Part shown: in pieces, positions 1 through 64,000 of the stretch
How positions within the stretch are numbered: the first letter of the stretch is position 1
Layout of the letters: every line of letters starts with the position of its first letter
Virus record (IMG/VR): IMGVR_UViG_3300043754_000046
Coordinates: 9,981 to 73,980 of that record
DNA from: a virus
Direction: 5' to 3' (one strand)
DNA length: 64,000 nucleotides
Notes under the pieces: model-generated
The model's database searches: none
What the model saw: the letters and a program-made list of their open reading frames with translations, nothing else
What the model was told of the DNA's origin: nothing
Made by a program: the position numbers and the translations under genes

Positions 1-59
1 GACTCCAGGAGCTCGCCAAACGCATTGATCTCGCAACCACCATAAAAGAGTTGGAGCAT
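1..59 (-). CDS. Partial CDS running off the left edge (MLQLFYGGCEINAFGELLE...)
   Basis: ATG at 59-57 overlaps the TGA of the upstream gene (TGATG coupling); frame is open to position 1. Only 19 residues are visible. Confidence 0.6.
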   Translation of the reverse strand, partial: MLQLFYGGCEINAFGELLE

Positions 60-550
60 CAGTCGTCCAGATCCTTCAGTCGGTTGTCACGGGCCTTGGC
101 AGAACGCTGGCGGTCGACCTCCTTGACGATGTCGTCCCAGGGACGCGGTTCCTTCTTGGCGTCGGGATGCCAGCGGTCCATGAGGTACTGGGGTGAGGCG
201 TAGAACATCACGTTGTATCCAGCCCGGATTTCTTCCGCTGCACAGGTGGGGTCGGGCTCGACCACGAGGTCCACGCCCATCTGATTACGAATCCCGGCCA
301 ATAGCTTTAGACGGCCTTCTGCTACTGTCCTGGGCGCAAAATCGGCTGGGGGGGTATAGACGCTTGTGTGCCCGGCGATTCCATGTACGTCCAGCCAGTG
401 CTGAAGTCTCTTGTCCTCGGAATCATTCAGCAGGACCACCCGGAAATGCTCTTTGAGTCCCTCGAATACGGACACAGCAAGCCGATCGACGGCATCGTGG
501 TTGTGAGCGAGACGGAGGACGCCGTCGACGTAGACGACGGCAGTTCTCAC
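59..550 (-). CDS. HAD-superfamily-like protein with degenerate motif I
   Basis: N-terminal VVYVDGVL resembles HAD motif I (hhhDxDGxL) but lacks the first Asp; start overlaps the stop of the nucleotidyltransferase gene. Confidence 0.55.
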   Translation of the reverse strand: MRTAVVYVDGVLRLAHNHDAVDRLAVSVFEGLKEHFRVVLLNDSEDKRLQHWLDVHGIAGHTSVYTPPADFAPRTVAEGRLKLLAGIRNQMGVDLVVEPDPTCAAEEIRAGYNVMFYASPQYLMDRWHPDAKKEPRPWDDIVKEVDRQRSAKARDNRLKDLDD

Positions 551-1533
551 CGCATATCCCTGTGGGCCATAGCAGCTCGCGTGATCATCTCGTCGGCCGT
601 TGCGAGCGGGGCGCTGTAGGTGGCCGTCTGCGCGGCTTCGATTGCCTGCTTCCTGGCACGCTCAATAGCACCGAGGACGGACACCAGGCCGTGCTTTTTG
701 GCGGCTTGCCAGCGGTAGTTGTGGTAGTCGCTGTACCCGTGGCCGTTGGGCTGGAAGGCCGCGCGCCGTCCCTGGTGGATGTCCTCCAGAAGATCGGCGG
801 CGGCTTTGGTCTGCCCCTCAATCAGCGTCATCCAGTTGAGCCACTCAGCCGTGTGCTGATTCGGAAGGCGTTCCAGCAGTATCTGGATGGCGAGCGTGTG
901 TTCCTTGGCCTTGAGGCTGTCGATGGCAGCGAAGTGGTCCCAGTCGTGGGGCCACGTCTCGTTCTCACCGAAGGGCATCACACTCGGGCGGACGTCCCAG
1001 GTGTCATGCGTGAGGTTGTAGGCGGCGTAGGGGTGGATGACCTTCAGGTCGTCGCTGACAGCCTGGTTGACGAAGAAGGTGGCCTCGAAGACCTTCCCCC
1101 CGAGGTTCGTCTTCTCGGTGCGTGGCCACAGATCGCTTCGGAGCTCGTTGTCCAGGTAGTTGGTCATGGCCTCGGGTGCTTGCCAGTTCCAGTCTGGGTT
1201 GCACCGGTAGAACTTGGGCCAGTCGATGCCCATAAGGACGTCGAGATCTCCGTTTCCCCGATTTCCTGCCCACTGGTAGCTCACACCGGAACCGGCGATC
1301 CACACGACTGTCCAGTCCTCGGGCCTCTTGTACCCCTTGCTCGTCCAGAAGCGAAAGAGGGTATTCACGAGGTACCGGCGTATCTCGGGCTTGATGTGGT
1401 CGCCCTCGAATAGGGCGGGATCGAGGTGATCTGATGGGGCGTCGAAGTATCCCGATGCGCCAGCGCTGAAGTCGGGTATATCGGCTTGCCGGAGAGCCTT
1501 CTCCAGAGCGGCGAGGTAAGTACTGGTTGCCAT
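547..1533 (-). CDS. Pol-beta-superfamily nucleotidyltransferase
   Basis: WIAGSGVSYQW...GDLDVLMG matches the hG[GS]x(9-13)DhD signature; a later acidic strand (FEATFFV) could supply the third carboxylate. Confidence 0.8.
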   Translation of the reverse strand: MATSTYLAALEKALRQADIPDFSAGASGYFDAPSDHLDPALFEGDHIKPEIRRYLVNTLFRFWTSKGYKRPEDWTVVWIAGSGVSYQWAGNRGNGDLDVLMGIDWPKFYRCNPDWNWQAPEAMTNYLDNELRSDLWPRTEKTNLGGKVFEATFFVNQAVSDDLKVIHPYAAYNLTHDTWDVRPSVMPFGENETWPHDWDHFAAIDSLKAKEHTLAIQILLERLPNQHTAEWLNWMTLIEGQTKAAADLLEDIHQGRRAAFQPNGHGYSDYHNYRWQAAKKHGLVSVLGAIERARKQAIEAAQTATYSAPLATADEMITRAAMAHRDMR

Positions 1534-1539
1534 GAGGTC

Positions 1540-1569
1540 AGTCTATGGAAATCCCCTCGCCCGGAGTTA
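1540..1569 (-). promoter_or_regulatory. Putative late promoter A (TAAC-N20-TAGACT), leaderless
   Basis: Minus strand TAACTCCGGGCGAGGGGATTTCCA-TAGACT-GACCTC-ATG; 6 nt separate the -10 hexamer from the ATG at 1533, with no Shine-Dalgarno. Confidence 0.65.
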
Positions 1570-1591
1570 TCCGTCACAGGCGAGGGGATTT
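1549..1591 (-). terminator. Inverted repeat, putative terminator overlapping promoter A
   Basis: 13-bp arms AAATCCCCTCGCC / GGCGAGGGGATTT downstream of the Cys-rich ORF. Confidence 0.5.
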
Positions 1592-1621
1592 CTAACCATC
1601 CGGCGGTAGCGAGCGCCGGAG

Positions 1622-1792
1622 TCAGTAGGGCTTTCCGCAAACGCAGACCTGACCCTTGTGGCATCGGCAGGGGCAGCAGATGGGGATGCAGCCGTTGCAG
1701 AGGTCGTCGCCACACAATTCGAGGTAGAAGCCCCAGCAATTCGAGTCGCAGCCCAGAAAGTCATGCTCCTCTTCAGCCGTCTCAACTACCAT
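1622..1792 (-). CDS. 56-aa Cys-rich microprotein (11 Cys), absent from the ORF track
   Basis: MVVETAEEEHDFLGCDSNCWGFYLELCGDDLCNGCIPICCPCRCHKGQVCVCGKPY; ATG overlaps the upstream TGA (TGATG). Confidence 0.7.
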   Translation of the reverse strand: MVVETAEEEHDFLGCDSNCWGFYLELCGDDLCNGCIPICCPCRCHKGQVCVCGKPY

Positions 1793-2100
1793 CAGAACTT
1801 CAGGTTCTCCATGAGCTGCCGGTTCGCGGCAGCTTCCTGGGCAGCCATCGCGGTGCGCGCGAGTTCCATCTGCACGACCTGGGCCGTCTTCATGGCCTGG
1901 ATGTCCTCGCCGACCTTGTAGCAGGCCATCTGCATGTCATCGACCGTCGCCTCCCGAAGTGGCTTGATCGACTGGTCTATGTTCGGGCTTGCCTGGATCA
2001 TGCCCCCGCCTCGGATGACAACGAGGAAGGCGGTCTCTACCTCTACGAGCTCGGGTGCGTCCTTCTTTTCCTTCAGCTCGTTCAGGTCTACAGCTACCAC
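1792..2100 (-). CDS. Hypothetical protein (about 102 aa)
   Basis: C-terminal part of the 1792..2322 ORF; GTG at 2100 follows GGAGAG just after the upstream stop. Confidence 0.7.
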   Translation of the reverse strand: MVAVDLNELKEKKDAPELVEVETAFLVVIRGGGMIQASPNIDQSIKPLREATVDDMQMACYKVGEDIQAMKTAQVVQMELARTAMAAQEAAANRQLMENLKF

Positions 2101-2111
2101 GATCTTCTCTC

Positions 2112-2624
2112 CTACTTGTAGAGTCCGGCCTTCCACCGACGGTCTTCCATGACCTTCGTGTGCACTGGGCAGAATCGGCAGAGCGTGACGTAGTCGCCCG
2201 CCGCCAGCTCGTACTTGCCCATCCCTGCTTCCTTGCGTTCTGCGGAAGTGTCGGGGATGAGGCGCATCTTTTCCGCGTCGTATTCGTTGCAGTCGGGGTT
2301 CCGGAAGTGCTTCTTCCAGCACGCCATGGCGTCTTCACGGAAGGTGTCGCGCTGGTTGTAGAACTCTGGCTCGAAGCCGGTGCTGCCGCCTCCGGCCTTT
2401 GCCTTGAGCTGCCGCAGGATTTCCCTCCGGGTGGAGGGGCTCTCCCAGTGCTGCTTCTCCACCTTCATGAGCTGGCCGATGTGAGTCTGGCCACTGGGCT
2501 CGGTGTGCTTGCGCTGGATGAGCGCTTCGAGTACGTGGTCGTACTTGGGGTCGCCCTGGTAATCGGGGATTTCCTCCAGCGTCCTGCACATGTCGCAACG
2601 GAGGATACGAATCTCTTCTGCCAT
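2112..2624 (-). CDS. Hypothetical Cys-motif protein
   Basis: CDMC near the N-terminus and CRFC near the C-terminus; leaderless start behind promoter B. Confidence 0.75.
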   Translation of the reverse strand: MAEEIRILRCDMCRTLEEIPDYQGDPKYDHVLEALIQRKHTEPSGQTHIGQLMKVEKQHWESPSTRREILRQLKAKAGGGSTGFEPEFYNQRDTFREDAMACWKKHFRNPDCNEYDAEKMRLIPDTSAERKEAGMGKYELAAGDYVTLCRFCPVHTKVMEDRRWKAGLYK

Positions 2625-2630
2625 GTAGGC

Positions 2631-2660
2631 AGCCTATTCAGCGTGGACGGAATCCTGTTA
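2631..2660 (-). promoter_or_regulatory. Putative late promoter B (TAAC-N20-TAGGCT), leaderless
   Basis: TAACAGGATTCCGTCCACGCTGAA-TAGGCT-GCCTAC-ATG(2624). Confidence 0.65.
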
Positions 2661-2891
2661 GCTCAGGATGTGCACGAGGAACCAGGAAGCAAATCCGAGC
2701 CAGACAACCGCAAAAGTGATGCGCCCTGCCTGAGACTTCACCTGGAACCATGCGCGGATGCGCTCGGAGAGAGTGTCACCCGGCTTGCCATTGCTGACGG
2801 CCCAGGCTTCGACACCCGCACAGACGGCCAGAAGACCGCCCCAAATGACATCAGCAGCCTGCATGTGAACTCCCTCACCGACAGCAGTCAC
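2658..2891 (-). CDS. Small membrane protein
   Basis: Two hydrophobic segments (VIWGGLLAVCAGV; ITFAVVWLGFASWFLVHIL); the start may be the downstream ATG (MQAAD). Confidence 0.7.
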   Translation of the reverse strand: MTAVGEGVHMQAADVIWGGLLAVCAGVEAWAVSNGKPGDTLSERIRAWFQVKSQAGRITFAVVWLGFASWFLVHILS

Positions 2892-2903
2892 GCCCGTAGT
2901 TGA

Positions 2904-2933
2904 AGGCTAGGGTTATCGGCCGGGAATCAGTTA
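2904..2933 (-). promoter_or_regulatory. Putative late promoter C (TAAC-N20-TAGCCT)
   Basis: TAACTGATTCCCGGCCGATAACCC-TAGCCT in the intergenic gap. Confidence 0.6.
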
Positions 2934-2935
2934 GC

Positions 2936-3556
2936 TCAGTACCAGCTATGCGCCTGCCAGAACGACCATGCTGCGCAGGGGCTTCCGTAGGTGGCATTCA
3001 TGTAGGAAATGCCCCATCGGACCTGTGTGGCGCCGTTGGTTCGCCAGTCGGCTCCGGCGGAGGCCATCTTGGAGCCCGGAAGTGCCTGCATGAGGCCGTA
3101 GGCACCCGACGAGGGGTTCGTGGCGTAGACGTTCCAGCCGCTTTCGCGCTCCACGATGTTACTGAAGCAGTTGAACTCGGCAGAGCTCAGGATGGAGCGT
3201 GCGTATGCGGCGGGCGATGAAGAGGCCGGTGGAGCGTACGTGTTGTGTGTTGTCGGCGCGGGCCTCGGCGTGGGGTTGGGCTTTGGCTGGGCAACCGCGT
3301 GCGCCGGTGCCGGAGTTGCCGCGCGCGTCGGCTTGGGAGTGACCTTCGGCTTCGGCGAGGGAGTGGGTGCAGAAATACGAACGACGAGCGACTTCTCCGG
3401 ATACTTTTCCAGGAAGGGCTCGTCGTAGGTCGTAGAAGCGGAGTTTGCCGCAGTGGTATGGCTTGGTGCGGGGTCGGCTGCTGCGGGGGCGCTTGCTACG
3501 AGGGTGGTGCCAATCAGTAGGAGTACGCCTGCGCAGAAGGTGGCCTTGCGGTACAT
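2936..3556 (-). CDS. Secreted lytic transglycosylase (SLT/Rpf-like)
   Basis: Signal peptide (MYRKATFCAGVLLLIGTTLVASAPAAA), Pro/Ala/Thr linker, then IVERESGWN...SSGAYGLMQALPGSKM...QVRWGISYMNATYGSPC, the actinobacterial SLT domain. Confidence 0.85.
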   Translation of the reverse strand: MYRKATFCAGVLLLIGTTLVASAPAAADPAPSHTTAANSASTTYDEPFLEKYPEKSLVVRISAPTPSPKPKVTPKPTRAATPAPAHAVAQPKPNPTPRPAPTTHNTYAPPASSSPAAYARSILSSAEFNCFSNIVERESGWNVYATNPSSGAYGLMQALPGSKMASAGADWRTNGATQVRWGISYMNATYGSPCAAWSFWQAHSWY

Positions 3557-3643
3557 GAACGGTCCTTACGCCGGGGACAGGGTCCTCCGACGCGTCCGGA
3601 CCTTGATCCGGCTTTTCGGAACGTGACAAGAACGTAACAGAGC

Positions 3644-4030
3644 TTATGGGCGGATTACAACCGAGGGGCTCTGGAGGTTGTTGACCTGAACTTCGATGCG
3701 GTCAAGCCGACTTGGCAGTGAGTTGCTGTCTGCGGGGTCCAGGCGGTGTTCCAGGCGGTCCACAGCGTCTCTCAGCGAATGCCCGGAATTCGGGACGAGT
3801 TCATGCTCGATGCGCTCCAGGCGGACCATGACGCCCGGCCGTTCGGGGTGCCCAGGCGAAGAGGACACCCCGTTCCAGTCGTCTATGAACTGATCCACCT
3901 TTTGGAGCATGCGCCGTACCCCACGGAAGATTCGCCAGATGACCGCAAATCCGGCGCCGATGGCAGCAAGCGCCGCGCACCAGATGATCACGGCGTTCAT
4001 TACGTTACTGCCAGTGGGGTATATGTTCAT
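3644..4030 (-). CDS. Membrane-anchored lysis-cassette protein (DUF2746-like)
   Basis: Single N-terminal TM helix, then DDWNG...PGVMVRLERIEHEL.PNSG.SLRDAVDRLE, typical of actinophage genes following lysins. Confidence 0.6.
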   Translation of the reverse strand: MNIYPTGSNVMNAVIIWCAALAAIGAGFAVIWRIFRGVRRMLQKVDQFIDDWNGVSSSPGHPERPGVMVRLERIEHELVPNSGHSLRDAVDRLEHRLDPADSNSLPSRLDRIEVQVNNLQSPSVVIRP

Positions 4031-4038
4031 GCCTCGCC

Positions 4039-4896
4039 TCAGATACCCAGCTTCTTCTTAATGGCGGTCACGTCCTTGGCGATCTGCGCGACCCAGGCGT
4101 TGGTTGCGGCGGTGTGTTCACCAAGGGTGTGCATCGCGCCGTCGATCTGGCTCTTGATAGTGGGCTGCGTGGTCGCGTTCCACAGAGACACCAGCATGTT
4201 GTACGCCTGAACGGACTGCCCGTTCCGGTAGGCCCAGACCTGTTCTGCGGTAGAGCTCGGCACGGTTCCTCCTGAGGAAGTAGGGGGTTGGCTCGGAGCC
4301 GGTGCAGGAGTGGACTGGAAGGATAGCGTCCAGTCCTGGAGGGCTTTGGTGCTGGCCAGCGAGCAGTAGTCCTGGTCAATGGATTTGGCTGCGTACTGGT
4401 GGAAGAGCCATTTGGACTGGATTCCGGGCTGCCCTGCCGGGAGTCCGGCCGTCGCGATCCACAGGAAGTCCTGGTAAAAGGAAGTGGTATCGACGTTCGT
4501 CCAGTAGTCGGTGTTCGCGTAGAGCCCGACGGGGTTGTGCGGAAGCTTGCTCTTGACGTACTTGAGCCAGGCGTCCTTGTACTTTGCCTGGTCCGTCTTT
4601 GATACGCCCGCGTTTGCGGAGTCGTACCCTTCCCAGTCCAGGACGGCCATGTCGCCCGGCTTCCATGCCACCTGGCCAAGGAAGTAGTTGGCCTCTGCCT
4701 GGACCGAGTTACCCATGTGGGGGTAGTGGTACCCGCCCCATACGAGCCCGGCTCCCTTCGCCGTGTTGCGCTGGGAGACCCACTGCGGGTTCACATAGGA
4801 AAGACCTTCAGTGACCTTAGTGAAGGCGAATGACAGTCCGTTGGTAGGCGGCGTTGCGCTCTGGTAGCTTGCCCAGTCCTGCCCGTAGATCCCCAT
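4039..4896 (-). CDS. Endolysin, GH25 muramidase
   Basis: GQDWASYQ, FAFTKVTEG, GGYHY, VLDWEG, WLFHQY...IDQD motifs; start corrected to ATG 4896 (GGAG upstream). Confidence 0.85.
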   Translation of the reverse strand: MGIYGQDWASYQSATPPTNGLSFAFTKVTEGLSYVNPQWVSQRNTAKGAGLVWGGYHYPHMGNSVQAEANYFLGQVAWKPGDMAVLDWEGYDSANAGVSKTDQAKYKDAWLKYVKSKLPHNPVGLYANTDYWTNVDTTSFYQDFLWIATAGLPAGQPGIQSKWLFHQYAAKSIDQDYCSLASTKALQDWTLSFQSTPAPAPSQPPTSSGGTVPSSTAEQVWAYRNGQSVQAYNMLVSLWNATTQPTIKSQIDGAMHTLGEHTAATNAWVAQIAKDVTAIKKKLGI

Positions 4897-4918
4897 GTCA
4901 GTCGCTCCTGCTTCTTCC

Positions 4919-5713
4919 TCAGCCGTAAACGAACTTGCAGAGCAGAGCCCAGCCGCGCGGGCCGATGGCGGGGTCGGAGGCGACACCAGCGTTGTTGAAG
5001 TTGTGCTTCTTGTTGAATCCGGATACGGCTGCCTGCGTCTTCGGTCCGTAGTTGTCGGAGTACGGAGCAGACGGGTCCATCCACTGCGTCTGCTTGAGCA
5101 GGTACTGGAGAGTCTTTGCCGAGGGGATGGCCTTGTTGGGGGCTATGCCCGTCGGAAATGCCGGGGCCTTGCGCGGCGGGAAGGTGTTACCCGGAGGAGG
5201 GGGCGGAGTCGTCTGTCCGAGAATCTGAGCCGCGCGGGCGAGAATCTGCGGACGCTGCGCCTTGATGGGATCCCCGGGGCAGTTGGGGTGGTTTCCCCAG
5301 GCGACGCCTCCCATCCCGTGCCAGCCGAGACCGGAGCCATTCGGGTCGTCTGTGCTCTGAAGGGGGACGTTGTACGTCTTGTGGAGCCAGGCGTAGAGCT
5401 GAGCCGCATTCTCCACCTGCGAGGAAGTCAGGGACTGGCCGGAGTAGCCCTCGTTCTCGATGCTCACCCAGTACCAGTTGCCCTGCATTTCGGCCCAGGC
5501 ACGGTCGTCAGTGTCCACGAGCTGCTTCAGGCCACCGGACTTAGGGTTCAGGAAATGCGCGCTGGCCTGTGACGCCGGATTCGTGAACCACGCCTCGGAT
5601 CCTGCTTCAGTGCCCTGCTGGATGTGGAGAACGAGTCCCTTGTGGGCAAGCATCCCGTTCGGGTGCTCGTTGGGCGTCGGGCCGATCCATTCCGTTCCGG
5701 GCATGCGTGCCAT
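4919..5713 (-). CDS. Endolysin, N-acetylmuramoyl-L-alanine amidase with peptidoglycan-binding domain
   Basis: LVLHIQQG, ASAHFL, SIENEG, GWH...HPNCPG zinc-amidase motifs; C-terminal YGPKTQAAVSGF...IGPRGW PG-binding-like domain. Confidence 0.85.
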   Translation of the reverse strand: MARMPGTEWIGPTPNEHPNGMLAHKGLVLHIQQGTEAGSEAWFTNPASQASAHFLNPKSGGLKQLVDTDDRAWAEMQGNWYWVSIENEGYSGQSLTSSQVENAAQLYAWLHKTYNVPLQSTDDPNGSGLGWHGMGGVAWGNHPNCPGDPIKAQRPQILARAAQILGQTTPPPPPGNTFPPRKAPAFPTGIAPNKAIPSAKTLQYLLKQTQWMDPSAPYSDNYGPKTQAAVSGFNKKHNFNNAGVASDPAIGPRGWALLCKFVYG

Positions 5714-6144
5714 TACGCGGTCTCCTCTGTGTTATTCGATATGCCGAAGTGCTGCTTGATGTCTTCGAGGTGCTGCACTGTCACCCTATTCAGCTTCAGG
5801 GAAAGGCCGTTAGTCACGTAATCCTCCTCGGCTCTGAGGCGGTCGTGCTCGGCTTGGCGATTCTGCGAGAGCAGGAGAATCGGCCCCGTAAATCCGGCTT
5901 GGAAGCTGTACACAAGGTTGAGGAGGACCCACGGGTAGGCGTCCCACATCAGGTGCCAGCCGTGGACGGAGTTGAGGATGATCCACGCAATGGTGAAAGC
6001 GGCCTGGCAGATGATGAATGCCCATGAGCCCATGCCGCTCGCCATGCCGTCGGCGACATGGTCGCCAAGGGAGCGTTCGTCATGCCTTGCCACGTTTGCC
6101 GGATGCAGGTGTCCGTCTGTGGGCATGGGGCTGTTCTTGCTCAC
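5713..6144 (-). CDS. DUF1003-like membrane protein
   Basis: MGSWAFII...W..LN...WDAYPWVLLNLVYSFQAGFTGPILLLSQNRQAEHDR is the DUF1003 pattern. Confidence 0.75.
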   Translation of the reverse strand: MSKNSPMPTDGHLHPANVARHDERSLGDHVADGMASGMGSWAFIICQAAFTIAWIILNSVHGWHLMWDAYPWVLLNLVYSFQAGFTGPILLLSQNRQAEHDRLRAEEDYVTNGLSLKLNRVTVQHLEDIKQHFGISNNTEETA

Positions 6145-6617
6145 TCTGTCTTGCCTCCCTTGAGCTTGCTTGCCGGAACGAACTCGGCAGGAGACTGGAC
6201 ACCGGCCTTCTTCAGGCGGACGGCAAGCCAGAGAGGTTCAGGAAGTACGTGGATGCCGTAGTGAGTTCTGTGATGGTTTGAGCACAAAACTTCTAGATTG
6301 GCCGGTCCTTCGACAAAAGCCTGGAAGTCTTCGTCGGAGTCGAAGTGCAGCCCGAGCATCTTTTCCACCTTCTCCGGGTCCACAGAGGAGATCTCGGAGA
6401 ATTCCACGTATGAGTGGTGAAGCTCGGGCTGCCCGCCGCAGAGCTCGTCATCAACGATGCACTTCCACAGTCCCTGCCTCTTGAGCCTGGCCTTGGCCTG
6501 CTCGAAAAGGTGATAGTGAGGGTCCTGCTCGCGCGGGGCGTGGTCCTCAACGTGCTGCTTCAAATGCAGGGTGAGCATCTGGTCGTGCGCCTTGACGACG
6601 CGCTTCTCGTCGGTCAT
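6141..6617 (-). CDS. Hypothetical protein with HNH-like His/Cys pattern
   Basis: C...C...ELHH...NLEVLCSNHHR...GIH arrangement. Confidence 0.5.
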   Translation of the reverse strand: MTDEKRVVKAHDQMLTLHLKQHVEDHAPREQDPHYHLFEQAKARLKRQGLWKCIVDDELCGGQPELHHSYVEFSEISSVDPEKVEKMLGLHFDSDEDFQAFVEGPANLEVLCSNHHRTHYGIHVLPEPLWLAVRLKKAGVQSPAEFVPASKLKGGKTE

Positions 6618-6619
6618 TT

Positions 6620-6865
6620 CTATCCCTGGTGCCGAATCGGGGAGTGGTAGTGAGTGTCGCCCGAACCCATGCGGTGCGTTCCGTCGGGCTGTTCCTTGTA
6701 ACCGCTCTCGATATAGCCGAAGTTGGTCGGGTACAGATCGGCCCGAGCGTCCTGGGTCGTGGTTTCCACGAAGCCGCCACGGTCCCGGTTGAGCTTCTTG
6801 TACGTGCCGTCCGTCATTCCGTCGTTCAGCGAGCCGTTCATGGACCGCTGGGGCGCGTAGGCCAT
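6620..6865 (-). CDS. Small hypothetical protein (81 aa)
   Basis: ATG 6865 after AGGAG; C-terminal part of the 6620..7285 ORF. Confidence 0.65.
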   Translation of the reverse strand: MAYAPQRSMNGSLNDGMTDGTYKKLNRDRGGFVETTTQDARADLYPTNFGYIESGYKEQPDGTHRMGSGDTHYHSPIRHQG

Positions 6866-6873
6866 TTCGACTC

Positions 6874-7098
6874 CTAGATCTTCTTGGTGCCCTTGCCGTT
6901 CTTGCTGCTCTTGCTGAGGCGGTCGGCCCGGTTGGTGAACTGGTGCTGGGCGAGGGCCGGAGCGACGATCGAGGTCACCCGGCGACCAGCGCCCAGTCCC
7001 CCGGCACCGGGCCTGACGGTGAAAGCCACGTTGTCCCCGGCACCGGCCCGCCGTCGGTCGTCGGCACGCTTGGCTGGCTTCACTGCTCGCTTGGACAT
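6874..7098 (-). CDS. Small basic protein (74 aa)
   Basis: Lys/Arg-rich, tightly packed with neighbours; contains ALAQHQF. Confidence 0.65.
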   Translation of the reverse strand: MSKRAVKPAKRADDRRRAGAGDNVAFTVRPGAGGLGAGRRVTSIVAPALAQHQFTNRADRLSKSSKNGKGTKKI

Positions 7099-7101
7099 CG
7101 G

Positions 7102-7590
7102 TCACCACCTCCAGGTGGGTGCGTACTTGGCCAGGTCGGCTGCCTTCAGGGGCTGCGCGGTGCCGGGCGTCGCATTGGATCCGGGCATGCTCGGAACATC
7201 GGCGGGCCTGCCCACAGGAGCCCAGCGCTTCTGGCCGTTGGCCTGGCGGCGCAGGCCGCTCGTCAAGTCCAGCCAGCTCGGCCACTCGTAGGCCTGCCGA
7301 TCGAGCCGCTCGCCCTTGTGCACACCCCGGGTGTAAGGGCGGTCGTAGCGGGTGTTGGCGCCATAGGACTGGAGGAGCTTGTCCTGGTGCCGGTCGTTGG
7401 GTACCGACCCGAGGTAGCCGTCGGGGTACTGGGCCTCCGGTGTCCTGCCGGACATCATCATCCGGCGCTCGTCCAGAATGTTGCGCGCGCCGACCACCGG
7501 GAAACCGCCGCCTCCCCCGCTCACCGTGGAGCCCGGCTGCGCACTGCCCAGTGGGGGCGTGTACGAGAGGGTCGTATTGGTCATGGTCAA
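7102..7590 (-). CDS. Hypothetical protein (162 aa)
   Basis: Start overlaps the upstream stop; contains QYPDGYLG and GVHKGERLD. Confidence 0.7.
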   Translation of the reverse strand: MTMTNTTLSYTPPLGSAQPGSTVSGGGGGFPVVGARNILDERRMMMSGRTPEAQYPDGYLGSVPNDRHQDKLLQSYGANTRYDRPYTRGVHKGERLDRQAYEWPSWLDLTSGLRRQANGQKRWAPVGRPADVPSMPGSNATPGTAQPLKAADLAKYAPTWRW

Positions 7591-7769
7591 CCGCTCCTGG
7601 TGGTGAGCTGGGGCGCGCTGCCCTTGACGGTGATCATGGTGGTGGTCTGGCTGCCGGGGCTTGTGCTGCCGCCCTGACCGTTGGAGGACACCTGGCCCGT
7701 ATTGGCACCTGTCGGCGTCGACGTGTTGGTGCCGAACTGTGCGGGCTGGAGGTTGGCAGAGGCCGTCAT
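7587..7769 (-). CDS. Small Thr/Gly/Ser-rich protein (60 aa)
   Basis: ATG 7769 immediately after the upstream stop; begins MTASANLQPAQF. Confidence 0.55.
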   Translation of the reverse strand: MTASANLQPAQFGTNTSTPTGANTGQVSSNGQGGSTSPGSQTTTMITVKGSAPQLTTRSG

Positions 7770-7770
7770 G

Positions 7771-8085
7771 TCAGGCCCCCTGCCCGTAGTCGCGGTAGCA
7801 GTCGAAGGCGGCCGTGCTGTGGCTGGCGCCAATCGGCTTGACCCGTCGACCAACTCCACTGGCCTCGGGGCAGTTCGAGTAGTCCTTGTACACCTGGACA
7901 CCGCCAACGTGGCCGTAGCGCTCCTGGACCTGCTCGCGCGGGACGGCCGTCTTTTCGGGCGCGGTCTCCTTGTTGCGCGGAGATCGGGGCATCAGCATGC
8001 CCTTCTCGGCCGGACGGTAGTTCACGTGCACGGCACTCTCGCCCATGGTGGGAAACTGGCCGCTGCTGAGATTGCGACTCGACAT
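7771..8085 (-). CDS. Hypothetical protein (104 aa)
   Basis: ATG 8085 after GAGGAG; begins MSSRNLSSGQF. Confidence 0.7.
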   Translation of the reverse strand: MSSRNLSSGQFPTMGESAVHVNYRPAEKGMLMPRSPRNKETAPEKTAVPREQVQERYGHVGGVQVYKDYSNCPEASGVGRRVKPIGASHSTAAFDCYRDYGQGA

Positions 8086-8164
8086 GTTTTCTCCTCGTAG
8101 TGGCACCTGAAGGCCTGGGATCTACGATGGAGGGTTACGAGCGGCCAGAGAGTACGCCGATTTC

Positions 8165-8194
8165 AGTGTAGGTTCTTCACTTCCCGGCGCATTA
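8165..8194 (-). promoter_or_regulatory. Putative late promoter D (TAAT-N20-TACACT)
   Basis: TAATGCGCCGGGAAGTGAAGAACC-TACACT; the TAA doubles as the stop codon of the SpoVS-like gene. Confidence 0.55.
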
Positions 8195-8476
8195 GTCGCG
8201 GGTGACGCGGTGGAGGAGTCCGGAGACTTCCTTGTCGTCCGGCATCGTCGTCGTGAAAAACCCGAAATTGGTCTTGAGACGTATAGCCTGCTTGGCGGCG
8301 TGGCCCTCTGCCACTGCGATACCCTTGCCTGCCTGCCCGATGGCTCCGTGGCCCACTGCCCGGATCTCCACGGTCTTCCCGTCCTCGATCGCTCGGGCAA
8401 TAGCGGCTCCGAGCTCCTTGGTCGGCGTGTTGCTGCTCACCCTGAAGACAACCGTGTTTCCGTCGCTGGTTCCCAT
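8192..8476 (-). CDS. spoVS: SpoVS-like (stage V sporulation protein S, Alba-like fold) protein
   Basis: VFRVSSNT..KELGAAIA...VEIRAVGHGAIGQAGKGIAVA parallels the SpoVS pattern LKVS..S....AGA.A......EIQAIGAGA.NQA.K..AIA; typical length. Confidence 0.75.
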   Translation of the reverse strand: MGTSDGNTVVFRVSSNTPTKELGAAIARAIEDGKTVEIRAVGHGAIGQAGKGIAVAEGHAAKQAIRLKTNFGFFTTTMPDDKEVSGLLHRVTRD

Positions 8477-8513
8477 GTATTGCTCCCAACATTTTTACGA
8501 GTGATCTCTGTTG

Positions 8514-8543
8514 AGAGTAGAGATTGCAGCGACCGCCCTGTTA
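8514..8543 (-). promoter_or_regulatory. Putative late promoter E (TAAC-N20-TACTCT)
   Basis: TAACAGGGCGGTCGCTGCAATCTC-TACTCT, just downstream of a terminator hairpin. Confidence 0.65.
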
Positions 8544-8559
8544 ATCTGGGGTGAATACG

Positions 8560-8598
8560 GAAAGCCCCTCCCAGTGACTAATCCTGGCAGGGGCTTTC
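8560..8598 (-). terminator. Putative terminator ending the recA operon
   Basis: Arms GAAAGCCCCT / AGGGGCTTTC immediately after the EndoVII stop. Confidence 0.65.
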
Positions 8599-8599
8599 A

Positions 8600-9022
8600 T
8601 TATTTGTTTCTGAGCAGCTCCCGTGCTGGGGGGCGGTGCAGGTAGTCCCGGGCACGGTTGAAAAATTCGGGATCGTCTCTCGCGTGCCCAAGAAGGTTGT
8701 TGCAAACGCGACAAAGAAGCCCTCTCACTTCGCCGGTTTTGTGATCGTGATCGACGGAGAGCTTCCTTGACGCCCCGGTGGCTCGCTGGCAGATTGCGCA
8801 CTTACCGCCCTGGCCCTTGTAGATGACGTCGTAGTCGCCCTCGCCGAGCCCATAGACGTTCTGCACCCGCTTTTCATGGGAGGCCTGCTTGCGCCGTCCC
8901 TTCTCCATTCGCCAGTGAGTGGCACACCGAGGACCCGGGTGCGGGGCCGGACGGCGCTGCCGAGCGGGAGGTGGAAAGCCACCCCACTCAGTCACGCAGT
9001 CCTTACATACGGGCCGACTCAC
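8600..9022 (-). CDS. Endonuclease VII-like nuclease
   Basis: QGGKCAIC...LSVDHDHKTGEVRGLLCRVCNNLLG; GTG start overlaps the upstream stop. Confidence 0.9.
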   Translation of the reverse strand: MSRPVCKDCVTEWGGFPPPARQRRPAPHPGPRCATHWRMEKGRRKQASHEKRVQNVYGLGEGDYDVIYKGQGGKCAICQRATGASRKLSVDHDHKTGEVRGLLCRVCNNLLGHARDDPEFFNRARDYLHRPPARELLRNK

Positions 9023-9729
9023 TGCTGAGCCACCGAAACAAGAGGCCACTCCGGCGCGCACACGATCGTGTCGTCGCCGTTCTGCCGCCGCAGGTACGAC
9101 TGGAGGGAGAGTGCCTGCTCCCTGGCCCACCGGATCTGCCGCACGAACAAGTCCCTCAGCGGGATCTGGAGCGCGTATTCGCCGTCGATCATGCGGTAGG
9201 CGAGTTGTGCTGCGGCCACTGCGTCAGCGCCCGCGTCATGGGCATCGGTGAGCTCGATCTCATACAGCCTGCACAGATCGCTGAGGGTGCGCTTGCCGGG
9301 GCGGTAGCGGTCGATGGCTTTGTCGATGACGTACGGGTCGATGACGGCCGCGAAATTCACGTCCACACGCTCTTCGAGAGGCTTCAGGTCGTACCTACGC
9401 AGCTCCCGGTCCAGGACGGTGAAGTCATACCGCCCGTTGTAAGCAACCATGGGAACACCGTCGTTCAGGACGCGCACCACGTTCTGGGCTATCTCTTCGA
9501 TGGCCTCAGGGCCAGTCGGCGCGTCGGCCACGTCCGCGTCCCGGATTCCGTGGATGGCGGTGTTCTCCTCAGGGATCGTGATGCCCGGGTTCACCAACCG
9601 TGTGGATACCCAGTCAGCGTTGCCCAACGTCACTCCACACAAGGCGAACTGGACGATGCGTGCCTCATCCCATTCTTTGTGCGTGGTCTCCAAGTCGAAG
9701 CCCACGAGGGGGCCTTCCCACCACATCAT
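9019..9729 (-). CDS. DEDDh 3'-5' exonuclease (DnaQ/Pol III epsilon-like)
   Basis: GFDLETT (ExoI), AYNGRYDF (ExoII), AHDAGADA (ExoIII). Confidence 0.9.
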   Translation of the reverse strand: MMWWEGPLVGFDLETTHKEWDEARIVQFALCGVTLGNADWVSTRLVNPGITIPEENTAIHGIRDADVADAPTGPEAIEEIAQNVVRVLNDGVPMVAYNGRYDFTVLDRELRRYDLKPLEERVDVNFAAVIDPYVIDKAIDRYRPGKRTLSDLCRLYEIELTDAHDAGADAVAAAQLAYRMIDGEYALQIPLRDLFVRQIRWAREQALSLQSYLRRQNGDDTIVCAPEWPLVSVAQQ

Positions 9730-10118
9730 GCTGCGTCATCTCCGGGCTCCGAAAGCAGGCGGTAGCCGCGTGCGTTCGGGTAGAGGCGCCTTGTCTTGAT
9801 GACAGTGACACATCCACGCATGTCCTTGTAGATCGTCCAACCCTTGTCGAGGGCCTCTTGGACGTGCCTGTAGTTGGTGAGGATGGTGCAGTTGGCGTAC
9901 CTCCCGTCAAGCATCAGACCGTCCACCCGCAGCGTTCGGCCTTCCTTGCGGTAGTCGCCGTCCTCATACACCTGGCCGGGAAGAACCTCGACCGGCAGCA
10001 TGTCTGCCTTGGCGTCCACCCCGGCTCGCCACCAGCGCCCAGTCGGCTTGTTCCAGTACCGCCGGAGCCGTGTCGGGACTCTCACACCCCGGTAGATGTC
10101 GGGAACCTGGTCCTGCAT
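9726..10118 (-). CDS. Hypothetical protein (130 aa)
   Basis: Coupled ORF within the operon, preceded by GGAG. Confidence 0.65.
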   Translation of the reverse strand: MQDQVPDIYRGVRVPTRLRRYWNKPTGRWWRAGVDAKADMLPVEVLPGQVYEDGDYRKEGRTLRVDGLMLDGRYANCTILTNYRHVQEALDKGWTIYKDMRGCVTVIKTRRLYPNARGYRLLSEPGDDAA

Positions 10119-10127
10119 CGTCTACTC

Positions 10128-10328
10128 CTACTGCTGATCTGGGTTGACCTGGTCTGCCACGAAGAGACGCAGCGTGCGGCTCGTGATGTCCGGAGCGCTA
10201 TCCGCTTGCTGCTCGAAGTACTGCGATGCCGCCCGCAATGCGATCTCGGCGAGTTCACCGGCTCCCTTCGAATGCGGGCCATCGTGAATGCGGATCGCCT
10301 GAGCAACGAAGTTAGTGAGGCCGCTCAC
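10128..10328 (-). CDS. Hypothetical protein (about 66 aa)
   Basis: GTG 10328 overlaps the upstream TGA. Confidence 0.55.
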   Translation of the reverse strand: MSGLTNFVAQAIRIHDGPHSKGAGELAEIALRAASQYFEQQADSAPDITSRTLRLFVADQVNPDQQ

Positions 10329-10588
10329 TTGTCGTTCCACGGAGTATCTACATAGAGCTGCGAGTCCTGGAGAGCTACGTTGCGATTGGACTTCCAGATC
10401 TCGTAGACCTCGTCGGCGACTCCGTCGGCGAGAGCTGCCCCCTTCGCCCGCTCAATAAACTCTTCCAACTGCTTGAGACTTACATGCCGGAACCGCCCGG
10501 GGCCTTCAGGTGCCTTGAGCATCACCCGGGTTCCCATACGCGTAAGCGAGAGAAGGGACTTAGGAGCGGAAGCTGAATTCTCATCCAT
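10325..10588 (-). CDS. Hypothetical protein (87 aa)
   Basis: ATG 10588 after GGGAG; C-terminal part of the 10325..11047 ORF. Confidence 0.6.
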   Translation of the reverse strand: MDENSASAPKSLLSLTRMGTRVMLKAPEGPGRFRHVSLKQLEEFIERAKGAALADGVADEVYEIWKSNRNVALQDSQLYVDTPWNDK

Positions 10589-10631
10589 CAGTTTCTCCCT
10601 GGTGTTAGCGTTTCCAGCGGGGCTGGGTCCG

Positions 10632-11012
10632 CTACGGCTGGCCCTGGGTGAGGATGCGGTCGGCCGCCGTCCAGACCTGGCAGGGCCACGAGATGAGCGC
10701 GCCGTCGAGCGAGCAGGCAGCGCACAGGGCGCCGGGCCGGGAGGGATCGGCGTGAGGACGGGGCCGGTGGCTGTCACGGAGCTCCGTGATCTCATCCCGC
10801 ATCCGGCGGATCTCCGAGCAGGCGTACGCCCCGGCGGTGATCGCCTCCCGGATGTCGCTCCACACCTTGACCGATGTTTCGTGGTCGATCGTCTCCTGCT
10901 TAGCAAGGCTGAGAGTGACAATCCCGATGACGGCACTGCCGATGAGCTTCTGTGACTCTTCGAGGTCGAACGGCTTGGCCGTCTGGAACTCTCCGGGGAC
11001 CTGGTTGAACAT
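10632..11012 (-). CDS. Hypothetical protein with C-terminal His/Cys motif
   Basis: HRP...LCAAC...WPC motif; purine-rich RBS. Confidence 0.65.
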   Translation of the reverse strand: MFNQVPGEFQTAKPFDLEESQKLIGSAVIGIVTLSLAKQETIDHETSVKVWSDIREAITAGAYACSEIRRMRDEITELRDSHRPRPHADPSRPGALCAACSLDGALISWPCQVWTAADRILTQGQP

Positions 11013-11024
11013 TCCTTCTCCCTT

Positions 11025-11081
11025 TCATCCGCAAATGCAGTGCACACGGTGACAGCGATGGCATACGGGGATGTTGCTCAC
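11025..11081 (-). CDS. Possible 18-aa Cys/His micropeptide (MSNIPVCHRCHRVHCICG)
   Basis: GTG overlaps the upstream TGA and the ORF fills the gap to the next RBS. Confidence 0.35.
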   Translation of the reverse strand: MSNIPVCHRCHRVHCICG

Positions 11082-11227
11082 GCGGCCTCCACCAGCCGCA
11101 GGTCAATCACGCAGTCCTGGCAGTGGACTTCGCTCTGGATTACTGCTACGTAGTCGTCTGCGCCGTACGGCTTCTTGCAGATTTCGCAGATTCCGGCAGT
11201 TGGCGCTGGGAAGGTGTCGACCTCCAT
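11078..11227 (-). CDS. 49-aa zinc-finger microprotein
   Basis: CEIC...HCQDC; TGATG coupling to the upstream gene; absent from the ORF track. Confidence 0.65.
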   Translation of the reverse strand: MEVDTFPAPTAGICEICKKPYGADDYVAVIQSEVHCQDCVIDLRLVEAA

Positions 11228-11496
11228 CAGAGCAGCTCCTGGAAGAAGCCCGGCCACCGGCGCTCTCCTTCGGTCGCGAAGTTCTTGGCGGCTTCGAGAA
11301 GCGCCCGGACCGTGGAGAGTTGCAGGGCCAACTCTGGGTCGCGTGCGTCACCCTTCCGGCGCTTCGCCTGACCAGAGCCGATGGGTTGCCAGCTCCCCAG
11401 GGTGCCTTGTACGGCGATTTCAACCAGTGTCTTGTCGCCTACAGAACCGACCATCCGGTAATGCTGGAGTGCCATCTTCGGCTGATTCTTGCTCAT
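11227..11496 (-). CDS. DUF1876-like protein
   Basis: GSGQAKRRKGDARDPELALQLSTVRAL resembles the G.G.A.R.P.D....IG..LA..RAL pattern. Confidence 0.55.
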   Translation of the reverse strand: MSKNQPKMALQHYRMVGSVGDKTLVEIAVQGTLGSWQPIGSGQAKRRKGDARDPELALQLSTVRALLEAAKNFATEGERRWPGFFQELL

Positions 11497-11517
11497 GAAT
11501 TGTTGCCTTCCTCGCAG

Positions 11518-11655
11518 TTAAAGAGGTTGTCCGGGTCCGCCCAAAGGAATCTGTCCTGCACCGTGGGTTGCCTTGAACCAGATTGCACAGACCAGGCCGA
11601 TCAGAACGGCCGCGATGAGCATTCCGAGGCTGATCTTGAGCCGCGTGTATCTCAC
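11518..11655 (-). CDS. 45-aa membrane microprotein
   Basis: MRYTRLKISLGMLIAAVLIGLVCAIWFK..., one TM helix, AGGAG RBS. Confidence 0.6.
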   Translation of the reverse strand: MRYTRLKISLGMLIAAVLIGLVCAIWFKATHGAGQIPLGGPGQPL

Positions 11656-11664
11656 CGCTGCTCC

Positions 11665-12399
11665 TCAGAAGTCCTGGTAGGTGTTCGGCGCGATGTCCTT
11701 GAGCTGACAGAGCATCTTCTGGGCGAGCTCTCCGATTTCGGCTGCTGCACCGGGAGCGAGACGCTTACGCAGCATTTCTCTCCAGGCCCGGTGATTGCCG
11801 CTCACGACGAACTCGGTCGTGATACCGCCGGGCAAGAACTCCCGTGCCGCCTCCCGAGCCTGCTTGCGGGTGAGTCCCTTGCTCATCAGCAGGTCGGCGA
11901 ACAGCGTGTACGTGGCCTTCGTGTGGCCGAGCAGTGCGTCCATCTCCGTGCGGACATCCCACTGGGCTCGGTCGGTCGGGGTGACAACCTCATCCAGATA
12001 TGGCCGCAGCGCCGGTGGGATCACGAGCCTGGTCTGGGTCTCGTCCACGTAGCGTGTGCTGCGGACCGAGAAGCTCAGGTGCCGGTGCCGGGTGATCTCG
12101 GCAAGAAGACTGCGGCTGACGTGCTGCACCAGGAACGTGGCCGACGCGTGCTCCAGCACGCTCTCGTGACGTTGCTTGATGATGTTGGCCAGGTACCCCT
12201 CGTTTGTTGCCGTGTCGGGGCTGGGCAGGTGGAAGCTGTCGTAGCAGATGCGCCCGGCTACCTCTGCGAGCACATCGGCAGCCGTTTGCTGGGCCGCCAG
12301 GGAGTTGTCGATACGGCCGAACAGGCGGTCGCTGAGCTGCGTTTCCAGAATGCGCGTCGGCATGTGCATTCCGGTCCAGCCGATGAGTTCTACCTTCAC
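11665..12399 (-). CDS. thyX: Flavin-dependent thymidylate synthase
   Basis: AGRICYDS, HESVLEH, RHRHLSFSVRSTRY signature, AREAAR, NHRAWRE, AEI. Confidence 0.95.
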   Translation of the reverse strand: MKVELIGWTGMHMPTRILETQLSDRLFGRIDNSLAAQQTAADVLAEVAGRICYDSFHLPSPDTATNEGYLANIIKQRHESVLEHASATFLVQHVSRSLLAEITRHRHLSFSVRSTRYVDETQTRLVIPPALRPYLDEVVTPTDRAQWDVRTEMDALLGHTKATYTLFADLLMSKGLTRKQAREAAREFLPGGITTEFVVSGNHRAWREMLRKRLAPGAAAEIGELAQKMLCQLKDIAPNTYQDF

Positions 12400-12497
12400 T
12401 TGTTCCGATCCTTTGCTCTGATTTCGAGGTAGTAGCCGATGACGAGGGAGGCGATGAAGGCCAGCCAGACGAGGACCGACTTGATCAGGCCGCCCAC
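12396..12497 (-). CDS. 33-aa membrane microprotein
   Basis: MGGLIKSVLVWLAFIASLVIGYYLEIRAKDRNK; overlaps both neighbours. Confidence 0.5.
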   Translation of the reverse strand: MGGLIKSVLVWLAFIASLVIGYYLEIRAKDRNK

Positions 12498-12994
12498 TTC
12501 CCGACCCGGTTTTCGATATCCCGTGTTCCGGTGCGGCGTGTGAGCTCGCGGGAGGCGACCTTTCCCTTGGCCTCCAGGCCTCCGTGGACGGCTTCGAGGG
12601 CCTTACGCATGGCGTACGCCTCGGTGAGCCTCGCTGTGGCTGCCCGCACCTCTGGGTCGGCGGCAGCCTCTGCCTTCTGCGCGGCAACCGTCTTTGCACC
12701 CTTGGCCTCGACCGCTGCGCGTGCCTGGGCCATGCTCAGCTCGGCCTCGGCCTCCTTCTCGGCTATGGCCGCTATGGCGAGCTGACCGGCCGCGTACGAC
12801 GCCCAGGCCGTCAGGTCGACCATGAGGCCCATCAGCCGGTCCGACGTGCGCTCTGTCAGGTCGTCAGGAAGCTCGGGGAGAGCGGCGCGGGGCTTCTCGT
12901 CGTAGGCCAGTCCCAGGTCGCCGAGCCGTCGTGCCGTCCTCTGTGCCACGCCCTGCGGTTCCTCGCCGTCGAGCTGCGGCCGGGCTCTCCTCAC
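12485..12994 (-). CDS. Helical coiled-coil protein, possible recombination mediator
   Basis: GTG 12994 after GGAGGAG; Ala-rich helices, ends SRELTRR; lies in the RecA operon. Confidence 0.6.
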   Translation of the reverse strand: MRRARPQLDGEEPQGVAQRTARRLGDLGLAYDEKPRAALPELPDDLTERTSDRLMGLMVDLTAWASYAAGQLAIAAIAEKEAEAELSMAQARAAVEAKGAKTVAAQKAEAAADPEVRAATARLTEAYAMRKALEAVHGGLEAKGKVASRELTRRTGTRDIENRVGKWAA

Positions 12995-13949
12995 TGGTGG
13001 TCTCCTCCTTCGGCTGGCAGTACTTGCAGCCGCCTCTCGGGCACTTGGGGGGCATGGCGCGGAAGGTGGGGTCGAGTGCCTGCCGAATTTCCTCAGCGGA
13101 TTCCAGCAGTGGCTCGATGATGGACTCGCGGCGCTTGACCACGAATTCCTTGGTGGCCTGGGTGAATTTCGACTCGTAGATGTAGACAACCTTGTCGTAA
13201 TCCAGGCCGAGAAGCTTGCAGATGTAGAGGTATGTTTGCCCCTGCTTCTGGTGCGAGGAGAAAGGCCGGTTGATGCCCCGCCACAATCCTTCATAGTCAA
13301 TCAGGGACTTGCCGTCGTCGGTCTTATGCGTGTGCGCTCGAAGAAGTTCAGGCTCTTCCATGCGCAACGTTCCAGCACCGACCGTCTTGAATTCCATCAG
13401 TGCTTGATGCCGTGGAACTCCGCCGTCTGCACTCCCAGATATCAGAAGCTGCTTCTCAGCGTTGAGAGGGATCTCGTCGTACCGGATGTGCCTGCTGTTG
13501 CAGTCAGGACATCTCTGGGGTGACAAATCCGTCCATTCGATCTCACAGTTGAGGCAATACCAGTCTCCCCAGAGTTCTCCCCTTTCCCAGAGCCACGTCT
13601 GCCACTTGTGGTGGACTTCGTGGCCGTGCTGGAAAATATTGAGGGACTGGAAGTTGAAGGATTCCTTGTCCGGTAGTTCTCCGGCCCTGACCTTCTTGAT
13701 TCGCTGGTAGGTGGCCCTGGGACACCAGTCTCCGTGCGACATCTCGCTCGGGTGGATGATGTCCTGTCGGCGGGAGAAGTCCCGGGCGTTCTTGTCGACC
13801 ACGTACTTGCTCGTCGGCCCGAGGATCAGGGATTCATCCAGCTTCCGGCCCTCGGCCAGAACCTTCAAGCCGCCAGTGGGCTTGAGTCCTCCGCGCCGCT
13901 TGACGGTTCCTTTTCGGGCTTTGGGGTCGGCGGGTGCCAATACCACCAC
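12864..13949 (-). CDS. Cas4-like PD-(D/E)XK exonuclease
   Basis: HPSEM..WCPR, GHEVH, SGSADG, MEFKT, QGQTY and terminal CPRGGCKYC; start approximate; no CRISPR array in the window. Confidence 0.8.
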   Translation of the reverse strand: MVVLAPADPKARKGTVKRRGGLKPTGGLKVLAEGRKLDESLILGPTSKYVVDKNARDFSRRQDIIHPSEMSHGDWCPRATYQRIKKVRAGELPDKESFNFQSLNIFQHGHEVHHKWQTWLWERGELWGDWYCLNCEIEWTDLSPQRCPDCNSRHIRYDEIPLNAEKQLLISGSADGGVPRHQALMEFKTVGAGTLRMEEPELLRAHTHKTDDGKSLIDYEGLWRGINRPFSSHQKQGQTYLYICKLLGLDYDKVVYIYESKFTQATKEFVVKRRESIIEPLLESAEEIRQALDPTFRAMPPKCPRGGCKYCQPKEETTSEESPAAARRRGTAGRGTEDGTTARRPGTGLRREAPRRSPRAS

Positions 13950-14254
13950 CTCCTGGGCATGCTGCGTTTCATCGTCATACGGTCGTGCAGGAGCATTCCG
14001 CCCCAGACCCCGTGAGATTCGTGGTTGATAAGAGCGAAGACCAGGCATTCATCACGCAATGGGCACGGCTTGCCAGCGTTTACGTAATCAGCCCCGGCAT
14101 CTCCGCCGTTGCAGACTCTCATCGCCGCGTCCTCGTTGTCGAAATATGGATCGGCGCGATAACGAGGCGGGGGAAGCTTTCTGCACTTTGCTTCACGCTC
14201 GGGGATTTCATCGCCGTTCCACTTCGGGGCTCGGACCCGGGAGAAGAGAACCAT
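13865..14254 (-). CDS. whiB: WhiB-family Fe-S transcription regulator
   Basis: AKC...VC...CPLRDECL..AL...HGVWGG: four Cys plus the G[IV]WGG turn. Confidence 0.9.
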   Translation of the reverse strand: MVLFSRVRAPKWNGDEIPEREAKCRKLPPPRYRADPYFDNEDAAMRVCNGGDAGADYVNAGKPCPLRDECLVFALINHESHGVWGGMLLHDRMTMKRSMPRRWWYWHPPTPKPEKEPSSGAEDSSPLAA

Positions 14255-14560
14255 TCAGTCGACCCGCAGCGTTTCGAAAGTGTAATCCCGCATGATGAAG
14301 TACCGCTTGCCATCGATATCAACGACGAAGAGCATTTCCTTGCCGTCGGCGAGAGCATGCGTTTCGGCTACGTCGAGCTCTGCCCGCTTCAGTGAGTAGG
14401 ACTTGGCCGAGGTGGTTTTGCATTCGACTGAGAATTCCTCGGTGCGGACGTCGTTCTTGTGTCGCCAGCCATTTCCGGAGCCGGAATTCACCTTGCCGCC
14501 GAGGAGCTCGGCTATCTCGGCCTCCTGCTTGCGGCTCGCGCGCTGTCCAGGAGTCGGCAT
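14255..14560 (-). CDS. Holliday junction resolvase (Hjc-like PD-(D/E)XK)
   Basis: QEAEIA...NSGSG...KNDV...VECKTT. Confidence 0.8.
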   Translation of the reverse strand: MPTPGQRASRKQEAEIAELLGGKVNSGSGNGWRHKNDVRTEEFSVECKTTSAKSYSLKRAELDVAETHALADGKEMLFVVDIDGKRYFIMRDYTFETLRVD

Positions 14561-14730
14561 CAGATGTCCTCCGTCAGCTCGTCATAGCGCTCGCCGAGCA
14601 CGTCACGCATGGCCCGATCGAAAAGCGTCCGACGCCAATGTTCCTTCGTCAGCTTGCAGCTCGGGGGCATGACGCTCTTCCACCAGGTGAGGTGACGCCG
14701 ACCGCAGACGCACTCGTAGAAGGAAACCAT
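14560..14730 (-). CDS. Small hypothetical protein (56 aa)
   Basis: ATG overlaps the upstream TGA; GGAGG RBS. Confidence 0.55.
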   Translation of the reverse strand: MVSFYECVCGRRHLTWWKSVMPPSCKLTKEHWRRTLFDRAMRDVLGERYDELTEDI

Positions 14731-14897
14731 CACTCCTCCAGCTTCTTGAATGCCTGCTCGCAACTGACGGTGCCCTGTGCAAGCTCGCGGATTACCGTGG
14801 CGACCTGCCATACCCACGAGTCCGAGCTGTCCTGGAGCGCCGCCGCCAGGCCGTCTATGGTCGCCAGGCGCCGCTGCGTTGAATCCTTCTGGGTCAT
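14730..14897 (-). CDS. Small hypothetical protein (55 aa)
   Basis: MTQKDSTQRRL...; overlaps the recA stop; absent from the ORF track. Confidence 0.55.
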   Translation of the reverse strand: MTQKDSTQRRLATIDGLAAALQDSSDSWVWQVATVIRELAQGTVSCEQAFKKLEE

Positions 14898-15997
14898 GCC
14901 GCCTCGTCCACAGGAACATCTTCCTGTGAGTCACCCAAGTCCGAGCCGCCGAGGGCGATTTCACGGATGTTGGCGTCCAGCAGCGCTTGCAGGTCCAGGT
15001 CTTGCCTGATCCGGTCCTTGAGGGCGTCTTCTGAGCGGACGCGCTCGCCGCCAGGAAGGGTGTACCAGCCAGCGCCGCCGCGTTCGATGACGTCGTACAG
15101 AACACCGGAGATCACGAGATCCTTGGCGACGTCGATCTCGCCAGCGTGGAATCCGTGCAGCGGGGCGTTGGCGATGTAGAGGTCGTAGTTGCCGACCTTC
15201 CACGGTGAAGTCTGCTTGTTCTTGAAGGTCTTCACCTTGACCACGACGCCGACGCGGCGTTTCATGTTCTTCCTTGGAACCGGCTCGTCAATGTAGTCGG
15301 TGCGGCTGAGTTCCAGGCGGACGTAGAAGGAGTAGTTCTTTCCTTCTCCGCCGGGTGTGGTGCGGTTGTCGGCCCTGGGTGCCAGGTTTCCGATCTTCTT
15401 CCGCCACTGGTTGATGAAGATGCCGTAGACGGGGCGCTCAACGTCCAGCAGGCTACGGCCCATGGTGCTGCCAACCTTGCGGAAAAATTGGTTCGTTCGC
15501 CGTGCTCCCAGGCCGACGGTCATTTCATCCATGCCCTTTTCGTCTTCGGCCTCGGAAATCAGTCCGGGGTAGGAGTCGAGGACGAGGAGGTCGTACGCCT
15601 TGGATGCGGCGGCTTCTACCAGGATCTGGTAGGCCTTCTCCATGTTGTTTGTGGAGGCAAGGTGGACGCGGCTGTTGTCGATTCCGAACTTGGCCGCCCA
15701 TTCCGCGTTGTACTTCTCGGAACCGACCCACAGCGTGCTGAAGTTGGGGTCCCGCCGCTGGTTCGTTGCAACGGTCAGCTTCGCCAGCGAGGTCTTCGAG
15801 CTGCTCTCGGTGCCGACAAATTCCACCCACTGGTTGGCGGGAAGTCCGCCTCCCAGGGCAATGTCGACGGAGAGACAGCCGGTCGACAGCGGGGGGAGCT
15901 CGGGGACTTCAGAGGCGAGGACGAGGGTCCCGGCGCCGAACTTTCGATTGACCTGCGCTGCGGCTGCGAGGGCTTCCTTGCTGAGTGGCACGGGCAC
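14894..15997 (-). CDS. recA: RecA-family recombinase
   Basis: LSTGCLSVDIALGGGLP, EFVGTESSSKTS (variant Walker A), LLVLDS, FINQWR, TTPGGEGKNY, KVKTFKNK; no intein-sized insertion. Confidence 0.93.
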   Translation of the reverse strand: MPVPLSKEALAAAAQVNRKFGAGTLVLASEVPELPPLSTGCLSVDIALGGGLPANQWVEFVGTESSSKTSLAKLTVATNQRRDPNFSTLWVGSEKYNAEWAAKFGIDNSRVHLASTNNMEKAYQILVEAAASKAYDLLVLDSYPGLISEAEDEKGMDEMTVGLGARRTNQFFRKVGSTMGRSLLDVERPVYGIFINQWRKKIGNLAPRADNRTTPGGEGKNYSFYVRLELSRTDYIDEPVPRKNMKRRVGVVVKVKTFKNKQTSPWKVGNYDLYIANAPLHGFHAGEIDVAKDLVISGVLYDVIERGGAGWYTLPGGERVRSEDALKDRIRQDLDLQALLDANIREIALGGSDLGDSQEDVPVDEAA

Positions 15998-16043
15998 ACA
16001 CCTAGCGTCTGCGAGCGGGTCACTACTCCGCCCTGGTGCACCC

Positions 16044-16086
16044 ACACTACAGAGTTGACCAACTATCTGGCAACTAGTTGGTCAAC
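16044..16086 (-). promoter_or_regulatory. Operator/promoter repeat, copy 1 (heads the recA operon)
   Basis: Minus strand GTTGACCAACTAG-TTGCCA-GATAGTTGGTCAACTCTG-TAGTGT. Confidence 0.8.
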
Positions 16087-16096
16087 CCTAATTGAA

Positions 16097-16135
16097 GAAG
16101 CCGGGCGCCCGCATCGTTGCAGGTCACCCGGCTTC
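16097..16135 (-). terminator. Putative terminator after nrdJ
   Basis: Arms GAAGCCGGG / CCCGGCTTC followed by TTCAATT on the minus strand. Confidence 0.6.
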
Positions 16136-16144
16136 TGGCGAAAG

Positions 16145-17773
16145 TCAGACTCCGCACACTCCGCCAACGCAGGCGTGCTCAGCACCAATCTCCTCCAACT
16201 CCATCCCCTCCCAGTACGCAGCCTCCTCGTACGGAACCACCGTCAGGGGCTGTCCCCCGCGTGAGCCGTCCGGATAGACCGTCACGCCACGCAGATCCGG
16301 CAGGTAGCTGTACAGCATGTGCCCGAACTGCGAGGGCGTGAAGGCTTGGTCGGCGAGGGCGGGAAGGTTCAGCGTCGAGCTGATCCCATGGTCCACCCAC
16401 TGCTGCACCCAGGCCTGGAAGGCGATGCGTCGCTCAGGGACGCGGGCCAGATCGTAGGCGGTCTCGATCTCTTCGGGGTCCAGGCCGTACTTGTCGATCA
16501 GACGCTTGGCGGTGGCGTCCACGACGTATTGGAAGTGCCACTTCGTCCCCTTCAGATACCGGCGCTTGAATGCGACGGCGAAGAGGGGCTCGATGCCGGT
16601 GGTGGTCTCCGCGATGATGCCGATCGTGCCGGTAGGGGCTATCGCCCGCGTCTTCACGGGCCGGGAGATCCCGAGCCGGTCCGCGTACCGCGCGGCGATC
16701 TCTGTGCTCTTGGCGTACTCGTCAAGCCAGGAGGCGAGTTCAGGGTTCGGCCCGTACGGCAGGCGCCGGGCGATCAGCCACTCATGGATCCCCATCAGCC
16801 CGAGACCCAGGCGCCGGTTCTTGGTACGCGTCTCAGCAACGCCCTCGTAGGGGACGAGGGAGTAGCAGGTACCGGCGAGGAGGTAGGCAGTACCCAGCTC
16901 GACCAGGCGCGCAAACTCTTCCTTGGATTCGACGCGGGCCATGTTGATCGAGCCCAAGTTGCAGATGTCGTTGTCGTCGGAGGACGTCACCTCAGTGCAC
17001 GCGTTCCTGAGGTTCTCTCCTGCGTTCAGCCCGACGTCCACGGAGAAGCCCGGCTCGGCGGTGGTCAGCATGTGCTCTACCACCTCCCAGTAGACACGCT
17101 GGGCCCAGTCGTGCATCTCGTGGCCGGGCTCTTCGTAGGCGTCGAAGAAGGCGTCGTCCAGGATCACCGAGATGTTGGTGCCGTCCATGGGCGCCGAAGC
17201 GTTGAAGTCTCTCTCCTTCATGGCCTTCACGTCCTCAGACCAGTCCTTGAGCCGGATGAACTCGAAGACGTCGGGGTGATGCCAGTGGAGTCCTGCCCAG
17301 ATGGCGGACCGGCGACTGCCGCCTTGCATGATGTGACGCCCGGCCTCATTGACCATCTGCATGAGCGCAATGGGACCTGTCGACGTGCCGCCCATCCCCT
17401 TCACGGGGGCGCCAGACTCCCGGAGCGCCGAGTAGACGATGCCGATGCCAGCGCCGGTCATGAGCCCCGACGTGATCCGGTGCATCAGGTCCGCCCAGCC
17501 CTCGCGAGAGTCCTCAACCTTCAGAAGGAGGCAGTTCTGAGTCTGGTGGAATCGCTTCCCGGTGGCGTACAGGTAACGGCCGCCGGGCATGAACTTCCGG
17601 GCCGCGACGGCGTCGACCATCTCGTCCACCAGCTCGGGGAAGTACGGCTTCATGACAGTACCGACGACCCGCCGGGCAGTGTCCTCCCAAGTCTCACCGT
17701 CCTGGGCATATTTCTGCCGGTAGATCGTTTCCGCGAAGGTGCTCATGGTGCTGGCGGAATTGGTAGCTGTCAT
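16145..17773 (-). CDS. nrdJ: Class II (B12-dependent) ribonucleotide reductase
   Basis: TQNC, GAGIG, SRRSA, NACTE (NxCxE), ICNLGS, APTGT, ISSTLN, C-terminal CVGGVC; no small-subunit gene nearby. Confidence 0.88.
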   Translation of the reverse strand: MTATNSASTMSTFAETIYRQKYAQDGETWEDTARRVVGTVMKPYFPELVDEMVDAVAARKFMPGGRYLYATGKRFHQTQNCLLLKVEDSREGWADLMHRITSGLMTGAGIGIVYSALRESGAPVKGMGGTSTGPIALMQMVNEAGRHIMQGGSRRSAIWAGLHWHHPDVFEFIRLKDWSEDVKAMKERDFNASAPMDGTNISVILDDAFFDAYEEPGHEMHDWAQRVYWEVVEHMLTTAEPGFSVDVGLNAGENLRNACTEVTSSDDNDICNLGSINMARVESKEEFARLVELGTAYLLAGTCYSLVPYEGVAETRTKNRRLGLGLMGIHEWLIARRLPYGPNPELASWLDEYAKSTEIAARYADRLGISRPVKTRAIAPTGTIGIIAETTTGIEPLFAVAFKRRYLKGTKWHFQYVVDATAKRLIDKYGLDPEEIETAYDLARVPERRIAFQAWVQQWVDHGISSTLNLPALADQAFTPSQFGHMLYSYLPDLRGVTVYPDGSRGGQPLTVVPYEEAAYWEGMELEEIGAEHACVGGVCGV

Positions 17774-18243
17774 CAGCCGTCTCCTTGCTGAACATCGTGC
17801 GCATGCATCACGATGTTGCGGGCGTTAAAGTTATTGGTCCTCGCTGACGCGATTTGGCGTGCTGCTGGTACCTTGCCGACGTTCTCGTCCCGGATGCTGG
17901 GCCCAGATCCGGTCTGTACGAGCGGGTATCCGCAGTCGAAGCAGCGAGCCTTGGCATTGGGCTGTGCCGGATGCGTGCCGTAGTTTTCGCTCTGGCACAT
18001 GGGACACCTGTCGGCATGCCGCGCCCACTCCACCCGGTTCAGTGCCTGCTGTGCCCGGTCCTCCTCGCTCAGCTCCGTCTGCTGAGCCGGTGGGGTTGGC
18101 TGGACCTGCTGCTGCGGGGCCTGGCGGTTGGGGACGTTGACCACTGGACGGTCCCACCAGGGAGTACTCGTTGACGGCGCCGGTGGCGGGGTGGTCTGTT
18201 GCGGCTGCGAGGTGCCAAGCACTCGGTCCCAGAAATCAGGCAC
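17773..18243 (-). CDS. Zinc-ribbon protein
   Basis: CPMC...CFDCGY after a Pro/Gln-rich region; start corrected to GTG 18243. Confidence 0.7.
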   Translation of the reverse strand: MPDFWDRVLGTSQPQQTTPPPAPSTSTPWWDRPVVNVPNRQAPQQQVQPTPPAQQTELSEEDRAQQALNRVEWARHADRCPMCQSENYGTHPAQPNAKARCFDCGYPLVQTGSGPSIRDENVGKVPAARQIASARTNNFNARNIVMHAHDVQQGDG

Positions 18244-18646
18244 GAACGACCACTCCCCCGGCAGTTCCAGGAATGAGGAGACCCTTGTCAACTAGGTCAG
18301 CGATTATCGCCGTTGCGCCGATGCAGATGAGGGATGCCCACTGAGGGGCCACCTCGTCTCTGTCTGAGTCTTGAGGGTCCAGCATACCCCTGGCGGCAAT
18401 TTCTCCTGCTAGTCCGGCGAGGATCTGAATGCGTCCGACAATGAGCGTCAGCGCCTCCAGTCGGTCGTGCGACGCGACGTGCTCCATATCGCGCACTTCC
18501 TCGCTCGCGCGCATGAGGCCCATCAGCTTGTAGAAGTCGAAGTCGCCTGACTGGTAGAAGTGCTCGTGGGTGAACATGTCCCAGGTCAACTGGCGCTTTG
18601 TGGCGAGCAGATCGGGGGTTTCGAAGTCCATGCTCTGGCCTCTCAT
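18236..18646 (-). CDS. Hypothetical protein (136 aa)
   Basis: ATGA overlap with the polymerase stop. Confidence 0.65.
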   Translation of the reverse strand: MRGQSMDFETPDLLATKRQLTWDMFTHEHFYQSGDFDFYKLMGLMRASEEVRDMEHVASHDRLEALTLIVGRIQILAGLAGEIAARGMLDPQDSDRDEVAPQWASLICIGATAIIADLVDKGLLIPGTAGGVVVRA

Positions 18647-20739
18647 TTTGCTTCGGCCCAGGTACGGCCGATGTGGGCGTCAGAAATCAGTGGAACACGG
18701 ATGAGGTCTTGGGTTGTCGGCCCGCACATGGCCTTCTCCAGCATGTTCTTGGCGTCCTCGGCCCGGTGTTCTGGGGCCAGTACCACAAGCTCGTCATGCA
18801 CGGTGAGGATGAGCTGGATGCGGTCTTCCTTGAGCCCGTGCTGGGCGTAGTCGGCCTCGAAAGCCTTGTCCGCCTGGATCATGGCGAGTTTGATGAGATA
18901 GGCCGCAGATCCCTGGATCAGCGAGTTGACTGCTTGTCTCTCGGCCTTGGACTGGATGGACCAGACGCGGCTTTCGAACTGCTTCTCGTTGTAGCGCTCG
19001 CTCTTGAAGGTCCGTCGGGCAGCAGCTACGGCTCCTCTGCGGGTGATCTCCGGCAGGCGGCGGAACTGGCCGCTGAGCGTGCGGATGTGCGGGTTCTCGC
19101 GGCTGCGGCAGCGTTCGACCACGCGCTCGGTGAAGGCGTAGATCTCCGGGAAGAGCTTGCGGTGGAGCTCCAGGAACTTCTTGGCTTCCTTCAGGGTGAT
19201 GCCTGCCATCGAGGCGACCTTGGCTGCTCCGGCGCCGTATACGACGGCGAAGTTCAGGCCCTTGGCGGTCTGCCGCATTTCCTTGGTGACGTCTTCGAAG
19301 CCGACTCCGTAGACCGCCGCTGCGGTGGAGGTGTGGGCGTCGACTCCGGCCATGAAGCCGTCGAAGAGCCGCCCATGCCCGATGTAGTGCGCCAGGACGC
19401 GAAGTTCGATCTGGCCATAGTCGGCGACGACGAGGCGGTAGCCGTCCGGAGCTTCAAAGGCCTCTCGGAATTTCTTTCCGAACTCTCCGTGTGTGGGGAT
19501 ATTCTGCAAGTTCGGTTCGGAGCTGCTGAATCTACCGGTGACAGTTCCGTGCTGTTTGAACTGGCAATGAATGCGGCCGTCGAAGATGATCGAGGGTGTG
19601 CCCTTTTCGGAGTCTCCCAGGTACTTTTTGAGATAGCCGAGTAGCGTGTCGAGCTCTGAGTGCCTGAGGAGTGCCTGAACTACCGGATTGTCGGCATGCG
19701 CTTCGAGGGATTCGGCGTCCGTCGAGTAGTCATTGATGCCCAGTTCTTTACCGAGCTGCTTCTTCTTTTTTCCGGCTGGCGTCAACTTGATCGGCTTCAG
19801 GCCTTGGCCGCCGGATTGCTTGCTCCCGTAGAGGATCTGCTGTTTTTGCGGAACGGATCCGATGTCGAATTTCTTGCCCGCAGCCCTGTAGATGTCCGCC
19901 TTGAGATGGTCCAGGGTCTCGGTGAACTCTTCCCTGAGCTGCTCGAAGCGCTTTCGGTTGACTGGGGCCCCAGGTATCGCCATGCGCGATACAACGCCGA
20001 TGATCTCTTCCTCGACGGCCAGGGTGTGTTCGAGGTCGGCTGGTCCCACCTGCGGCGTGAAGAAGCGGTCCAGGATCCAGGTGTATCGAGCATCCAGGAA
20101 GGCGTATTTGCCGACCGTCTTGAGGGTGTGCTTGGTGATGTCCTTTCCGACTTCTTCCGTGTCGTACTTGACGCCGAAGTAGTTCTCGGTGAGTTCCTTG
20201 AGGCCCTTCTTCGGTACGAAGTAGTGTTTGCCCGTCTTCTCGCTGAGAACTCTGGCCTCGAAGTTCTCGTTCAGGAGCCACTGTTTGACGATGATGTCCG
20301 AATGGGGACCCGGTGGAATTTTCCCGCCGTAGTATTTCGCAATGGACACGAGGTCGAACGGGAGGTTGGCGCCGATCTTCCTGCGGTCCGAAAAGAAGAG
20401 CGGCTCCAGGAGCTCGAATACCTTCGACGGTCTGAGCTGATCAGGCGCCGCAGAGAATACGGCCGGGATCGGATCGAACTTCCCTGTCGTCCGATTCTTT
20501 TTTCGTGTCGCCTTGGAGATCAGCGTGTTGCCGTTGGGGTGGCCGAACGGGATTGCAACGGACGCTCCGTGCGTTGCCAGGGATATCCAGGCCAGTTCCG
20601 TCTTCGCCGGAATAAGACTGAAGGGGCCCATGCCTTCTGTGTCAAAGGCGAAAGCATCGAACCGGCTGAAGTGCTCGACCACCTTGCGGAGTTGCTCCTC
20701 CGTGGTGATTATGTCGGGAAACAAGGCGGCTCCAGACAA
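18643..20739 (-). CDS. polA: Family A DNA polymerase with 3'-5' exonuclease, no 5' nuclease domain
   Basis: FDTEG (ExoI), TGRFSSSEPNLQNIP, ADYGQIELR (A), AKGLNFAVVYG (B), VHDELV (C); TTG start inferred. Confidence 0.95.
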   Translation of the reverse strand: MSGAALFPDIITTEEQLRKVVEHFSRFDAFAFDTEGMGPFSLIPAKTELAWISLATHGASVAIPFGHPNGNTLISKATRKKNRTTGKFDPIPAVFSAAPDQLRPSKVFELLEPLFFSDRRKIGANLPFDLVSIAKYYGGKIPPGPHSDIIVKQWLLNENFEARVLSEKTGKHYFVPKKGLKELTENYFGVKYDTEEVGKDITKHTLKTVGKYAFLDARYTWILDRFFTPQVGPADLEHTLAVEEEIIGVVSRMAIPGAPVNRKRFEQLREEFTETLDHLKADIYRAAGKKFDIGSVPQKQQILYGSKQSGGQGLKPIKLTPAGKKKKQLGKELGINDYSTDAESLEAHADNPVVQALLRHSELDTLLGYLKKYLGDSEKGTPSIIFDGRIHCQFKQHGTVTGRFSSSEPNLQNIPTHGEFGKKFREAFEAPDGYRLVVADYGQIELRVLAHYIGHGRLFDGFMAGVDAHTSTAAAVYGVGFEDVTKEMRQTAKGLNFAVVYGAGAAKVASMAGITLKEAKKFLELHRKLFPEIYAFTERVVERCRSRENPHIRTLSGQFRRLPEITRRGAVAAARRTFKSERYNEKQFESRVWSIQSKAERQAVNSLIQGSAAYLIKLAMIQADKAFEADYAQHGLKEDRIQLILTVHDELVVLAPEHRAEDAKNMLEKAMCGPTTQDLIRVPLISDAHIGRTWAEAK

Positions 20740-20750
20740 ACGCGTGCCCC

Positions 20751-20780
20751 TCCCCGGAAATCCCAGAACGTTTCCGGGGA
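20751..20780. terminator. Inverted repeat between the SSB and polA genes
   Basis: TCCCCGGAAA / TTTCCGGGGA. Confidence 0.45.
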
Positions 20781-20800
20781 GGGGCTGAAAGTGGTGAGAC

Positions 20801-21682
20801 TCAGGCGATCTCGTCGGCGATCTTGTCGAGCTCCTTGTACGACGGAATCGGATAGATCTCGTCGTCATACAGCTCGAATGCGTCGCGCTGCTTGTCGGAC
20901 AGCGGCTTGAGGTCCAGATCTTCCAAGTCTTCCTCGAAGAGGGGTTCCAGGAAGTACTTCGTGTTCAGCCCTGTGCCCTTGGTGGAGACCTCGATGTAGA
21001 TATCGGTGAGCGCCGTCTTGCGTCCGATACTCTTGTCGATCATCTCCAGCATTTCCGAGATCTTCGGGCCGATTTCCCAGACTTCGTGGGACGGCTTCTC
21101 TCCTTCACGCAGGACCGCGACATTGAGGTAGGCCTTGGCGCCATTGGGCTTATGTCCCACATCGCAGAGAGGACAACCGGAGTCGTCGGCTTCCTCGTCA
21201 GCCTCCAGCGAGCCCAAGCACATGTAGGCTCGCTTCCCCTCGTCCAGGTCCACCCAGTGCCTCCCGAAGACGGCAAAGGGTTCGGCCTCCAGGAGGGCCA
21301 CGACCTGGGCTTCAGAGGAGGGCTTGAACTTGGTCTCGAAATCGCTGCTGGCGGCCTTGACCTTCTGGTAGCCGTCCCAGCCACGGGCCATGCGGCGACC
21401 AGGAGCGCGATCGGCGCGACCACTGCGCCCGGTTCCGGTCCGGCCTGCGGGGCGGCGGCGAGCGGGGCGCTCCTCTTCGTCGTCATTCCGAGAGGTGCGA
21501 CGTCGGGCACGTGGAGCTTCTTCCACGTCCTCATCGTCGTCCTCCTCATCCGGCTCAGGCTCCGGACGGCGACGGCGAGGCTTGGTCTCCTCCTCGTCCT
21601 CCGCCACGCGTCGCCTGCGGCGGGGCGTCTCGTCCTCATCCGGCTCGGGTTCCGGTCGGCGACGGCGGGTGGCTGCTGCCAT
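20801..21682 (-). CDS. Probable ssDNA-binding protein with a charged disordered N-terminus
   Basis: Core HWV...YMC...CPLC...YLNVAVL...WEIG...GTGLNTKY and acidic tail resemble gp32-like phage SSBs; the first roughly 95 aa are alternating Arg and Asp/Glu blocks. Confidence 0.6.
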   Translation of the reverse strand: MAAATRRRRPEPEPDEDETPRRRRRVAEDEEETKPRRRRPEPEPDEEDDDEDVEEAPRARRRTSRNDDEEERPARRRPAGRTGTGRSGRADRAPGRRMARGWDGYQKVKAASSDFETKFKPSSEAQVVALLEAEPFAVFGRHWVDLDEGKRAYMCLGSLEADEEADDSGCPLCDVGHKPNGAKAYLNVAVLREGEKPSHEVWEIGPKISEMLEMIDKSIGRKTALTDIYIEVSTKGTGLNTKYFLEPLFEEDLEDLDLKPLSDKQRDAFELYDDEIYPIPSYKELDKIADEIA

Positions 21683-21922
21683 TTACTGTTCCTCCAGTGC
21701 GGGATGAACGAGGGCGAAGCTGTCAGCCTCTTCCGGGACCAGAGAGCGCGCCCTTCTACGGTGAGAGAGAAGAAGGGCGTCCAACTCGCGCAGTCCGAAA
21801 TCGTGCGGCGACTCGCCCGCATCGACGGCATCTTCGTCCGTGAATTCGATACCGGCCTTGCATTCGACAAATTCAAAGTTGCCGAGGTTAACGCGTTCGG
21901 TTACCTCAAGGGTGTACTTCAT
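21683..21922 (-). CDS. Hypothetical protein (79 aa)
   Basis: MKYTLEVTERVNLGNFEF...; GAGG RBS. Confidence 0.7.
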   Translation of the reverse strand: MKYTLEVTERVNLGNFEFVECKAGIEFTDEDAVDAGESPHDFGLRELDALLLSHRRRARSLVPEEADSFALVHPALEEQ

Positions 21923-21923
21923 G

Positions 21924-22430
21924 TCACCTCAGCTGCCGCGCCTGCTTCGGGGAATCCATTTCCAGGGCCCCGTGCAGGGGCTTGTCCGACAGGTCGCGAA
22001 AGAGCTGCCTCACGCGGTCCTTGAAATGGGTCGTGCTCAGCGGGGGGCCCAGTCGTGGATAGAGGATTCCCTCTTCCTCGGCGATCTTCCGCATGCCTTC
22101 AATCTGAGGGCGCGAGTAAATGCGGTGGCGCATCTGAGGGTGATCTGAAGCAGAGCGGTCTGGGAGCGGGACAACTCCCTTGTCCTCCCACAACCGGATG
22201 GTCACCGGACTTCGATTCAGCGCCTTGGCGAGATGCCCGACCGCGAAGACCTCGTAGTAGCGTCCATTGCGTTCGACGCTACGAGGCCTAGCATCCCAGT
22301 CCGAGGTGTCGACGCTCTTCGGCTCGGGTGTAGATGGGCGTCGTCTGACGGGCGCCGTCGGGCGTTCGATCTTCTGACTGCTGCCCGGGTAGAACGCGTC
22401 CAGAGCGGCGAGTTCCTGTTCCCAGCTCAT
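21924..22430 (-). CDS. MerR-like helix-turn-helix DNA-binding protein
   Basis: FAVGHLAKALNRSPVTIRLWEDKGVVP...RHRIYSRPQIE follows the MerR winged-HTH pattern. Confidence 0.75.
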   Translation of the reverse strand: MSWEQELAALDAFYPGSSQKIERPTAPVRRRPSTPEPKSVDTSDWDARPRSVERNGRYYEVFAVGHLAKALNRSPVTIRLWEDKGVVPLPDRSASDHPQMRHRIYSRPQIEGMRKIAEEEGILYPRLGPPLSTTHFKDRVRQLFRDLSDKPLHGALEMDSPKQARQLR

Positions 22431-22852
22431 TCGGCTACCGGCTTGAAAGCGTACGTCGTCTTGGTATCGAAGACGCTGTCTACCTCGTCAGCGGTCAGCT
22501 TGTCACGCTGATAGGCGGCGTAGAAGGCATCGGGGTCGAACTCCTCGACCATCCTGACGACTTCATTCCTGATGCCCTTGGACTCGGCCAGCTCCAGGGC
22601 GCGTTCTGAGTTCAGCGTCGTCGTCGTACGCGCCTCACGCTTGATGCCCTTGTACTGCGTTCCACCGACCTCGACCCTGCTGGGGAGGGAATAGTGGATG
22701 TTGCCCTTCTCGTCCTTGTCGCCCTGCTCAACGACCGTCACCATGAGGTCATCGCGCAGCCGGTTCGCCCGTGATGTCTCCAGGTCGGCCCGGTCTTTGA
22801 AGGTTTTCCACTGGCGGAACTTTTCCGATATCGGATGGGACTCCATAGCCAT
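22427..22852 (-). CDS. Hypothetical protein, first gene after operator copy 2
   Basis: AGGAG RBS; coupled to the next gene. Confidence 0.75.
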   Translation of the reverse strand: MAMESHPISEKFRQWKTFKDRADLETSRANRLRDDLMVTVVEQGDKDEKGNIHYSLPSRVEVGGTQYKGIKREARTTTTLNSERALELAESKGIRNEVVRMVEEFDPDAFYAAYQRDKLTADEVDSVFDTKTTYAFKPVAE

Positions 22853-22924
22853 GCAGGCTCCTCACCTGGCCCGCAGGGGCCCCGGGTCACTACGCCGGAA
22901 CCCCTGCGTCACTTCGGTGCGCTC

Positions 22925-22967
22925 AGCCTACAGAGTTGACCAACTATCTGGCAACTAGTTGGTCAAC
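22925..22967 (-). promoter_or_regulatory. Operator/promoter repeat, copy 2 (heads the SSB-polA-nrdJ operon)
   Basis: GTTGACCAACTAG-TTGCCA-GATAGTTGGTCAACTCTG-TAGGCT; identical to copy 1 up to the -10 hexamer. Confidence 0.8.
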
Positions 22968-23764
22968 GTCTTCTGTCGTTGTAGTACCGGATCCCCATAC
23001 AGGTCGGTCCATGCCTCTTTGACCAACACTCCTGCCCACTTATGCGTCGGCGGCTCAGGCCCTCCTGCCTCGTGCAGGGCCATGAGCTTCTTGTGGAAGG
23101 CTGCGCCGGGAAACTCGCTCCACTGTCGGTCGGCGGCCTTCCAATCCACGACGTGCTGACGCGCGAGGCTGCGCAAATCGTCCTTGGTGCCCAATGTCAA
23201 GACGTTCGCCTCCTCAGGCAAGGGTTCCTCCACGGCTTCGGCGGGCTCTTCCTCCACAACAAGGACTTCCTGGGGTTCTGTTTGTGGATCTACATCCGCA
23301 ACTACGGGAGCAGCGGCCGGAGATGTCGTGAGCGCCCGGTAGATCTGCCGCATCAGTGCGGAAAAGGCAAGCAGCGCCGCGACGGGCGGGACAGCAGCCA
23401 CAACGCGGACTGTGGTGTCGACGTGGCCCACGGACACCACGTTCAGGGCAATCGACGCAGTTGAGCCGCTGCCCACCAGGAACATGGCAAACCAGTCGAG
23501 CTGGCGCAGAAGGCTGGCGCGGAGGATCAGCAGCTCGCCAACCACGATGAAGGCGTCGATGGTTGCGGGCCATGCCCATGCTCGCGCGCCACGCAGATGG
23601 TGGGTTGCCGCAAGATCGTGCAGAGCGGCGTAGCTGAGCCAGAAGGTAACGGCGGTCAGGCCAACTGTGAGATAGGCGGCGCCGACGGCAAGCCAGTGAA
23701 TGTAGGGAGAGGGTGCGGCCAGCGAAGGCTCTCCCGTACGCTGTGACCAGCGCATAGGTGGCAT
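22955..23764 (-). CDS. DUF2637-family membrane protein (actinomycete plasmid/AICE type)
   Basis: FWLSYAALHDLA...AWAWPATIDAFIVVG...SIALNV...AAVPPVAALL; four TM segments. Confidence 0.8.
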   Translation of the reverse strand: MPPMRWSQRTGEPSLAAPSPYIHWLAVGAAYLTVGLTAVTFWLSYAALHDLAATHHLRGARAWAWPATIDAFIVVGELLILRASLLRQLDWFAMFLVGSGSTASIALNVVSVGHVDTTVRVVAAVPPVAALLAFSALMRQIYRALTTSPAAAPVVADVDPQTEPQEVLVVEEEPAEAVEEPLPEEANVLTLGTKDDLRSLARQHVVDWKAADRQWSEFPGAAFHKKLMALHEAGGPEPPTHKWAGVLVKEAWTDLYGDPVLQRQKTLTN

Positions 23765-23904
23765 CTCCTATATAGATGCGGATCTGTGTGTCAGTCGGCC
23801 CCGTGGGAGGTGAGAGTCCCCGGGGTCGACGTCTTTGTGCCGGTGTGAGAGCCCGGCAGACGGTCATGGTACAGCCTGTCAAGTCGAGCTGACCGGCCCA
23901 AGGT

Positions 23905-25545
23905 TCAGGCGGCTGTCCGGGCGAGGTGAGCGGTGAGGGTCTCCACGTCGTTCTCGATCTCCCCGCGTGAGTTCGCGCCCCGTCTGTCCAGCGCGGCCGA
24001 AGCGACGCGTCGTTTCAGTTCGAGCTGTGCTCGCTTCCTCACTTCAAGGGTGTCCTCCACGAGCATGTTGATGACGTGGACCGTCCCCCACTCGCTGGAC
24101 GTTCGGCGGTGGCGGCTGTTGCGCTGGTCCTGCGCTCCGGCGGACACGGCGTAGTCCATGTTGATCAGGTGTGACGCCTCGGGCAAATCCAGCCCGTACC
24201 CACCGGCATCGCTCGCCAGGAAGAGACGGCATGCCAGGTCCCGACTGAACCGCTGCTTCGCCGCCGCCTTCGCGGCCGGACTGAGCTGGCCGTGATAGAC
24301 CACTGAGCCGTACTCGGAGAGAGCCTCCTGGAGGATCGCCGTCATGTCCCGGAAGAAGCTGAAGACGATCACCTTGTGATCCGGTGCTTCCGTGAGGATG
24401 TTTCTCGTCTCCTGCAAAAGCACATCGACCTTCGGGAAAATGGCCAGCCCGTCGAGAACGCCGTCTGCCACCACCTGGTAGGCGTACTTCGACCCCGGCC
24501 AGGTCTTCTTCTCAACGCCTTCCTGCCGCTGCTTCTCGCTCTCCTCATAGTCCCGGGCGCTCTTTCGCAGGAGGTCTGGGTGGTTGAGGAGCATCTGAGC
24601 TGCGAGCATGCGCGCCATGACTTTCCCCTGAGCGGAGTTCTCATTGGGCTGCTTACTGCCTGAGTAGTAGGCAGCCAGGTCAAAGCTGCCGAAGCCCATG
24701 CGCGCTTTCTCCAGCTCCGCCGACAGGTCGGCGGCAATACGCCTATAGGCTCGCCGGGTATCCGGATCAAGCTTCACCTGGCGCTCGGAGTAGTGCACGC
24801 GCGGCATGAACGGCGAAACCTCCGGGTCTTCCGCCGTCTTACGTGCCATGGCCTCAGAAAGGATTTCGTGGAAGAGATCCATCTGCTTGTACCGCTTGAC
24901 GGCGCCGAACGGGTTCCGCTCGATGAACGTCTTGTCGAACAGGTCCCACCGCCCGAGGACATCGGGATCGACCCACTCCATGATGGAGTAGATCTCCTCC
25001 GGTTTGCCGTTTTCAATCGGCGTGCCGGTGAGTGCGAACCGGTAAGGAGCCCATAGACGCTTGATCTTCTTCGTACGCTCAGCTTTGAAAGTCTTGATGG
25101 CCGTGGCCTCGTCCAGCACAATGCACTGCACGTCGAGGTTCTTGATGTACCGCCAGTCATCGATGATCGAGTCGTAAGAGCAAATCACGTACTCCGGCTG
25201 CGACTCTTGGATCTGCTGGTAGAGCCGGGCCCTCTTCTCCTTGGTGCCCTCCACGATGACGCACTGGTCCTCGGACGGAACCCTGACATGCTGGTCCTTG
25301 ACTTTCAGCCAGCGGCGGCGCACGTCGGTGAAGTTAGCGATGGCCTGTGCCCACTGGAGTCGGAGAGAGGAGAGGGCCACGATCAGCGTGGTCGTGACCT
25401 CACCCTCCCCCATCAAGTCCTCAACAGCGGCCAGTGCAATAACGGTTTTCCCCGTGCCCTGTTCATAGGCCAGCAGCAGCGAGCCGCGATCCACCATCCG
25501 ATCAACAGCCTCGTCCTGGTACGGTCGCAGCTCGCCGACAAACAT
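23905..25545 (-). CDS. SNF2-like SF2 helicase
   Basis: LRPYQ, EQGTGKT (variant Walker A), VLDEAT, ALTGTPIEN, SDAGGYGLDL, QRNSRHRR. Confidence 0.9.
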   Translation of the reverse strand: MFVGELRPYQDEAVDRMVDRGSLLLAYEQGTGKTVIALAAVEDLMGEGEVTTTLIVALSSLRLQWAQAIANFTDVRRRWLKVKDQHVRVPSEDQCVIVEGTKEKRARLYQQIQESQPEYVICSYDSIIDDWRYIKNLDVQCIVLDEATAIKTFKAERTKKIKRLWAPYRFALTGTPIENGKPEEIYSIMEWVDPDVLGRWDLFDKTFIERNPFGAVKRYKQMDLFHEILSEAMARKTAEDPEVSPFMPRVHYSERQVKLDPDTRRAYRRIAADLSAELEKARMGFGSFDLAAYYSGSKQPNENSAQGKVMARMLAAQMLLNHPDLLRKSARDYEESEKQRQEGVEKKTWPGSKYAYQVVADGVLDGLAIFPKVDVLLQETRNILTEAPDHKVIVFSFFRDMTAILQEALSEYGSVVYHGQLSPAAKAAAKQRFSRDLACRLFLASDAGGYGLDLPEASHLINMDYAVSAGAQDQRNSRHRRTSSEWGTVHVINMLVEDTLEVRKRAQLELKRRVASAALDRRGANSRGEIENDVETLTAHLARTAA

Positions 25546-26537
25546 TAGGCAGGGAACCTCACTCTGAGCGGCGAGAGGGCGTTCCCCCTGCCGAATCTGA
25601 TCTCGTCTCCGGACTGCTCTCCCGGGTCCTTCGGCCCTGCGCCGAACTTGCCGTAGTTGTAGAAGGCCAGGCGTCGGCCCATCCCGGAGTACCGCTGTTT
25701 GAGCTCTTTCATTGCTTTCCATCCCGCCTTGTCATTATCCAATGCGAGGATGACGCGATTGCAGCGGTCGAAGAGCAATTGCATCTGGAAGTCGGAGACG
25801 AAGGAACCGAACGAGCCGACCGCTCCCTCTACTCCCACGGAATCCACTCGGGGGCAGTCGAGCGGTGATTCGATCACGATTGCTTCGCCGCCGGACTTCA
25901 GGAGGTGGAAGCCGAAGAGCGTCTTGGACTTCTCGACCGTGAACGGCTTGTTCCTGAAATATCTTTCGTTCTTCTCCTGCCAGCCGAGGAGCTTCCCGCC
26001 GGGTTCCCGAATCGGGGTGATCCACATGGAGCGCTCTGTGTCCCATAGAACCCCGTACTTCTCGCAGGAACTGGCACGAAGTCCCCGCTTCCTGCGGGCT
26101 TCCAGGGGTGGAAGGGTGAACAGAGCCAGGTCGGCCTCCGTGTAGGTGCGGACTTCCGGGGGTGGAACCAGGTCGTCTATGTAGCTTCCACGTCCTAGGA
26201 GTTTGTTGACTCGCTCGATTCCACCTCGCTGGCGGACCCACTCGACTGCGTCGTCCCAGGAGATTCCGAGAACATCCACGACGAGCTGGACGAAAGGACC
26301 GCGCCAGCCGCAGGAGAAGCAGTTGAATACGCCGGTCTCGGTGTTGCACGACCAGGACGGATGCCTGTCGTCCTTCCCTGTGCGTTCAAAGTGCATTGCG
26401 CAGCGGCCATTGGCCTCTTCGTGGTCCACTCGGATGATGTGTATGCCGAGTTCGTCAAGCGCGGCTACGACATTGCCTGGGACCGGGGTGGCCCGCTTTT
26501 GCAGCCAGCCGCGTTTCACTCGCCTAGAACGAGTCAT
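25545..26537 (-). CDS. dnaG: DNA primase (zinc finger plus TOPRIM)
   Basis: CAMH...CFSCG zinc finger; VIESPLD...LALDNDKAG...KDPGE TOPRIM motifs. Confidence 0.88.
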   Translation of the reverse strand: MTRSRRVKRGWLQKRATPVPGNVVAALDELGIHIIRVDHEEANGRCAMHFERTGKDDRHPSWSCNTETGVFNCFSCGWRGPFVQLVVDVLGISWDDAVEWVRQRGGIERVNKLLGRGSYIDDLVPPPEVRTYTEADLALFTLPPLEARRKRGLRASSCEKYGVLWDTERSMWITPIREPGGKLLGWQEKNERYFRNKPFTVEKSKTLFGFHLLKSGGEAIVIESPLDCPRVDSVGVEGAVGSFGSFVSDFQMQLLFDRCNRVILALDNDKAGWKAMKELKQRYSGMGRRLAFYNYGKFGAGPKDPGEQSGDEIRFGRGNALSPLRVRFPA

Positions 26538-27831
26538 CGGCGTCCTCGTCATAGCCTCCATCGGACTCGAAGGGGTTGTAGTCAAGCTCCTCGAAAGCGC
26601 CCTTGTCCCAGTCCCGTCTGATGAAGAAGTCCTGCGGCTGTGTGGTGCGAGACGCGAGGATCTGAAGGATCTGAATGTCTGGGTCGTCCTGGGAGATCTC
26701 CACGCCGATGAGGCAGTCGGAATCGGTGAGGAAGGAGCTGCCGTAACCGACGGTCGTACGGCCCATGCGCTTCTTCTTGCCCTTCTCGGCTTTCCACTCC
26801 AGTCCCTGGGTGGAGATGACGATGGGGATCTTGAAGGTCTGTGCCAGCCGTTTGAAGCCCTGGGTGAGATTCGACAGGGCCCTCGGGGTCATCCGGGGCT
26901 CGCCCTCTTCGTCCTCCATCATGTAGACGCCGTCCACGAAGACGACCGGCGGCCGGTACTGCTCGATCTTGGCTGCGACGCCGGAGATCGTCATCGTGCG
27001 GCCACGGTCAGCCGAGAAGAAGAAGGAGTGCATGCCGGACAGGTCGGTGACGGATCGTTCCAGCAGCGCCCACTCCTCCTTGGTGAGGTTGCCTGAGCGC
27101 AGTCGTGACAGAGAGACACCCGCACGGGAGGCGTCCATGCGCTCGCCCTGCTCACGGTTGGACATCTCGAAACCGACGAAGAGGGGCGAGAGACCACTGA
27201 GGTGGGCGGCGCGGGCCATGTCCAGCAGGACGAAACTCTTGCCGTTCTTAGAAAACCCCGCGAGCGTGATGAGCTGCTCGGGCTGAAGACCGCCGGTTGC
27301 CAGGTCGAGGCAGCGGTACCCCGTGGGAATGCCGGGGATCTCATCCGCGTTCTGGCCGATGCGCTCCATGTAGGCGGCTAGGCGCTCATCGCCGGTCTGC
27401 GTGAGGTCCATGTCGTCGGCAACGGGGATCACACGGTTGATGACGGAGCTGGTGTGGTAAATCGCGGCGAGGGAGGTCTCGTAGTCACCTGCGTCCCAGG
27501 CCGTTGCCGCCTCGTCCAGGCCTCGTTCCAAGAGCGCGGCTTTGCGGGAGGTCCGGATCTCATCGATCAGGAAGTCAATTGGCTCCTGGACCTTGAGGAA
27601 CCTATAGGTGCCCTGAGGAAAGTCCGCGCGGAGAACCTGCACAGTGGGTACCTCGTGGTACTCGCTGTAGAACTCGGTGATGCGCTCCCAGACGCGGCGG
27701 TGCTTGGAGTTCGCGAAGAAGTCAGCAGTGATGGCCGCGTTGACGACAGCCAGCCAGTCGTCGGGGGCGGTGAGGACGCGGCATATGAGGCGGTGCTCAA
27801 CGTCAAGAACTTCGGAGGCCTCGGTAGTCAC
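26524..27831 (-). CDS. dnaB: DnaB-like replicative helicase
   Basis: IPTGYRCLDLATGGLQPEQL, GFSKNGKS, FEMS, VFVDGVY, KIPIVISTQ, TDSD; no intein. Confidence 0.93.
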   Translation of the reverse strand: MTTEASEVLDVEHRLICRVLTAPDDWLAVVNAAITADFFANSKHRRVWERITEFYSEYHEVPTVQVLRADFPQGTYRFLKVQEPIDFLIDEIRTSRKAALLERGLDEAATAWDAGDYETSLAAIYHTSSVINRVIPVADDMDLTQTGDERLAAYMERIGQNADEIPGIPTGYRCLDLATGGLQPEQLITLAGFSKNGKSFVLLDMARAAHLSGLSPLFVGFEMSNREQGERMDASRAGVSLSRLRSGNLTKEEWALLERSVTDLSGMHSFFFSADRGRTMTISGVAAKIEQYRPPVVFVDGVYMMEDEEGEPRMTPRALSNLTQGFKRLAQTFKIPIVISTQGLEWKAEKGKKKRMGRTTVGYGSSFLTDSDCLIGVEISQDDPDIQILQILASRTTQPQDFFIRRDWDKGAFEELDYNPFESDGGYDEDADDSF

Positions 27832-28268
27832 TGCTCTCCAAATCGGGGCGCGTTCTGGGGCAGCATGTGGCGCCCGAGCTGTCCGTAGGTGAGTGTGGCC
27901 CGCATGGGGTCGGGGTCGTAGATCGCTGCCACGTCCGGCATGGTGATGTGGATGCGTGCGAGTTCCTGCGGGGTTGTACTCCAGACCCGGCGCACGAGAG
28001 CGTGGACGTCTTCCAGTCGCTCTTCGACGGCTTCAGCAACGTCGGGGCCCAGGAACGTGACGACTTCCACGGGGTAGGGAGTCCGCCGGATCTGACCGAG
28101 AAGCAGATCATTCAGTTCGTACTGCGCTACCAGGTGCTTCGCGGTGGACTTCCTGCGCTTCCAGCCCCACTTCCTGCCTAGTTCCTGGGGGGAGGGAAGC
28201 CCGAGAAGTCCTTCGAACACCACGAGAAGGCAGGGCTGGAAGTCGGCGGAGATGTCACCGTCTTGCAC
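27828..28268 (-). CDS. Hypothetical protein, degenerate HAD-like
   Basis: LLVVFEGLLG in the motif I position; start corrected to GTG 28268. Confidence 0.5.
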   Translation of the reverse strand: MQDGDISADFQPCLLVVFEGLLGLPSPQELGRKWGWKRRKSTAKHLVAQYELNDLLLGQIRRTPYPVEVVTFLGPDVAEAVEERLEDVHALVRRVWSTTPQELARIHITMPDVAAIYDPDPMRATLTYGQLGRHMLPQNAPRFGEQ

Positions 28269-28950
28269 GGCGCCAGTCCTCTCCCCCGATGGCTGCTGCG
28301 TCGAATGCTTCATGCAGGAACGAGAACATCGCAGCCTCGTACTTCTCGCTCCACTGCGGAAGGGGGACGTTGGTGGTCGCGAGAGTGGGAAGACAGCGGT
28401 CGAATCGGGTCCGGAAGATCCGGTAGACCTCGGATCCATTCCAGCCGGAACCGGAGTCGTATTCCTTACCCTGGTCGTCCCAGATGAGCAGAGGGACCCT
28501 GACAACGTGATCCTGAAGTCGCCGCATCCGCTTGTACTCGTTCAATGTTTCTTCATCCCGTAGCTTGAACGCGATCTCCTTGGCATCCCGCGCCTTGTTG
28601 CCGAGATCGAAAAAGCTGGTGACCGGCATGTACAGGAACTCCGTGTTGTACATGCGGGCAACATCGGTGGCGATGGCGCACATCAGGCGCGTCTTGCCGG
28701 TGGCGGGTGGACCGATGGCGATCCCGCCCTTTCCCAGCTTGCTTCGGTCCTCAGGCATCTCGTCGGCAAGAGGGCGACGCTGGCGCCAGCCGGTGACGAT
28801 GTCATAGCCCATGTCGAGGCCTTGGGCGTTGTCCGGCGTGCGCCGCATGTCGGCCAGGCCCAGGCCCCAGAAGCGGCGCGGGACTCGGTATTTCGCCCAG
28901 CGTGCCGTCCAGTTGATCTGGGCTGCCTGCTCGGGGGTGTAGGTGCTCAC
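28255..28950 (-). CDS. DnaC/IstB-like AAA+ helicase loader
   Basis: GPPATGKT Walker A, LIWDDQGKE Walker B, RFDRCLPTLATTN. Confidence 0.88.
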   Translation of the reverse strand: MSTYTPEQAAQINWTARWAKYRVPRRFWGLGLADMRRTPDNAQGLDMGYDIVTGWRQRRPLADEMPEDRSKLGKGGIAIGPPATGKTRLMCAIATDVARMYNTEFLYMPVTSFFDLGNKARDAKEIAFKLRDEETLNEYKRMRRLQDHVVRVPLLIWDDQGKEYDSGSGWNGSEVYRIFRTRFDRCLPTLATTNVPLPQWSEKYEAAMFSFLHEAFDAAAIGGEDWRRARR

Positions 28951-29987
28951 CGGTCACCCGCCATGCTGCCGAGCCAGTAGCTGGCGTCGCCGTGACGGTG
29001 CTCCTCCACAGCCTGGGCTTCCACGGCCTTGGCGCTGGCGGCAAGCAGCCGGTGGCGCTGGCCGATGAAGTCGAGCCAGGGCGTCTTGCCCTTGACCCTG
29101 TGGTGGTCAGGGGCGACGTAGCGCTGCATCATGGCGCGGATCTGATCGGCGCTGACGCCGTCGCGCTTCCACTGGCTGAGGTTGCGCGCCAGGGCAGCGC
29201 GGTTGACCGGAGAGGGGCCCGCCCAGGGCTGCTGGCGGACGAGCTTGTCGAACTCGAAGGCCAGGGATCCGGCTGCGTCGGCCTGTGCCTGGGTCCTGGC
29301 GCGCCGCCTGGGGCTTGCCAACGTCTGGGCGACCTCCTGGGCCGGAAGCAGCCCGTCAAGGTCGTCAGATGCCGCGTCAGGCGATTTCTGGGAGTCCCAC
29401 AGACCGAGGCTGGCGGCCGGATCAAATTCGTCCCGGGCCTCGTGCCGGGGGTTAGTGCCCTTGAAGCCCATGTCGTCCTCCAGCCCGGTTTCCACATGCG
29501 GCGCGGCAGCGTCGCCCCCTCCCGTAGGGAGGGGGGAAGTAGTGGTTCTTGGTAGGTGGTTCTTTATATAAGGAGTGCCGTCAGAAACTGACGCATCCGA
29601 TGCGACAGCATGTGTCGTATCGCCCAGGAGGAGTTCAGCGGGGATCTGAAGGTCTCCACCCAGCAGAATCCGGAGTTCCGCAATCGTGCCGAGGAGGTAG
29701 TTCACTCGGTGCTGGCTCGCTCGTCCGGTCCGGCGAAAAGACAGTGCACCCTTGTCCGCAAGTTCCTTGAGGGTTCGCTGGATGGTGCGTACGGACACCT
29801 TGAGGATCCCGGCGAGACGTTCTTGAGTGGGGAACGCGTCGGGGTTCTCGCCCTGGAAGTGTTTGAGGATGATCAGGAGATCGTGGGCCTTGCCGGACAG
29901 CCCGAGAAATGCGGTCTCAACGTCCTGGACCACATACCATCCGCGCTCAAGTAGCTCTTGACGGCTTGTATTTACGGGAACGGTCAT
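28947..29987 (-). CDS. Replication initiator-like protein with N-terminal winged HTH
   Basis: AFPTQERLAGILKVSVRTIQRTLKELADKG...VNY; directly upstream of the loader gene. Confidence 0.75.
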   Translation of the reverse strand: MTVPVNTSRQELLERGWYVVQDVETAFLGLSGKAHDLLIILKHFQGENPDAFPTQERLAGILKVSVRTIQRTLKELADKGALSFRRTGRASQHRVNYLLGTIAELRILLGGDLQIPAELLLGDTTHAVASDASVSDGTPYIKNHLPRTTTSPLPTGGGDAAAPHVETGLEDDMGFKGTNPRHEARDEFDPAASLGLWDSQKSPDAASDDLDGLLPAQEVAQTLASPRRRARTQAQADAAGSLAFEFDKLVRQQPWAGPSPVNRAALARNLSQWKRDGVSADQIRAMMQRYVAPDHHRVKGKTPWLDFIGQRHRLLAASAKAVEAQAVEEHRHGDASYWLGSMAGDR

Positions 29988-30028
29988 GTTACGTTCTTCC
30001 TGTGTGGTGAAGCGCACCTTTCGGACTG

Positions 30029-30052
30029 AAGCCCCCTGGAAACAGGGGGCTT
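30029..30052. terminator. GC-rich hairpin, possible terminator
   Basis: AAGCCCCCTG-GAAA-CAGGGGGCTT; the T-run follows on the plus strand. Confidence 0.55.
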
Positions 30053-30059
30053 TGGTTTT

Positions 30060-31139
30060 TCAGGCGCCCTCGATGACGTTCCCGTCTTCATCCATGAAAC
30101 CGACGCGAGTTCCGGCACGCAGACGGCCACGCCCGGCCTTCTTCCACTCCTGCGCGTCCTCGTCCCACACGACCTTCGTAGGCTTCCCCGCAGGCTTCTT
30201 GGTGGCCTTGAGCGCCGGGGTCTTCTCGTAGTCGAGCTCAGGGTGCAGTACGAGGTTGAGCTCCTTGACCTTGTCCCCGAGCGCTTGAGTGAGCGGACTG
30301 TACGCGACGTCATCCGCGAGGTTCTTGGCAGCAGTGGTAGCGTCCGTGGCCCGCATGAAGTATCCGGCCCTGTCGAGCAGGTAGACCGCCTCGCGCAGCA
30401 GTTCTGCCGGGACAGTGACTTCGCCGACGGCGATGGTGGTCTGCATCTCCCGATGGGCAGCGGCAACGTCGTCTTCCAGGGTGGAAGTGGGTCCGACCTG
30501 CGGCTTCTCTGCCGACTTCCGGGGGGTGGAAGTGACAGGTTCCGACGTGTCGTCCAGCTCTTCCTCTTCGGGATCGAGCTCTTCCACCTCTTCGCGCTGC
30601 GGCTTCGCGGGCTTCCTGATGGGCCGCTCGGGCTCTGGCTCGGGCTCCTGGTCCTCCTCGTCGGGCCTGATCTCGGCGAGTCCTTGCACGAGGTCCACGA
30701 CCTTGATCTTTCCGGATTGGTGAGCGAGCTTGATGAGCTGCTCGTCGTCCGCGTCCTTCTCATCCCAGTTGATCAGCAGGTAAGGAGACGGGATACCGGA
30801 GAGCTCTCCGATGAGGAACTCGAAGGGGTCATCGGGCTCATGGACATGGTCGACACTGTCGGTCCACTCAGCGACGGCGCCTGTGACCTCATCGGTGACG
30901 AGATGCAGCTCAACATCCTCGATGCTGACGGCAAGATTCAGTGCAGGCTTCAGCCCGGCAGGGACCTGCCCATCCGTGAGCAGCATGTAGATCGTGATGT
31001 GGCCGTACCGGTCAGGCTTGTCGTAGTAGCCCTCGCCGTCCGGTGTTCCGAGGCTGAGCCAGTCAGCAAGCAGATACTCGATGTTCCGGCGCGTGTTGGG
31101 GGCGTGGCCTGCGAAGGCGAGCGTGAGATCTTTGGGCAC
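30060..31139 (-). CDS. Acidic hypothetical protein, first gene after operator copy 3
   Basis: Globular-looking N-terminal half, Glu/Pro-rich linker, basic C-terminus containing GRGR. Confidence 0.75.
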   Translation of the reverse strand: MPKDLTLAFAGHAPNTRRNIEYLLADWLSLGTPDGEGYYDKPDRYGHITIYMLLTDGQVPAGLKPALNLAVSIEDVELHLVTDEVTGAVAEWTDSVDHVHEPDDPFEFLIGELSGIPSPYLLINWDEKDADDEQLIKLAHQSGKIKVVDLVQGLAEIRPDEEDQEPEPEPERPIRKPAKPQREEVEELDPEEEELDDTSEPVTSTPRKSAEKPQVGPTSTLEDDVAAAHREMQTTIAVGEVTVPAELLREAVYLLDRAGYFMRATDATTAAKNLADDVAYSPLTQALGDKVKELNLVLHPELDYEKTPALKATKKPAGKPTKVVWDEDAQEWKKAGRGRLRAGTRVGFMDEDGNVIEGA

Positions 31140-31175
31140 GATGCTCCTAAGCGCGATCAGTGACCTAGCCTCCCC

Positions 31176-31218
31176 AGCCTACGGAGTTGACCAACTCTGT
31201 GGCAACTAGTTGGTCAAC
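31176..31218 (-). promoter_or_regulatory. Operator/promoter repeat, copy 3 (heads the initiator-helicase-primase operon)
   Basis: GTTGACCAACTAG-TTGCCA-CAGAGTTGGTCAACTCCG-TAGGCT. Confidence 0.8.
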
Positions 31219-31223
31219 CCTCA

Positions 31224-31484
31224 TCAGAGGGGCGGGATGCGCCCCGGTCGGCGGCGGGTGACGAGCTGTGCAGTCTCGGCCGATGAGGTCACGTAGCGGT
31301 GCAGGACGGCCACGAGTCCGGCGACGGCAGCGGCCGTCAGGTACGCGGTGGGGACGTGGCGTGCCTCGAAGGCCAAGCCCGCCACGAGGGCGGGCTGAAG
31401 CCATGCGGGAACGGGCACTGGGAGTACCACGCGGATGTACTCCCAGGCCCAGAAGACAGCGAGTGCCACGGTGAGCAGACGCAT
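31224..31484 (-). CDS. Small membrane protein (86 aa)
   Basis: MRLLTVALAVFWAW...; TGATG coupling. Confidence 0.7.
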   Translation of the reverse strand: MRLLTVALAVFWAWEYIRVVLPVPVPAWLQPALVAGLAFEARHVPTAYLTAAAVAGLVAVLHRYVTSSAETAQLVTRRRPGRIPPL

Positions 31485-31699
31485 CAGGTCTGCCTTGCGA
31501 GACCTGCGTTGGCCCACATCATCGCCTCTTCGATGCGGGCAATGGCGAGGCTCTTCTCCCGGCCGTCGGGCACGCGCGCGTTGATGAAGTCCGCTAGCTG
31601 ACGGCACTGCTGACGGACACTGGTGTGCGCGTTCCGCCGCTCCTCCGAGGTGGCCGGGTGGAAGCGGAAGCGGTTCTCGATGTCCTCGGGAGCCATCAT
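31484..31699 (-). CDS. Acb2/Tad1-hairpin-like anti-defence sponge candidate (71 aa)
   Basis: NRFRFH...GREKSLAIARIEEAMMWANAGLAR resembles the Tad1 helix SRE.A.A.T..EEALMW.N; ATGA-coupled start. Confidence 0.65.
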   Translation of the reverse strand: MMAPEDIENRFRFHPATSEERRNAHTSVRQQCRQLADFINARVPDGREKSLAIARIEEAMMWANAGLARQT

Positions 31700-32097
31700 G
31701 CGGCGGGCTTGTCGGAGGCCGATCCACCGAGGGCCTTGGAGGCGGCGTCCACGGCGCTCGTGACTGCACCAGCGTCTGGAGTTGCCGAGACGGGTGCCTG
31801 GGTGAGCTGCGGGTCCTTCACGAGCAGCCCCTGGACGACGCCGGTGAGGCCCACCTTGGTCCACAGGCCGTAGTGCATGCCGACACTGACCACGAAGCCG
31901 GTGACGGCCGTGATGACGGCGGTGCGCAGGGAGCCGTGGGGGTGGTTGATGTACTGCTGGCCCAGCGCTGCGGCGGCGTTGATGAACAGCAGGGCGACCG
32001 ACTTGACGGAGCTCGGCATCGAGGTCTTGGTGAGCAGGCCGACCACGAGCGGGGCGAAGAGACCGACGGCGATGGTGACGAGTGACATTTGGTTCAC
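31696..32097 (-). CDS. Holin-like membrane protein
   Basis: Three short hydrophobic segments and a polar C-terminal tail, directly after the fibre genes. Confidence 0.55.
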   Translation of the reverse strand: MNQMSLVTIAVGLFAPLVVGLLTKTSMPSSVKSVALLFINAAAALGQQYINHPHGSLRTAVITAVTGFVVSVGMHYGLWTKVGLTGVVQGLLVKDPQLTQAPVSATPDAGAVTSAVDAASKALGGSASDKPAA

Positions 32098-32106
32098 GGG
32101 GTGTCC

Positions 32107-33825
32107 TTAGCTCGGAGGCTGGGCGACGAGGATCTGGAATTGTGTTCCGTGCGGCACCGAATTTTTCACGATGTCGTTTAGACGGTAGTAGTTCGAGCGG
32201 AAACCTCGGTAATAGTGGCTGCTGCTGCGGCTAGCCGTCCCGGCCCAGAGGTAGTCGAATCCGGTGCTGCTTCCATCGAAGTAGTCGAGGAGTTGGGCGC
32301 CTTGCTCGCTGAGGGCGTTGTCCACCCAGAAGGTCGCTCCTTGTCCAGCGGCCAGGACATCCGCCGAGTTGAGGGAAAGACCCAGCGCGACCAGGCCGTT
32401 GTCGCTGGGACTGGTCATGAAAGTCGCCCAGAGTCTGATCCATCCGTTTTCATCAACGAGTTCGGGATGGTTCAGGGCGTCGGTGGTGTTCAGAACCCCG
32501 GCGATGGGCGTGTAGCCGGGCAGAAGCGTGATGGGCGGACAGCCGGGCCCGAGTTTGACGTACACCGACGTGGTGTAGGTAGTGCTCGTCTGCCAGCCGA
32601 ATCCACCGATGTCGTTTGTGCTCCAGGCGGTGAGCAGCGTCGGGCCGATGATGGTGCCGTACGCGCTGTATGTGGACAGGCCCGCAGGGACGGAGTATTT
32701 CAGTGACCCGTTCGTGGTGCGGCCCGTGGTGGGGTCCTGGGATATGGGGTATGGGCCGGTGGTACCGAAGGCGCCCCATCCCCAGGTGTCCACGGCGAAA
32801 TTCGGGTTGTTGACGAGGTTGACCCGGTTGGCTTTGAGGGTGATGGTGAGGTTTCGCGGACTCGTGTATGAGGTGGGGGTACTGAGCACGTTGTAGGGGC
32901 GTGTCCATATGCGGTGTGCGTCGACATAGGTGACTTCGCCGACCGGGGCTATGGCGTCCGTCGCGGAGGGCGTCGAGTTGATCGAGATGTGGGGCACGAC
33001 AGATACCCAGACGGCATTCGCCGGGGCGGTGATGTTGTAGACATAGCTGGTGTCCCAGGCTCCGCCGCCCGGATGCTGCTGGTACGCGCTGAAGTACCAC
33101 GTCCCTGCCGAAGGGAGCTGGTTGTAGCTGGAGTCGTAGAACTGAACTCCCGCACTCCACCAGGCGTTTCTTTGCATGCTGAGGGATACTGACGCGTTGA
33201 GAACTTCACCGGGCGTGCAGGGCGCCATCCCGGTGGGTGTGGCCGGGTTGATCCAATATCCCCAGCGGCCTGCGGGCGCTCCGGTGTACGTGATTTTTCC
33301 GCTGGAGGTTCCGCTGAGTGCCATGCTTGTGGAGGTCTGAACCGTGCAGAAGTTGACGCTGCTTTGTGCTGTGTAGCAGGCACGGCCCTGCCAGCTCATG
33401 GCAGCAAAGCTCAGCCGGTTTCCCAGATTTACCGATTCAAGCTGGACGTTGTCGTAGGCGTGCTTTTCTCCGGCGGCGAGGTTCGTCCACTTGATGCCGA
33501 CCCCGGCGTATACAGCTTGGTTCCACAAAGGGGCGACGCCGTCCGGTGTGTAGGAAGTGGGGGCGGTGGCGGTCAGCCAGCCTCGCTGTGCAGTGGAGTC
33601 GGTGCCGGTGGCGTGGGAGACATCGCGGGACATTGCAGTATCAGGTTGGCCGGATATCCAGATTCCGAAATCTGTGACTCCCCCGAGGGGGAGTGTGGTG
33701 ACGGTGACGGCGCTTCCGGAGGATTGAGCAGTGCCGCTCGCAGTCAGGTACTGGATGGGCGGGGTGGTGACGGTCGCGTCCCCGGTCGTTGCGGCGGCAC
33801 CGGTCGCGGTCAGCAGCTGTGGCAT
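32107..33825 (-). CDS. Tail fibre / receptor-binding protein with CBM-like jelly-roll domains (572 aa)
   Basis: True start ATG 33825 (TGATG); RVNLVNNPNF..D..GW and WIRLWATF...FWVDNALSEQG...YFDGS motifs. Confidence 0.75.
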   Translation of the reverse strand: MPQLLTATGAAATTGDATVTTPPIQYLTASGTAQSSGSAVTVTTLPLGGVTDFGIWISGQPDTAMSRDVSHATGTDSTAQRGWLTATAPTSYTPDGVAPLWNQAVYAGVGIKWTNLAAGEKHAYDNVQLESVNLGNRLSFAAMSWQGRACYTAQSSVNFCTVQTSTSMALSGTSSGKITYTGAPAGRWGYWINPATPTGMAPCTPGEVLNASVSLSMQRNAWWSAGVQFYDSSYNQLPSAGTWYFSAYQQHPGGGAWDTSYVYNITAPANAVWVSVVPHISINSTPSATDAIAPVGEVTYVDAHRIWTRPYNVLSTPTSYTSPRNLTITLKANRVNLVNNPNFAVDTWGWGAFGTTGPYPISQDPTTGRTTNGSLKYSVPAGLSTYSAYGTIIGPTLLTAWSTNDIGGFGWQTSTTYTTSVYVKLGPGCPPITLLPGYTPIAGVLNTTDALNHPELVDENGWIRLWATFMTSPSDNGLVALGLSLNSADVLAAGQGATFWVDNALSEQGAQLLDYFDGSSTGFDYLWAGTASRSSSHYYRGFRSNYYRLNDIVKNSVPHGTQFQILVAQPPS

Positions 33826-36611
33826 CAGTAGCTCCGTTCGAAGATGCCGTGCCGAGTAGCAGCCGCGTTGAAGCTGTCGGTGACAGTCGCGAGCTGGATC
33901 GGGGCGAGTCCCGGGCCCTGGTACTGGTAGACGGTGATCGTGGATCCCGACATCGAGACATAGATGCGGGATCCGTCCGGCAGGCTGGACCAGGACGCAA
34001 CCGTGGTCAGCGTTCCGGAGACGACCTTGGCCAGACGCGTCCGGCTGGCGCTCCAGAAGTTCGTTGCGGAGCTCCAGCGCAGGCAGAGCCCGTGCTCGGT
34101 ACCGATGGGCGGTCCGGTCATGAATGTCAGCCCGACGGACACATTGGCCTGCCCGTAGTTGGTGACCATCTGACGGCCGCTGGAGTCGTTCCGGGTCGAC
34201 CAGTACGCCACGCCTGAGGAGGCGACAGGGGTATCGATGGCGGAGGAGTTCGTCCAGGTGCCACCAGCGAGTGCGCTGGAGGAGCTGGGGTCGGTGATGA
34301 GATTGGTCGAGTTGCGGGTGAACCCGACGTACAGGTCCGCGCTGGTGTTGGGGGTGGGGTTGATCGTGGTGATCAGGTTGCCACCGGCGTCGTACCACTC
34401 GATGTAGACGCTGCGCGTCGCCGTTGTCGTGCCCCCGCCGGTGAGGGAGGTCCAGGCGGAGGCGGTGTAGGTGTTCTGGGCGGAGCCGAGCCACGACCAC
34501 GACAGATTGTCGGTGGGGTTGCCGGTCGGGGCACTGCCCTGAGAGGCGGACGCCGCAATGTAGGTCTGTCCCTGGTACTGCACGACGGCGCCAGGCTGGT
34601 AGGCAGCGCCCGCGCTCCAGAAGGGCATCTGGGCCAGGGGAATGCCGTAGGAGGAGACCATGTAGCGGTCCGGGGCAACGGTCGAGATGGTCTCGGGTTG
34701 CCAGTGGGCCAGATCGGTGTCCGGCTCGGCGCTGATGGAGGCAACGATCGCCAGGTAGCTGTTCCCGCCGTAGGTGACGTAGGCGTTGCGCTGGTACGTG
34801 GTGGTGGAGCTCCAGGCGGTGGACTGCGCGCGGGGCGGCGTGTGGACGGCGAGAGTGGCTGTGGAGGCGGACGAGTTGGTCATGACGCCGAAGCTGGAGG
34901 TGAAGTCGCCCTGCCCATCGAGGTGCTGAACGCCGGTGCTCACCGCGAGATTTGAGTTCGCGGCGGTCACGCCTGCCGTATAGCTGACTTGCTCCCAGGT
35001 GGATATGCCCCCGGTGAGGGGATTGACGAGCGCGGTGGTGGCGTAGTTGGTGAGCCAGATCCAGAAGGCGTTGTTGGTTGGGGACCCGCTCGGTGTGGCA
35101 CCGAGATTCGAGGTGCTCCCGGTGGGCGTGTAAGTGAGGTAGTCCACGCCCATCTGGTAGCCGTTGTTGTTGCTGTACCGGCTCGTCCCGGACAGCGCGT
35201 TCTTGCTGTTCGTTGTGACGGTAATGGTGTTGGCGCCCGCGTTCAGCGTCCACTTTCCCAAGTACGCTCCGGTAGCCGGGGAGGGATTAGGGGCATAGCC
35301 GTCGAATATGAACGGCACCGGAGCACCGCCGTTGAAAATTGAGGAGCCCAACACCTGGCTGCCGTTGATGGTGAACTTGGTCTGGGCGTAGTCGTAGCTC
35401 CGTGTCATGCCAACGGAGACGTCGTAGGTTCCGGCGGTCGTCACAGTGAAAGAAAATGTCGCTGACTGTCCCACGGCATTGGAGTCGACCACCACTTGCC
35501 GTCCTCCCGAATAGGAGGCGCTTGGCAGACTCTGCTGGACGATGTACTGCGGGGCTCCGCTGAGAGTGATGGTGCAGCTTTCCGCCTCTACGCGGACCGT
35601 GGAGGACTGCGCCTGATACAGGTACCCGCTGTAGGAGACGATGCTGCCCGGAGGGTAGACGACGCTCGGGTCCCATGCCGGGTACCGAGGTGAGTAGGAC
35701 TCGGTCTGGTCCGGGTCGAGCATCAGATTCGTGCTGGGTGCTATCACACTGTCGTAGCCGGTGATATTAGCGATGGTGTCCCGGAGAGAGGTCGTCGTGC
35801 CCTTGAGCCGGGCGAGCTGAACAGCGTTGGCAACTCGGTAGCGGCGCAGCCGGGGCGTGATGCTTGCCTCCGTGTCGAGGCCGAGCTGACTGGCAACTTC
35901 CTCCATGCGCCAGATGGGCATGGAGGAGACGCGGGTGAGGTGCTGCTCCTCCCCCAGCTCGGTCCGCGTCATGTCCAGTGCGTAGGCCAGCACCGCCAGG
36001 TACCGGCCGAGCTGGCTGTTGGTGGGATCCTGCGGACTGGCGATGTCCTGCTGGCTGGTGGCGTAGGGGGCGGGCAGCAGGCTGTACAGCAGATTCCGGT
36101 AGCCGTAGTCGGAGACGGCGAGAGAGCACGCCTGCCCGGCCCGGTTCCACAGGGCGGTCGCGTTGGTGACTTGCCACTGGGTTGCTGAGACAGAGGGTGT
36201 GATGCCGAGGGTATTGGCGGTCACGCACAGCCAGTTACTGCCACCGTAGGAGACGGTGTCGCCGACCTGGTAGGTGATGGCGCCGGAATATGCGGGGAAG
36301 CTGGAGGCGACGAACCATGCGTAGTAGTACCACTTCCCGCCAGTCAGCCCTGAATCGGTGAAGCTGTTCTGGGGAGTTGTCGGCGAGATCTGGAGAATGA
36401 TATCTCCGTCCTTCTCATCGGACGGATAGCCGTTGGTGTTCCGAACTACCTGAAGCGAGGACCAGTTCTGATTGTTGGACGGCATGGTCCAGTTCAGCGT
36501 GATCTCACCATATCCGGTCTGGACGGCACTGACCGATCCGACGGAGTAAGTGACAGCGACGTCAGGCCCGTAATAATCCTTACTGAAGAGTGAGAGCCCA
36601 TAGGTGGCCAT
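33825..36611 (-). CDS. Baseplate-associated tail protein with four CBM5/12-like repeats
   Basis: P2 gpI-like LRRYRVANAVQLARLKGT; repeats (A/F)(W/Y)...Y..G..V.Y.G..(Y/W) four times; internal CBM6/35-like segment starting VRVEAES. Confidence 0.8.
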   Translation of the reverse strand: MATYGLSLFSKDYYGPDVAVTYSVGSVSAVQTGYGEITLNWTMPSNNQNWSSLQVVRNTNGYPSDEKDGDIILQISPTTPQNSFTDSGLTGGKWYYYAWFVASSFPAYSGAITYQVGDTVSYGGSNWLCVTANTLGITPSVSATQWQVTNATALWNRAGQACSLAVSDYGYRNLLYSLLPAPYATSQQDIASPQDPTNSQLGRYLAVLAYALDMTRTELGEEQHLTRVSSMPIWRMEEVASQLGLDTEASITPRLRRYRVANAVQLARLKGTTTSLRDTIANITGYDSVIAPSTNLMLDPDQTESYSPRYPAWDPSVVYPPGSIVSYSGYLYQAQSSTVRVEAESCTITLSGAPQYIVQQSLPSASYSGGRQVVVDSNAVGQSATFSFTVTTAGTYDVSVGMTRSYDYAQTKFTINGSQVLGSSIFNGGAPVPFIFDGYAPNPSPATGAYLGKWTLNAGANTITVTTNSKNALSGTSRYSNNNGYQMGVDYLTYTPTGSTSNLGATPSGSPTNNAFWIWLTNYATTALVNPLTGGISTWEQVSYTAGVTAANSNLAVSTGVQHLDGQGDFTSSFGVMTNSSASTATLAVHTPPRAQSTAWSSTTTYQRNAYVTYGGNSYLAIVASISAEPDTDLAHWQPETISTVAPDRYMVSSYGIPLAQMPFWSAGAAYQPGAVVQYQGQTYIAASASQGSAPTGNPTDNLSWSWLGSAQNTYTASAWTSLTGGGTTTATRSVYIEWYDAGGNLITTINPTPNTSADLYVGFTRNSTNLITDPSSSSALAGGTWTNSSAIDTPVASSGVAYWSTRNDSSGRQMVTNYGQANVSVGLTFMTGPPIGTEHGLCLRWSSATNFWSASRTRLAKVVSGTLTTVASWSSLPDGSRIYVSMSGSTITVYQYQGPGLAPIQLATVTDSFNAAATRHGIFERSY

Positions 36612-36614
36612 GCA

Positions 36615-37439
36615 TCACGTCCCGATCTCATACGGCAACTGGACGCCGCCCCAACTGCTCCCCGCAGGCAGACCGCGAATATAGGTGAGCTGAATTCGCG
36701 CCGACGCCGTTAGCGTCTGCGGTGTCAGGACTGCTCCCTCATCGCCCGGCACAAAAACATGCCGGATATGGACCTGAAGTGTGTCCCCTACCCCGAAGAC
36801 AGCGCCGGTTGCCATAGTGATTCGGTGCCATCCTCCGGTCTCTCCGCCTGAGGTGGAATCCCCCTGCCCGAAGTCCACGTAACCGACTGTCTGGGTGCCC
36901 GGGTTGCTGGAGTTCGCTCGGATTCTGGCGAACATCGTGTGCAGTTGTTCATCCGCGCCACCGGGGTCCACCATGCCACAGGTGACAGTGATGATCCACC
37001 AACCGGCCCAGGGGATCGTCAATGTATTGCCAGGGGCGTAAACACCGTTGGTGTCTACGGCAACTGCGTTCCACCTCAGTGCGTGCCAGTCGCTGGGCAG
37101 TACGTTCTCATAGTTTCCCGTCGGGGCGATCTGAGTTCCTGTGGCGGCTATGGAGGCTACAGGAAGCTGCCAGCCGGTTTTCGCGTCGTTCGAGAGAATG
37201 TTGATTCGGTTGGTCTGGGTATCCAGGTTCTGCTGAACCTGGTCAAGTCGGGAGCCGACCGTGCTGTAGGAGACGGGGGCACCACTCGCGGGATGGTAAA
37301 CCTGTGGGTTCGCTCCGAGCGTGGATTCCACAGCGGTGATTTCGTCGTAGGCGCCATTAACATCCGCCGCCATGACGAATTCGGTGCCATCTACGCGTGG
37401 CGTGAATTTACGGACGATCGTCGGGTAGCTGGCCGTCAC
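36615..37439 (-). CDS. Minor tail/baseplate protein
   Basis: Start GTG 37439 after GGAGG; D..MAADVN..YDEI.AVE..LG coiled N-terminus followed by a beta-rich domain. Confidence 0.7.
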   Translation of the reverse strand: MTASYPTIVRKFTPRVDGTEFVMAADVNGAYDEITAVESTLGANPQVYHPASGAPVSYSTVGSRLDQVQQNLDTQTNRINILSNDAKTGWQLPVASIAATGTQIAPTGNYENVLPSDWHALRWNAVAVDTNGVYAPGNTLTIPWAGWWIITVTCGMVDPGGADEQLHTMFARIRANSSNPGTQTVGYVDFGQGDSTSGGETGGWHRITMATGAVFGVGDTLQVHIRHVFVPGDEGAVLTPQTLTASARIQLTYIRGLPAGSSWGGVQLPYEIGT

Positions 37440-37440
37440 T

Positions 37441-38940
37441 TCAGATTCCTCCCACTGCCGAGATGTTGATGGTCCCGGCAAAGGGGACCTCCCAGGGCTG
37501 GCAGACCACATCCGCCGTGCCCGACTGCGCCGCATCCGCACGCGCCATCACCGGGATCTGCACGTAGAGCACGCCGGGCAGCCCGTGAACCGCTCCGTAG
37601 GCCTGCGCCACCGAGACGCGCTGCCGGAAGCTGGTCGTGGAGGGGTCCAGCAGATTCTGGAGGGCCTGGGTCACCGCGAGCTGCACATCGGACCGCCGGT
37701 ACTGCGGCATCACACCCACGGTCACGGGGACGGTCGGCGTCCCGAAATTCACCGGCACGAGGCTCCCCGTCTGGATAACGACCGTCGTGCCGATCATTGC
37801 CTGCGCCTGTACGGCCTGTGTGGTGGCGTCGATGAGGGCCTGCGACGGGGTCATATTGGTCGCGGCCAGGATGTACACGGTGACCACCGAGACGGACTGA
37901 GCGAGCGCGCTGGCCTTGTCCACGCCCTGCACCCCGAGAGCCAGGTTGGCGTAGTCGGAGTCGGTGACCCCACGGTTCTGGGATGCCGGAATGGCGGGCG
38001 CGTTGCGGCGGATGGAGTTCGTTGACTCTGCGTCCAGGCCACCAGTCATCAGTGAACTCGACTGAACGGCAACTCCGGGGATGAATGACGCGACATCCAC
38101 GAGTGCGTTGGCTGCCAGGTTGCCCCGGACTCCTCCCCCGATGCGGTATGCGACGAGAAGGTCGACACCGTTCTCGGGGATGCGTCCGTTGTTGCCGTCT
38201 CCGAAGATCACGGACACGTTTCCGGTCGCGTCGGTCGACAGCATCACCTGCTGGTCCGTTGGTCCGGCATTCAGCAGTGAACTTACAACGGCGTATTCCA
38301 CGGGCCCGTTGGGGAGGCTCGCGAATACTCGCACCGTGGATTGATCAATGGGCGTGCCGGGGATGACGTACGACTGGTCGGGTGTGCCATCAGACGTTCC
38401 CAGGGCCACTACGGGAACGACTGTGGGACTGCCAGAGGTTGCGTTGAGCGTGATCATCGCCGTGCCCTGGGTCGCCCCCTCGACCACGGTGACGGTGGCG
38501 GTGCCACCGCCGGGCGGCACGGTCGCAACGGCCTGTGTCTCGAAGACGAGGGGTCCTTGCAGGTCCGGCTGGAACGCCGTGATGAGTTGGCTGCCAGCCG
38601 GGATCGTCACGGTGGCCGACTGGGTGGGATCGGTAGCGAAGGTGACGGTACCGGTGGCGGCGAGCGCAGGGGCCGGGGTGTAGCCCAGGGTCTGAGCGAT
38701 CTCCAGCACTGCGGAACGCTGCGTGGCAGTTCCCAGATATGCCTCAACGACCAGCCGGTCCTGGTAGTAGGAAAGAATGTCGAGGCAGTAGGCCAGCATC
38801 TCGACCATCGCCACGCCGAAATCGGAAGGTGACCGGCTGGTCCACTCCGGGATCGTGGTGGACGCATAGGTCAGCATGGATTCACGGAACCCCGAGAAAT
38901 CCTTGCTCGTGTAGTCCACCGGGACCGGAGGTGTCGTCAC
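37441..38940 (-). CDS. Baseplate J-like wedge protein
   Basis: DYTSKDFSGFR, SDFGVAMVE, YQDR...EAYLGTATQRSAV, FGDG..G..P, RGVTDSDY. Confidence 0.9.
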   Translation of the reverse strand: MTTPPVPVDYTSKDFSGFRESMLTYASTTIPEWTSRSPSDFGVAMVEMLAYCLDILSYYQDRLVVEAYLGTATQRSAVLEIAQTLGYTPAPALAATGTVTFATDPTQSATVTIPAGSQLITAFQPDLQGPLVFETQAVATVPPGGGTATVTVVEGATQGTAMITLNATSGSPTVVPVVALGTSDGTPDQSYVIPGTPIDQSTVRVFASLPNGPVEYAVVSSLLNAGPTDQQVMLSTDATGNVSVIFGDGNNGRIPENGVDLLVAYRIGGGVRGNLAANALVDVASFIPGVAVQSSSLMTGGLDAESTNSIRRNAPAIPASQNRGVTDSDYANLALGVQGVDKASALAQSVSVVTVYILAATNMTPSQALIDATTQAVQAQAMIGTTVVIQTGSLVPVNFGTPTVPVTVGVMPQYRRSDVQLAVTQALQNLLDPSTTSFRQRVSVAQAYGAVHGLPGVLYVQIPVMARADAAQSGTADVVCQPWEVPFAGTINISAVGGI

Positions 38941-39009
38941 CGCGCTCCTTAACGCCTCATCATCGTCGGCCCGGAAATACGAAGAGAAAGCAACGACAGG
39001 CCCATTGGA

Positions 39010-39039
39010 AGTTTACGATCTCCGGCTCCCGGCCGGGTA
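39010..39039 (-). promoter_or_regulatory. Putative late promoter H (TACC-N20-TAAACT)
   Basis: TACCCGGCCGGGAGCCGGAGATCG-TAAACT in the 100-nt gap before the baseplate J gene. Confidence 0.45.
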
Positions 39040-39042
39040 GCG

Positions 39043-39597
39043 TCAATCGCCGCCGTACCCGCCTTCACCGTATCCAGCAATGGCGTACGGACTGTCTCCA
39101 TCTCCTCCGTAAGGACCGTCTCCGTAGGGGATGTCCCCGTATTTGACCGGCGCATTCACGAGGGGATCGACTGTAGGCAGTTGATTGAGAATGCCCACCG
39201 TGTCCGGGGACACGTCACCCGTCGCACTAAGCTCGACCGAGTACTGAGTGGACAACGAGGTGACCGGGTCACCGGCTGATACGTCGACATCCACACCGAG
39301 AATCTCCGATCCGTCCGGGCTGAGGATCGGGCGTATTGCGAGTACTCGTGCCTGCGGCTCATACAGTCCTACGGCCTGGGCAACCGCCTGCTGCAAATGG
39401 CTCTGGGAGGCGTTGGGGTCCCAGTCGAAAAGGAACTGGGTGGTGTCCACTCCGAAGGTCACCCTCATTACACGCTGGCCTGGAATTGTTCCGGCCAACG
39501 CGTGCACCCGTTGACTCAGCGCCTGTACAGGTCCGCTAACCGTCGCGACCGCCCCGGAGGGGTCAATGGCGAAAGGAATGGCCATCTGATACGACAC
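39043..39597 (-). CDS. gp25/GpW-like baseplate wedge protein with a YG-rich tail
   Basis: IPFAIDPSG...GTIPGQRVMR.TFG...QAV..YEP; C-terminal YGDIPYGDGPYGG...GYGEGGYGG. Confidence 0.85.
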   Translation of the reverse strand: MSYQMAIPFAIDPSGAVATVSGPVQALSQRVHALAGTIPGQRVMRVTFGVDTTQFLFDWDPNASQSHLQQAVAQAVGLYEPQARVLAIRPILSPDGSEILGVDVDVSAGDPVTSLSTQYSVELSATGDVSPDTVGILNQLPTVDPLVNAPVKYGDIPYGDGPYGGDGDSPYAIAGYGEGGYGGD

Positions 39598-39605
39598 TGC
39601 GCCTC

Positions 39606-40472
39606 CTAGCTCTTGTTGCCCATGGGTACAGATATCTGGAAATACACGTCAGCACTCCCGCTTGTGGGGACAGCGCTCACGCTCACATTCCCGTTCGCGT
39701 TGACCTCGACATACTCAATCGTGGGCGTTCCAGCAGAGTTCGACACAGCACCCGATCGCTGCGTCTTTTTCGGGCGGTAAGCAGTAGGCAGCGTAAAAAT
39801 GACGCTCGCTGGGCTCGTAGTAGTGGTGGTTGCCGCGCCGACGAGCACCAGGTTGTCCATTGCGTCAACGGAGTACTGAAGTGCTTGCACCGAGCCTGAA
39901 TGCGGGCCGAGCGCCCAGCCGGTGCCGATCCCGGTAGGGGTCTGCCAGGTCTGCCCGGCCTTGATCAGGTAGGTGCTGATCTGCGCCTTGGAGACGTCGA
40001 GGGACAGCAATACGTTGCCGCTGGCGACGTCCTGGACTATCAGGTTGGCGTTCGAAGAGCCGTCGTTGGCCTGCGAGTTGATCTGAAGGGTCACCGAGTC
40101 AGTCGCCCCGCTGGCGACCGGGCCTGCCAGGGTCACCTGAAGGGATTCCGAGGCCCCGGAACCTGCTGTGGCCACGCTGATACGCGCCGCCGTCTGCTCG
40201 ATGGGGGCGCCGGTGTAGAGGTAGCCATTGCTGGTTGCCAGCGGCGCCACGATCGGCGGGATGTACACCGGGTACGAGGCGTCACCGCCCCGGTACATCA
40301 CCCACACCAGTTGCCCCGGCGCCGGGGCAGCCGTACCTCCCGACGTGGCGGGCGGAGCCCAGCCGGTCACGGCCAGACCGCTCACTTGCGGCACCTGGAG
40401 GCGGACGCGTCCATTCCCGGTCGGGTCGGCTGTGCCAACAACCGTGCCGAGGTAGATGCCAGGCAAAGTCAT
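39606..40472 (-). CDS. Baseplate spike protein (gp5/VgrG OB-fold type)
   Basis: GIYLGTVV...DP...GRVRLQVPQV...WA...P.PGQLVWVMY.GGD..YPVY. Confidence 0.85.
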   Translation of the reverse strand: MTLPGIYLGTVVGTADPTGNGRVRLQVPQVSGLAVTGWAPPATSGGTAAPAPGQLVWVMYRGGDASYPVYIPPIVAPLATSNGYLYTGAPIEQTAARISVATAGSGASESLQVTLAGPVASGATDSVTLQINSQANDGSSNANLIVQDVASGNVLLSLDVSKAQISTYLIKAGQTWQTPTGIGTGWALGPHSGSVQALQYSVDAMDNLVLVGAATTTTTSPASVIFTLPTAYRPKKTQRSGAVSNSAGTPTIEYVEVNANGNVSVSAVPTSGSADVYFQISVPMGNKS

Positions 40473-41671
40473 GCGCCACTCCCCGCCCGCCAAGTATTTC
40501 CCACCAGGACGGAGGAGGCCTGCGGCACTGGCGTCCACGGCAGTTGCGTCAGCGAGGCAGCCTGGTCACGCCCCAGCTCCAGGTCCACGTAGTAGCTGCT
40601 GTAGACGGCCCCTCGCAGGTCCAGGGAGATCCGGTGATGCGCGGAGCGCACCATCCACGCCCCCGCGTACTGGCTGGCGATGGCGTCCCCGCTCACGCTG
40701 ATCGCGCAGCCCGGCCGCAGCCGGGGGTCACCATCGACCGTTGCCGTCGCACTGACCCACCACAGATCCCGGTGCGCCGCCGCCTGTGTGATGGCCACAG
40801 CGTCCGCGTAGCTCGTGGCCACATAGCCGGTCGCATACCGGCCGACCTGTGGAGCAACGCTGGCTCCGCTTACCGGATCCACTCGGGCGGCCGAGGCGGT
40901 CGCACCCGTGAGTACGCCGTTCCAGGACAATGCGACGGCCGTATGCTGCGCGCGGATTGCTCCCTCGGGATCGGTCTCGCCGACGACCGCGCGAAAGGCT
41001 TGCATCGTGTCCTGGACACCTGGGGTGCGGTGCTGCACGAAGGTCGGCATGCCCGGGACGAGGATGCGATGAGGATCAGTCATACACAGCGTCGTGCCGT
41101 CGACGGTGAGCCTGTAGCCGCTTTCCTCGGCGCGGTCCTGGAGGAAGCTGAAGTCGCTTTGCGCCGACTGCTGTCTGGCGTCGAAGACCCGGCTGTGCGG
41201 GTCCGTTATGGCATTCAGCCCATTCAGTGCAGCGATCTGCTGCGTCATGTACGCCACGGAGCACTGCCGCCAGGTGCGTGTCTGCGCGGTCTGGAGCGGC
41301 TTGGTGGCTCCCAGGAGGGTGTAACGCACGTCCAACCACTGGCCCCCCACCATCCCCGAGGGCTGCCCGGGATTGTTCAGCAGCTCGGGAGACACCACGT
41401 ATCCCACCCAGGTGCTGCTCGCCGCTGCGGTCGCTCCGTAAGAGATCTGCACGGGCGTGTTGTCCGGCCACCAGAGCGACGGCGGTAGTGAATCCGCCGC
41501 CGGGCGGAATGACGAGGACAGGAAGTACCTGATCGTCAACTGTGCCCATGGGTGGGCGCATTCTTCGGTGTGCAGCACGAATTCGCTCACGACGAAGGGC
41601 AGTGCAAGGTTCGGGGTTGACACCCGCACCCACGGCGCCCAGGAGCCAATTGTCTGCCTACCCGATGGCAT
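40469..41671 (-). CDS. Baseplate hub protein (gp27/GpD-like)
   Basis: QSDFSFLQDRAEESGY, V.GD..LRPG...V.G....YAGAW.V....H. Confidence 0.85.
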   Translation of the reverse strand: MPSGRQTIGSWAPWVRVSTPNLALPFVVSEFVLHTEECAHPWAQLTIRYFLSSSFRPAADSLPPSLWWPDNTPVQISYGATAAASSTWVGYVVSPELLNNPGQPSGMVGGQWLDVRYTLLGATKPLQTAQTRTWRQCSVAYMTQQIAALNGLNAITDPHSRVFDARQQSAQSDFSFLQDRAEESGYRLTVDGTTLCMTDPHRILVPGMPTFVQHRTPGVQDTMQAFRAVVGETDPEGAIRAQHTAVALSWNGVLTGATASAARVDPVSGASVAPQVGRYATGYVATSYADAVAITQAAAHRDLWWVSATATVDGDPRLRPGCAISVSGDAIASQYAGAWMVRSAHHRISLDLRGAVYSSYYVDLELGRDQAASLTQLPWTPVPQASSVLVGNTWRAGSGA

Positions 41672-41942
41672 TGGGGATCCTTATCCGCGTTCCGGCCGGA
41701 ATCAAGGTCCAGTCGAAAATCTGAGGATTCCCTTGCGCGATGACCCACCACATGGTCTCGTCCCCGTACATGCGGGCTGCCAGCGTGTCCACCCGGTCTG
41801 TGGCTCCCCAGGTGTAGTCGACCACTGAGAGCGTGTTTGCCCTGGGTTGCTGGGGCGTGATCGTGAGACGGGAAACACCGCTGGCATCAGTAATCATCGT
41901 CGTCACGTTGTTTGCGTAGCGTGAGCTCGCTGAAATCGACAT
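41658..41942 (-). CDS. LysM/gp53-like baseplate protein (94 aa)
   Basis: DRVDTLAARMYGDETMWWVIAQGNP...G.RIRIP; TAATG coupling. Confidence 0.85.
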   Translation of the reverse strand: MSISASSRYANNVTTMITDASGVSRLTITPQQPRANTLSVVDYTWGATDRVDTLAARMYGDETMWWVIAQGNPQIFDWTLIPAGTRIRIPNAIG

Positions 41943-42667
41943 TACTGCCACGTCCAGGGATTTGAGGTGGTGAGCTGCATACTCACCTGCACTGTACAGC
42001 GGAAGGGCACCATCAATTGAGAGAAGTGGGTGTACTGAACTGACAGGTTGTTGATATAGCCGTGGAATGACAGGGCGTTCTGCCCGCCGAAATACACGGT
42101 GCAGGGAGTCATCGGCATCGGCCCGATCGAGCCGGAGGGGAAGAGTTCGACAGGGACGTTCCCCTTGGGATTGGTGTTGGGAAGAGCAACAGCCTCCTGC
42201 TGGAGAATGCCGACCAGGCGGTACATCGCCGCGATATCCGCCCAGACTCCCACTTTCGAAACGTCTGTCGTCGTCCCGATGAGATACGGCTCGCTGTAAG
42301 TAGCCCCGGCATTCCACAATTCGTACGTCCGGTCAAACAGCAGCGCGAAGCCAACACTCGACGTGATCGGAATATTGATGGTCTCGTTCTTCGTCAGCGG
42401 ATCACGCCGGTTCTGCGGAAGTGAGGCGGGCGACGAGTTGGGGTCGTTCTGGTGAGTGACTTCGACAACCGATGGGTTGTACAGGAATTTCACAGAGTAC
42501 TGCGTGTACGGTGTAGGGCCATACCCGAGATCCTGAATGATGTATCCCCGCTGAAGGGATCCCGTATCGACACCCGTGCCGGACGATGTCGCTTTCATTC
42601 CCGGGAGCGCGGTGATGCGTTTGTCGAAATCCGGGTTGGAATACCTTGGATCAGGCCGGTTAGCCAT
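41942..42667 (-). CDS. Tail tube initiator-like protein
   Basis: FLYNPSVV...FALLFDRT...FHGYINNLSVQYTHF...PFRCTVQVSM. Confidence 0.75.
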   Translation of the reverse strand: MANRPDPRYSNPDFDKRITALPGMKATSSGTGVDTGSLQRGYIIQDLGYGPTPYTQYSVKFLYNPSVVEVTHQNDPNSSPASLPQNRRDPLTKNETINIPITSSVGFALLFDRTYELWNAGATYSEPYLIGTTTDVSKVGVWADIAAMYRLVGILQQEAVALPNTNPKGNVPVELFPSGSIGPMPMTPCTVYFGGQNALSFHGYINNLSVQYTHFSQLMVPFRCTVQVSMQLTTSNPWTWQ

Positions 42668-45600
42668 TACAGCCCCCTCGCCAACTGCTTCATCCGCGCG
42701 TTCTGCGTCAGAGCCTGAGCGAACTGATCGGCAGCCTGCTGGGCCTGCTGTGCAGTCATCCCTGTTCCAGAAATAACGAACTGGACGGCGCCGCTACTGA
42801 AATTCAGTGTGATGCCGCCGGAAGAAGGCACTACCGAAGACTGGCCGGTGGCCGCGTCCTTGACGTTCACGACGTCCCGCATGAGAGCCTGTCGGATAGT
42901 GTCGGCCTTCGGCTTTTCAATGATCATCTCGCCCTTGTGCACCATGGCGACATGGTCCTGAGGGATCTCCCACGCCCCGACCGCGTATCCCTGCGGCGGC
43001 AGATCGGGGTTGGCCTGCTGAACGTTGGAGATGTTCTTGTAGCGCCCCTTTATGTAATCAGCAGACGCGGCAACGCTCGCAGCAGGATCAAAGGGATCGT
43101 CCGGAAGGCTCTTCGCGCGGAATGATTCGAAGGTCGGCCTGATGACCTGCATCAAGCCCTGACTCGGCGTCCCGGCCTTCGCGTTGCTGTCGTAATTGTT
43201 CTGGGCCTTGGCGTTGAACGACGACTCCCGATAGGCAACCGTGACGAGCCCTCGCGCCCAGGCGGCACCACTGACCCCGGCGGCGGACATTCCCTTGAGT
43301 ACCGCCGTCTTCACCCAGGCCGGAGGCGCTGGAATATCAGTGGCCTTGCCGTGGATGGGCCCGAAGTTGTAATTACCGGCGTCAGCCGACCCTACTCCGT
43401 CACCCGCCGACGTGGAGGAATCATTCATCGGAGAAGTGGCAACCGAATGCTGTACTCCAGCGAGAGCGGACGTGATCGCGTCGACCTCTTCAGTGCTTCC
43501 GTACGCGTTGCCCAAACTGCTGGCCCCGGAGTTGCCCCCCGCATTGTTCGCCTGGCTCTTCTGCGTATTGGAGGTCTGATCGGTTGCTCCCGAATACGAT
43601 CCGACGGATCCGACGATGCGCCGGATAGCAACATACTGACCGTATTCAGACACGGGAGAAATTCTGATGTTCTCGCCTGTACGCGGAGCCTCAACGATCT
43701 TGTTGTTGCCCAAGTACATGACCACGTGCCCCGGGTAGGGGAACATCAAGTCACCAGGGCGGGCATCCGCTTGCTTGACCGCCTGGCCCACATTCATTTG
43801 ATCTTCACTGACACGCGGAAGCTGCACACCGATTTGCCGGTAGGCGTATTGCATAAGGCCAGAGCAGTCAAATGCATCAGGCCCGGTTCCACCCCATTGA
43901 TAGGGCTTTCCCAGCTCGCTCAGCGCGGCCTCGATGGCTGCGGCTGCCGTCTTCCCCGCAACAGGCTGCCCCGAGCTGGGCGACGCACCACCCTTCGAGG
44001 ATCCCGCAGCACCGCCTTGGCGCCCGTCGGTGGATGTAGTGCGCGAATTGCGGAACAGATTCCAACCCACACCGATCGTGCCACCGATTGCGGCACCGAT
44101 GCCCGTGCCGATACCCGGGACAACCGAGCCGATAGCCGCACCGGTTGCCGCCCCGGCGCCCGCGTCGACCAGCAGGTTTGCAGCACCACGCGCCTTGCTG
44201 TTCTTAATGTGACTCGTCGCCTGGTGCCCGAAGTGCGCAATGCCGTATGCGCCTACCAGTCCGGTCGCCACCGGCAAGGCACCCGCCAAAAGGCTCCCCG
44301 CGCCACCTGCCAGCAGTCCGCCCTCGCCGAGCCCTCCGGCTCCCAGCAGCGAGCTGGCCCCACCTCCCAGGAGCCGTCCCCCGAGGCCACGCATGAGCAT
44401 GCCTCCACCCAGTCCGCCAAGGAGGCCACCGAAGGTGGTACCCCAGCCAGCACCGGCGCCGAGAATCTGCTTGATCCCAGGCGTATTGACAATGCTGTTG
44501 ACCAGGTTGGTGAATTTCGTCAGAGCGGCATTGGCATCTTTGAGAGCGGGCCCGAACTGGTCGAGCAGATCATTGGTGGTTGTGTTCTTGGCGGCCGTGA
44601 CGTTCTTCTGGCTCTGAAGAATCGAGTTCGTTATGCCGATGGACTGCAATTTCTTGCCTGCGGCGTCGCCTGCGCTTCCACCCGCCTCATATTGGTTCAT
44701 CAGTGAGGTGAATTGCTGCTGGCTCATCCCGTGCAGGCTGGCAGTGTTCTGCGCAGTGATGTAGTTTTCCAGCGCTGTAACCGTGCTCTGATCACCGCCC
44801 GCGCTTTTCACATACGCCGCGATGTTCGCGTTCAGGTACCCATTCTGGCCCAGCGATGCGGCCAGCTCTTGGGGCGAGACGGTGGTGCGCCCGTTCATGG
44901 TCTTCCGGAAGATGGAAGACGCGACATTGCCGATGGCATTTCTGCTTATCTGTCCGTTGCCGCCCAGCGCAGGCGTGTAGCCGTACATAGTCGACGCGTA
45001 ATACCCTCGGGCCGACGTAAGAGATCCGAACATCGACGCAAGCGAAGCCGCGTCCATGGTGGGATTGACGAGAGACAGATCCTTGATGTTCCCCAGGTAG
45101 GAGGAGAACTGCGGGTTCGCCTGCCGAGTTCCTGGCGTCAGATTCAGGAACCCTGAATTCTGGCTCGCAATGAATGCTGCCTTCGACGCGTCATTCGCGC
45201 TCTGCGCCCACAGCGTCGTGTGCTGCCCCTGGGACCCGAATATCTGCTTACGCAGCGCGTTGATGGCGCTTCCGCTGGTTCCGTCGGCACCGATCGGAGA
45301 GCCGTTGAGGATCCCCGCCCATTGCGCGTAATTATCGAATTCGGTCGCGGGCTTGAGCATGGAGTTGCCGAGATTCTGGAGACTCTTCGTGAAGGCCGTG
45401 AAAATCTTCCCAGCGCTCGGCATGCTGGGCTGTGGAACACCGGCACCGATGGTGCCGCCGCGATTCGACGTGTATGACGGACCTCCTCCCCGGCCGCCAC
45501 CGCCGCCCCCTCCTCCTCCACCACCTTGCGTTCCACCGTTGCGGCTGCCTCCGGAGCCACCGTTCCACCGGCCGCCGTTGTCTCCCCCGCCCGTGCCTCC

Positions 45601-46113
45601 GCCGCCACCGGCCGAGCCCCAATTCCGCGCGTGGAAAACATTCTCATCCCAGACCCCGTCTGGAGGCGCACCTGTGGTCCGCTCACGCCACGAGAACCCG
45701 GACCGGGGGTTGTACGCGGTGGTGCGGACTCGTGTCTGCCGCCCTCCTTCGGGACCCGGACCTTCCACCGTGCTCTGTCGCTGCCACCCCCCGTTCTGGT
45801 AGCGCGTCTCGCGGAAGGACTCGTTTTGTGGCTCGGCGGATCCCGGCACGGACACGGTTCGCCTACGCATCGAGTAGACGTTCCCGCTTGGGGTCCGGCC
45901 CGATTCCGTAGTGACCGGCGGCTGGTTGGCGGTGCGCGTCCGGGTGGCGAAGGCGGCACGTCCCTCGCCAGGAGTCTCGTCCCTCAGCGCCTGTGTGTTC
46001 TGCGAGACATTGCGGGCGAGCTGGTCGATGGACTGCTGGAGGTGATTGGCTCCGGCTCCGATGATTCTCCCCGCGCCGGGGTCAAGGGGTTCTTCCTCAC
46101 CGCTTGTTGCCAT
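42667..46113 (-). CDS. Tape measure protein with NlpC/P60 and SLT domains
   Basis: Long Ala/Gly/Ser helical region; GKPYQWGGTGPDAFDCSGLMQY...GHV (NlpC/P60); RESSFN...SQGLMQVI..TF (SLT). Confidence 0.9.
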   Translation of the reverse strand: MATSGEEEPLDPGAGRIIGAGANHLQQSIDQLARNVSQNTQALRDETPGEGRAAFATRTRTANQPPVTTESGRTPSGNVYSMRRRTVSVPGSAEPQNESFRETRYQNGGWQRQSTVEGPGPEGGRQTRVRTTAYNPRSGFSWRERTTGAPPDGVWDENVFHARNWGSAGGGGGTGGGDNGGRWNGGSGGSRNGGTQGGGGGGGGGGGRGGGPSYTSNRGGTIGAGVPQPSMPSAGKIFTAFTKSLQNLGNSMLKPATEFDNYAQWAGILNGSPIGADGTSGSAINALRKQIFGSQGQHTTLWAQSANDASKAAFIASQNSGFLNLTPGTRQANPQFSSYLGNIKDLSLVNPTMDAASLASMFGSLTSARGYYASTMYGYTPALGGNGQISRNAIGNVASSIFRKTMNGRTTVSPQELAASLGQNGYLNANIAAYVKSAGGDQSTVTALENYITAQNTASLHGMSQQQFTSLMNQYEAGGSAGDAAGKKLQSIGITNSILQSQKNVTAAKNTTTNDLLDQFGPALKDANAALTKFTNLVNSIVNTPGIKQILGAGAGWGTTFGGLLGGLGGGMLMRGLGGRLLGGGASSLLGAGGLGEGGLLAGGAGSLLAGALPVATGLVGAYGIAHFGHQATSHIKNSKARGAANLLVDAGAGAATGAAIGSVVPGIGTGIGAAIGGTIGVGWNLFRNSRTTSTDGRQGGAAGSSKGGASPSSGQPVAGKTAAAAIEAALSELGKPYQWGGTGPDAFDCSGLMQYAYRQIGVQLPRVSEDQMNVGQAVKQADARPGDLMFPYPGHVVMYLGNNKIVEAPRTGENIRISPVSEYGQYVAIRRIVGSVGSYSGATDQTSNTQKSQANNAGGNSGASSLGNAYGSTEEVDAITSALAGVQHSVATSPMNDSSTSAGDGVGSADAGNYNFGPIHGKATDIPAPPAWVKTAVLKGMSAAGVSGAAWARGLVTVAYRESSFNAKAQNNYDSNAKAGTPSQGLMQVIRPTFESFRAKSLPDDPFDPAASVAASADYIKGRYKNISNVQQANPDLPPQGYAVGAWEIPQDHVAMVHKGEMIIEKPKADTIRQALMRDVVNVKDAATGQSSVVPSSGGITLNFSSGAVQFVISGTGMTAQQAQQAADQFAQALTQNARMKQLARGL

Positions 46114-46274
46114 TCACGCTCCTCCTCTCCCATTCCCACATGGTCTTCGCCGCCCAGTAGCGCCGCTGCCTCGCTGTCATCCCCCGCAAATCGGCAAGTG
46201 TCCAGCCGGGGAATTCCTTGGCGATGAGACCGATTTCGGCGTACGCCAGCTTCGGGTCAATCGATGCGAAAGAG
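46097..46274 (-). CDS. Second tail chaperone segment, probably reached by a +1 frameshift
   Basis: AYAEIGLIAKEFPGWTLADLRGMT.RQRRYW; in the +1 frame relative to the chaperone, with no RBS-linked start near the conserved part. Confidence 0.6.
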
Positions 46275-47129
46275 CTCGCCGAGCTCGATCGGCAGCCGGA
46301 CCTCCCGTCCACAGGCGTGTTCAAAGGTCACCGCGTCCAATCGCGGCCCAGGCTGTGTCTCGGCCAGGAAGCGGATGATCGACTGCCGGTCGGCCATCGA
46401 CAGGGACTTGGCCAGCGCCGGACCTCCCGCCTGCTCCTGCCCGTGGGTATCGACCACGCGCACCAGGACGCAGCCGAGGAGGGCCGTGTTGCGTTCGGCC
46501 AGCGTGGCGTCGGGCTTCTTGAAAATGGCCTCCTGAGCTGCCCCGTCCGGCAGACGTACGACGGCCGAACCGCCCTTCCGCAGTGGCACGGAGTACTCGT
46601 GCCGGGGCATGACCTCGCTCAGCTCACCGTCCTCGATCGTGGAGAGGTCGATGGTGGCGTCCAGTTCTTCCTGGCAGTGGGGACACCGCACCCGGCGCAT
46701 CGTCAGATCTCGTCCGAAGGTTGCGATCCTCACCCCGAGGAGCAGGGCATCCCGGTCACCGACGAGGGCCTTACGCAGCATCGCTGACGTAGGCGCCTGG
46801 CCCCCGATGCTGACGACTGCCCGCTCCAGCAGTCCCGTGACCCATCGGGCCACCGATCCCTGGATTCGGTCGAGCGCTTCCTCATCCTCACCAGTAAGCT
46901 CGCGCACCCGGGCGTCCCGCAGCAGCTCCCCATTCCAGTAGAGCCCGCCAGGCAGCGGCACATAGGTGTCAGGAGCCGGTTCGATCTCCGGCTCCTCCCC
47001 CACTGCATCGGCCATCACCTGAGCCATGAGCGCGTTGGTCGCCTCACCGCCTGCGGCATTCTCTGAAACCGAACGGACAGTTCCGTTCGCCATCAATCCA
47101 TCCCAGTCCTGATCCAATTCCGGCATCAC
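46257..47129 (-). CDS. Tail assembly chaperone / T4 gp26-like protein
   Basis: VRELTGEDEE, LVGDRDALLLGVRIATFG, CPHC, LSMADRQ; lies between the tube and tape-measure genes. Confidence 0.8.
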   Translation of the reverse strand: MMPELDQDWDGLMANGTVRSVSENAAGGEATNALMAQVMADAVGEEPEIEPAPDTYVPLPGGLYWNGELLRDARVRELTGEDEEALDRIQGSVARWVTGLLERAVVSIGGQAPTSAMLRKALVGDRDALLLGVRIATFGRDLTMRRVRCPHCQEELDATIDLSTIEDGELSEVMPRHEYSVPLRKGGSAVVRLPDGAAQEAIFKKPDATLAERNTALLGCVLVRVVDTHGQEQAGGPALAKSLSMADRQSIIRFLAETQPGPRLDAVTFEHACGREVRLPIELGELFRID

Positions 47130-47160
47130 ATACTCCAGTCGGTTAACGTCGCGGGATGAA

Positions 47161-47733
47161 TCAGAAGCCGACCGTGCTCGAAGGGCCTGCGTTCTTGTTG
47201 GCGATCACCACATCCCATCCCTCGTGAGCGAGGCTAATCTGCTCCATGAGAACGCCGTTAGCGCCCGCGTCGAGAGACCCGAAGGCAATGCTGGTCGGCC
47301 ACGCCCGGTAGATGCGCCAGGCCACCTTCACAGCCGCCTTGGGAGTGGTGACCGGGTGGTCGATCAGATAGATCGTGACGGTGGACCGGAAGTCCTTCGA
47401 CCCGTCATTGGAGCCCGTTCCCTGAACGGCAACGAAGATGTCCTGGAGCCACTTCTGGATTCCCTCGTCATCGGCCGTTGCCGCAATGCCCTTGGACAAA
47501 GTGATGGGGGCGAAGTCTGCCTGCCCCGGGAGCTTGCGGGTTGTGACGTTGTCACCGCCCTGACGGTATGAGATGACGTCAGTGGTAACCGACAGCCCGT
47601 CAATCGACATGAAACCGAACTGGGGCTTCACACTACTGAGATGCGGGTTGTCGAACATTACCTGGAACTTGAAGTTCCTCAAGGGGTCCGAGTTTATGCT
47701 CGACCTTGAGTCGACCTGCGTGACGGTAGCCAT
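47161..47733 (-). CDS. Tail tube protein (T4 gp19-like)
   Basis: DPLRNFKF, GF.SIDGL, YRQGG...KLPG...F.PITLSKG, W....AWP...LDA...VLMEQISLAHEG. Confidence 0.93.
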   Translation of the reverse strand: MATVTQVDSRSSINSDPLRNFKFQVMFDNPHLSSVKPQFGFMSIDGLSVTTDVISYRQGGDNVTTRKLPGQADFAPITLSKGIAATADDEGIQKWLQDIFVAVQGTGSNDGSKDFRSTVTIYLIDHPVTTPKAAVKVAWRIYRAWPTSIAFGSLDAGANGVLMEQISLAHEGWDVVIANKNAGPSSTVGF

Positions 47734-47742
47734 TCAGACTCC

Positions 47743-49284
47743 TTAACCGATGCTGGTGGAGGACGTGGCCCCGGAAGCGATCTGACCGATCTGAATGACG
47801 ATGTACTCGGCCGGGGAGTTAAGAGCGACCCCAACCTGAATGTTCACAATGCCGTTCGCCACAGAATTTGCGGTGTTGTTGGTGTCGTCGCAGATGACGT
47901 AGAACGCCGTGCCCTGCGTCGACCCCTGAAGGACGCCGGACTGCTGAAGAATGGACAGCTTGTCGGTGAGAATTGACGAGATCTGCGCCCACAAGATTGA
48001 GTTGTTCGGGGAGAAGATCGCGAAATTCGTCGCCTGTATGCACATGCGCCGGATAGCCTGAAGCGTCCGCCGGACCGCCACATACCGCGAGGGCATACCG
48101 CCCTGAAGAGTGCGTGCGCCCATGGGCATCACCCCGGCGCTTCCGGGCACCGTCCTGATGATGTTGATCCCGTATTGATTCAGCGTGTCCAGGTCGGAGT
48201 TCTGGAACGAAATCTGCGGTGATACTGCGCTGATCAGCGGATACTTGACGCCTGCCGCAGACTGCTGTGTGCCTTCATTTGCGTCGGCCTGCGCGAAAAG
48301 ACCAAGCATCGCGCCGCCGGGCGGCAGCAGCCTGGTAGCACCAGGTGCCGAGGAATTCGGGTCGCTGAAGTTCACCCACGGCCCGTACACAGCGGCGTAA
48401 CTGGTCGTGGTGAAAGGAGTCACCGCAGACGCGTTCAGGGGGCTCAACCCCCCGTAAGCAGCAACCGTGTTGGCGTAGGTGGAAGACGCCTGCGGGCTAT
48501 CGATCACCAGGAATTTAAATCCATCGCTTTGCGCCCAGGCGATCAGCGGGTTAAGGACCGTAGGATCGGACACGCCCGGCAGATTCACGTTGAGAATGCC
48601 GTCGATGGAAGACAGCAGCTGGGTTGCGGTCACCAGGCTGACCGCCTGAACGCCGTCCGTTCCCCCAGTCAGCGGCGTGCCGGTCTGCGTTCCAGGCGTC
48701 TGCGCCGTAGCCCAGGTCGCGGCACCGGTGTAGGTGGCCGTCACATACTGAGACCCCCCATTGACCGCGTTGATCATCGCAACGAGATTCCGGGGATCAG
48801 CAGGATTCAATGTCACATCCGTGTACTGCTCGACGGGCGTAGAGGTCGCCGAGCCGTAGTGGATGGACATATTGAAACGGCCCGCCGTCGTGCCCTGGAT
48901 ATCGATGAAGAGCTGGTTACCAGCGGCTCCAGGCGCGATGGCCGTCAGGGTGAGATCCGCAGCAGGCGTTGGCGTCTCCTGGCCATTCAGGTTGAGGCTG
49001 GCGAGTGTGGAGTCTGAGGGGGTGGCACGCACCACGTAGCAACGCGAGCCACCATTGGTGAAAAACTCGTACACCGCATAGGGAAGGTAGTCGGTACTCC
49101 CCGCAAATCCCTGGTAGAGGGCCAGGAACTGCGCCCAGGAGGTGATCAGCGTGGGACCTACAGGACCGGAGTTGTGAGCGCCGACAAAGGCCGCTGTCGC
49201 CTGGCCATCCGAACTGGGCGGCGTCACGAGGGGATTGAGGGACTCGCTGACGAATACCCCCGGGCGTCCCGTGATTACGGACAT
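47743..49284 (-). CDS. Tail sheath protein
   Basis: RPGVFVSE, FFTNGGSRCYVVR, AAVYGPW, PPGG..LG, LNQYGINIIR, GART, YVAVRR, PAEYIVIQI. Confidence 0.95.
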   Translation of the reverse strand: MSVITGRPGVFVSESLNPLVTPPSSDGQATAAFVGAHNSGPVGPTLITSWAQFLALYQGFAGSTDYLPYAVYEFFTNGGSRCYVVRATPSDSTLASLNLNGQETPTPAADLTLTAIAPGAAGNQLFIDIQGTTAGRFNMSIHYGSATSTPVEQYTDVTLNPADPRNLVAMINAVNGGSQYVTATYTGAATWATAQTPGTQTGTPLTGGTDGVQAVSLVTATQLLSSIDGILNVNLPGVSDPTVLNPLIAWAQSDGFKFLVIDSPQASSTYANTVAAYGGLSPLNASAVTPFTTTSYAAVYGPWVNFSDPNSSAPGATRLLPPGGAMLGLFAQADANEGTQQSAAGVKYPLISAVSPQISFQNSDLDTLNQYGINIIRTVPGSAGVMPMGARTLQGGMPSRYVAVRRTLQAIRRMCIQATNFAIFSPNNSILWAQISSILTDKLSILQQSGVLQGSTQGTAFYVICDDTNNTANSVANGIVNIQVGVALNSPAEYIVIQIGQIASGATSSTSIG

Positions 49285-49297
49285 GTACTCTCCTCAA

Positions 49298-49897
49298 TCA
49301 TCCCGGATAGCCGGGGTCGTAGTCGTCAACTGTGAGATCGACGCTCTCAACGCTCGGGAGCATGACTGGATCACCGAGCAAATACAGCTCAGTGGAGACC
49401 CGAATCCTCCACGTTGCGGTGAAGAGCCGTTTTCCGTCGCTATCCCGTCCCGAGCTGAGATCTGGTCCGCCCAGCACATCGAGGCGTCGCACCGTGCTGT
49501 CCTGCGGCACGGCCAGGTACCCGAACCGCTCGGGCAGGTAGTTGAACCCGCAGAGGGTCCTGAGAAGCGGGGTGCGGTGCTCAACGAGCCGCGTGTACAG
49601 GTCGATCTGGTAGTCGATGTTGTGCGGGATCGGCATATCCGCATACCAGGTCTGGGACGGATCGAACCCTTCGGGCAGCGACTGCAACTGAGTAAAACCC
49701 CGGGATTCCCGCTCAGGATCGCGCTGAATGTCCGCCTGAGTAATCGTGATCAGCGGATAGGTGATGTCACTGTACTCGTCCTCTGGCACAGTGAACCGCA
49801 CGACAACGGGAATCGGATTTGGCAGGGCGGCACCCTGCACCGTCAGGCCAGACAGCTTGACTTTAAGCGCCGCGTCCTCGGAGAGAAGCCAGGGCAT
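49298..49897 (-). CDS. Tail terminator / sheath stabiliser-like protein
   Basis: YPLITI, YQIDLYTR; immediately upstream of the sheath gene. Confidence 0.65.
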   Translation of the reverse strand: MPWLLSEDAALKVKLSGLTVQGAALPNPIPVVVRFTVPEDEYSDITYPLITITQADIQRDPERESRGFTQLQSLPEGFDPSQTWYADMPIPHNIDYQIDLYTRLVEHRTPLLRTLCGFNYLPERFGYLAVPQDSTVRRLDVLGGPDLSSGRDSDGKRLFTATWRIRVSTELYLLGDPVMLPSVESVDLTVDDYDPGYPG

Positions 49898-50020
49898 CGC
49901 TCACCCCTCTCCAGGCAAAGAGATAGCCTGAATCGGCGTGTTCGCAACTCCAGGCATTAATTCCTCACAGGGCGGGAGATCATCACTCCCAGAATGCCAC
50001 GTGGAAGGGAAACCCTTATA

Positions 50021-50053
50021 GAAAGAGAAAACCCGGCCCACAAGGGGCCGGGT
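50021..50053 (-). terminator. Rho-independent terminator after the spike genes
   Basis: ACCCGGCCC-CTTGT-GGGCCGGGT followed by TTTCTCTTTC. Confidence 0.75.
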
Positions 50054-50202
50054 GAGTTGCGGGTCAGCCACCGGCCTGCCATGCCCGCCGAACAGCCTTG
50101 AATGCTGTTCCTGCCACAGCCGAGGAAAGGGGAGAACCTCGGCACATCGACTGTATCCAACTGGTTCCTAGGGGTGTTACCCACGTCCCCTTCGAGGTTT
50201 CG

Positions 50203-52011
50203 TTAAGCAGGCTCGACAAGCATCCACATGACCGTGCTCGTCTCAGTGTTACTGGACGAGTTGATCGTGATGGAAGTCCCGGCAGCGACCGTGAAGGACA
50301 GTTGCCCGAGGGTCCCGGCCGCCGCCTGCCGGGAGAGAATCACCCGCGTAGTGGCCGTCACGCTGGTGTTGGGCACCGTCACAGTTCCAGCCGCCAACGT
50401 GGCCACACCCATGCGCGCGTTGGCGCCCTCCTTGATTGCCAGACCGCCACCAGCACTTCCAGCGATGATGGCCTTAGCGGTATTCGACCACGAAGTGAAG
50501 GCGCCGTTGGACTGACCGCCATTATTGATCGACAGGTACGAGTCGGTCTGGATTCCGCCGACGCCGGTCCGATACCAGAGGCCAGCATCAGGAGCTGCCG
50601 TGCCGGACCCGAGAACCATCAGACCGTCAGCACGCAGGATGACGCGCTGATTGGTATCGCCGACAACGCTGCCCTGCAAGATATTGCTGGCGGCAGCCGT
50701 ATGCGTCGCAGATGCTGTCCCAGACCAGTTCCAAGCGGCAGTAGCGGCGATTGTCGGTGCGGCAGTGGTACCGGTGGCGGTCACCACGTCCGGGCCGATA
50801 AGCACCTTTATGTTGGTGCCATCATTGAAAATCGCCTGAGTTGCCGCCTGTACATACGCCTGATTCAGACTGAAGGACGTCGTAGCAGCAGCGACAGATA
50901 TTCCATACTGCGGACTGGACGTGCCGCTCCCGTTGTCGTCCACCCCCGGGAAGACCGTCACGGCGCTGAGGACGATCGGGGTAGTGGCTCCGTGGGAGGA
51001 GAATCCGGCGTAACCGCCGCCGCCTGTACCACCATTACGGCCGTCGCGACGCAGCATGAGCCCGTCGAAAATGAAGGGAGGAGTACCAGTGGCGTCCACG
51101 TGGAGGCCATCCCAGCCGTTTCGGTCCGTCGAGCACCCACTCATAACGAGTGCACCGGAACCCTGACCTGAGCCCCAGGAACCCGTCAAGTAATAGCCGT
51201 AGTTGCCGTTCCACTCAGCTCGGCATCCGATCAATTGACTGTTCGCCAAATTGACGAGATTGAAGCCATTCGCATAGCAACCGATGGCCTGACAGTCGAA
51301 CATGGTGATATCGGTCATCTGGTTCAGCGCGTACCCATGGCCGTGGCAGTTGTCGACCATAACGGAGTACAGGCGCCATGAGTACGGGTACGCGCCCGCA
51401 TCCGTGTCCGTGTAGAGGCCGTTACCCGACATGTAGCGGATTGTGACTTGCCGCAGGACAACATTCTGCACGTTGCCCTTGCATTGAATTCCGTCGATCG
51501 CGCTCGCCGTGTACGCCGAACCATCAATCATCAGATCGAAAATGCGATGCTCAGCGGGGGTCGCACTGTAACCTCCGGTCGCGGCATCCTCGATGCGGAT
51601 AACTGCTACGCCGGAAAAACTGGCCAACGGCTGGATGTAGCATGCCGGGTTAGTAAGCCCGGCCGCCACCATCATATTTGAATGAGAGCCCACCAGCGTG
51701 ATCGCCGGGGGCAATACCAGGGGAGCCGATGTGCGGTATATACCAGCAGGAAGCAAGACCCTGCCGCCAACAGGGCATGCGTTGAGAGCGGACTGGATTG
51801 CCGCAGTATCGTCAGTGACTCCATCGCCTTTGGCGTGGTAATCGGTCTTCACATTGATGACAGGGAACTTGGCCATAGCGTTCGCGATGTCCGTTTGTTC
51901 CTGAGAGATCTCCACCTTGTTCTGGTCGAGATTCGTCAAGTCCTGATTGATAACCGTATCCCAGCCCAACTGACCGTGAACCGGGAGCGTAACGTCTCCA
52001 CTCATACTCAC
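50203..52011 (-). CDS. Virion spike/appendage with a pectate-lyase-like beta-helix
   Basis: NVKTDYHAKGDGVTDDTAAIQSAL...GIY, followed by parallel beta-helix repeats. Confidence 0.8.
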   Translation of the reverse strand: MSMSGDVTLPVHGQLGWDTVINQDLTNLDQNKVEISQEQTDIANAMAKFPVINVKTDYHAKGDGVTDDTAAIQSALNACPVGGRVLLPAGIYRTSAPLVLPPAITLVGSHSNMMVAAGLTNPACYIQPLASFSGVAVIRIEDAATGGYSATPAEHRIFDLMIDGSAYTASAIDGIQCKGNVQNVVLRQVTIRYMSGNGLYTDTDAGAYPYSWRLYSVMVDNCHGHGYALNQMTDITMFDCQAIGCYANGFNLVNLANSQLIGCRAEWNGNYGYYLTGSWGSGQGSGALVMSGCSTDRNGWDGLHVDATGTPPFIFDGLMLRRDGRNGGTGGGGYAGFSSHGATTPIVLSAVTVFPGVDDNGSGTSSPQYGISVAAATTSFSLNQAYVQAATQAIFNDGTNIKVLIGPDVVTATGTTAAPTIAATAAWNWSGTASATHTAAASNILQGSVVGDTNQRVILRADGLMVLGSGTAAPDAGLWYRTGVGGIQTDSYLSINNGGQSNGAFTSWSNTAKAIIAGSAGGGLAIKEGANARMGVATLAAGTVTVPNTSVTATTRVILSRQAAAGTLGQLSFTVAAGTSITINSSSNTETSTVMWMLVEPA

Positions 52012-52025
52012 ACTTCCCTCGTATG

Positions 52026-54038
52026 CTACGCAGCCGCGATCGTGGTCACGGTTCCGCTGGAGCCCCGGTACTTCAGCGAACCGCCCTGGACGTAGAGCAC
52101 GCCGCCTCCCGTGGGATTTGTGGTCGGCACGGTCGTGGCGTTGGCGATCTGGATTTCACCCGCGCCGTTATCACCGAGAGCTGCGGCTGCACCCACCAGG
52201 AGATTCACGCTGAAGCTGCCGCCGAACGCGTTGATTTGGTCTCCGGCTGCACCGCCGCCCAAGTTTCCGCGTGACATGGTGCCTACGCCATTAAGGTCCA
52301 TGGCACCGACGGACAAAGTGCCCTTGGTGATGAGCGTGTTGGGCCCGATGAGGTTCGGTCCGGAACCTCCGGTCAGCTCTTCCCGAATGAGGGACCGAGT
52401 GACGCCATTCGTCGGCGCTGAAGCGATGGTGTTGCCGACGATGACGTTGTAGGAGGTTCCGTACTCCAGGTGGATTCCGCTGGCCGTGCCCGCCACCCCC
52501 ACCACACCGGGCGAGAATATGGTGTTACCGACGACGTTGCAGTTGGTGGCCGCGAGAAAAATGGAGTCGCCAGCGGTGCCGTCGAAGTTGGAGCCCGTGA
52601 TCCGGGTGTTGGAGGTGTTCTGCACGCGAATACCGATGAACCCGTTGGCACCACCTACGAAATTGCACGCGGTGATGAACTGGGTTCCTGCCAGGTCGTA
52701 GATTCCATAGGGGTTGGTGCCACTACCCCCGAGGAACTCGAAGTCGCAGGCGAGGATGACGTTCTCGTCGTTCGAGGTGAAATAGATTCCGCCACCGTTA
52801 CCGGGGCTCGTCGTAGCGTTGTCGAAGAGGCATCCAATGGCCCTGTTGTTGTGACCGTTGATATTTCCCGTCTGCGGACCAAGGTAGAGCCCCCAGTCGC
52901 GGCAAGCCGTGAAATGCACTCGCCAGAACGTGCACTGGATGGCGCCGATGGCATAAATGCCTCCGCCAGCGGTCTGGTTCGTGCAGTTGCCGTTGATGAC
53001 GAGGTCGGAAAACGTCATGCGCGTGTCGGTGCCAGAGAACTTGAACAGGTAGTCATTGACCCCGTTGGCCAGTTGCAGCACAGTGCTCCACCCGGCGCCG
53101 AGAATCTGCAAGCCCGTCCCACTCGGTACCGAGAGGGGCGAACCGATGATGTAGGTACCACTCGGCAGATACACAACACCATTCGTTCCTGCGGCGGTGA
53201 TAGCTGCCTGAATTGCGGCGGAGTCGTTGGTGACACCATCGCCCTTTGCCCCGTAATCAGTCCTGACGTTGAGGTAGACCTTCTGCATATACCGGGTGTC
53301 GCTCGTGGCCGGGTAGTCCACCAGATTGGCAAGGCGAGGACGGACCATCCGCATCCAGCTCGTGCCATCCCCGATTAGGTCCACCGTCTCGTACTGCGTG
53401 GTGAGCGTCGGATTGACCACCCCGTCCACGGTCGCCGAGATGGTCACCGTGTTGGCCGAACTATCGGTCTTTCGAATCGTTACCCGTGCCCCAGCGGTGT
53501 TGGTCGGCAGCGTCACCGTGATGGCGTTCGAGGCCGCATTGCACTCAAGGAAGTCAAACGTGTTCGCGGTGACCGTAGCGCTTGTGATGGCACGAGGATT
53601 CGCCACCCTGTTGTAGCGGGCGTCCACCTGACCAAGCGGAATATCGTCCGACTCCACATACCAGATCGCGGCAGATGCGGAGTACTGGAGAATCACGCCC
53701 TGGTTCAGCAGCGACAGGGTTATGGACGTCTGTCCCCCGGCCTTGTTGAACACATCCGCCCCGCCTGTCTGGACGGTCACCGTGTTCGTCCCAGTTGTGT
53801 TGATGGCCTTGACTCCTATGACCGCCCGATCCGCAGGGGCGGTCGGCAGAGTGACCGTCACACTGCCGCCGGAGGCATCAACTGGAACAAAGTCGCGGGG
53901 GCTGGCTGTGTAAGCGGACACCTTCACCGGAGTAGGTATGAGCGCCTCGGCCTTATCCTGGTCGAGGTTAACCAGGTCTTGATTGAGAACCGTGGCCCAT
54001 CCAAGCTGACCAGGAACCGGGACCGTTACATCGCTCAT
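52026..54038 (-). CDS. Second virion spike/appendage with a pectate-lyase-like beta-helix
   Basis: NVRTDYGAKGDGVTNDSAAIQAAI...GTY; two tandem VTVTLP...V.V..D N-terminal modules. Confidence 0.8.
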   Translation of the reverse strand: MSDVTVPVPGQLGWATVLNQDLVNLDQDKAEALIPTPVKVSAYTASPRDFVPVDASGGSVTVTLPTAPADRAVIGVKAINTTGTNTVTVQTGGADVFNKAGGQTSITLSLLNQGVILQYSASAAIWYVESDDIPLGQVDARYNRVANPRAITSATVTANTFDFLECNAASNAITVTLPTNTAGARVTIRKTDSSANTVTISATVDGVVNPTLTTQYETVDLIGDGTSWMRMVRPRLANLVDYPATSDTRYMQKVYLNVRTDYGAKGDGVTNDSAAIQAAITAAGTNGVVYLPSGTYIIGSPLSVPSGTGLQILGAGWSTVLQLANGVNDYLFKFSGTDTRMTFSDLVINGNCTNQTAGGGIYAIGAIQCTFWRVHFTACRDWGLYLGPQTGNINGHNNRAIGCLFDNATTSPGNGGGIYFTSNDENVILACDFEFLGGSGTNPYGIYDLAGTQFITACNFVGGANGFIGIRVQNTSNTRITGSNFDGTAGDSIFLAATNCNVVGNTIFSPGVVGVAGTASGIHLEYGTSYNVIVGNTIASAPTNGVTRSLIREELTGGSGPNLIGPNTLITKGTLSVGAMDLNGVGTMSRGNLGGGAAGDQINAFGGSFSVNLLVGAAAALGDNGAGEIQIANATTVPTTNPTGGGVLYVQGGSLKYRGSSGTVTTIAAA

Positions 54039-54041
54039 TCT

Positions 54042-54674
54042 CTACTCTCCATAGTCGGTATCTCCGTAGTCGCCTGTTCCATAGCCGGAGGGCGAGCCAC
54101 CATACGGACCTTCGCCGTAGCCGCCATAGCCATACGTGCCTACGCCAGCACCGATCGCCATGGGATCAACCGCGTACTGCGAGAATTGAGCGTCGTCAGC
54201 GATCTCATCCGATTTCAACTGTACGGCGTTGATCTCGACAATTAGATAGTTCCGAACCAGCTTCCCCTCCGTGGCCATCCCCAGGATCCGAAAAAGCTTG
54301 TCGTTGTACGCGAACCGATCGCGCAGATAAGAGCCGTTCCGAAGGTCGATCCACCGCAAGCCTGTGCGAGAAAGCTGTCGAAAACCACAGGTAACGTGGA
54401 TGGTGTCGTTCGTGTAGAAACCCTTCTCATCAAGCTCGTCCTCCCCCATGTTCTGAATGACATGCAGGACGGGGACCTCAACAGGACCTTTGAAAGACCT
54501 ACCGGTACCGATCGACTCGTCGTAGATATTACTCTCCTGCGAGCTCGCGAAGTCGAACCGGTAATACGTGATTATGTCACCGAAGGCAGGCTGAAAGCCC
54601 CGCAGAGCATCCCCGATCCTCTGGGTCTCCAGCTCCGCACCCCACCGGCCGCGCTTCCAATCAAGGCGTCCCAT
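54042..54674 (-). CDS. Neck / head-closure protein with a YG-rich tail
   Basis: Position after the head-tail connector; DRFAYNDKLFRI; C-terminal YGYGGYGEGPYGG...YG repeats. Confidence 0.65.
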   Translation of the reverse strand: MGRLDWKRGRWGAELETQRIGDALRGFQPAFGDIITYYRFDFASSQESNIYDESIGTGRSFKGPVEVPVLHVIQNMGEDELDEKGFYTNDTIHVTCGFRQLSRTGLRWIDLRNGSYLRDRFAYNDKLFRILGMATEGKLVRNYLIVEINAVQLKSDEIADDAQFSQYAVDPMAIGAGVGTYGYGGYGEGPYGGSPSGYGTGDYGDTDYGE

Positions 54675-54677
54675 GGC

Positions 54678-55505
54678 TCACCACCAGCCCCAGTAGGCGA
54701 TGCTCGGGATATTCGAGTCGTCTTCGTTCCGGGAATCGATCTGCGGAATCTTCCGAACTGGCAGGCTGAAATCGTCGTATTCCTGCTCTTTGAAGGTGGG
54801 CACGAGCCTGCCGGTCGTCCGGGAGACCCGGCGCAGGTCGAACATCTCGATGCGCGCCATGCCAACGTTCAACTGGGCGCAGATATCCGTGTATCGCTGC
54901 TGGACGAGACCGAGCTGATGAATGATCTGCTCGTAGCGCTGCTGGCGCGGGATGTGCGTCCCGTCCGACGTCGTGACATCCACGTCCCCGGACGCGTCAG
55001 TGGCGAGCACCCAGAGGGCGTTGACGACCGTCAGCAGAGTCAGAGGTAGCTCTTCGACCGCCGGGAGGGTTTCCAGCGTCAGCGGCTGATCCTGATAGCG
55101 GATGAACCCGTTGACGTCACGGAATCGGGAACGGATCGTCCGCCCGTTGGTGTGCTGGAGAAGAGCCTCGTTGAGGAGTTGCGTCAGATCGGCATCAGTG
55201 AACATCCCGAACGATTGGCCCTGCACGACCAACGTCACGCCGTCCGGGAGAGGGGCATACGTGCCAGCCATGATGATCCGGCCCGCGCGGACGTCCAGCG
55301 TGTAGTTCGCCGGACTGGACAGCGTGGTAGTGACCCCGACGTTGGTTGCCGTGACGCTTAGTGGAGTGGTGACATTGTTGACATTGATGACCGACAGGTC
55401 ATACGAGTCCAGTTCTCCTGTCCCCAGAAACACATCACGAAAGGGCGCGCCAAAGTCTCCGAGCTCAGTCCGTGCTCGGGACAACAGAGTTGGAATGTCG
55501 GCCAT
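54678..55505 (-). CDS. Head-tail connector / neck protein
   Basis: LSRARTELGD, FTDADL, A.D.DV...DG..IPR.QRY.Q; gene order. Confidence 0.65.
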   Translation of the reverse strand: MADIPTLLSRARTELGDFGAPFRDVFLGTGELDSYDLSVINVNNVTTPLSVTATNVGVTTTLSSPANYTLDVRAGRIIMAGTYAPLPDGVTLVVQGQSFGMFTDADLTQLLNEALLQHTNGRTIRSRFRDVNGFIRYQDQPLTLETLPAVEELPLTLLTVVNALWVLATDASGDVDVTTSDGTHIPRQQRYEQIIHQLGLVQQRYTDICAQLNVGMARIEMFDLRRVSRTTGRLVPTFKEQEYDDFSLPVRKIPQIDSRNEDDSNIPSIAYWGWW

Positions 55506-55571
55506 CGCCCACCACTCGTATCCGGGACATCTGGAGGCCGAATACGAGTAGTGCTGCGAATGGCCACTTTC

Positions 55572-55601
55572 AGTTTATGAGTTGCTAGCCAAGATTCAGT
55601 A
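55572..55601 (-). promoter_or_regulatory. Putative late promoter G (TACT-N20-TAAACT)
   Basis: TACTGAATCTTGGCTAGCAACTCA-TAAACT upstream of the neck gene. Confidence 0.45.
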
Positions 55602-56481
55602 CGAGAGAGCCGGGGTTGATCTGAAGGCTCTGATTCTGCGCAGCCTGTCCAGGCTGGTCGAATTGCCACCACGCCAACACTGTCGGCTGGAGAGTCGCGA
55701 TCAGAGCCATGGTGTCGAAATAGAAGAGCTGAGAAGACCCCGTTGCCTGAGGCCGGAGAACAAGCTTGGCCGTCGCAGCATTGGACGGTGCCACACCGCT
55801 CACCGTGTACTGCGCCCAGGTGCTACCGGCCGCCACCGTCGCCGACGCCGAGCTGGCGGAGATGAAGTTGGCCCCAGCGTCGTACCACCACAGCTCGACC
55901 TTGACCGTGATTCCGCTGGCCGGGGCGTAGCACCACGCCGACCCCTGGTAGGTCGTCCCCGGGTTGATCGCCACGCCAGTCGCGAGCGCGGCCTGCGTGT
56001 CCCCCGAGGCGGTCGCAGTCACCAGCAGGGAGTGAGTGCCCGAGTGTGCCTGCGCTGTCGACTGTGCAACAGTCGCATTCAGGGCCGCCGACCAGGCCGT
56101 GGCGTCGGTCTCGATGTCGCCCGCGTTGGTGCTGAGCAGGGTCGTGTTTGAGGGGATCGACGTGCCGATCAGCGCCGCGTAGGTAGCCGGGTACTGGAGC
56201 CCGATAGTGGCAGTGAAGGGCCCGTACAGGATGGTGTTGGAGTTGGAGATCGTTGACGGCTGTCCTGCCGTCGGGTCCGTCGCCAGCGCCCACGTGACGG
56301 TCTGCCGGGCGTAGCCCACACTCGTGACCTCAGTGATCTGCGTTGTCGAGGGGTTACTCGGGGGCGCCGCAGTGAGCAGGGCAAGCTGCATCGTCTGCGT
56401 GGTCGTGCCGAGGCTGAGAGCTGTCCCTGTGAGGTAGTTGAGCGCAGCGATTGCCGCAGCACCCGTCAGGCCGCCACTCAT
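55585..56481 (-). CDS. Virion structural protein with an inserted CBM4/9-like domain
   Basis: EV...GYARQ.VTW...SNSNTI..G shell interrupted by DIE.DATAWSA...AHSG.HSL...YFD. Confidence 0.65.
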   Translation of the reverse strand: MSGGLTGAAAIAALNYLTGTALSLGTTTQTMQLALLTAAPPSNPSTTQITEVTSVGYARQTVTWALATDPTAGQPSTISNSNTILYGPFTATIGLQYPATYAALIGTSIPSNTTLLSTNAGDIETDATAWSAALNATVAQSTAQAHSGTHSLLVTATASGDTQAALATGVAINPGTTYQGSAWCYAPASGITVKVELWWYDAGANFISASSASATVAAGSTWAQYTVSGVAPSNAATAKLVLRPQATGSSQLFYFDTMALIATLQPTVLAWWQFDQPGQAAQNQSLQINPGSLVLNLG

Positions 56482-56765
56482 CCGCTCCCCCCTGGCGTGA
56501 ACAGAGCGAGGAAGTCGGGCTCCGGGTAGGCGAGGATCCGCGACGTCGGCGTGGAGATCACGTTCCCATTCGCGTCCCGCGTCTCCAGGTCATAGCTATA
56601 GGTGGCGACCACGGTGTTGTCAGACGTCCAGCACACGCCAGGCGAGTACGGGGGCAGCAGCTCATCGATCGTCACCTGCGCACCCGCCGGGATGGATCCC
56701 ACACCGGTCCCCAGGCCCTCCGCAGGGATCAGCGTCCAGGCGTCGCCCGGATTGATAGCGGTCAC
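56478..56765 (-). CDS. Hypothetical protein (95 aa)
   Basis: Overlapping start and stop with both neighbours in the head module. Confidence 0.7.
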   Translation of the reverse strand: MTAINPGDAWTLIPAEGLGTGVGSIPAGAQVTIDELLPPYSPGVCWTSDNTVVATYSYDLETRDANGNVISTPTSRILAYPEPDFLALFTPGGSG

Positions 56766-57118
56766 GCCCAGACCAGGCCCTTCGAGAGGAAGTGCTCGGC
56801 CACGTGCGCCGGGAGGTCGTAGGTGCGGCCCTCTTCGAGCGAAAAATTGTTGCCACGCCCCACGGTGGCATCGAAGGTCGCCAGGGACCGCACGCGCATC
56901 TTGGCCTTCTTGACTTCCACGCCGTCGACCTGCTCCGTCCTTTCGGGGCCCGTGAGGTCAACCGGCTCCAGCCTCTCGGCATCCGCCACAGCCTGAATCA
57001 TGGTCATCTGCCGGGACTTCTCGGCGAGTTCCTCAGCATGCTCCTTCTGGAGCGCCTCGGTACGGATACCAGTAAGGTCACCAGCACGCTTTTGACGAGG
57101 AGGCATCTTGTTCTCCAA
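56762..57118 (-). CDS. Hypothetical head-module protein (118 aa)
   Basis: Directly after the capsid gene; the start may be the downstream ATG (MPPRQ). Confidence 0.7.
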   Translation of the reverse strand: MENKMPPRQKRAGDLTGIRTEALQKEHAEELAEKSRQMTMIQAVADAERLEPVDLTGPERTEQVDGVEVKKAKMRVRSLATFDATVGRGNNFSLEEGRTYDLPAHVAEHFLSKGLVWA

Positions 57119-57175
57119 TGGTGTGTTCGATCTTCCACATCAAGGGTGACGTGGATGGATGGGATGGTGGTAGTG

Positions 57176-57196
57176 GGGGCCCGCTAAACGGGCCCC
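57176..57196 (-). terminator. Hairpin after the major capsid gene
   Basis: GGGGCCCG-CTAAA-CGGGCCCC on the plus strand; no U-tract. Confidence 0.45.
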
Positions 57197-57210
57197 TTAA
57201 CCGTCCTGCC

Positions 57211-58495
57211 TCAGTTGGTCTGGCTGATGACGACAGCCTGGTCAGTAATGAGACCGAGGCCCCAGATGGCATACCAGGCCAGCGCGTGCTCGCGGCCGAA
57301 GTCGAGCACGCCACCATCGCGGAGCTCCACCGGAAGGCTGATAGCGTGACCGAAGGCATTGTCACCGATCGAGATGGCTTCATAAACCGTCGCCGGGTTA
57401 GAAGAGTTCCCGTTGGAGATCTGCGTGACCTGCGTAGTCTCGACAAAGATCTGATCGTTGATCCTGCCGATTTCGCCGATCATAAACTGGCCCGGCTGCG
57501 CGTACTTGGTGACCTCGATCCAAGAAGGATCTTCACGCAGAACGCGCGACTGATGCGGGTGAACAAAGGTCACGTAGGAGTCCCCAATTCTCGGGACGTT
57601 CTTCGTCGCCAGTGTCTCGGTGATATCGAGCGTGAGGCCGGTGGTAAACCCGTAGGCACCGGTCAGAGCCGAAGTCGAGGCCGCCGCAGAACCGAGGTCA
57701 TAAGGCGACAGCGGAGTACGCGAAGACTCCGTCAGGGCCATCTTGTTGTACCCGTAAAGTACCGAGCTTGCCTGGAGAAGAGTGTCACGACTCTGCTGGT
57801 CGAGCCACATGGCCATGTTGCGCCCGAGCAGCCGGGAAGCCGTCGCCATAACGTCGTCAAAGGACGAGTTAAGCAGGAGCTCCGAGACGGCGATTGCCAT
57901 TCCGTGCTCCGCGACCGTAATCGAGAACATGGAAGCAGCAAGCGCATTGGTCTGCATGCGAACACCTTCAACGAGCTGGCTCGCCGAGGGCAGGTTGTTG
58001 TAACGGGCGAAGTTGACGGTCAGACCCGGCTGGACACCCAATTCAGTCTTCTTGCAGGCTGTTACCCCGTACCCGAAGGTACGTGGACCGGTCATTTCTG
58101 CCGGTCTCCTACGGTTTTCCATACCGTAGGCCCAGACTATATCTTCATCTCCAGTTCTGACCTACTGTCCACCTAAAGGTCAGTCCTGTTGGAGATGCCT
58201 CCCGTGTAGTCGTTACGGAGTCCCAGGTGTGGGTTCCCTCGGTATTCCCCGTTGCTGCGATCGAGTGCTACGAGGAGGAGGGGTTCACCGATACAGGGTG
58301 GTTTTCACTCGCCGGTCACCCGACGAGGCGGCCAATTCAAACCGCGAACTGCTCGAAGCGCAGAATGGGCATGCTCTGGAAGAGAATTTCCTTCGACCAG
58401 ATGGTCTGGATGACCGGGGTGAGCTGAGAGTTCGCCCCGGAGTAGTTGGTCGGGTTGGCACTCAGGAACTGAGTGCCGGTGATAGCGCTAGCCAT
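57211..58495 (-). CDS. Major capsid protein, two exons (58495-58341 and 58054-57211; 332 aa spliced)
   Basis: Exon 1 MASAITGTQF...LRFEQFA follows AGGAGG; joining GT|C gives FAV-KKTELGVQPGLTVNF; exon 2 has EHGMAIAVSELL, VHPHQ, GEIGRI, DFGREH.LAWY capsid motifs. Confidence 0.9.
58055..58340 (-). ncRNA. Group I self-splicing intron, 286 nt, no ORF
   Basis: 5' exon ends in U, intron ends in G; P1 GCGGU/GCCGC; P2 with GUGA loop; P4 UCGGU/ACCGA; P7 GACUA/UAGUC within ACGACUA and AAGAUAUAGUC; P8 CAUCUCCA/UGGAGAUG; three P9 hairpins. Confidence 0.93.
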
Positions 58496-58527
58496 CTAGC
58501 GCCTCCTTTACAGAACTCGTGTCGGCT

Positions 58528-59301
58528 TTAGCCGAACAACCCTCGATTACGGCTGTCGGAGCCGCCCAAGAAGCGTCCTCGAATCTTCTCGGCGTACTCC
58601 CTCGGACTCATGGCCTTGATCTCCTCGACACTGTAGTTCTTTGTGCCGGGGAGCATGTCCATGGGGCCAGTTGTAGCGAATCCGGCCGGTGAGACACCCT
58701 GCTGTTGGGCGGCGAGCTGCTGCTGCTTAGCACGAACACTTTCTGCGATGGCAATACTCTTGGCCTTGAGCGTCTCAATAGAGGAGTCGACCTCCTCTGG
58801 AGAATTACCGGTCACCAGGTCCAGAAGCTCGGGCGCGATGCTGTCCTTCTCCTGGGCCACTCGCTGCTGGATGTAGTCCCGAAGCTGAGCGAACTCGCGT
58901 TCCTTCTGGAGCGCGGCGTCCTTGAGCTGTGCCTCTTGACGGATCTCGTCCAGCTCGGCCTGCCACTCCCGCTGGCGCTCCTCCAGGAGCTCCTTGGCGG
59001 TCATCTCGGCCTCTCGGCTGGCCTTAGCCTGCTGATCTGCCTGCTCACGTGCGGCGGATTCACGGGCTTCCCGCTCCTCGCGTTCCTTACGAAGGGCTTC
59101 CAGCTCGGCCTGAACGCTGTCGAACTGAGAGACACGCTGGGAGAGCTTCTCAATCTCTCCGTAGAGCTTGGCCTTCTCCTGCTGCCGGACCCTCTCCAGG
59201 TCTTCCTCGGTGAAAGTTTTCGGCGCGGGAGGCTGGGTGGCGTTGGTGACAGTAATGGACTGGCCCGACGGGTCAGCCGGGTCAACGGTCGGAACGGGCA
59301 T
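58528..59301 (-). CDS. Capsid scaffolding protein
   Basis: KTFTEEDLERVRQQEK.KLY, long coiled coil, IAPELLDLV.G.SPEE; between the portal and capsid genes. Confidence 0.85.
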   Translation of the reverse strand: MPVPTVDPADPSGQSITVTNATQPPAPKTFTEEDLERVRQQEKAKLYGEIEKLSQRVSQFDSVQAELEALRKEREEREARESAAREQADQQAKASREAEMTAKELLEERQREWQAELDEIRQEAQLKDAALQKEREFAQLRDYIQQRVAQEKDSIAPELLDLVTGNSPEEVDSSIETLKAKSIAIAESVRAKQQQLAAQQQGVSPAGFATTGPMDMLPGTKNYSVEEIKAMSPREYAEKIRGRFLGGSDSRNRGLFG

Positions 59302-59320
59302 GCCTCGACTCCTACTACGT

Positions 59321-61015
59321 CTATTTCTCCGAAGTAGGCTTCGGGGGCGTTCTCGTCCCGGCCGCCTGTGTCACGAGTTCTGTCAGGATGTTGTGTGCGT
59401 CATCTTGTGGCGCCAAGCCCAAATCCATCGGGCTCGATGCCGGTTGCGTCTCCGTTGCCGGAGAAGCGGGGTCAGGAGTGTCCACCCCTTCGGGCGGAAT
59501 CCCCGTCTCCTGGAGAATAGCACTGTGGATTTGACTCCTTAGCATATCCAGAGCGCCCTGCTCCTTGACGTCCTGGAGCAGCTCAGTAAATATCTCTGCC
59601 ATCTTTTCGTCCGGGAATTCCTCACCCAAGTCCTTGAGAGCCCCACGCTTCGACTCCAGACCCAGCTCCATCTTCATCTGAATCTCGTTGAGCTTGACCA
59701 AGACATCGACCGGCAGCGGCGGAGGCCACTCGCAGACGGTGAGGTAAACCTCGGGGTCTCTTGGGTCTATCTCTTCGTCCTGACCGTCCTGGATGATGCC
59801 CTCAGTATCGGGGTTGTACCGAAGTGAGTCAGGCTCGAAAAGGAACAGCGTGCGCAACGCCAGCTCGTTGATCTTCCTGAAACCGGTACCGTACACCCGC
59901 TTCTTCAGGTTGTACCTGTGCATCATGGGCTGGTACTGGATTGCGAGGGCCACGCCGCTCGTATTCGACACGGCCTGCACCTGGCCGAGTGCCGTCTCTG
60001 GGACACCCGTCATTTCGTGCATCATGCGCTTGATCTGTTCAAGCAGAGCGATAGGTCCGTCGAGGTCGTCCAAGCTTTGCAGATTGGAGATGGAAGCATC
60101 CTTGTTAGGAATCGACCAGACTTTCTTAGCGCCGCGCTCAAGGTTCGCTGCCTTGGCGCCGACCACCACTGTTACAGGCTCTGCGTGGTACGCCACGATC
60201 TCAGCGATCTGAGTTGCCGTCTCGTTGTACTGACGGTTCAGACCGAGGATGTCCTGCATGTCGCTGAGGCCCCAGGGTGAGCCGGGAACCGGCATGTTAG
60301 GAATGTGGACGATAGGTATCTGCCCAAGAGGGTTGGGGCGGGGGTTCTGAATGCCCGGTCCCTCGATCAGTTGGTCATTGATGTACTCGGCTATGGACTC
60401 GTCCGTGATGACTTCACTGTAGGTGTAGGCCTGTCGAGTTCCATCTGTTCCGATGCCCCAAAAGCGGTAGCGGAGTTTAAAGGAAATCAATCTCTCGCGG
60501 TCGTGCGGATGCCATTGCGGGAAGCAGAAGCTGGCGGTCAGCGGCAGGATGCGAACTCGGCCTGGATGCTTGTTCCCTGCCGGATCGGTCCACTCCGGAT
60601 CATAGGCAACCTTGACGAACGAGTCTCCACTTACGGAACCCTGAAGACCGATCTCCCAGGTGAGCTGATCCTTGTCGTTGTCGATTTCCCAGATTCTCTT
60701 CAGCAGTGCCGGGGTGATGTGCTGGTACTTCTTGTTCTCGGCCTGGAAGTGGATCCCTCTGCCAAATGTGAAATTGACGGCGAATTCCGTGAGGGCGCGG
60801 CTGTAGTTTGCAGTGAGCTGCACTTCCCCTGGAGCTGCTCGGTAGGCCCACATGTAGCCGAGGTAGGCAGCCCAATAGCTGGAATACCTGGCCATGCGCT
60901 GGCCGTTTACTTCATATTCCTCGTCGCTAAGCTCGACCAGGCCCAGGGGGCTGACGCTGACAGCCAGGTCGCTCGCTTGAGCTCGCATGGCCGGAGGAGC
61001 AAAGGAAATACTCAC
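59321..61015 (-). CDS. Portal protein (SPP1-like)
   Basis: 564 aa; NYSRAL, GDSFVKV, NPLGQIPIVHIPN, WGLSD, SGVAL.I.Y. Confidence 0.9.
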   Translation of the reverse strand: MSISFAPPAMRAQASDLAVSVSPLGLVELSDEEYEVNGQRMARYSSYWAAYLGYMWAYRAAPGEVQLTANYSRALTEFAVNFTFGRGIHFQAENKKYQHITPALLKRIWEIDNDKDQLTWEIGLQGSVSGDSFVKVAYDPEWTDPAGNKHPGRVRILPLTASFCFPQWHPHDRERLISFKLRYRFWGIGTDGTRQAYTYSEVITDESIAEYINDQLIEGPGIQNPRPNPLGQIPIVHIPNMPVPGSPWGLSDMQDILGLNRQYNETATQIAEIVAYHAEPVTVVVGAKAANLERGAKKVWSIPNKDASISNLQSLDDLDGPIALLEQIKRMMHEMTGVPETALGQVQAVSNTSGVALAIQYQPMMHRYNLKKRVYGTGFRKINELALRTLFLFEPDSLRYNPDTEGIIQDGQDEEIDPRDPEVYLTVCEWPPPLPVDVLVKLNEIQMKMELGLESKRGALKDLGEEFPDEKMAEIFTELLQDVKEQGALDMLRSQIHSAILQETGIPPEGVDTPDPASPATETQPASSPMDLGLAPQDDAHNILTELVTQAAGTRTPPKPTSEK

Positions 61016-61179
61016 GTCGTCGCCTCTTCGTCAGCGGATCCCGATAACGGCGAGTGCAACGAGATGTGATCAACGATTCGCCAGGTTTCATCCTCGCATG
61101 GGTTATTGGTGTTCTGGTAAGCTCACTACCCAAGGCTCTGGTGGACCGCTCGAAGACGTTACTAGAGCTCAGATACAGA

Positions 61180-61204
61180 AAGGCCCCCGGAATCCGGGGG
61201 CCTT
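61180..61204 (-). terminator. Rho-independent terminator
   Basis: AAGGCCCCCGG-ATT-CCGGGGGCCTT followed by TCTGTAT on the minus strand. Confidence 0.7.
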
Positions 61205-61218
61205 CTCTATGCCACGGA

Positions 61219-61704
61219 TCAGGTGACGGTCCAGGCAGACGAGGCAGCGCTGGGCACATTGGTGACAGCGCCGACTGCGATGACAACGGCGGTGTCCGAG
61301 TGACCAACAGTCAGACCAGGCACGTTCACGGTGGTCGCGTTGGTGCCTGCGGTCACGCTGGTGACGGCGCCGGTCGTACCGTCGGTCACGTTGACCTTGT
61401 AGCCCTGGCTCGGCAGATTGGCGCCGGGGGTCCAGGTGACCTTGCCCGTACCTGAAGTACCAGAGGTAGCGAGAGCAACAGCCGTCGGCTGGGACGGCGG
61501 CGTGAACCGCTCAGGGGCGTTAACGCTCTGAGAGGTGTTGTTGCCATAGGCCTGGGGCGGCATCTGGCTCACGTCGTAGCCGAGCGCGCTCATCTGGGTC
61601 GTCCAGGCGGTCTCGGTGTTCGTGTAGCTCGTAATGGGCGGGGTGCCGTCATTCTGAGACGACCCCGACGAGGGCGGGGTGTAGCCCGGCCAGGGAGTAC
61701 CCAT
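61219..61704 (-). CDS. Fibronectin type III domain protein
   Basis: PSQPTAV...VTWTP...GYKVNV...V.VPGLT.G...V.AV...SAASSAW.V; ATG 61704 after AGGA. Confidence 0.75.
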   Translation of the reverse strand: MGTPWPGYTPPSSGSSQNDGTPPITSYTNTETAWTTQMSALGYDVSQMPPQAYGNNTSQSVNAPERFTPPSQPTAVALATSGTSGTGKVTWTPGANLPSQGYKVNVTDGTTGAVTSVTAGTNATTVNVPGLTVGHSDTAVVIAVGAVTNVPSAASSAWTVT

Positions 61705-61741
61705 GTTTCCTGCTTTCTCTAAGCGTTGGGGATTCCGGTGA

Positions 61742-62134
61742 TCAGTCCCTGACGACTGCCGGAGCGATGCGTGCCATGTGCGTGCCGGGGCGGTCGACCT
61801 GCTCATAGTGCCGCTCTGCGATCGGACTGACGCCGTGCGCGAATTCCGCGAGGAAAGTCGGCGCCTCCGTCCAGGCCGCGCTCCCCGGGTGAGCGCGCTC
61901 GTTCATGGTCTCCTGGGCGGTCTTGATGTAGACGTTGGCGTTGTGGTTGTCACGGGCGCCGGTCTGATAACCCTGTCCAGCTCCAGTCATGAAATCGCCC
62001 GCGACACTGGCCGCGAGATTTTCCTGGAACCGCAGCGGACCTCGGCCGCCCGGCGTCGGGGATGCATGGGACTGCTCGTAATAGGTGTCGGCCCGCTCCG
62101 GGAATCGCGGCGTGGGGCCCAGGTTTCCAGCCAT
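61742..62134 (-). CDS. Hypothetical protein (130 aa), probably virion-associated
   Basis: AGGAG RBS; downstream of late promoter F. Confidence 0.7.
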   Translation of the reverse strand: MAGNLGPTPRFPERADTYYEQSHASPTPGGRGPLRFQENLAASVAGDFMTGAGQGYQTGARDNHNANVYIKTAQETMNERAHPGSAAWTEAPTFLAEFAHGVSPIAERHYEQVDRPGTHMARIAPAVVRD

Positions 62135-62165
62135 GGGTGCTCCTAAGGAAGACGTCTCCTATTTC

Positions 62166-62195
62166 AGGCTAAGGAGGGTTTCCTTTTCCCTGTTA
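62166..62195 (-). promoter_or_regulatory. Putative late promoter F (TAAC-N20-TAGCCT)
   Basis: TAACAGGGAAAAGGAAACCCTCCT-TAGCCT. Confidence 0.65.
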
Positions 62196-62197
62196 AT

Positions 62198-62713
62198 TCA
62201 CTCCACGGCCGGATACTGCCAGCCGTACATGGGCGGCATGGAATCGATCGGGATCACAGTGCCGTCGGGGATGATGAGGGAGTGCAGCTCTTGTGGTGCT
62301 GAGCCAGCCGCCGAGGGGACGTTGATGGCAAATTGGCGGCCCCCTGGAAAGGCCTCGCGGACGGTGTAGGTGAACGACGCTTCCAGGGCCGCTGAGTCTG
62401 AGGCGGGGAGCTGGATATTGAGTGCGCCGTTGACGATGTCGTATCGCCGTACTCGGGGCAGGACAGTGGAGCCGCTGGCCTTGTCCTGATAGGTCGCGTT
62501 CGGGCGTACGAGGATTGATCCCTGGAGCGGGACACCCGTGTCGTCATCTAGGTAGGTGGCGACAACGTTGATCAGGGGGATATCGGCGGGAAAAGCAGGC
62601 GGCGTAGTTGGGGGCGTGGCAGCCGGGACCGTGCGATTTTGGGCGGTCCAGCCCTTGATCCACCACGGGTCTGAAGGGTTCGGGTTGTACGGGTCGAAGT
62701 AATTGGTGACCAC
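62198..62713 (-). CDS. Hypothetical beta-rich structural protein (171 aa)
   Basis: GTG 62713 after AGGAG. Confidence 0.65.
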   Translation of the reverse strand: MVTNYFDPYNPNPSDPWWIKGWTAQNRTVPAATPPTTPPAFPADIPLINVVATYLDDDTGVPLQGSILVRPNATYQDKASGSTVLPRVRRYDIVNGALNIQLPASDSAALEASFTYTVREAFPGGRQFAINVPSAAGSAPQELHSLIIPDGTVIPIDSMPPMYGWQYPAVE

Positions 62714-62721
62714 CGAGTCTC

Positions 62722-64000
62722 CTAGGCTGCGTAGAGGAAGTTGGGGCTCTGCTCGACCTCGGGAATAGCGAATTCCTCGCTCAGTGAGCAAGCGATGGCT
62801 AGGGAGTCCACGAAGTCGTCGTGGGCGCCTACTTCATTCGGTGCCTCCACGATCACATTCGGGCCCTCAAAGCGAAGCTCAGCGTCTTCCATCTGTTGCC
62901 TGAATTTTCTCCACACACGCAGAGATCGAGTCTTGGCGTGGGCGGGCCAGCCGATTTTCCCGTCGCGCATGAGGTCCATGAGGTACCGCCATCTCTTGGA
63001 CTGCGCGCCTCGGTCGGAGGGGACGCCGACTACTTCTACGCCGGGCATCAGTACGCGGAGCCTGGATATGACGGTGTCGCCGACACCGCCCTGGTCTACG
63101 CCCACGGAGAGGACGTGATAGTTGGAGAGGAACTCAGTGATCCTGAAGTACTGCTCTTCCCATTCCACGCCGGTTAGATCGAGCCAGTTGAGTATCCGGT
63201 GTTCGAAGCGTCCGAACTGGTCTGGATAGTCCCAGCCGATCCATACGACTGTGACGATGGTGGAGTCCACTTTTCGGGCCGGGTCGATGCCCACGATGAC
63301 TGGCGACTTCATCCATGCGTGCTGGACCTGCATGCTCTTGTCGCCGAGCTCGTCCATTTTGTCAGCTGTAACAAACATGCCTCGGTCGAGAAGCCAGATC
63401 AGTCTGTATGACAGTTTGAACTCATCGGAATCCTGTCCGATGCGCAGGATCTCCTTGGCCACGAATTTCTTGTAGTTCGCGTTGTACTTGCCGACGAGCT
63501 TGTAGTCGGCTTCGAAGTGATTCGTGCGGGAACCGCGCTTGGTAGCCTGCCTCTTGTTGAGCTGGATTGTCTTGAAGAAGACGCCCTTGGTATAGGTAGG
63601 CGTTCCGGTCATCACCATGGTGGCGTTGGTGCTGGCGCCCATTGGTGAGATCGACTTGTTCACGACCTTTTCTTCGGCGTCCTGGCACTCATCGATCAAG
63701 ATGAGGTGGTAGGTGCGGCCCTCGATCTTTGCCCTGGGATGGCAGGTGGTTTTGCGGACGAGGCTTCCAGACGCCTTGAGTCGGAGCTCTTTCCCTCGAC
63801 CGATGACCTCTTCATCAATTTCGGGGTCTCGCATGAACTCCAGGGCTCGGTCGGAGGTGAGCCGGGAGACGATACGGCCGTAGAGCGTGTCCGCCTGCTC
63901 ATCCACAGGCGCAAATGCGCCCACCCAGAGTCCCTCTGAGAATTTACCGAGGAGATCCGGATACATCTGCGCCAGGCGCGGAAGGAGAATCATGCAGGCC
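62722..64000 (-). CDS. terL: Terminase large subunit (5' part outside the window)
   Basis: LILIDECQ (Walker B), MTGTP (coupling motif), VGIDPA and HDDFVDSLA (nuclease); frame is open at the window edge. Confidence 0.92.
   Translation of the reverse strand, partial: ACMILLPRLAQMYPDLLGKFSEGLWVGAFAPVDEQADTLYGRIVSRLTSDRALEFMRDPEIDEEVIGRGKELRLKASGSLVRKTTCHPRAKIEGRTYHLILIDECQDAEEKVVNKSISPMGASTNATMVMTGTPTYTKGVFFKTIQLNKRQATKRGSRTNHFEADYKLVGKYNANYKKFVAKEILRIGQDSDEFKLSYRLIWLLDRGMFVTADKMDELGDKSMQVQHAWMKSPVIVGIDPARKVDSTIVTVVWIGWDYPDQFGRFEHRILNWLDLTGVEWEEQYFRITEFLSNYHVLSVGVDQGGVGDTVISRLRVLMPGVEVVGVPSDRGAQSKRWRYLMDLMRDGKIGWPAHAKTRSLRVWRKFRQQMEDAELRFEGPNVIVEAPNEVGAHDDFVDSLAIACSLSEEFAIPEVEQSPNFLYAA

Follow-up and report, generated by a model that had tools for sequence, protein, structure and literature searches.

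A candidate family-specific promoter class upstream of structural, lysis and accessory genes in temperate Streptomyces myophages

The packaging, head, tail, baseplate, amidase, SLT-domain and accessory genes of a temperate Streptomyces myophage (109-kb genome) are preceded by sites with the consensus (R)(C)TAAC(A)(G/C)-N18-TA(S)(S)CT. Judging from the statistics of the motif and its recurrence in relatives, these TAAC sites very likely constitute a functional promoter class. The best explanation overall is probably that they are family-specific promoters of ~100–110-kb temperate Streptomyces myophages and prophages, and we lean slightly towards a class that depends on a phage factor and is late. 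The window, i.e., the whole stretch of DNA analysed here, comprises 64,000 nt of a genome record rated 100% complete, and was compared with metagenomic relatives (L loci), five complete Streptomyces prophages (among them G002 and G005) and five Streptomyces genomes. The phage genome encodes a large serine recombinase, and its prophage relatives are integrated in host contigs, with a step in GC content from 0.62–0.67 to 0.70–0.73; given this temperate lifestyle, promoters of lysis and structural genes would have to be off in lysogens.

In an unbiased scan of all 4-mers at 16 gaps upstream of TANNNT, TAAC at gap 20 ranked top with 12 matches observed vs. 0.19 expected. In the 109-kb genome, all 12 matches to TAAC-N20-TANNNT are on the minus strand, the late-gene strand, and the plus strand has none; at gaps 15–19 and 21–24, TAAC upstream of TANNNT gave no match. 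When sense-strand intergenic DNA alone was considered at this one gap, eight matches were observed vs. 0.12 expected. Nine of the 12 sites are intergenic, and two others lie within ~100 nt of the next start. Bases that the search pattern did not force are also constrained: all 22 sites have G or C at position 6 of the upstream box and at position 3 of the −10 box, and 17 of the 22 have C at position 5 of the latter. The TAnnnT form itself is given by construction, and the S-S-C bias at −10 positions 3–5 agrees with the TAGGCT found in canonical promoters of the phage. The third base of the upstream box is A, never G, in all 12 of the phage's own sites and in every relative site gathered by TAAC search, and TGAC shows no peak at the TAAC register in the phage genome. 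A simple sigma-70 consensus scan of window positions 1–9500 returned nothing.

An earlier note on this DNA had proposed eight sites of the form TA(A/C)Y-N20-TANNCT as one late promoter class, and had suggested motif discovery and a genome scan against shuffled sequence. All eight 30-mers are present on the minus strand at the positions it listed, and the scans bear out the TAAC half of the pattern, with gap 20 at the top and an empty plus strand. The TACY half fares differently: TACY-N20-TANNCT occurs twice at gap 20 vs. zero to two times at other gaps, i.e., at chance level. The degenerate form TAMY-N20-TANNCT has 11 matches in the window (10 minus, one plus) vs. 0.79 expected from dinucleotide shuffles, but it is noisy because, over the whole genome, its 12 real matches compare with seven for a reversed-pattern control. 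As a single class the eight sites therefore hold only in part: five (1540, 2631, 2904, 8514 and 62166) are canonical, 8165 and 39010 may be counted as variants by positional homology, and 55572, unsupported, is at most a −10-only site. Open reading frame ends confirm that TAA doubles as a stop codon at two sites, 2631 and 8165. Four further sites in the window (5783, 47231, 50150 and the doubtful 36208) and three outside it had been absent from that list (Table 1).

Table 1 Positions of TAAC sites, variants, contrast promoters and the WhiB-like gene (window positions unless marked as genome positions).
Feature	Position	Strand	Context
TAACTC-N18-TAGACT	1540–1569	−	Canonical; before nucleotidyltransferase-like gene 547–1533
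TAACAG-N18-TAGGCT	2631–2660	−	Canonical; before gene 2112–2624; TAA is the stop codon of gene 2658–2864
TAACTG-N18-TAGCCT	2904–2933	−	Canonical; 39 nt upstream of gene 2658–2864 (SD GAGGGAG)
TAACGG-N18-TAGGGT	5783–5812	−	3' end of gene 5713–6144; 69 nt upstream of amidase (endolysin) gene 4919–5713
TAATGC-N18-TACACT	8165–8194	−	Variant; 79 nt upstream of gene 7771–8085 (104 aa); TAA also ends the SpoVS-like gene as its stop codon
TAACAG-N18-TACTCT	8514–8543	−	Canonical; 37 nt upstream of SpoVS-like gene 8192–8476
TAACTG-N18-TACCCT	36208–36237	−	Deep in 928-aa tail-fibre gene; next start 2.4 kb away
TACCCG-N18-TAAACT	39010–39039	−	Variant; 69 nt upstream of baseplate-J gene 37441–38940
TAACGG-N18-TAGCCT	47231–47260	−	In tail-tube gene 47161–47733; 104 nt upstream of gene 46257–47126
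TAACAC-N18-TACAGT	50150–50179	−	Directly after gene 50203–52005
TACTGA-N18-TAAACT	55572–55601	−	Site of the earlier note; no backing from statistics or relatives
TAACAG-N18-TAGCCT	62166–62195	−	Canonical; 31 nt upstream of head-module gene 61742–62134 (SD AGGAG)
TAAC site outside window	genome 74307–74336	−	Upstream of terminase
TAAC-N20-TANNNT match outside window	genome 76610–76639	−	
TAAC-N20-TANNNT match outside window	genome 4780–4809	−	
TTGCCA-N18-TAGTGT with inverted repeats GTTGACCAACT/AGTTGGTCAAC	16044–16073	−	Host-type; heads operon with recA-like, resolvase and WhiB genes
TTGCCA-N18-TAGGCT with operator repeats	22925–22954	−	Heads recombination/replication operon
TTGCCA-N18-TAGGCT with operator repeats	31176–31205	−	Start of replication block
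WhiB-like gene, 129 aa	13865–14254	−	PF02467; C-X23-C-X15-C-X5-C, GVWGG turn, basic tail

The two variants acquire their putative membership from the relatives. At the position of site 8165, G002 and G005 carry TAACAC-N18-TAAACT, and in L056 and L057 only the −10-like TAGACTGAAA is left. Site 39010 has a statistically unsupported −35; ~70 nt upstream of the baseplate-J homologue, G002 has TAACAC-N18-TAAGCT and G005 has TAACGC-N18-TAAACT. Among the canonical sites, 8514 lies downstream of a G+C-rich hairpin that trails gene 8600–8908, and homologous sites upstream of SpoVS genes were found in L049 (5614), L056 (5003), L057 (4755), G002 and G005. At the homologue of site 62166, L011, L013, L014 and L048 have TAACAG and TACGCT separated by an 18-nt spacer of different sequence. 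Sites 5783 and 47231 are possible internal promoters, the former not conserved in L049 or L056, and 36208 is probably a chance match. From site 50150, which has an intrinsic terminator (50020–50052) ~100 nt downstream and the next gene start at 49897, a transcript of ~120 nt or a leader could arise; the region has no match in Rfam.

Conservation of the motif extends well beyond these sites. In relatives whose portal proteins are ~82% identical, TAACAG and TANNCT are retained 18 nt apart, with a different sequence between them. Three sites each were found in L056, L057 and L058, and three in L049 (72% amidase identity; GC 0.68), in the latter at gap 20 only. Summed over 17 genome loci, there are 26 matches at gap 20 vs. 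0–3 at other gaps. The five complete prophages have five to six sites each on the late strand and zero to one on the opposite strand, and in 5/5 the terminase homologue is preceded by a site at 9–103 nt. A terminase-upstream site is also present in the phage itself, L013, L044 and L048, and other prophage sites precede SpoVS, baseplate-J, 170-aa and nucleotidyltransferase homologues. One of the prophage relatives is an S. rimosus prophage. The prophages in genome contigs were reached by nucleotidyltransferase alignment instead of by portal, a query that gave no match to these contigs; viral contigs searched with genes 2112–2624 and 8192–8476 yielded zero close relatives. A lysin-domain query returned 25 loci, most without a motif match, which, taken regardless of kinship, serve as informal negative controls only.

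Spacing to the downstream genes lends indirect support to a transcription start ~6–8 nt downstream of the −10. The ATGs at 1533 and 2624 both lack an SD and follow the end of a −10 box by 6 nt, so that the mRNAs would be leaderless. The same geometry is found in relatives: nucleotidyltransferase homologues in L058, L063–L067 and L069 have TAACAC or TAACAG-N18-TAGCGT or TAGCTT 7 nt before the ATG, and homologues of gene 2112–2624 in L056 and L057 have TAACAG-N18-TAGGCT 6–7 nt before it. The nucleotidyltransferase gene of L056 and L057 retains the −10 and leaderless spacing without TAAC, which is therefore not indispensable everywhere.

The TAAC sites differ in sequence and in the genes served from four canonical promoters of the phage, which combine TTGCCA or TTGACG, a 17–18-nt spacer and TAGGCT or TAGTGT with operator repeats on each. 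These canonical promoters head replication and recombination operons and a MazG-like gene. Window positions 8543–36208 contain no TAAC site and no replication operon carries the motif, in agreement with the earlier observation that the sites precede structural, lysis or accessory genes and never a replication operon. Their location upstream of terminase and of morphogenetic and lysis genes is that of late-operon promoters.

The Streptomyces promoter consensus pairs a −10 TANNNT with a −35 BTGACN, the −35 boxes being variable (PMC8780764). Compared with sigma70 promoters, the TAAC motif shows the TAnnnT −10 but, with its TAAC core, lacks a −35 of the TTGACN or BTGACN type. Ordinary HrdB promoters of the host, operating without a phage factor, would nevertheless explain much if TAAC were tolerated and timing were set by repressor control of the upstream operons, read-through and terminators: TAAC is one base from the host TGAC core, the geometry is within the host range, the −10 form is shared with the phage's canonical promoters, and the nucleotidyltransferase gene of L056 and L057 keeps the −10 alone. 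We consider this account rather unlikely in view of the invariant A at the third base, the missing TGAC peak and the scarcity of the motif in host DNA. Outside prophages, five Streptomyces genomes (~42 Mb) contain 12 matches to TAAC-N20-TASSNT vs. 42 to a reversed-pattern control, while the five prophages (~0.5 Mb) contain 17 sense-strand matches; the motif is thus near-absent from host chromosomes and therefore phage-specific. The host positive control, TTGAC-N20-TASSNT, is only modestly enriched (34 vs. 22), and an identical register of TAAC and host TGAC is not claimed. Together with the genome scan, these counts uphold the earlier reading of a host-type −10 with a non-host −35 that is specific in strand and spacing. 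Moreover, from the integrase and the integrated relatives we infer that a prophage would suffer from lysis and structural promoters that escape regulation.

Phage sigma factors are often very divergent, as exemplified by T4 gp55 and SPO1 gp28 and gp34, and strict spacing between two short non-palindromic boxes is a classic sigma signature. A sigma factor of the phage too divergent for Pfam models could thus read both boxes, but we regard this as improbable. The −10 is host-like and of the same form as in the canonical promoters, and searches of the complete record with Sigma70_r2 and r4 (PF04542, PF04545) gave no match at E ≤ 1, which also counts against the earlier suggestion of a phage sigma factor encoded outside the window. 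The one weak match to PF08281 (r4_2; 14.7 bits) falls in the GerE/LuxR HTH of a TrmB-like regulator; this protein was rejected as a hidden sigma or universal factor given its fold (TrmB-like wHTH, PLD-like domain and LuxR HTH) and its absence from 4/5 motif-bearing prophages. A role other than promoter, as terminator loop, processing site or binding site for packaging or replication, seems very improbable. TAAC does lie in hairpin loops at site 1540 (a 14-bp hairpin, 1548–1592), in L058, L066 and L069 and at the terminase-upstream site, there in a conserved terminator-like hairpin with a T-tract, so that part of the conservation of these sites could reflect terminator function. Most sites, however, have no hairpin, the second box is a perfect −10 at leaderless distance from SD-less ATGs, and spacers of fixed length with varied sequence and structure fit DNA recognition on one face. 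Chance co-occurrence, favoured by AT-rich gaps and TAA stop codons, might account for the noisy degenerate pattern, the two TAA boxes that are stop codons and the TACY matches, but for the TAAC sites it is already refuted by their excess at just one gap on just one strand, including intergenic DNA alone, and by their recurrence in many independent relatives.

In the explanation that we favour, family-specific promoters would drive the packaging, head, tail, lysis and terminal accessory genes. Their −10 would be read by host RNA polymerase with the principal sigma factor (HrdB type), as we infer because its form is the same as in the phage's own TTGCCA-N18-TAGGCT promoters. TAAC would sit at the −35 position and be read by or through a phage factor made from the operator-controlled middle operons; this factor would redirect sigma region 4 or, alternatively, work as a class-II-type activator. 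With the factor originating from these operons, the genes served would be silent in the lysogen and come on after the replication genes.

The leading candidate for such a factor is the conserved WhiB-like protein of the phage, whose operon has a host-type promoter and which is represented by orthologues in 5/5 prophages (43–46% identity). WhiB is also present in GiJojo and BRock, and in GiJojo, the one of the two that was checked, the motif is absent. We propose only tentatively that WhiB is the factor that reads TAAC. Similarly speculative is an actinobacterial sigma appropriation, in which a conserved phage protein, with Wbl and its unusual C-X23-C-X15-C-X5-C cluster motif as the best guess, would re-target region 4 of sigma-HrdB from TTGAC to TAAC. 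No candidate, whether WhiB, MerR-like or LuxR/TrmB-like, tracks the motif exclusively. Spacer distortion of the MerR type, considered because the spacer can be read as 19 nt and a MerR-like protein is conserved, was rejected: no dyad is conserved among the spacers, and phages of the GiJojo/BRock group, of which GiJojo lacks the motif, encode the protein too. Of the conserved non-structural proteins found, a 141-aa protein (22427–22852) of the recombination module, without Pfam or PHROG match, is the only one that cultured BRock-type phages lack. Among phage WhiB proteins, only that of TM4 has been studied for its role in infection, where it inhibits host whiB2 (PMC8612146).

The TAAC class shares the TAnnnT −10, the two-box architecture, an 18–19-nt spacer and frequent leaderless starts with HrdB promoters, but has TAAC in place of TGAC and is found in one phage family and almost nowhere in host chromosomes. 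Middle promoters of T4 combine a MotA box with a host −10 and are read via sigma appropriation by AsiA and MotA. As in T4, a host-type −10 is kept, a phage box replaces the −35 at fixed distance, and early host-type promoters are found upstream of the served genes; the box itself differs in sequence and position, the host is actinobacterial and the phage temperate, and an appropriation mechanism here would be by analogy. We know of no AsiA or MotA homologue in the TAAC phage. Mu C and P2 Ogr exemplify activator-dependent late promoter systems. Activators of the RinA/ArpU/LtrC superfamily likewise control late transcription from promoters that precede the terminase genes of temperate phages (PMC3753634, PMC3152322). 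Such systems resemble the TAAC class in the dedicated promoter at the packaging gene, the −10 with a non-canonical −35 and the temperate lifestyle. Unlike their one late operon promoter, the TAAC class has 5–12 copies per genome and a short, non-palindromic box with sigma-like strict spacing, and no homologous activator was identified. Wbl-dependent promoters are defined by a Wbl protein that binds sigma region 4 and acts where a canonical −35 is lacking. Promoters of this kind (WhiB7, WhiA/WhiB) resemble the TAAC class in the missing −35, and the phage has a WhiB-like protein in a middle operon; we know of no Wbl for which a TAAC-type element has been reported. ECF-sigma promoters contain AAC in the −35 and have a CGT-type −10. 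The AAC triplet is shared with the TAAC box, but the −10 TA(S)(S)CT, the longer spacing and the phage's lack of an ECF sigma gene set the TAAC class apart.

To our knowledge, hardly any mapping has been done of how Streptomyces phages programme their transcription. The motif provides a simple sequence rule that separates, in the genome of a widespread prophage family, operator-controlled middle operons from a phage-only promoter class; for annotation, it points out leaderless starts, internal promoters and a single candidate small transcript. It also gives a direct starting point for identifying whichever factor reads TAAC. If dependent on a phage factor, these would be orthogonal, tightly off promoters for Streptomyces engineering, and if sigma appropriation were true, they would represent a promoter code unused by the host chromosome and common to the whole phage family.

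All eight 30-mers that the earlier note had proposed as late promoters, minus-strand matches to TA(A/C)(C/T)-N20-TANNCT beginning at 1540, 2631, 2904, 8165, 8514, 39010, 55572 and 62166, are present in the window. Its degenerate pattern has 11 matches there, 10 of them on the minus strand, vs. 0.79 expected. Because a reversed-pattern control over the whole genome gave 7 matches vs. 12 for the pattern itself, we applied a refined test. Scanning TAAC-N(gap)-TANNCT on the minus strand over gaps of 8–35 bases gave eight matches at gap 20 and zero or one at any other gap, and relaxing the second box to TANNNT brought the gap-20 matches to 12, the plus strand having none. When all 256 4-mers were considered at gaps of 12–27 upstream of every TANNNT, TAAC at gap 20 ranked first (12 observed vs. 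0.19 expected), followed by one-base shifts of the same combination and then by words of the operator repeats; no word was prominent on the plus strand or in the cultured Streptomyces myophage GiJojo. The gapped motif thus stands well above background, with one restriction on the upstream box: its TAAC form carries the signal, and TACY (two at gap 20, 0–2 elsewhere) is background. On the late-gene (minus) strand, 12 of the 98 TAAC words lie exactly 20 nt before TANNNT and none at gaps 15–19 or 21–24, and the host-like TGAC (458 words) shows no gap peak. Sense-strand intergenic DNA alone holds eight TAAC/gap-20 matches vs. 0.12 expected, and the density of TANNCT there is about seven times that of coding DNA and twice that of the opposite strand in those gaps.

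Nine of the 12 TAAC sites are intergenic. Two others, 5783 and 47231, fall towards the end of a gene, with the next start 69 and 104 nt downstream, respectively, and 36208, the sole site deep within a gene, may be a chance match. Alignment of these sites with those of relatives yields the consensus (R)(C)TAAC(A)(G/C)-N18-TA(S)(S)CT, in which base 6 of the upstream box is G or C at 22/22 aligned sites, base 3 of the −10 likewise at 22/22 and base 5 of the −10 is C at 17/22, none of which was imposed by the search. Five of the originally proposed sites (1540, 2631, 2904, 8514 and 62166) are canonical members, and 55572 finds no support. Sites 8165 (TAAT) and 39010 (TACC) lack statistical support, but their positions are homologous to TAAC sites in two integrated Streptomyces prophages, G002 and G005, which carry TAACAC-N18-TAAACT after SpoVS (the equivalent of 8165) and TAACAC/TAACGC-N18-TAAGCT/TAAACT before baseplate J (that of 39010). 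Because of these counterparts, both are plausible degenerate members. After SpoVS in the loci L056 and L057, just the −10-like TAGACTGAAA is kept. The caution that the TAA doubles as a stop codon is justified at 2631 and 8165. A small Cys-rich ORF (...CGDDLCNGCIPICCPCRCHKGQVCVCGKPY*), overlooked by the gene caller, has its TGA stop some 60 nt from the TAAC box at 1540, which it precedes, and is kept upstream of the nucleotidyltransferase promoter in L056. A −10-like hexamer, TAGTCT, was also observed.

Positions of probable promoter elements and associated features
Feature	Position	Strand	Remark
TAAC sites in the window (starts)	1540, 2631, 2904, 5783, 8514, 36208, 47231, 50150, 62166	minus	
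TAAC site outside the window	genome 74307-74336	minus	30 nt upstream of terminase gene
TAAC site outside the window	genome 76610-76639	minus	
TAAC site outside the window	genome 4780-4809 (L053)	minus	perfect TAACAG-N18-TAGGGT, beside serine integrase
Large serine recombinase (integrase)	genome 2976-4640		
Canonical promoters	window 16044-16073, 22925-22954, 31176-31205		TTGCCA-N18-TAGGCT or TAGTGT
Canonical promoter	genome 77454-77482		TTGACG-N17-TAGGCT
Promoter-terminator element	window 50020-50179	minus	TAAC promoter 50150-50179; terminator 50020-50052
Cys-rich ORF	window ~1600-1770	minus	
TAGTCT hexamer	window 58134-58139		
WhiJ-like triad	genome 84076-85832 (L054:10096-11852)		
Pistol ribozymes	L054:17865-17933, L055:137-203, L055:428-496		genome ~91.8-92.5 kb, outside the window
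~95-nt spacers	genome ~92.6-109.2 kb (L055)	plus	about 25

The −10 of sites 1540 and 2631 ends six bases upstream of an ATG that lacks a Shine-Dalgarno sequence (TAGACTgacctcATG, TAGGCTgcctacATG). Leaderless mRNAs are common in Streptomyces, with AUG starts preferred (PMC8780764). These two genes are translatable only if transcription begins at the A of the ATG, and a −10 is therefore needed at exactly this position. The second box has the form of the −10 in the four canonical promoters of the phage (TAGGCT/TAGTGT), and taking TAACAG as the hexamer gives a spacer of 18 nt, as in those promoters (19 nt if read as xTAACx). All four canonical promoters sit within GTTGACCAACT/AGTTGGTCAAC inverted repeats, probably repressor operators, and head replication/recombination operons and a MazG-like gene. 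Downstream of TAAC sites are packaging and head genes (small genes before terminase, terminase and a head-module gene), tail genes (the one preceding the tail sheath, the one following the tail tube and, from a variant site, a baseplate gene) and SpoVS-like, amidase endolysin, SLT-domain neighbour and terminal nucleotidyltransferase genes. No TAAC site occurs in window 8543–36208, where replication/recombination genes follow three operator-bearing canonical promoters, so that the proposed restriction to structural, lysis and accessory genes, never replication, holds. From this gene content and the temperate lifestyle we infer late timing.

The virus record is 109,317 bp long and 100% complete (CheckV), the window being its bases 9981–73980. 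Its tail sheath is 44–46% identical to those of the Streptomyces myophages GiJojo, LuckySocke, Alone3 and BRock, and its gene order agrees with that of GiJojo. The minus strand carries almost all genes from genome 6.5 to 89.4 kb, and plus-strand gene arrays occupy both genome ends. The encoded large serine recombinase indicates that the phage is temperate. Its family is large, either integrated in Streptomyces chromosomes or present as separate 107–115-kb contigs (L048 and L056 [S. luteogriseus GCA_044332475.1], L057–L071, G002–G006). Candidate carrier strains are S. rimosus NRRL WC-3904, S. xanthochromogenes JCM 4612 and S. diastatochromogenes ATCC 21481. Nonomuraea and Herbidospora also hold members, and family contigs in MAGs labelled Saccharibacteria and Gemmatimonadales are probably mis-binned.

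Within this family the element is well conserved. In contigs with a portal about 82% identical, the homologue of 62166 keeps TAACAG and TANNCT 18 nt apart with a changed spacer sequence. The terminase-upstream site is retained at the loci L013, L044, L046, L047 and L048 within a conserved G+C-rich hairpin with a T-tract. The loop contains TAACAG without exception, and the stem shows weak covariation, assessed on four sequences only. In a relative of 107,980 bp (72% identity in the amidase, GC 0.68), 20.7 kb of sequence contains three TAAC sites, each at gap 20 and on the sense strand; one of them precedes SpoVS by 38 nt (37 nt in the window). The S. luteogriseus, S. tubercidicus and Streptomyces sp. 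NRRL F-4489 loci have three sites each, homologous to 8514, 2631 (leaderless, 6–7 nt), 1540 (leaderless, 7 nt) and the integrase-side site. Summed over 17 bacterial-genome loci, 26 sense-strand matches occur at gap 20 vs. 0–3 at other gaps. Among relatives whose named host or bin is not Streptomyces, only three had loci of sufficient length to be judged in that scan: the Nonomuraea locus has one gap-20 TAAC match, and the Herbidospora locus and one Gemmatimonadales-binned contig have none, nor does the Streptomyces mangrovi locus. Five complete integrated prophages, their boundaries visible as a GC step from 0.62–0.67 to 0.70–0.73, each carry 5–6 TAAC sites on the late strand and 0–1 on the opposite strand. 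A site precedes the terminase homologue by 9–103 nt in all five, and others lie upstream of SpoVS, 104-aa, baseplate-J, 170-aa and nucleotidyltransferase homologues. The motif is absent from GiJojo, whose structural proteins are about 45% identical. In other relatives (L012, L009 and L010, minus strand), a different promoter-like word, cgcgtgTAGTCTctacggagtcccc, is repeated up to five times on the strand opposite the portal gene and may be the early-promoter class of that clade.

Five Streptomyces genomes of 7.2–9.6 Mb contain 5–8 matches each to TAAC-N20-TASSNT (reversed control 4–15). The five prophages account for 19 of the 31 matches (17 on the late strand), leaving only 12 for the other ~42 Mb; the hosts therefore have no regulon of this type, and the class is phage-specific, as had been proposed. 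The host-type TTGAC-N20-TASSNT, always outside prophages, is modestly enriched (34 vs. 22), too modestly for us to claim an identical register for TAAC and host TGAC. The TAAC element is a real, well-conserved bipartite element; the best reading of its sequence features is a promoter class confined to this phage family, in which a host-type −10 is paired with a separate box at the −35 position. T4 middle promoters and Mu/RinA-type late promoters likewise keep the host −10 and replace the −35. However, this phage has no homologous factor and factor dependence is only proposed here, and we therefore claim no membership of those systems.

Several elements accompany these promoters or lie in the flanking arrays. 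In a 305-nt gap, the TAAC promoter at 50150 is followed after about 100 nt by an intrinsic terminator, which makes this element a candidate source of a ~120-nt small RNA or an attenuating leader ahead of the tail genes; it matches no Rfam family. The integrase-side site faces a 51-aa ORF that runs convergently with the integrase gene. The same promoter and small ORF recur at the extreme end of the S. luteogriseus prophage, adjoining host DNA (L056:16258-16493), and in L057, where they precede a resolvase gene; the site may serve to express an excision factor late or to produce an antisense transcript spanning attP. Three Pistol self-cleaving ribozymes (Rfam RF02679; 62–70 bits, gathering score 34.5) fill the first three spacers of the plus-strand small-gene array, and about 25 further spacers between its genes share an acceptor-like stem with a T-arm-like GGTTCGAATCC...GGGCAC, a small hairpin (CCCGAAATCGGG) and the Shine-Dalgarno GGAAAGGGGAG. 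These latter contain no tRNA by ARAGORN and no Rfam family, and may act as tRNA-like punctuation at which a polycistronic early transcript is processed. No intron family was found in the whole window with Rfam at the gathering threshold. A WhiJ-like triad (HTH_31/DUF5753 regulator, DUF397 protein and HATPase_c_2 anti-sigma-like kinase) occurs in some version in most prophage relatives, and its XRE-type member, encoded on the opposite strand, could plausibly serve as a lysogeny repressor.

As for a factor recognizing the upstream box, the earlier note had offered a phage sigma factor encoded outside the window, which is not supported: the genome has no Sigma70_r2 or r4 match. One weak r4_2 match corresponds to the GerE/LuxR HTH of a 340-aa protein, predicted (pLDDT 82) to fold as a TrmB-like winged helix, a long helix and a PLD-like domain before that HTH. 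This fold, the protein's absence from 4/5 prophages and its many paralogues in host genomes rule it out as a sigma or universal factor. A MerR-like protein (21924–22430) is conserved, and BRock-type phages have one too. A 141-aa protein of the recombination module (22427–22852), without match in Pfam or PHROG, is present in 5/5 prophages and not in the cultured phages. The operon headed by the canonical promoter at 16044 encodes the WhiB protein (129 aa, C-X23-C-X15-C-X5-C, GVWGG, basic tail) along with recA-like and resolvase genes. Full-length orthologues of WhiB (43–46% identity) occur within 5/5 prophages, scoring far above host paralogues, and GiJojo and BRock also have one. Since TM4 is the only phage with a functionally studied WhiB (PMC8612146), a WhiB-based switch, if true, would be new.

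Follow-up and report, generated by a model that had tools for sequence, protein, structure and literature searches.

The classical group I introns of phages T4, SPO1 and Twort belong to subgroup IA2, in which the extra helices P7.1 and P7.2 lie between the 3' strand of P3 and P8. The T4 introns carry an early in-frame stop codon 3' of the 5' splice site, and it is from them that the principle comes that ribosomes must be kept out of the ribozyme; for the td intron, an involvement of the ribosome in splicing has been reported. One gene of the Staphylococcus phage Twort, orf142, was reportedly found by Landthaler and Shub in 1999 to contain three group I introns. The introns in DNA polymerase genes of the Bastillevirinae average about 800 nt (PMC11878797). 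In cluster J mycobacteriophages, splicing of an intron in the minor tail gene of BAKA and Optimus was shown by RT-PCR (Pope et al. 2013, PLoS One 8:e69273, PMC3706429); the BAKA tail intron is 265 nt long and ORF-less, with a U just before its first base and a G as its last (PMC3706429). Another cluster J intron is located in the major capsid gene of LittleE; RT-PCR, together with N-terminal sequencing of the protein over the junction, proved that it is spliced, and its 5' 156 bp are 98% identical to the BAKA intron (PMC3706429).

The DNA analysed here, referred to as the window, is a stretch of 64,000 nucleotides from a 109,317-bp IMG/VR virus record, which was rated as 100% complete by CheckV. 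The 109-kb phage comes from soil and its host is probably Streptomyces. An earlier note, made from the letters of the window, had proposed that an ORF-less group I intron is hidden in the major capsid gene, and the comparisons described below support this reading. On the basis of these sequence comparisons, we put at about 0.9 the probability that a functional, self-splicing group I intron without an ORF interrupts the Val52 codon of the single major capsid gene of this phage.

The interrupted capsid gene and its intron

The coordinates of the capsid gene and of the intron elements are given in Table 1. The strong ribosome-binding site and the ATG at 58495, to which the earlier note had drawn attention, are present on the minus strand, and the start codon is confirmed by the N-terminus MASAITGT, which the protein has in common with the capsid proteins of BRock and LuckySocke. 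The 51 codons counted for exon 1 in the same note do run into a TGA, but the ORF reads 52 codons, because codon 52 (GUU) straddles the splice site. Deletion of the 286 nt joins GCG GU^C AAG (the caret marks the splice site) and restores the frame of a 332-aa capsid protein, as had been claimed.

The major capsid proteins annotated in Streptomyces phages BRock, LuckySocke, Alone3, GiJojo and pSt2308 are 65% identical to exon 2, and Bacillus phage BCD7 gives 44%; the exon 2 protein also has weak Pfam matches to Phage_capsid_4 and Phage_capsid_3. In these phages, the capsid protein is encoded by one uninterrupted CDS that follows the portal and scaffold genes, and the gene order in the window is identical. 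The predicted spliced protein is colinear with the uninterrupted 340-aa capsid proteins of BRock and LuckySocke, and the alignment with these intron-less homologues, one of the checks that were run, reproduced the junction exactly: the 18 residues spanning it (MPILRFEQFAVKKTELGV, with the join between EQFAV and KKTELGV) are identical in both phages. Compared with BRock, the capsid gene of the window shows no second gap that contains a stop codon. Among the metagenomic relatives found by tblastn of exon 1, the two exons are continuous in 79 of 80, including the closest one (contig L007, 86-87% identical).

Gene callers annotate this locus otherwise, as a 303-aa ORF (57211..58122) with a false N-terminus and an orphan 52-aa ORF. 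The larger frame opens at an ATG inside the intron and adds 23 spurious residues, so the earlier note was right that the ORF track truncates the capsid and gives it a false start. The existence of this ATG, whose frame runs into exon 2, is the point in favour of the absence of any splicing, with the capsid protein made either as two polypeptides (52 aa and 303 aa) or by a ribosomal bypass of 286 nt. This is scarcely credible. The ATG lies in the loop of P9 and has no Shine-Dalgarno sequence upstream, protein alignment shows nothing in the homologues that corresponds to the 23 extra residues, there is no precedent for a bypass of 286 nt, and the insert is a ribozyme verified by a covariance model. 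Both the two-piece capsid and the translational bypass were rejected on this evidence from homologues and covariance models.

Table 1. Positions of the capsid gene and of the predicted intron elements within the window
Feature	Position	Strand	Remarks
Ribosome-binding site AGGAGG	58502..58507	-	6 nt 5' of the capsid ATG; read directly
Capsid exon 1	58341..58495	-	155 nt, 51 codons and GU of Val52; ends in U58341, the U of the 5' splice site
Predicted group I intron without ORF	58055..58340	-	286 nt; RF00028 40 bits, family model R1 240 bits
P1	GCGGU 58345..58341 / GCCGC 58332..58328	-	5 bp, U58341·G58332 wobble
In-frame UGA	58337..58339	-	One base inside the intron; ends the exon 1 ORF
Internal guide sequence	58328..58335	-	GCCGC for P1 and UUG for P10
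P10	UUG 58335..58333 / exon 2 CAA 58054..58052	-	3 bp
P2 hairpin	58308..58327	-	8 bp, GUGA tetraloop
P3 5' strand CCACCC	58296..58301	-	Pairs with GGGAGG 58203..58198
P4-P5-P6/P6a domain	58217..58291	-	P4 58291..58286/58244..58239
P5	58283..58280/58250..58247	-	
P6	58238..58236/58219..58217	-	
P6a	58233..58230/58225..58222	-	
P7 5' strand and P3 3' strand	58198..58211	-	GACUA 58211..58207, then P3' 58203..58198
P7	GACUA 58211..58207 / UAGUC 58139..58135	-	Includes the guanosine-binding pair G58211-C58135
P8 extended hairpin	58146..58197	-	P8 58197..58190/58153..58146; inner stem 58183..58177/58163..58157
J8/7 and P7 3' strand GAAGAUAUAGUC	58135..58146	-	Most conserved core block
Peripheral hairpins P9, P9.1, P9.2	58068..58130	-	P9 58130..58108
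Spurious ATG	58120..58122	-	In the P9 loop; used by ORF callers
P9.1	58106..58086	-	Loop CAGAAAUGA, nearly invariant
P9.2	58083..58068	-	UUCG loop
3' tail GGUAACAGCCUG	58055..58066	-	Ends in the terminal G (omega G, 58055)
Capsid exon 2	57211..58054	-	C of Val52, then 280 codons and stop

An Rfam search of the window at the gathering threshold returned nothing, and the match to the group I intron model RF00028 surfaced in a permissive scan. It extends from 58349 to 58109 over model positions 1-253, scores 40 bits (E-value 9e-9 locally and 1e-6 over the whole 64-kb window) and is the sole RF00028 match with an E-value below 0.1 in the window. This full-length match, the outcome of another of the proposed checks, falls short of the gathering cutoff of 50 bits. 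Scores of this kind are normal for the intron family, since the BAKA intron, validated by RT-PCR as spliced in vivo, reaches just 28.6 bits; a related capsid-gene intron (contig L008) scores 44 bits. The whole family lies below the cutoff, and the low score is therefore to be attributed to the coverage of the model and not to missing group I features. The family model described below scores the window intron at 240 bits and the BAKA intron at 208 bits, and the fold z-score of the window intron is -4. A group II intron was also considered and rejected, as there was no Rfam match to one and the insert is too small.

The group I elements listed in the earlier note were all located in the removed segment. 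The P3/P7 pseudoknot and the core of P3-P4-P5-P6 and P7-P8-P9 have every helix present; P3 contains one A·A mismatch, which is common to 28 relatives. The J8/7-P7 block (GAAGAUAUAGUC) agrees with the Rfam consensus, and the 3' tail follows the pattern GUAACA-N(4-12)-G that is common across the family. The hallmark helices of subgroup IA2, P7.1 and P7.2, are absent from the window intron, because the 3' strand of P3 abuts P8 and leaves no room for them. There is no ORF on the sense strand of the 286 nt, which are wholly taken up by ribozyme helices, and thus no LAGLIDADG, GIY-YIG or HNH endonuclease ORF inside the intron, in agreement with the claim that it has no homing endonuclease; searches of the entire genome with the HNH, HNH_3 and GIY-YIG profiles gave no match. 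The genome holds a single group I intron. As to its exact ends, protein homology permits two junctions, GU^C and GUU^, of which GU^C alone gives an intron-terminal G and suits both P1 and P10; it is also the sole U...G pair compatible with the frame and the length.

The structure was further examined by covariation. A 28-base core pattern led to 74 viral contigs, and a covariance model (R1) built from three introns (those of the window, BAKA and L008) collected 113 copies, 97 of them unique. The RNAalifold-derived structure of R1 mis-pairs the P3/P7 region, and the model was used to collect and align sequences only; the canonical helices were scored separately from it over the 97 unique relatives, with register-shifted controls, which were 14-49% paired. 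P2 was paired in 98%, with many pair types (29-39% when shifted), P4 in 99%, P8 in 95%, and P9.1 in 100% with covariation. P9 was paired in 87% overall, its seven inner pairs in 95-100%. P3 was paired in 92%, with compensatory CG/GC/AU changes, and P7 in 97%, with AU<->GC (61/21) and UA<->CG changes; the support for these two helices is the stronger because neither was imposed by the aligning model. The G-C pair of P7 that corresponds to G58211-C58135 of the window is kept in 89 of 90 sequences.

The pairing of the guide with the exon was compared between insertion sites. For this, junctions were set by capsid homology and frame, since an automatic prediction from U...G and the longest open frame had proved unreliable in GC-rich DNA. 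The guide/exon pairs track the site. The window has GCCGC/GCGGU, site 38 has GGGG(A)/AUCCU, site 311 has GGGC/GCCU and contig L152 has GCCA/UGGU; P10 varies by site too (UUG/CAA, CUCGG/UCGAG, UUUG/CGAA). The P1 pairing with a U wobble at the splice site, which the earlier note had put forward, is thus not only present but has a guide that co-varies with the exon, and the P10 pairing it gave as possible was found together with the terminal G. At the site of the window, GCG GU^C AAG occurs in 6 of 6 distinct alleles with an intron, as against 3 of 65 intron-less ones, and the third-codon positions fixed in all six carriers coincide exactly with the paired bases of P1 and P10.

The evidence gathered so far also bears on the question of whether the insert may be a dead remnant, with the capsid gene being a pseudogene of a defective or decaying phage. 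The genome is metagenomic and its viability is therefore unproven, which is what this explanation has on its side. All the core helices and conserved junctions are intact, however, and agree with the family consensus, and the junction bases of P1 and P10 are preserved. Both exons are likewise intact: they are free of frameshifts, 65-87% identical to relatives and subject to purifying selection; no second capsid gene was found in the genome, so that a decayed copy would be the only capsid gene of a complete 109-kb phage. Besides, the identical allele recurs in independent samples. A dead remnant is, in our opinion, very improbable. Across both exon-intron boundaries, contigs of two further soil studies agree with the window base for base, which rules out an assembly artefact or chimera. 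Neither a near-identical allele without the intron nor the spliced form was found among the contigs from four soil runs, and a megablast search with the region found no match among phage isolates. RNA-seq runs were searched as well, and none contained this phage or a Streptomyces prophage relative.

Predicted splicing and its proposed link to translation

The preferred reading, a functional self-splicing intron, suggests the following course of events, in which the steps are deduced from the anatomy of the intron and the established chemistry of group I introns. The late transcript would be made first, and ribosomes on exon 1 would halt at the UGA that begins with the second base of the intron, so that the ribozyme is not unfolded. 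The intron would then fold into P1-P9.2 with the P3/P7 pseudoknot, and the guide GCCGC would pair with GCGGU of the exon, setting U58341 in the U·G wobble. Free guanosine, held at the G-C pair of P7, would attack 3' of U58341, while P10 and the terminal G58055 would place the 3' splice site. Ligation of the exons would finally give GCG GUC AAG (...FAV KK...) and the 332-aa capsid protein. If this is correct, the most abundant protein of the phage is wholly reliant on the activity of a ribozyme.

The role proposed for the stop codon may be considered against the rest of the family. An in-frame stop within 6 codons past the 5' splice site is found in 31 of 38 family members, compared with 9% in the other two frames, and the rule applies whatever the codon phase of the site. 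The conservation of this early stop fits the keeping of ribosomes out of the ribozyme, and the UGA of the window may act in this way, by ending the translation of exon 1 as long as the RNA is unspliced.

The independence of splicing from proteins is likewise a prediction. Another explanation could be that the intron is spliced in vivo but not autonomously, with the help of the translating ribosome or of a protein from the host or the phage, for instance an RNA chaperone or a maturase-like factor. P1 and P10 are short, P3 has its A·A mismatch, and the strong conservation of the early in-frame stop might itself suggest a role for the ribosome. On the other hand, the catalytic core is complete and is stabilised by an extensive periphery (P2, the P8 extension, P9, P9.1 and P9.2), the fold z-score is -4, no maturase or other ORF is encoded by the intron, and in vitro self-splicing is known for many small group I introns of bacteria and phages. 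A requirement for a helper thus seems unlikely, and autonomous self-splicing is preferred.

Distribution and probable movement of the intron family

The earlier note had stated that introns are rare in phage capsid genes. This is true of the published record, but not of nature itself, as about 88% of the 97 unique copies of the family are located in capsid genes. Among these copies, 43 are in BRock-type capsid genes, 32 in two groups of HK97-type (PF05065) capsid genes, including the GG^Y site of LittleE, and about 10 in other capsid types (Phage_capsid_3, Phage_cap_E and SU10-like); two further copies are in a portal gene and two in a BAKA-type tail gene. The capsid bias holds on contigs of at least 50 kb, which are informative because a preferential detection of hallmark genes is not expected to play a part there. 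In soil actinophages, the main home of this family is thus capsid genes and not genes of DNA metabolism.

Five Streptomyces assemblies contain BRock-type capsid genes with an intron of the family, one of them within a 7.7-Mb contig, and it is for this reason that a Streptomyces host is indicated for the phage of the window. Family members, inserted at site 46, are found in prophage-like capsid genes of S. diastatochromogenes ATCC 21481 and S. mangrovi CGMCC 4.7117, and such strains make the movement of the intron testable in the laboratory. By blastn, no family member was found in sequenced phage isolates outside cluster J.

In BRock-type genes, insertions occur near residues 34, 38, 46, 52, 70, 99, 131, 138, 233, 241, 254, 305 and 312, which makes no fewer than 13 sites, and single genes may carry several introns (five each in contigs L128 and L105, four in L121). 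In the capsid tree, the window belongs to a clade with 99% support, whose capsids are 86-87% identical and whose introns differ: L007 has none, L008 and L142 have one at site 38, the window has one at site 52 and L128 has five. At least five changes are needed on the capsid tree to account for the intron at site 52. This patchy presence among near-identical capsid genes suggests that the intron has been gained and lost repeatedly, and speaks against the passive retention that the earlier note had offered as the alternative to a timing control; the clade, with the extremes of no intron and five, may serve as a natural system for studying how group I introns move without an endonuclease.

Between contigs, introns that occupy the same site have 83% identity, as against 65% for those at different sites of one contig, and on this basis recent duplication within genomes was rejected as the main mode of spread. 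The same figures suggest that introns are inherited or transferred site by site and occasionally move to a new one. The targets mostly end in NCGGU^, complementary to the common guide GCCG, and all three codon phases are used. Movement might occur by reverse splicing or by recombination during co-infection.

It is possible, although we hold it only tentatively and think it rather less likely than its opposite, that these introns form a large, undescribed family of small, endonuclease-free actinophage introns which prefers capsid genes, of five unrelated sequence groups, and spreads by matching or re-tuning of the guide. The family itself, its capsid bias, its patchiness and the stop-codon rule are seen directly in the contigs; the match of a 4-5-nt guide to its target may be the signature of a transposition of the reverse-splicing type, as opposed to endonuclease homing, and each copy would keep its early in-frame stop so that translation spares the folding of the RNA. 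No publication on this intron family, or on the colonisation of capsid genes at multiple sites, was found in the literature outside subscription journals.

Comparison with described phage introns

The chemistry of self-splicing predicted for the window intron is the same as that of the T4 introns of td, nrdB and nrdD (sunY) and of the Bastillevirinae introns. The latter two groups, however, reside in genes of nucleotide metabolism or replication and usually contain homing endonuclease ORFs, whereas the window intron has 286 nt, no ORF and a place in a capsid gene. For the genes with five introns each (L128 and L105), a precedent is Twort orf142, a phage gene that likewise has several small group I introns; its introns are of the IA2 type with P7.1 and P7.2, for which the intron of the window has no room, and the capsid gene of the window contains one intron.

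The cluster J introns are closer. A weak blastn match of the intron core was obtained to the minor tail gene in 28 cluster J mycobacteriophage records. The introns of the window, BAKA and L008 (in a capsid gene) align over their full length with 73% column identity and have the core blocks and the GUAACA-N-G tail in common; over two alignments of the family, column identity is 73-77%. Many GenBank records of cluster J leave the tail intron unannotated or split its gene into two CDS.

The BAKA intron resembles that of the window in architecture, in size (265 vs 286 nt), in the lack of an ORF and in the GUAACA...G tail. Its guide GGCCGC(C) targets ...GCGGU^, as in the window, and it too is located in a virion structural gene of an actinophage of about 110 kb. 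The differences are that it interrupts a tail and not a capsid gene, in another phage lineage that infects Mycobacterium and not, as is probable here, Streptomyces; the identity of the cores is only about 75%, and splicing, demonstrated by RT-PCR in BAKA, is predicted for the window. LittleE, like the window, has a group I intron in an actinophage major capsid gene, but its intron is about 820 nt long and contains a LAGLIDADG-type endonuclease ORF, while that of the window has none, and its capsid protein is of the HK97/PF05065 type instead of the BRock type. LittleE thus already provides a known case of such an intron in the capsid gene of an actinophage, and the intron of the window is homologous to the published one of BAKA.

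Insertion sites around the window's intron

The 273-nt intron of one phage (L008, also L142), whose capsid protein is 86% identical, is homologous to the window's intron, but lies 39 nt upstream of its site (KEIL|FQ) and carries a re-tuned guide sequence, GGGG(A), with AUCCU as its pairing partner. A single clade of nearly identical capsid genes includes seven contigs (L141, L148, L103, L110, L124, L107 and L091) with an intron at site 46 (site numbers are approximate capsid residue positions), as well as L130, in which the intron occupies site 52 instead, six codons apart. Compared with its seven relatives, L130 looks like a case of site switching.

The L9.1 loop is nearly invariant among 96 relatives, unlike the P9.1 stem on which it sits, which co-varies freely. 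This pattern suggests a putative conserved tertiary contact.

Selected introns and associated features (L handles are numbered contigs or records)
Record	Positions	Feature
Window	58092-58100	L9.1 loop, CAGAAAUGA, 9 nt
L008	2185-2457	Capsid intron
L130	2319-2562	Capsid intron, site 52
L128 (IMGVR_UViG_3300049781_000089)	5694-7881	Capsid gene, five family introns
L105	1697-4045	Capsid gene, five family introns
L121	4456-6397	Capsid gene, four family introns
L125	2227-2445; 2969-3153	Two family introns, BRock-type portal gene
L125	5247-5469	One family intron, capsid gene
L165	122-2514	Five model matches
L138	611-1126 (-)	Family member, then ORF with LAGLIDADG_3 match
L006 (Mycobacterium phage Beem, MZ622169)	241-2239	Stretch with unannotated BAKA-type tail intron
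L005 (BAKA)	1426-1690	Tail intron, published boundaries

Multiple introns, portal genes and Streptomyces assemblies

Among capsid genes closely related to the window's, several contain multiple family introns: five in L128 and L105, four in L121 and three in each of L101, L106 and L136; L128 was placed inside the window's own clade with 99% support. The density of model matches is extreme in an actinomycete MAG contig of 3019 bp (L165), where five fall inside 2.4 kb. Family introns are found outside capsid genes as well, and in L125 the portal and capsid genes of the same contig are both interrupted.

In five Streptomyces genome assemblies (L163, L166, L167, L168 and L169), family introns at site 46 or 38 occur in capsid and portal genes of the BRock type, and one of these loci sits inside a contig of 7.7 Mb from S. 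diastatochromogenes ATCC 21481. Thus, judging from these sequences, BRock-like elements may exist as prophages.

Comparison with cluster J introns

The published BAKA-type tail intron lacks annotation in many GenBank cluster J genomes: in Beem and 11 other records, either the tail gene is given as two separate CDS, as with genes 36 and 37 of Beem, or no feature covers the intron. In BAKA itself, the published boundaries leave one unpaired G between P1 and P10 (AUUU/AAAU). The exact junction was deduced by analogy (Pope et al. 2013, PMC3706429) and may warrant re-examination.

A Cys-rich ORF is located just downstream of the family member in three contigs (L159, L133 and L137). Since the match to LAGLIDADG_3 in the ORF following the L138 member is weak (E 5e-4) yet present, some family copies may encode a candidate endonuclease, and in that they may resemble the intron of LittleE, which carries one.
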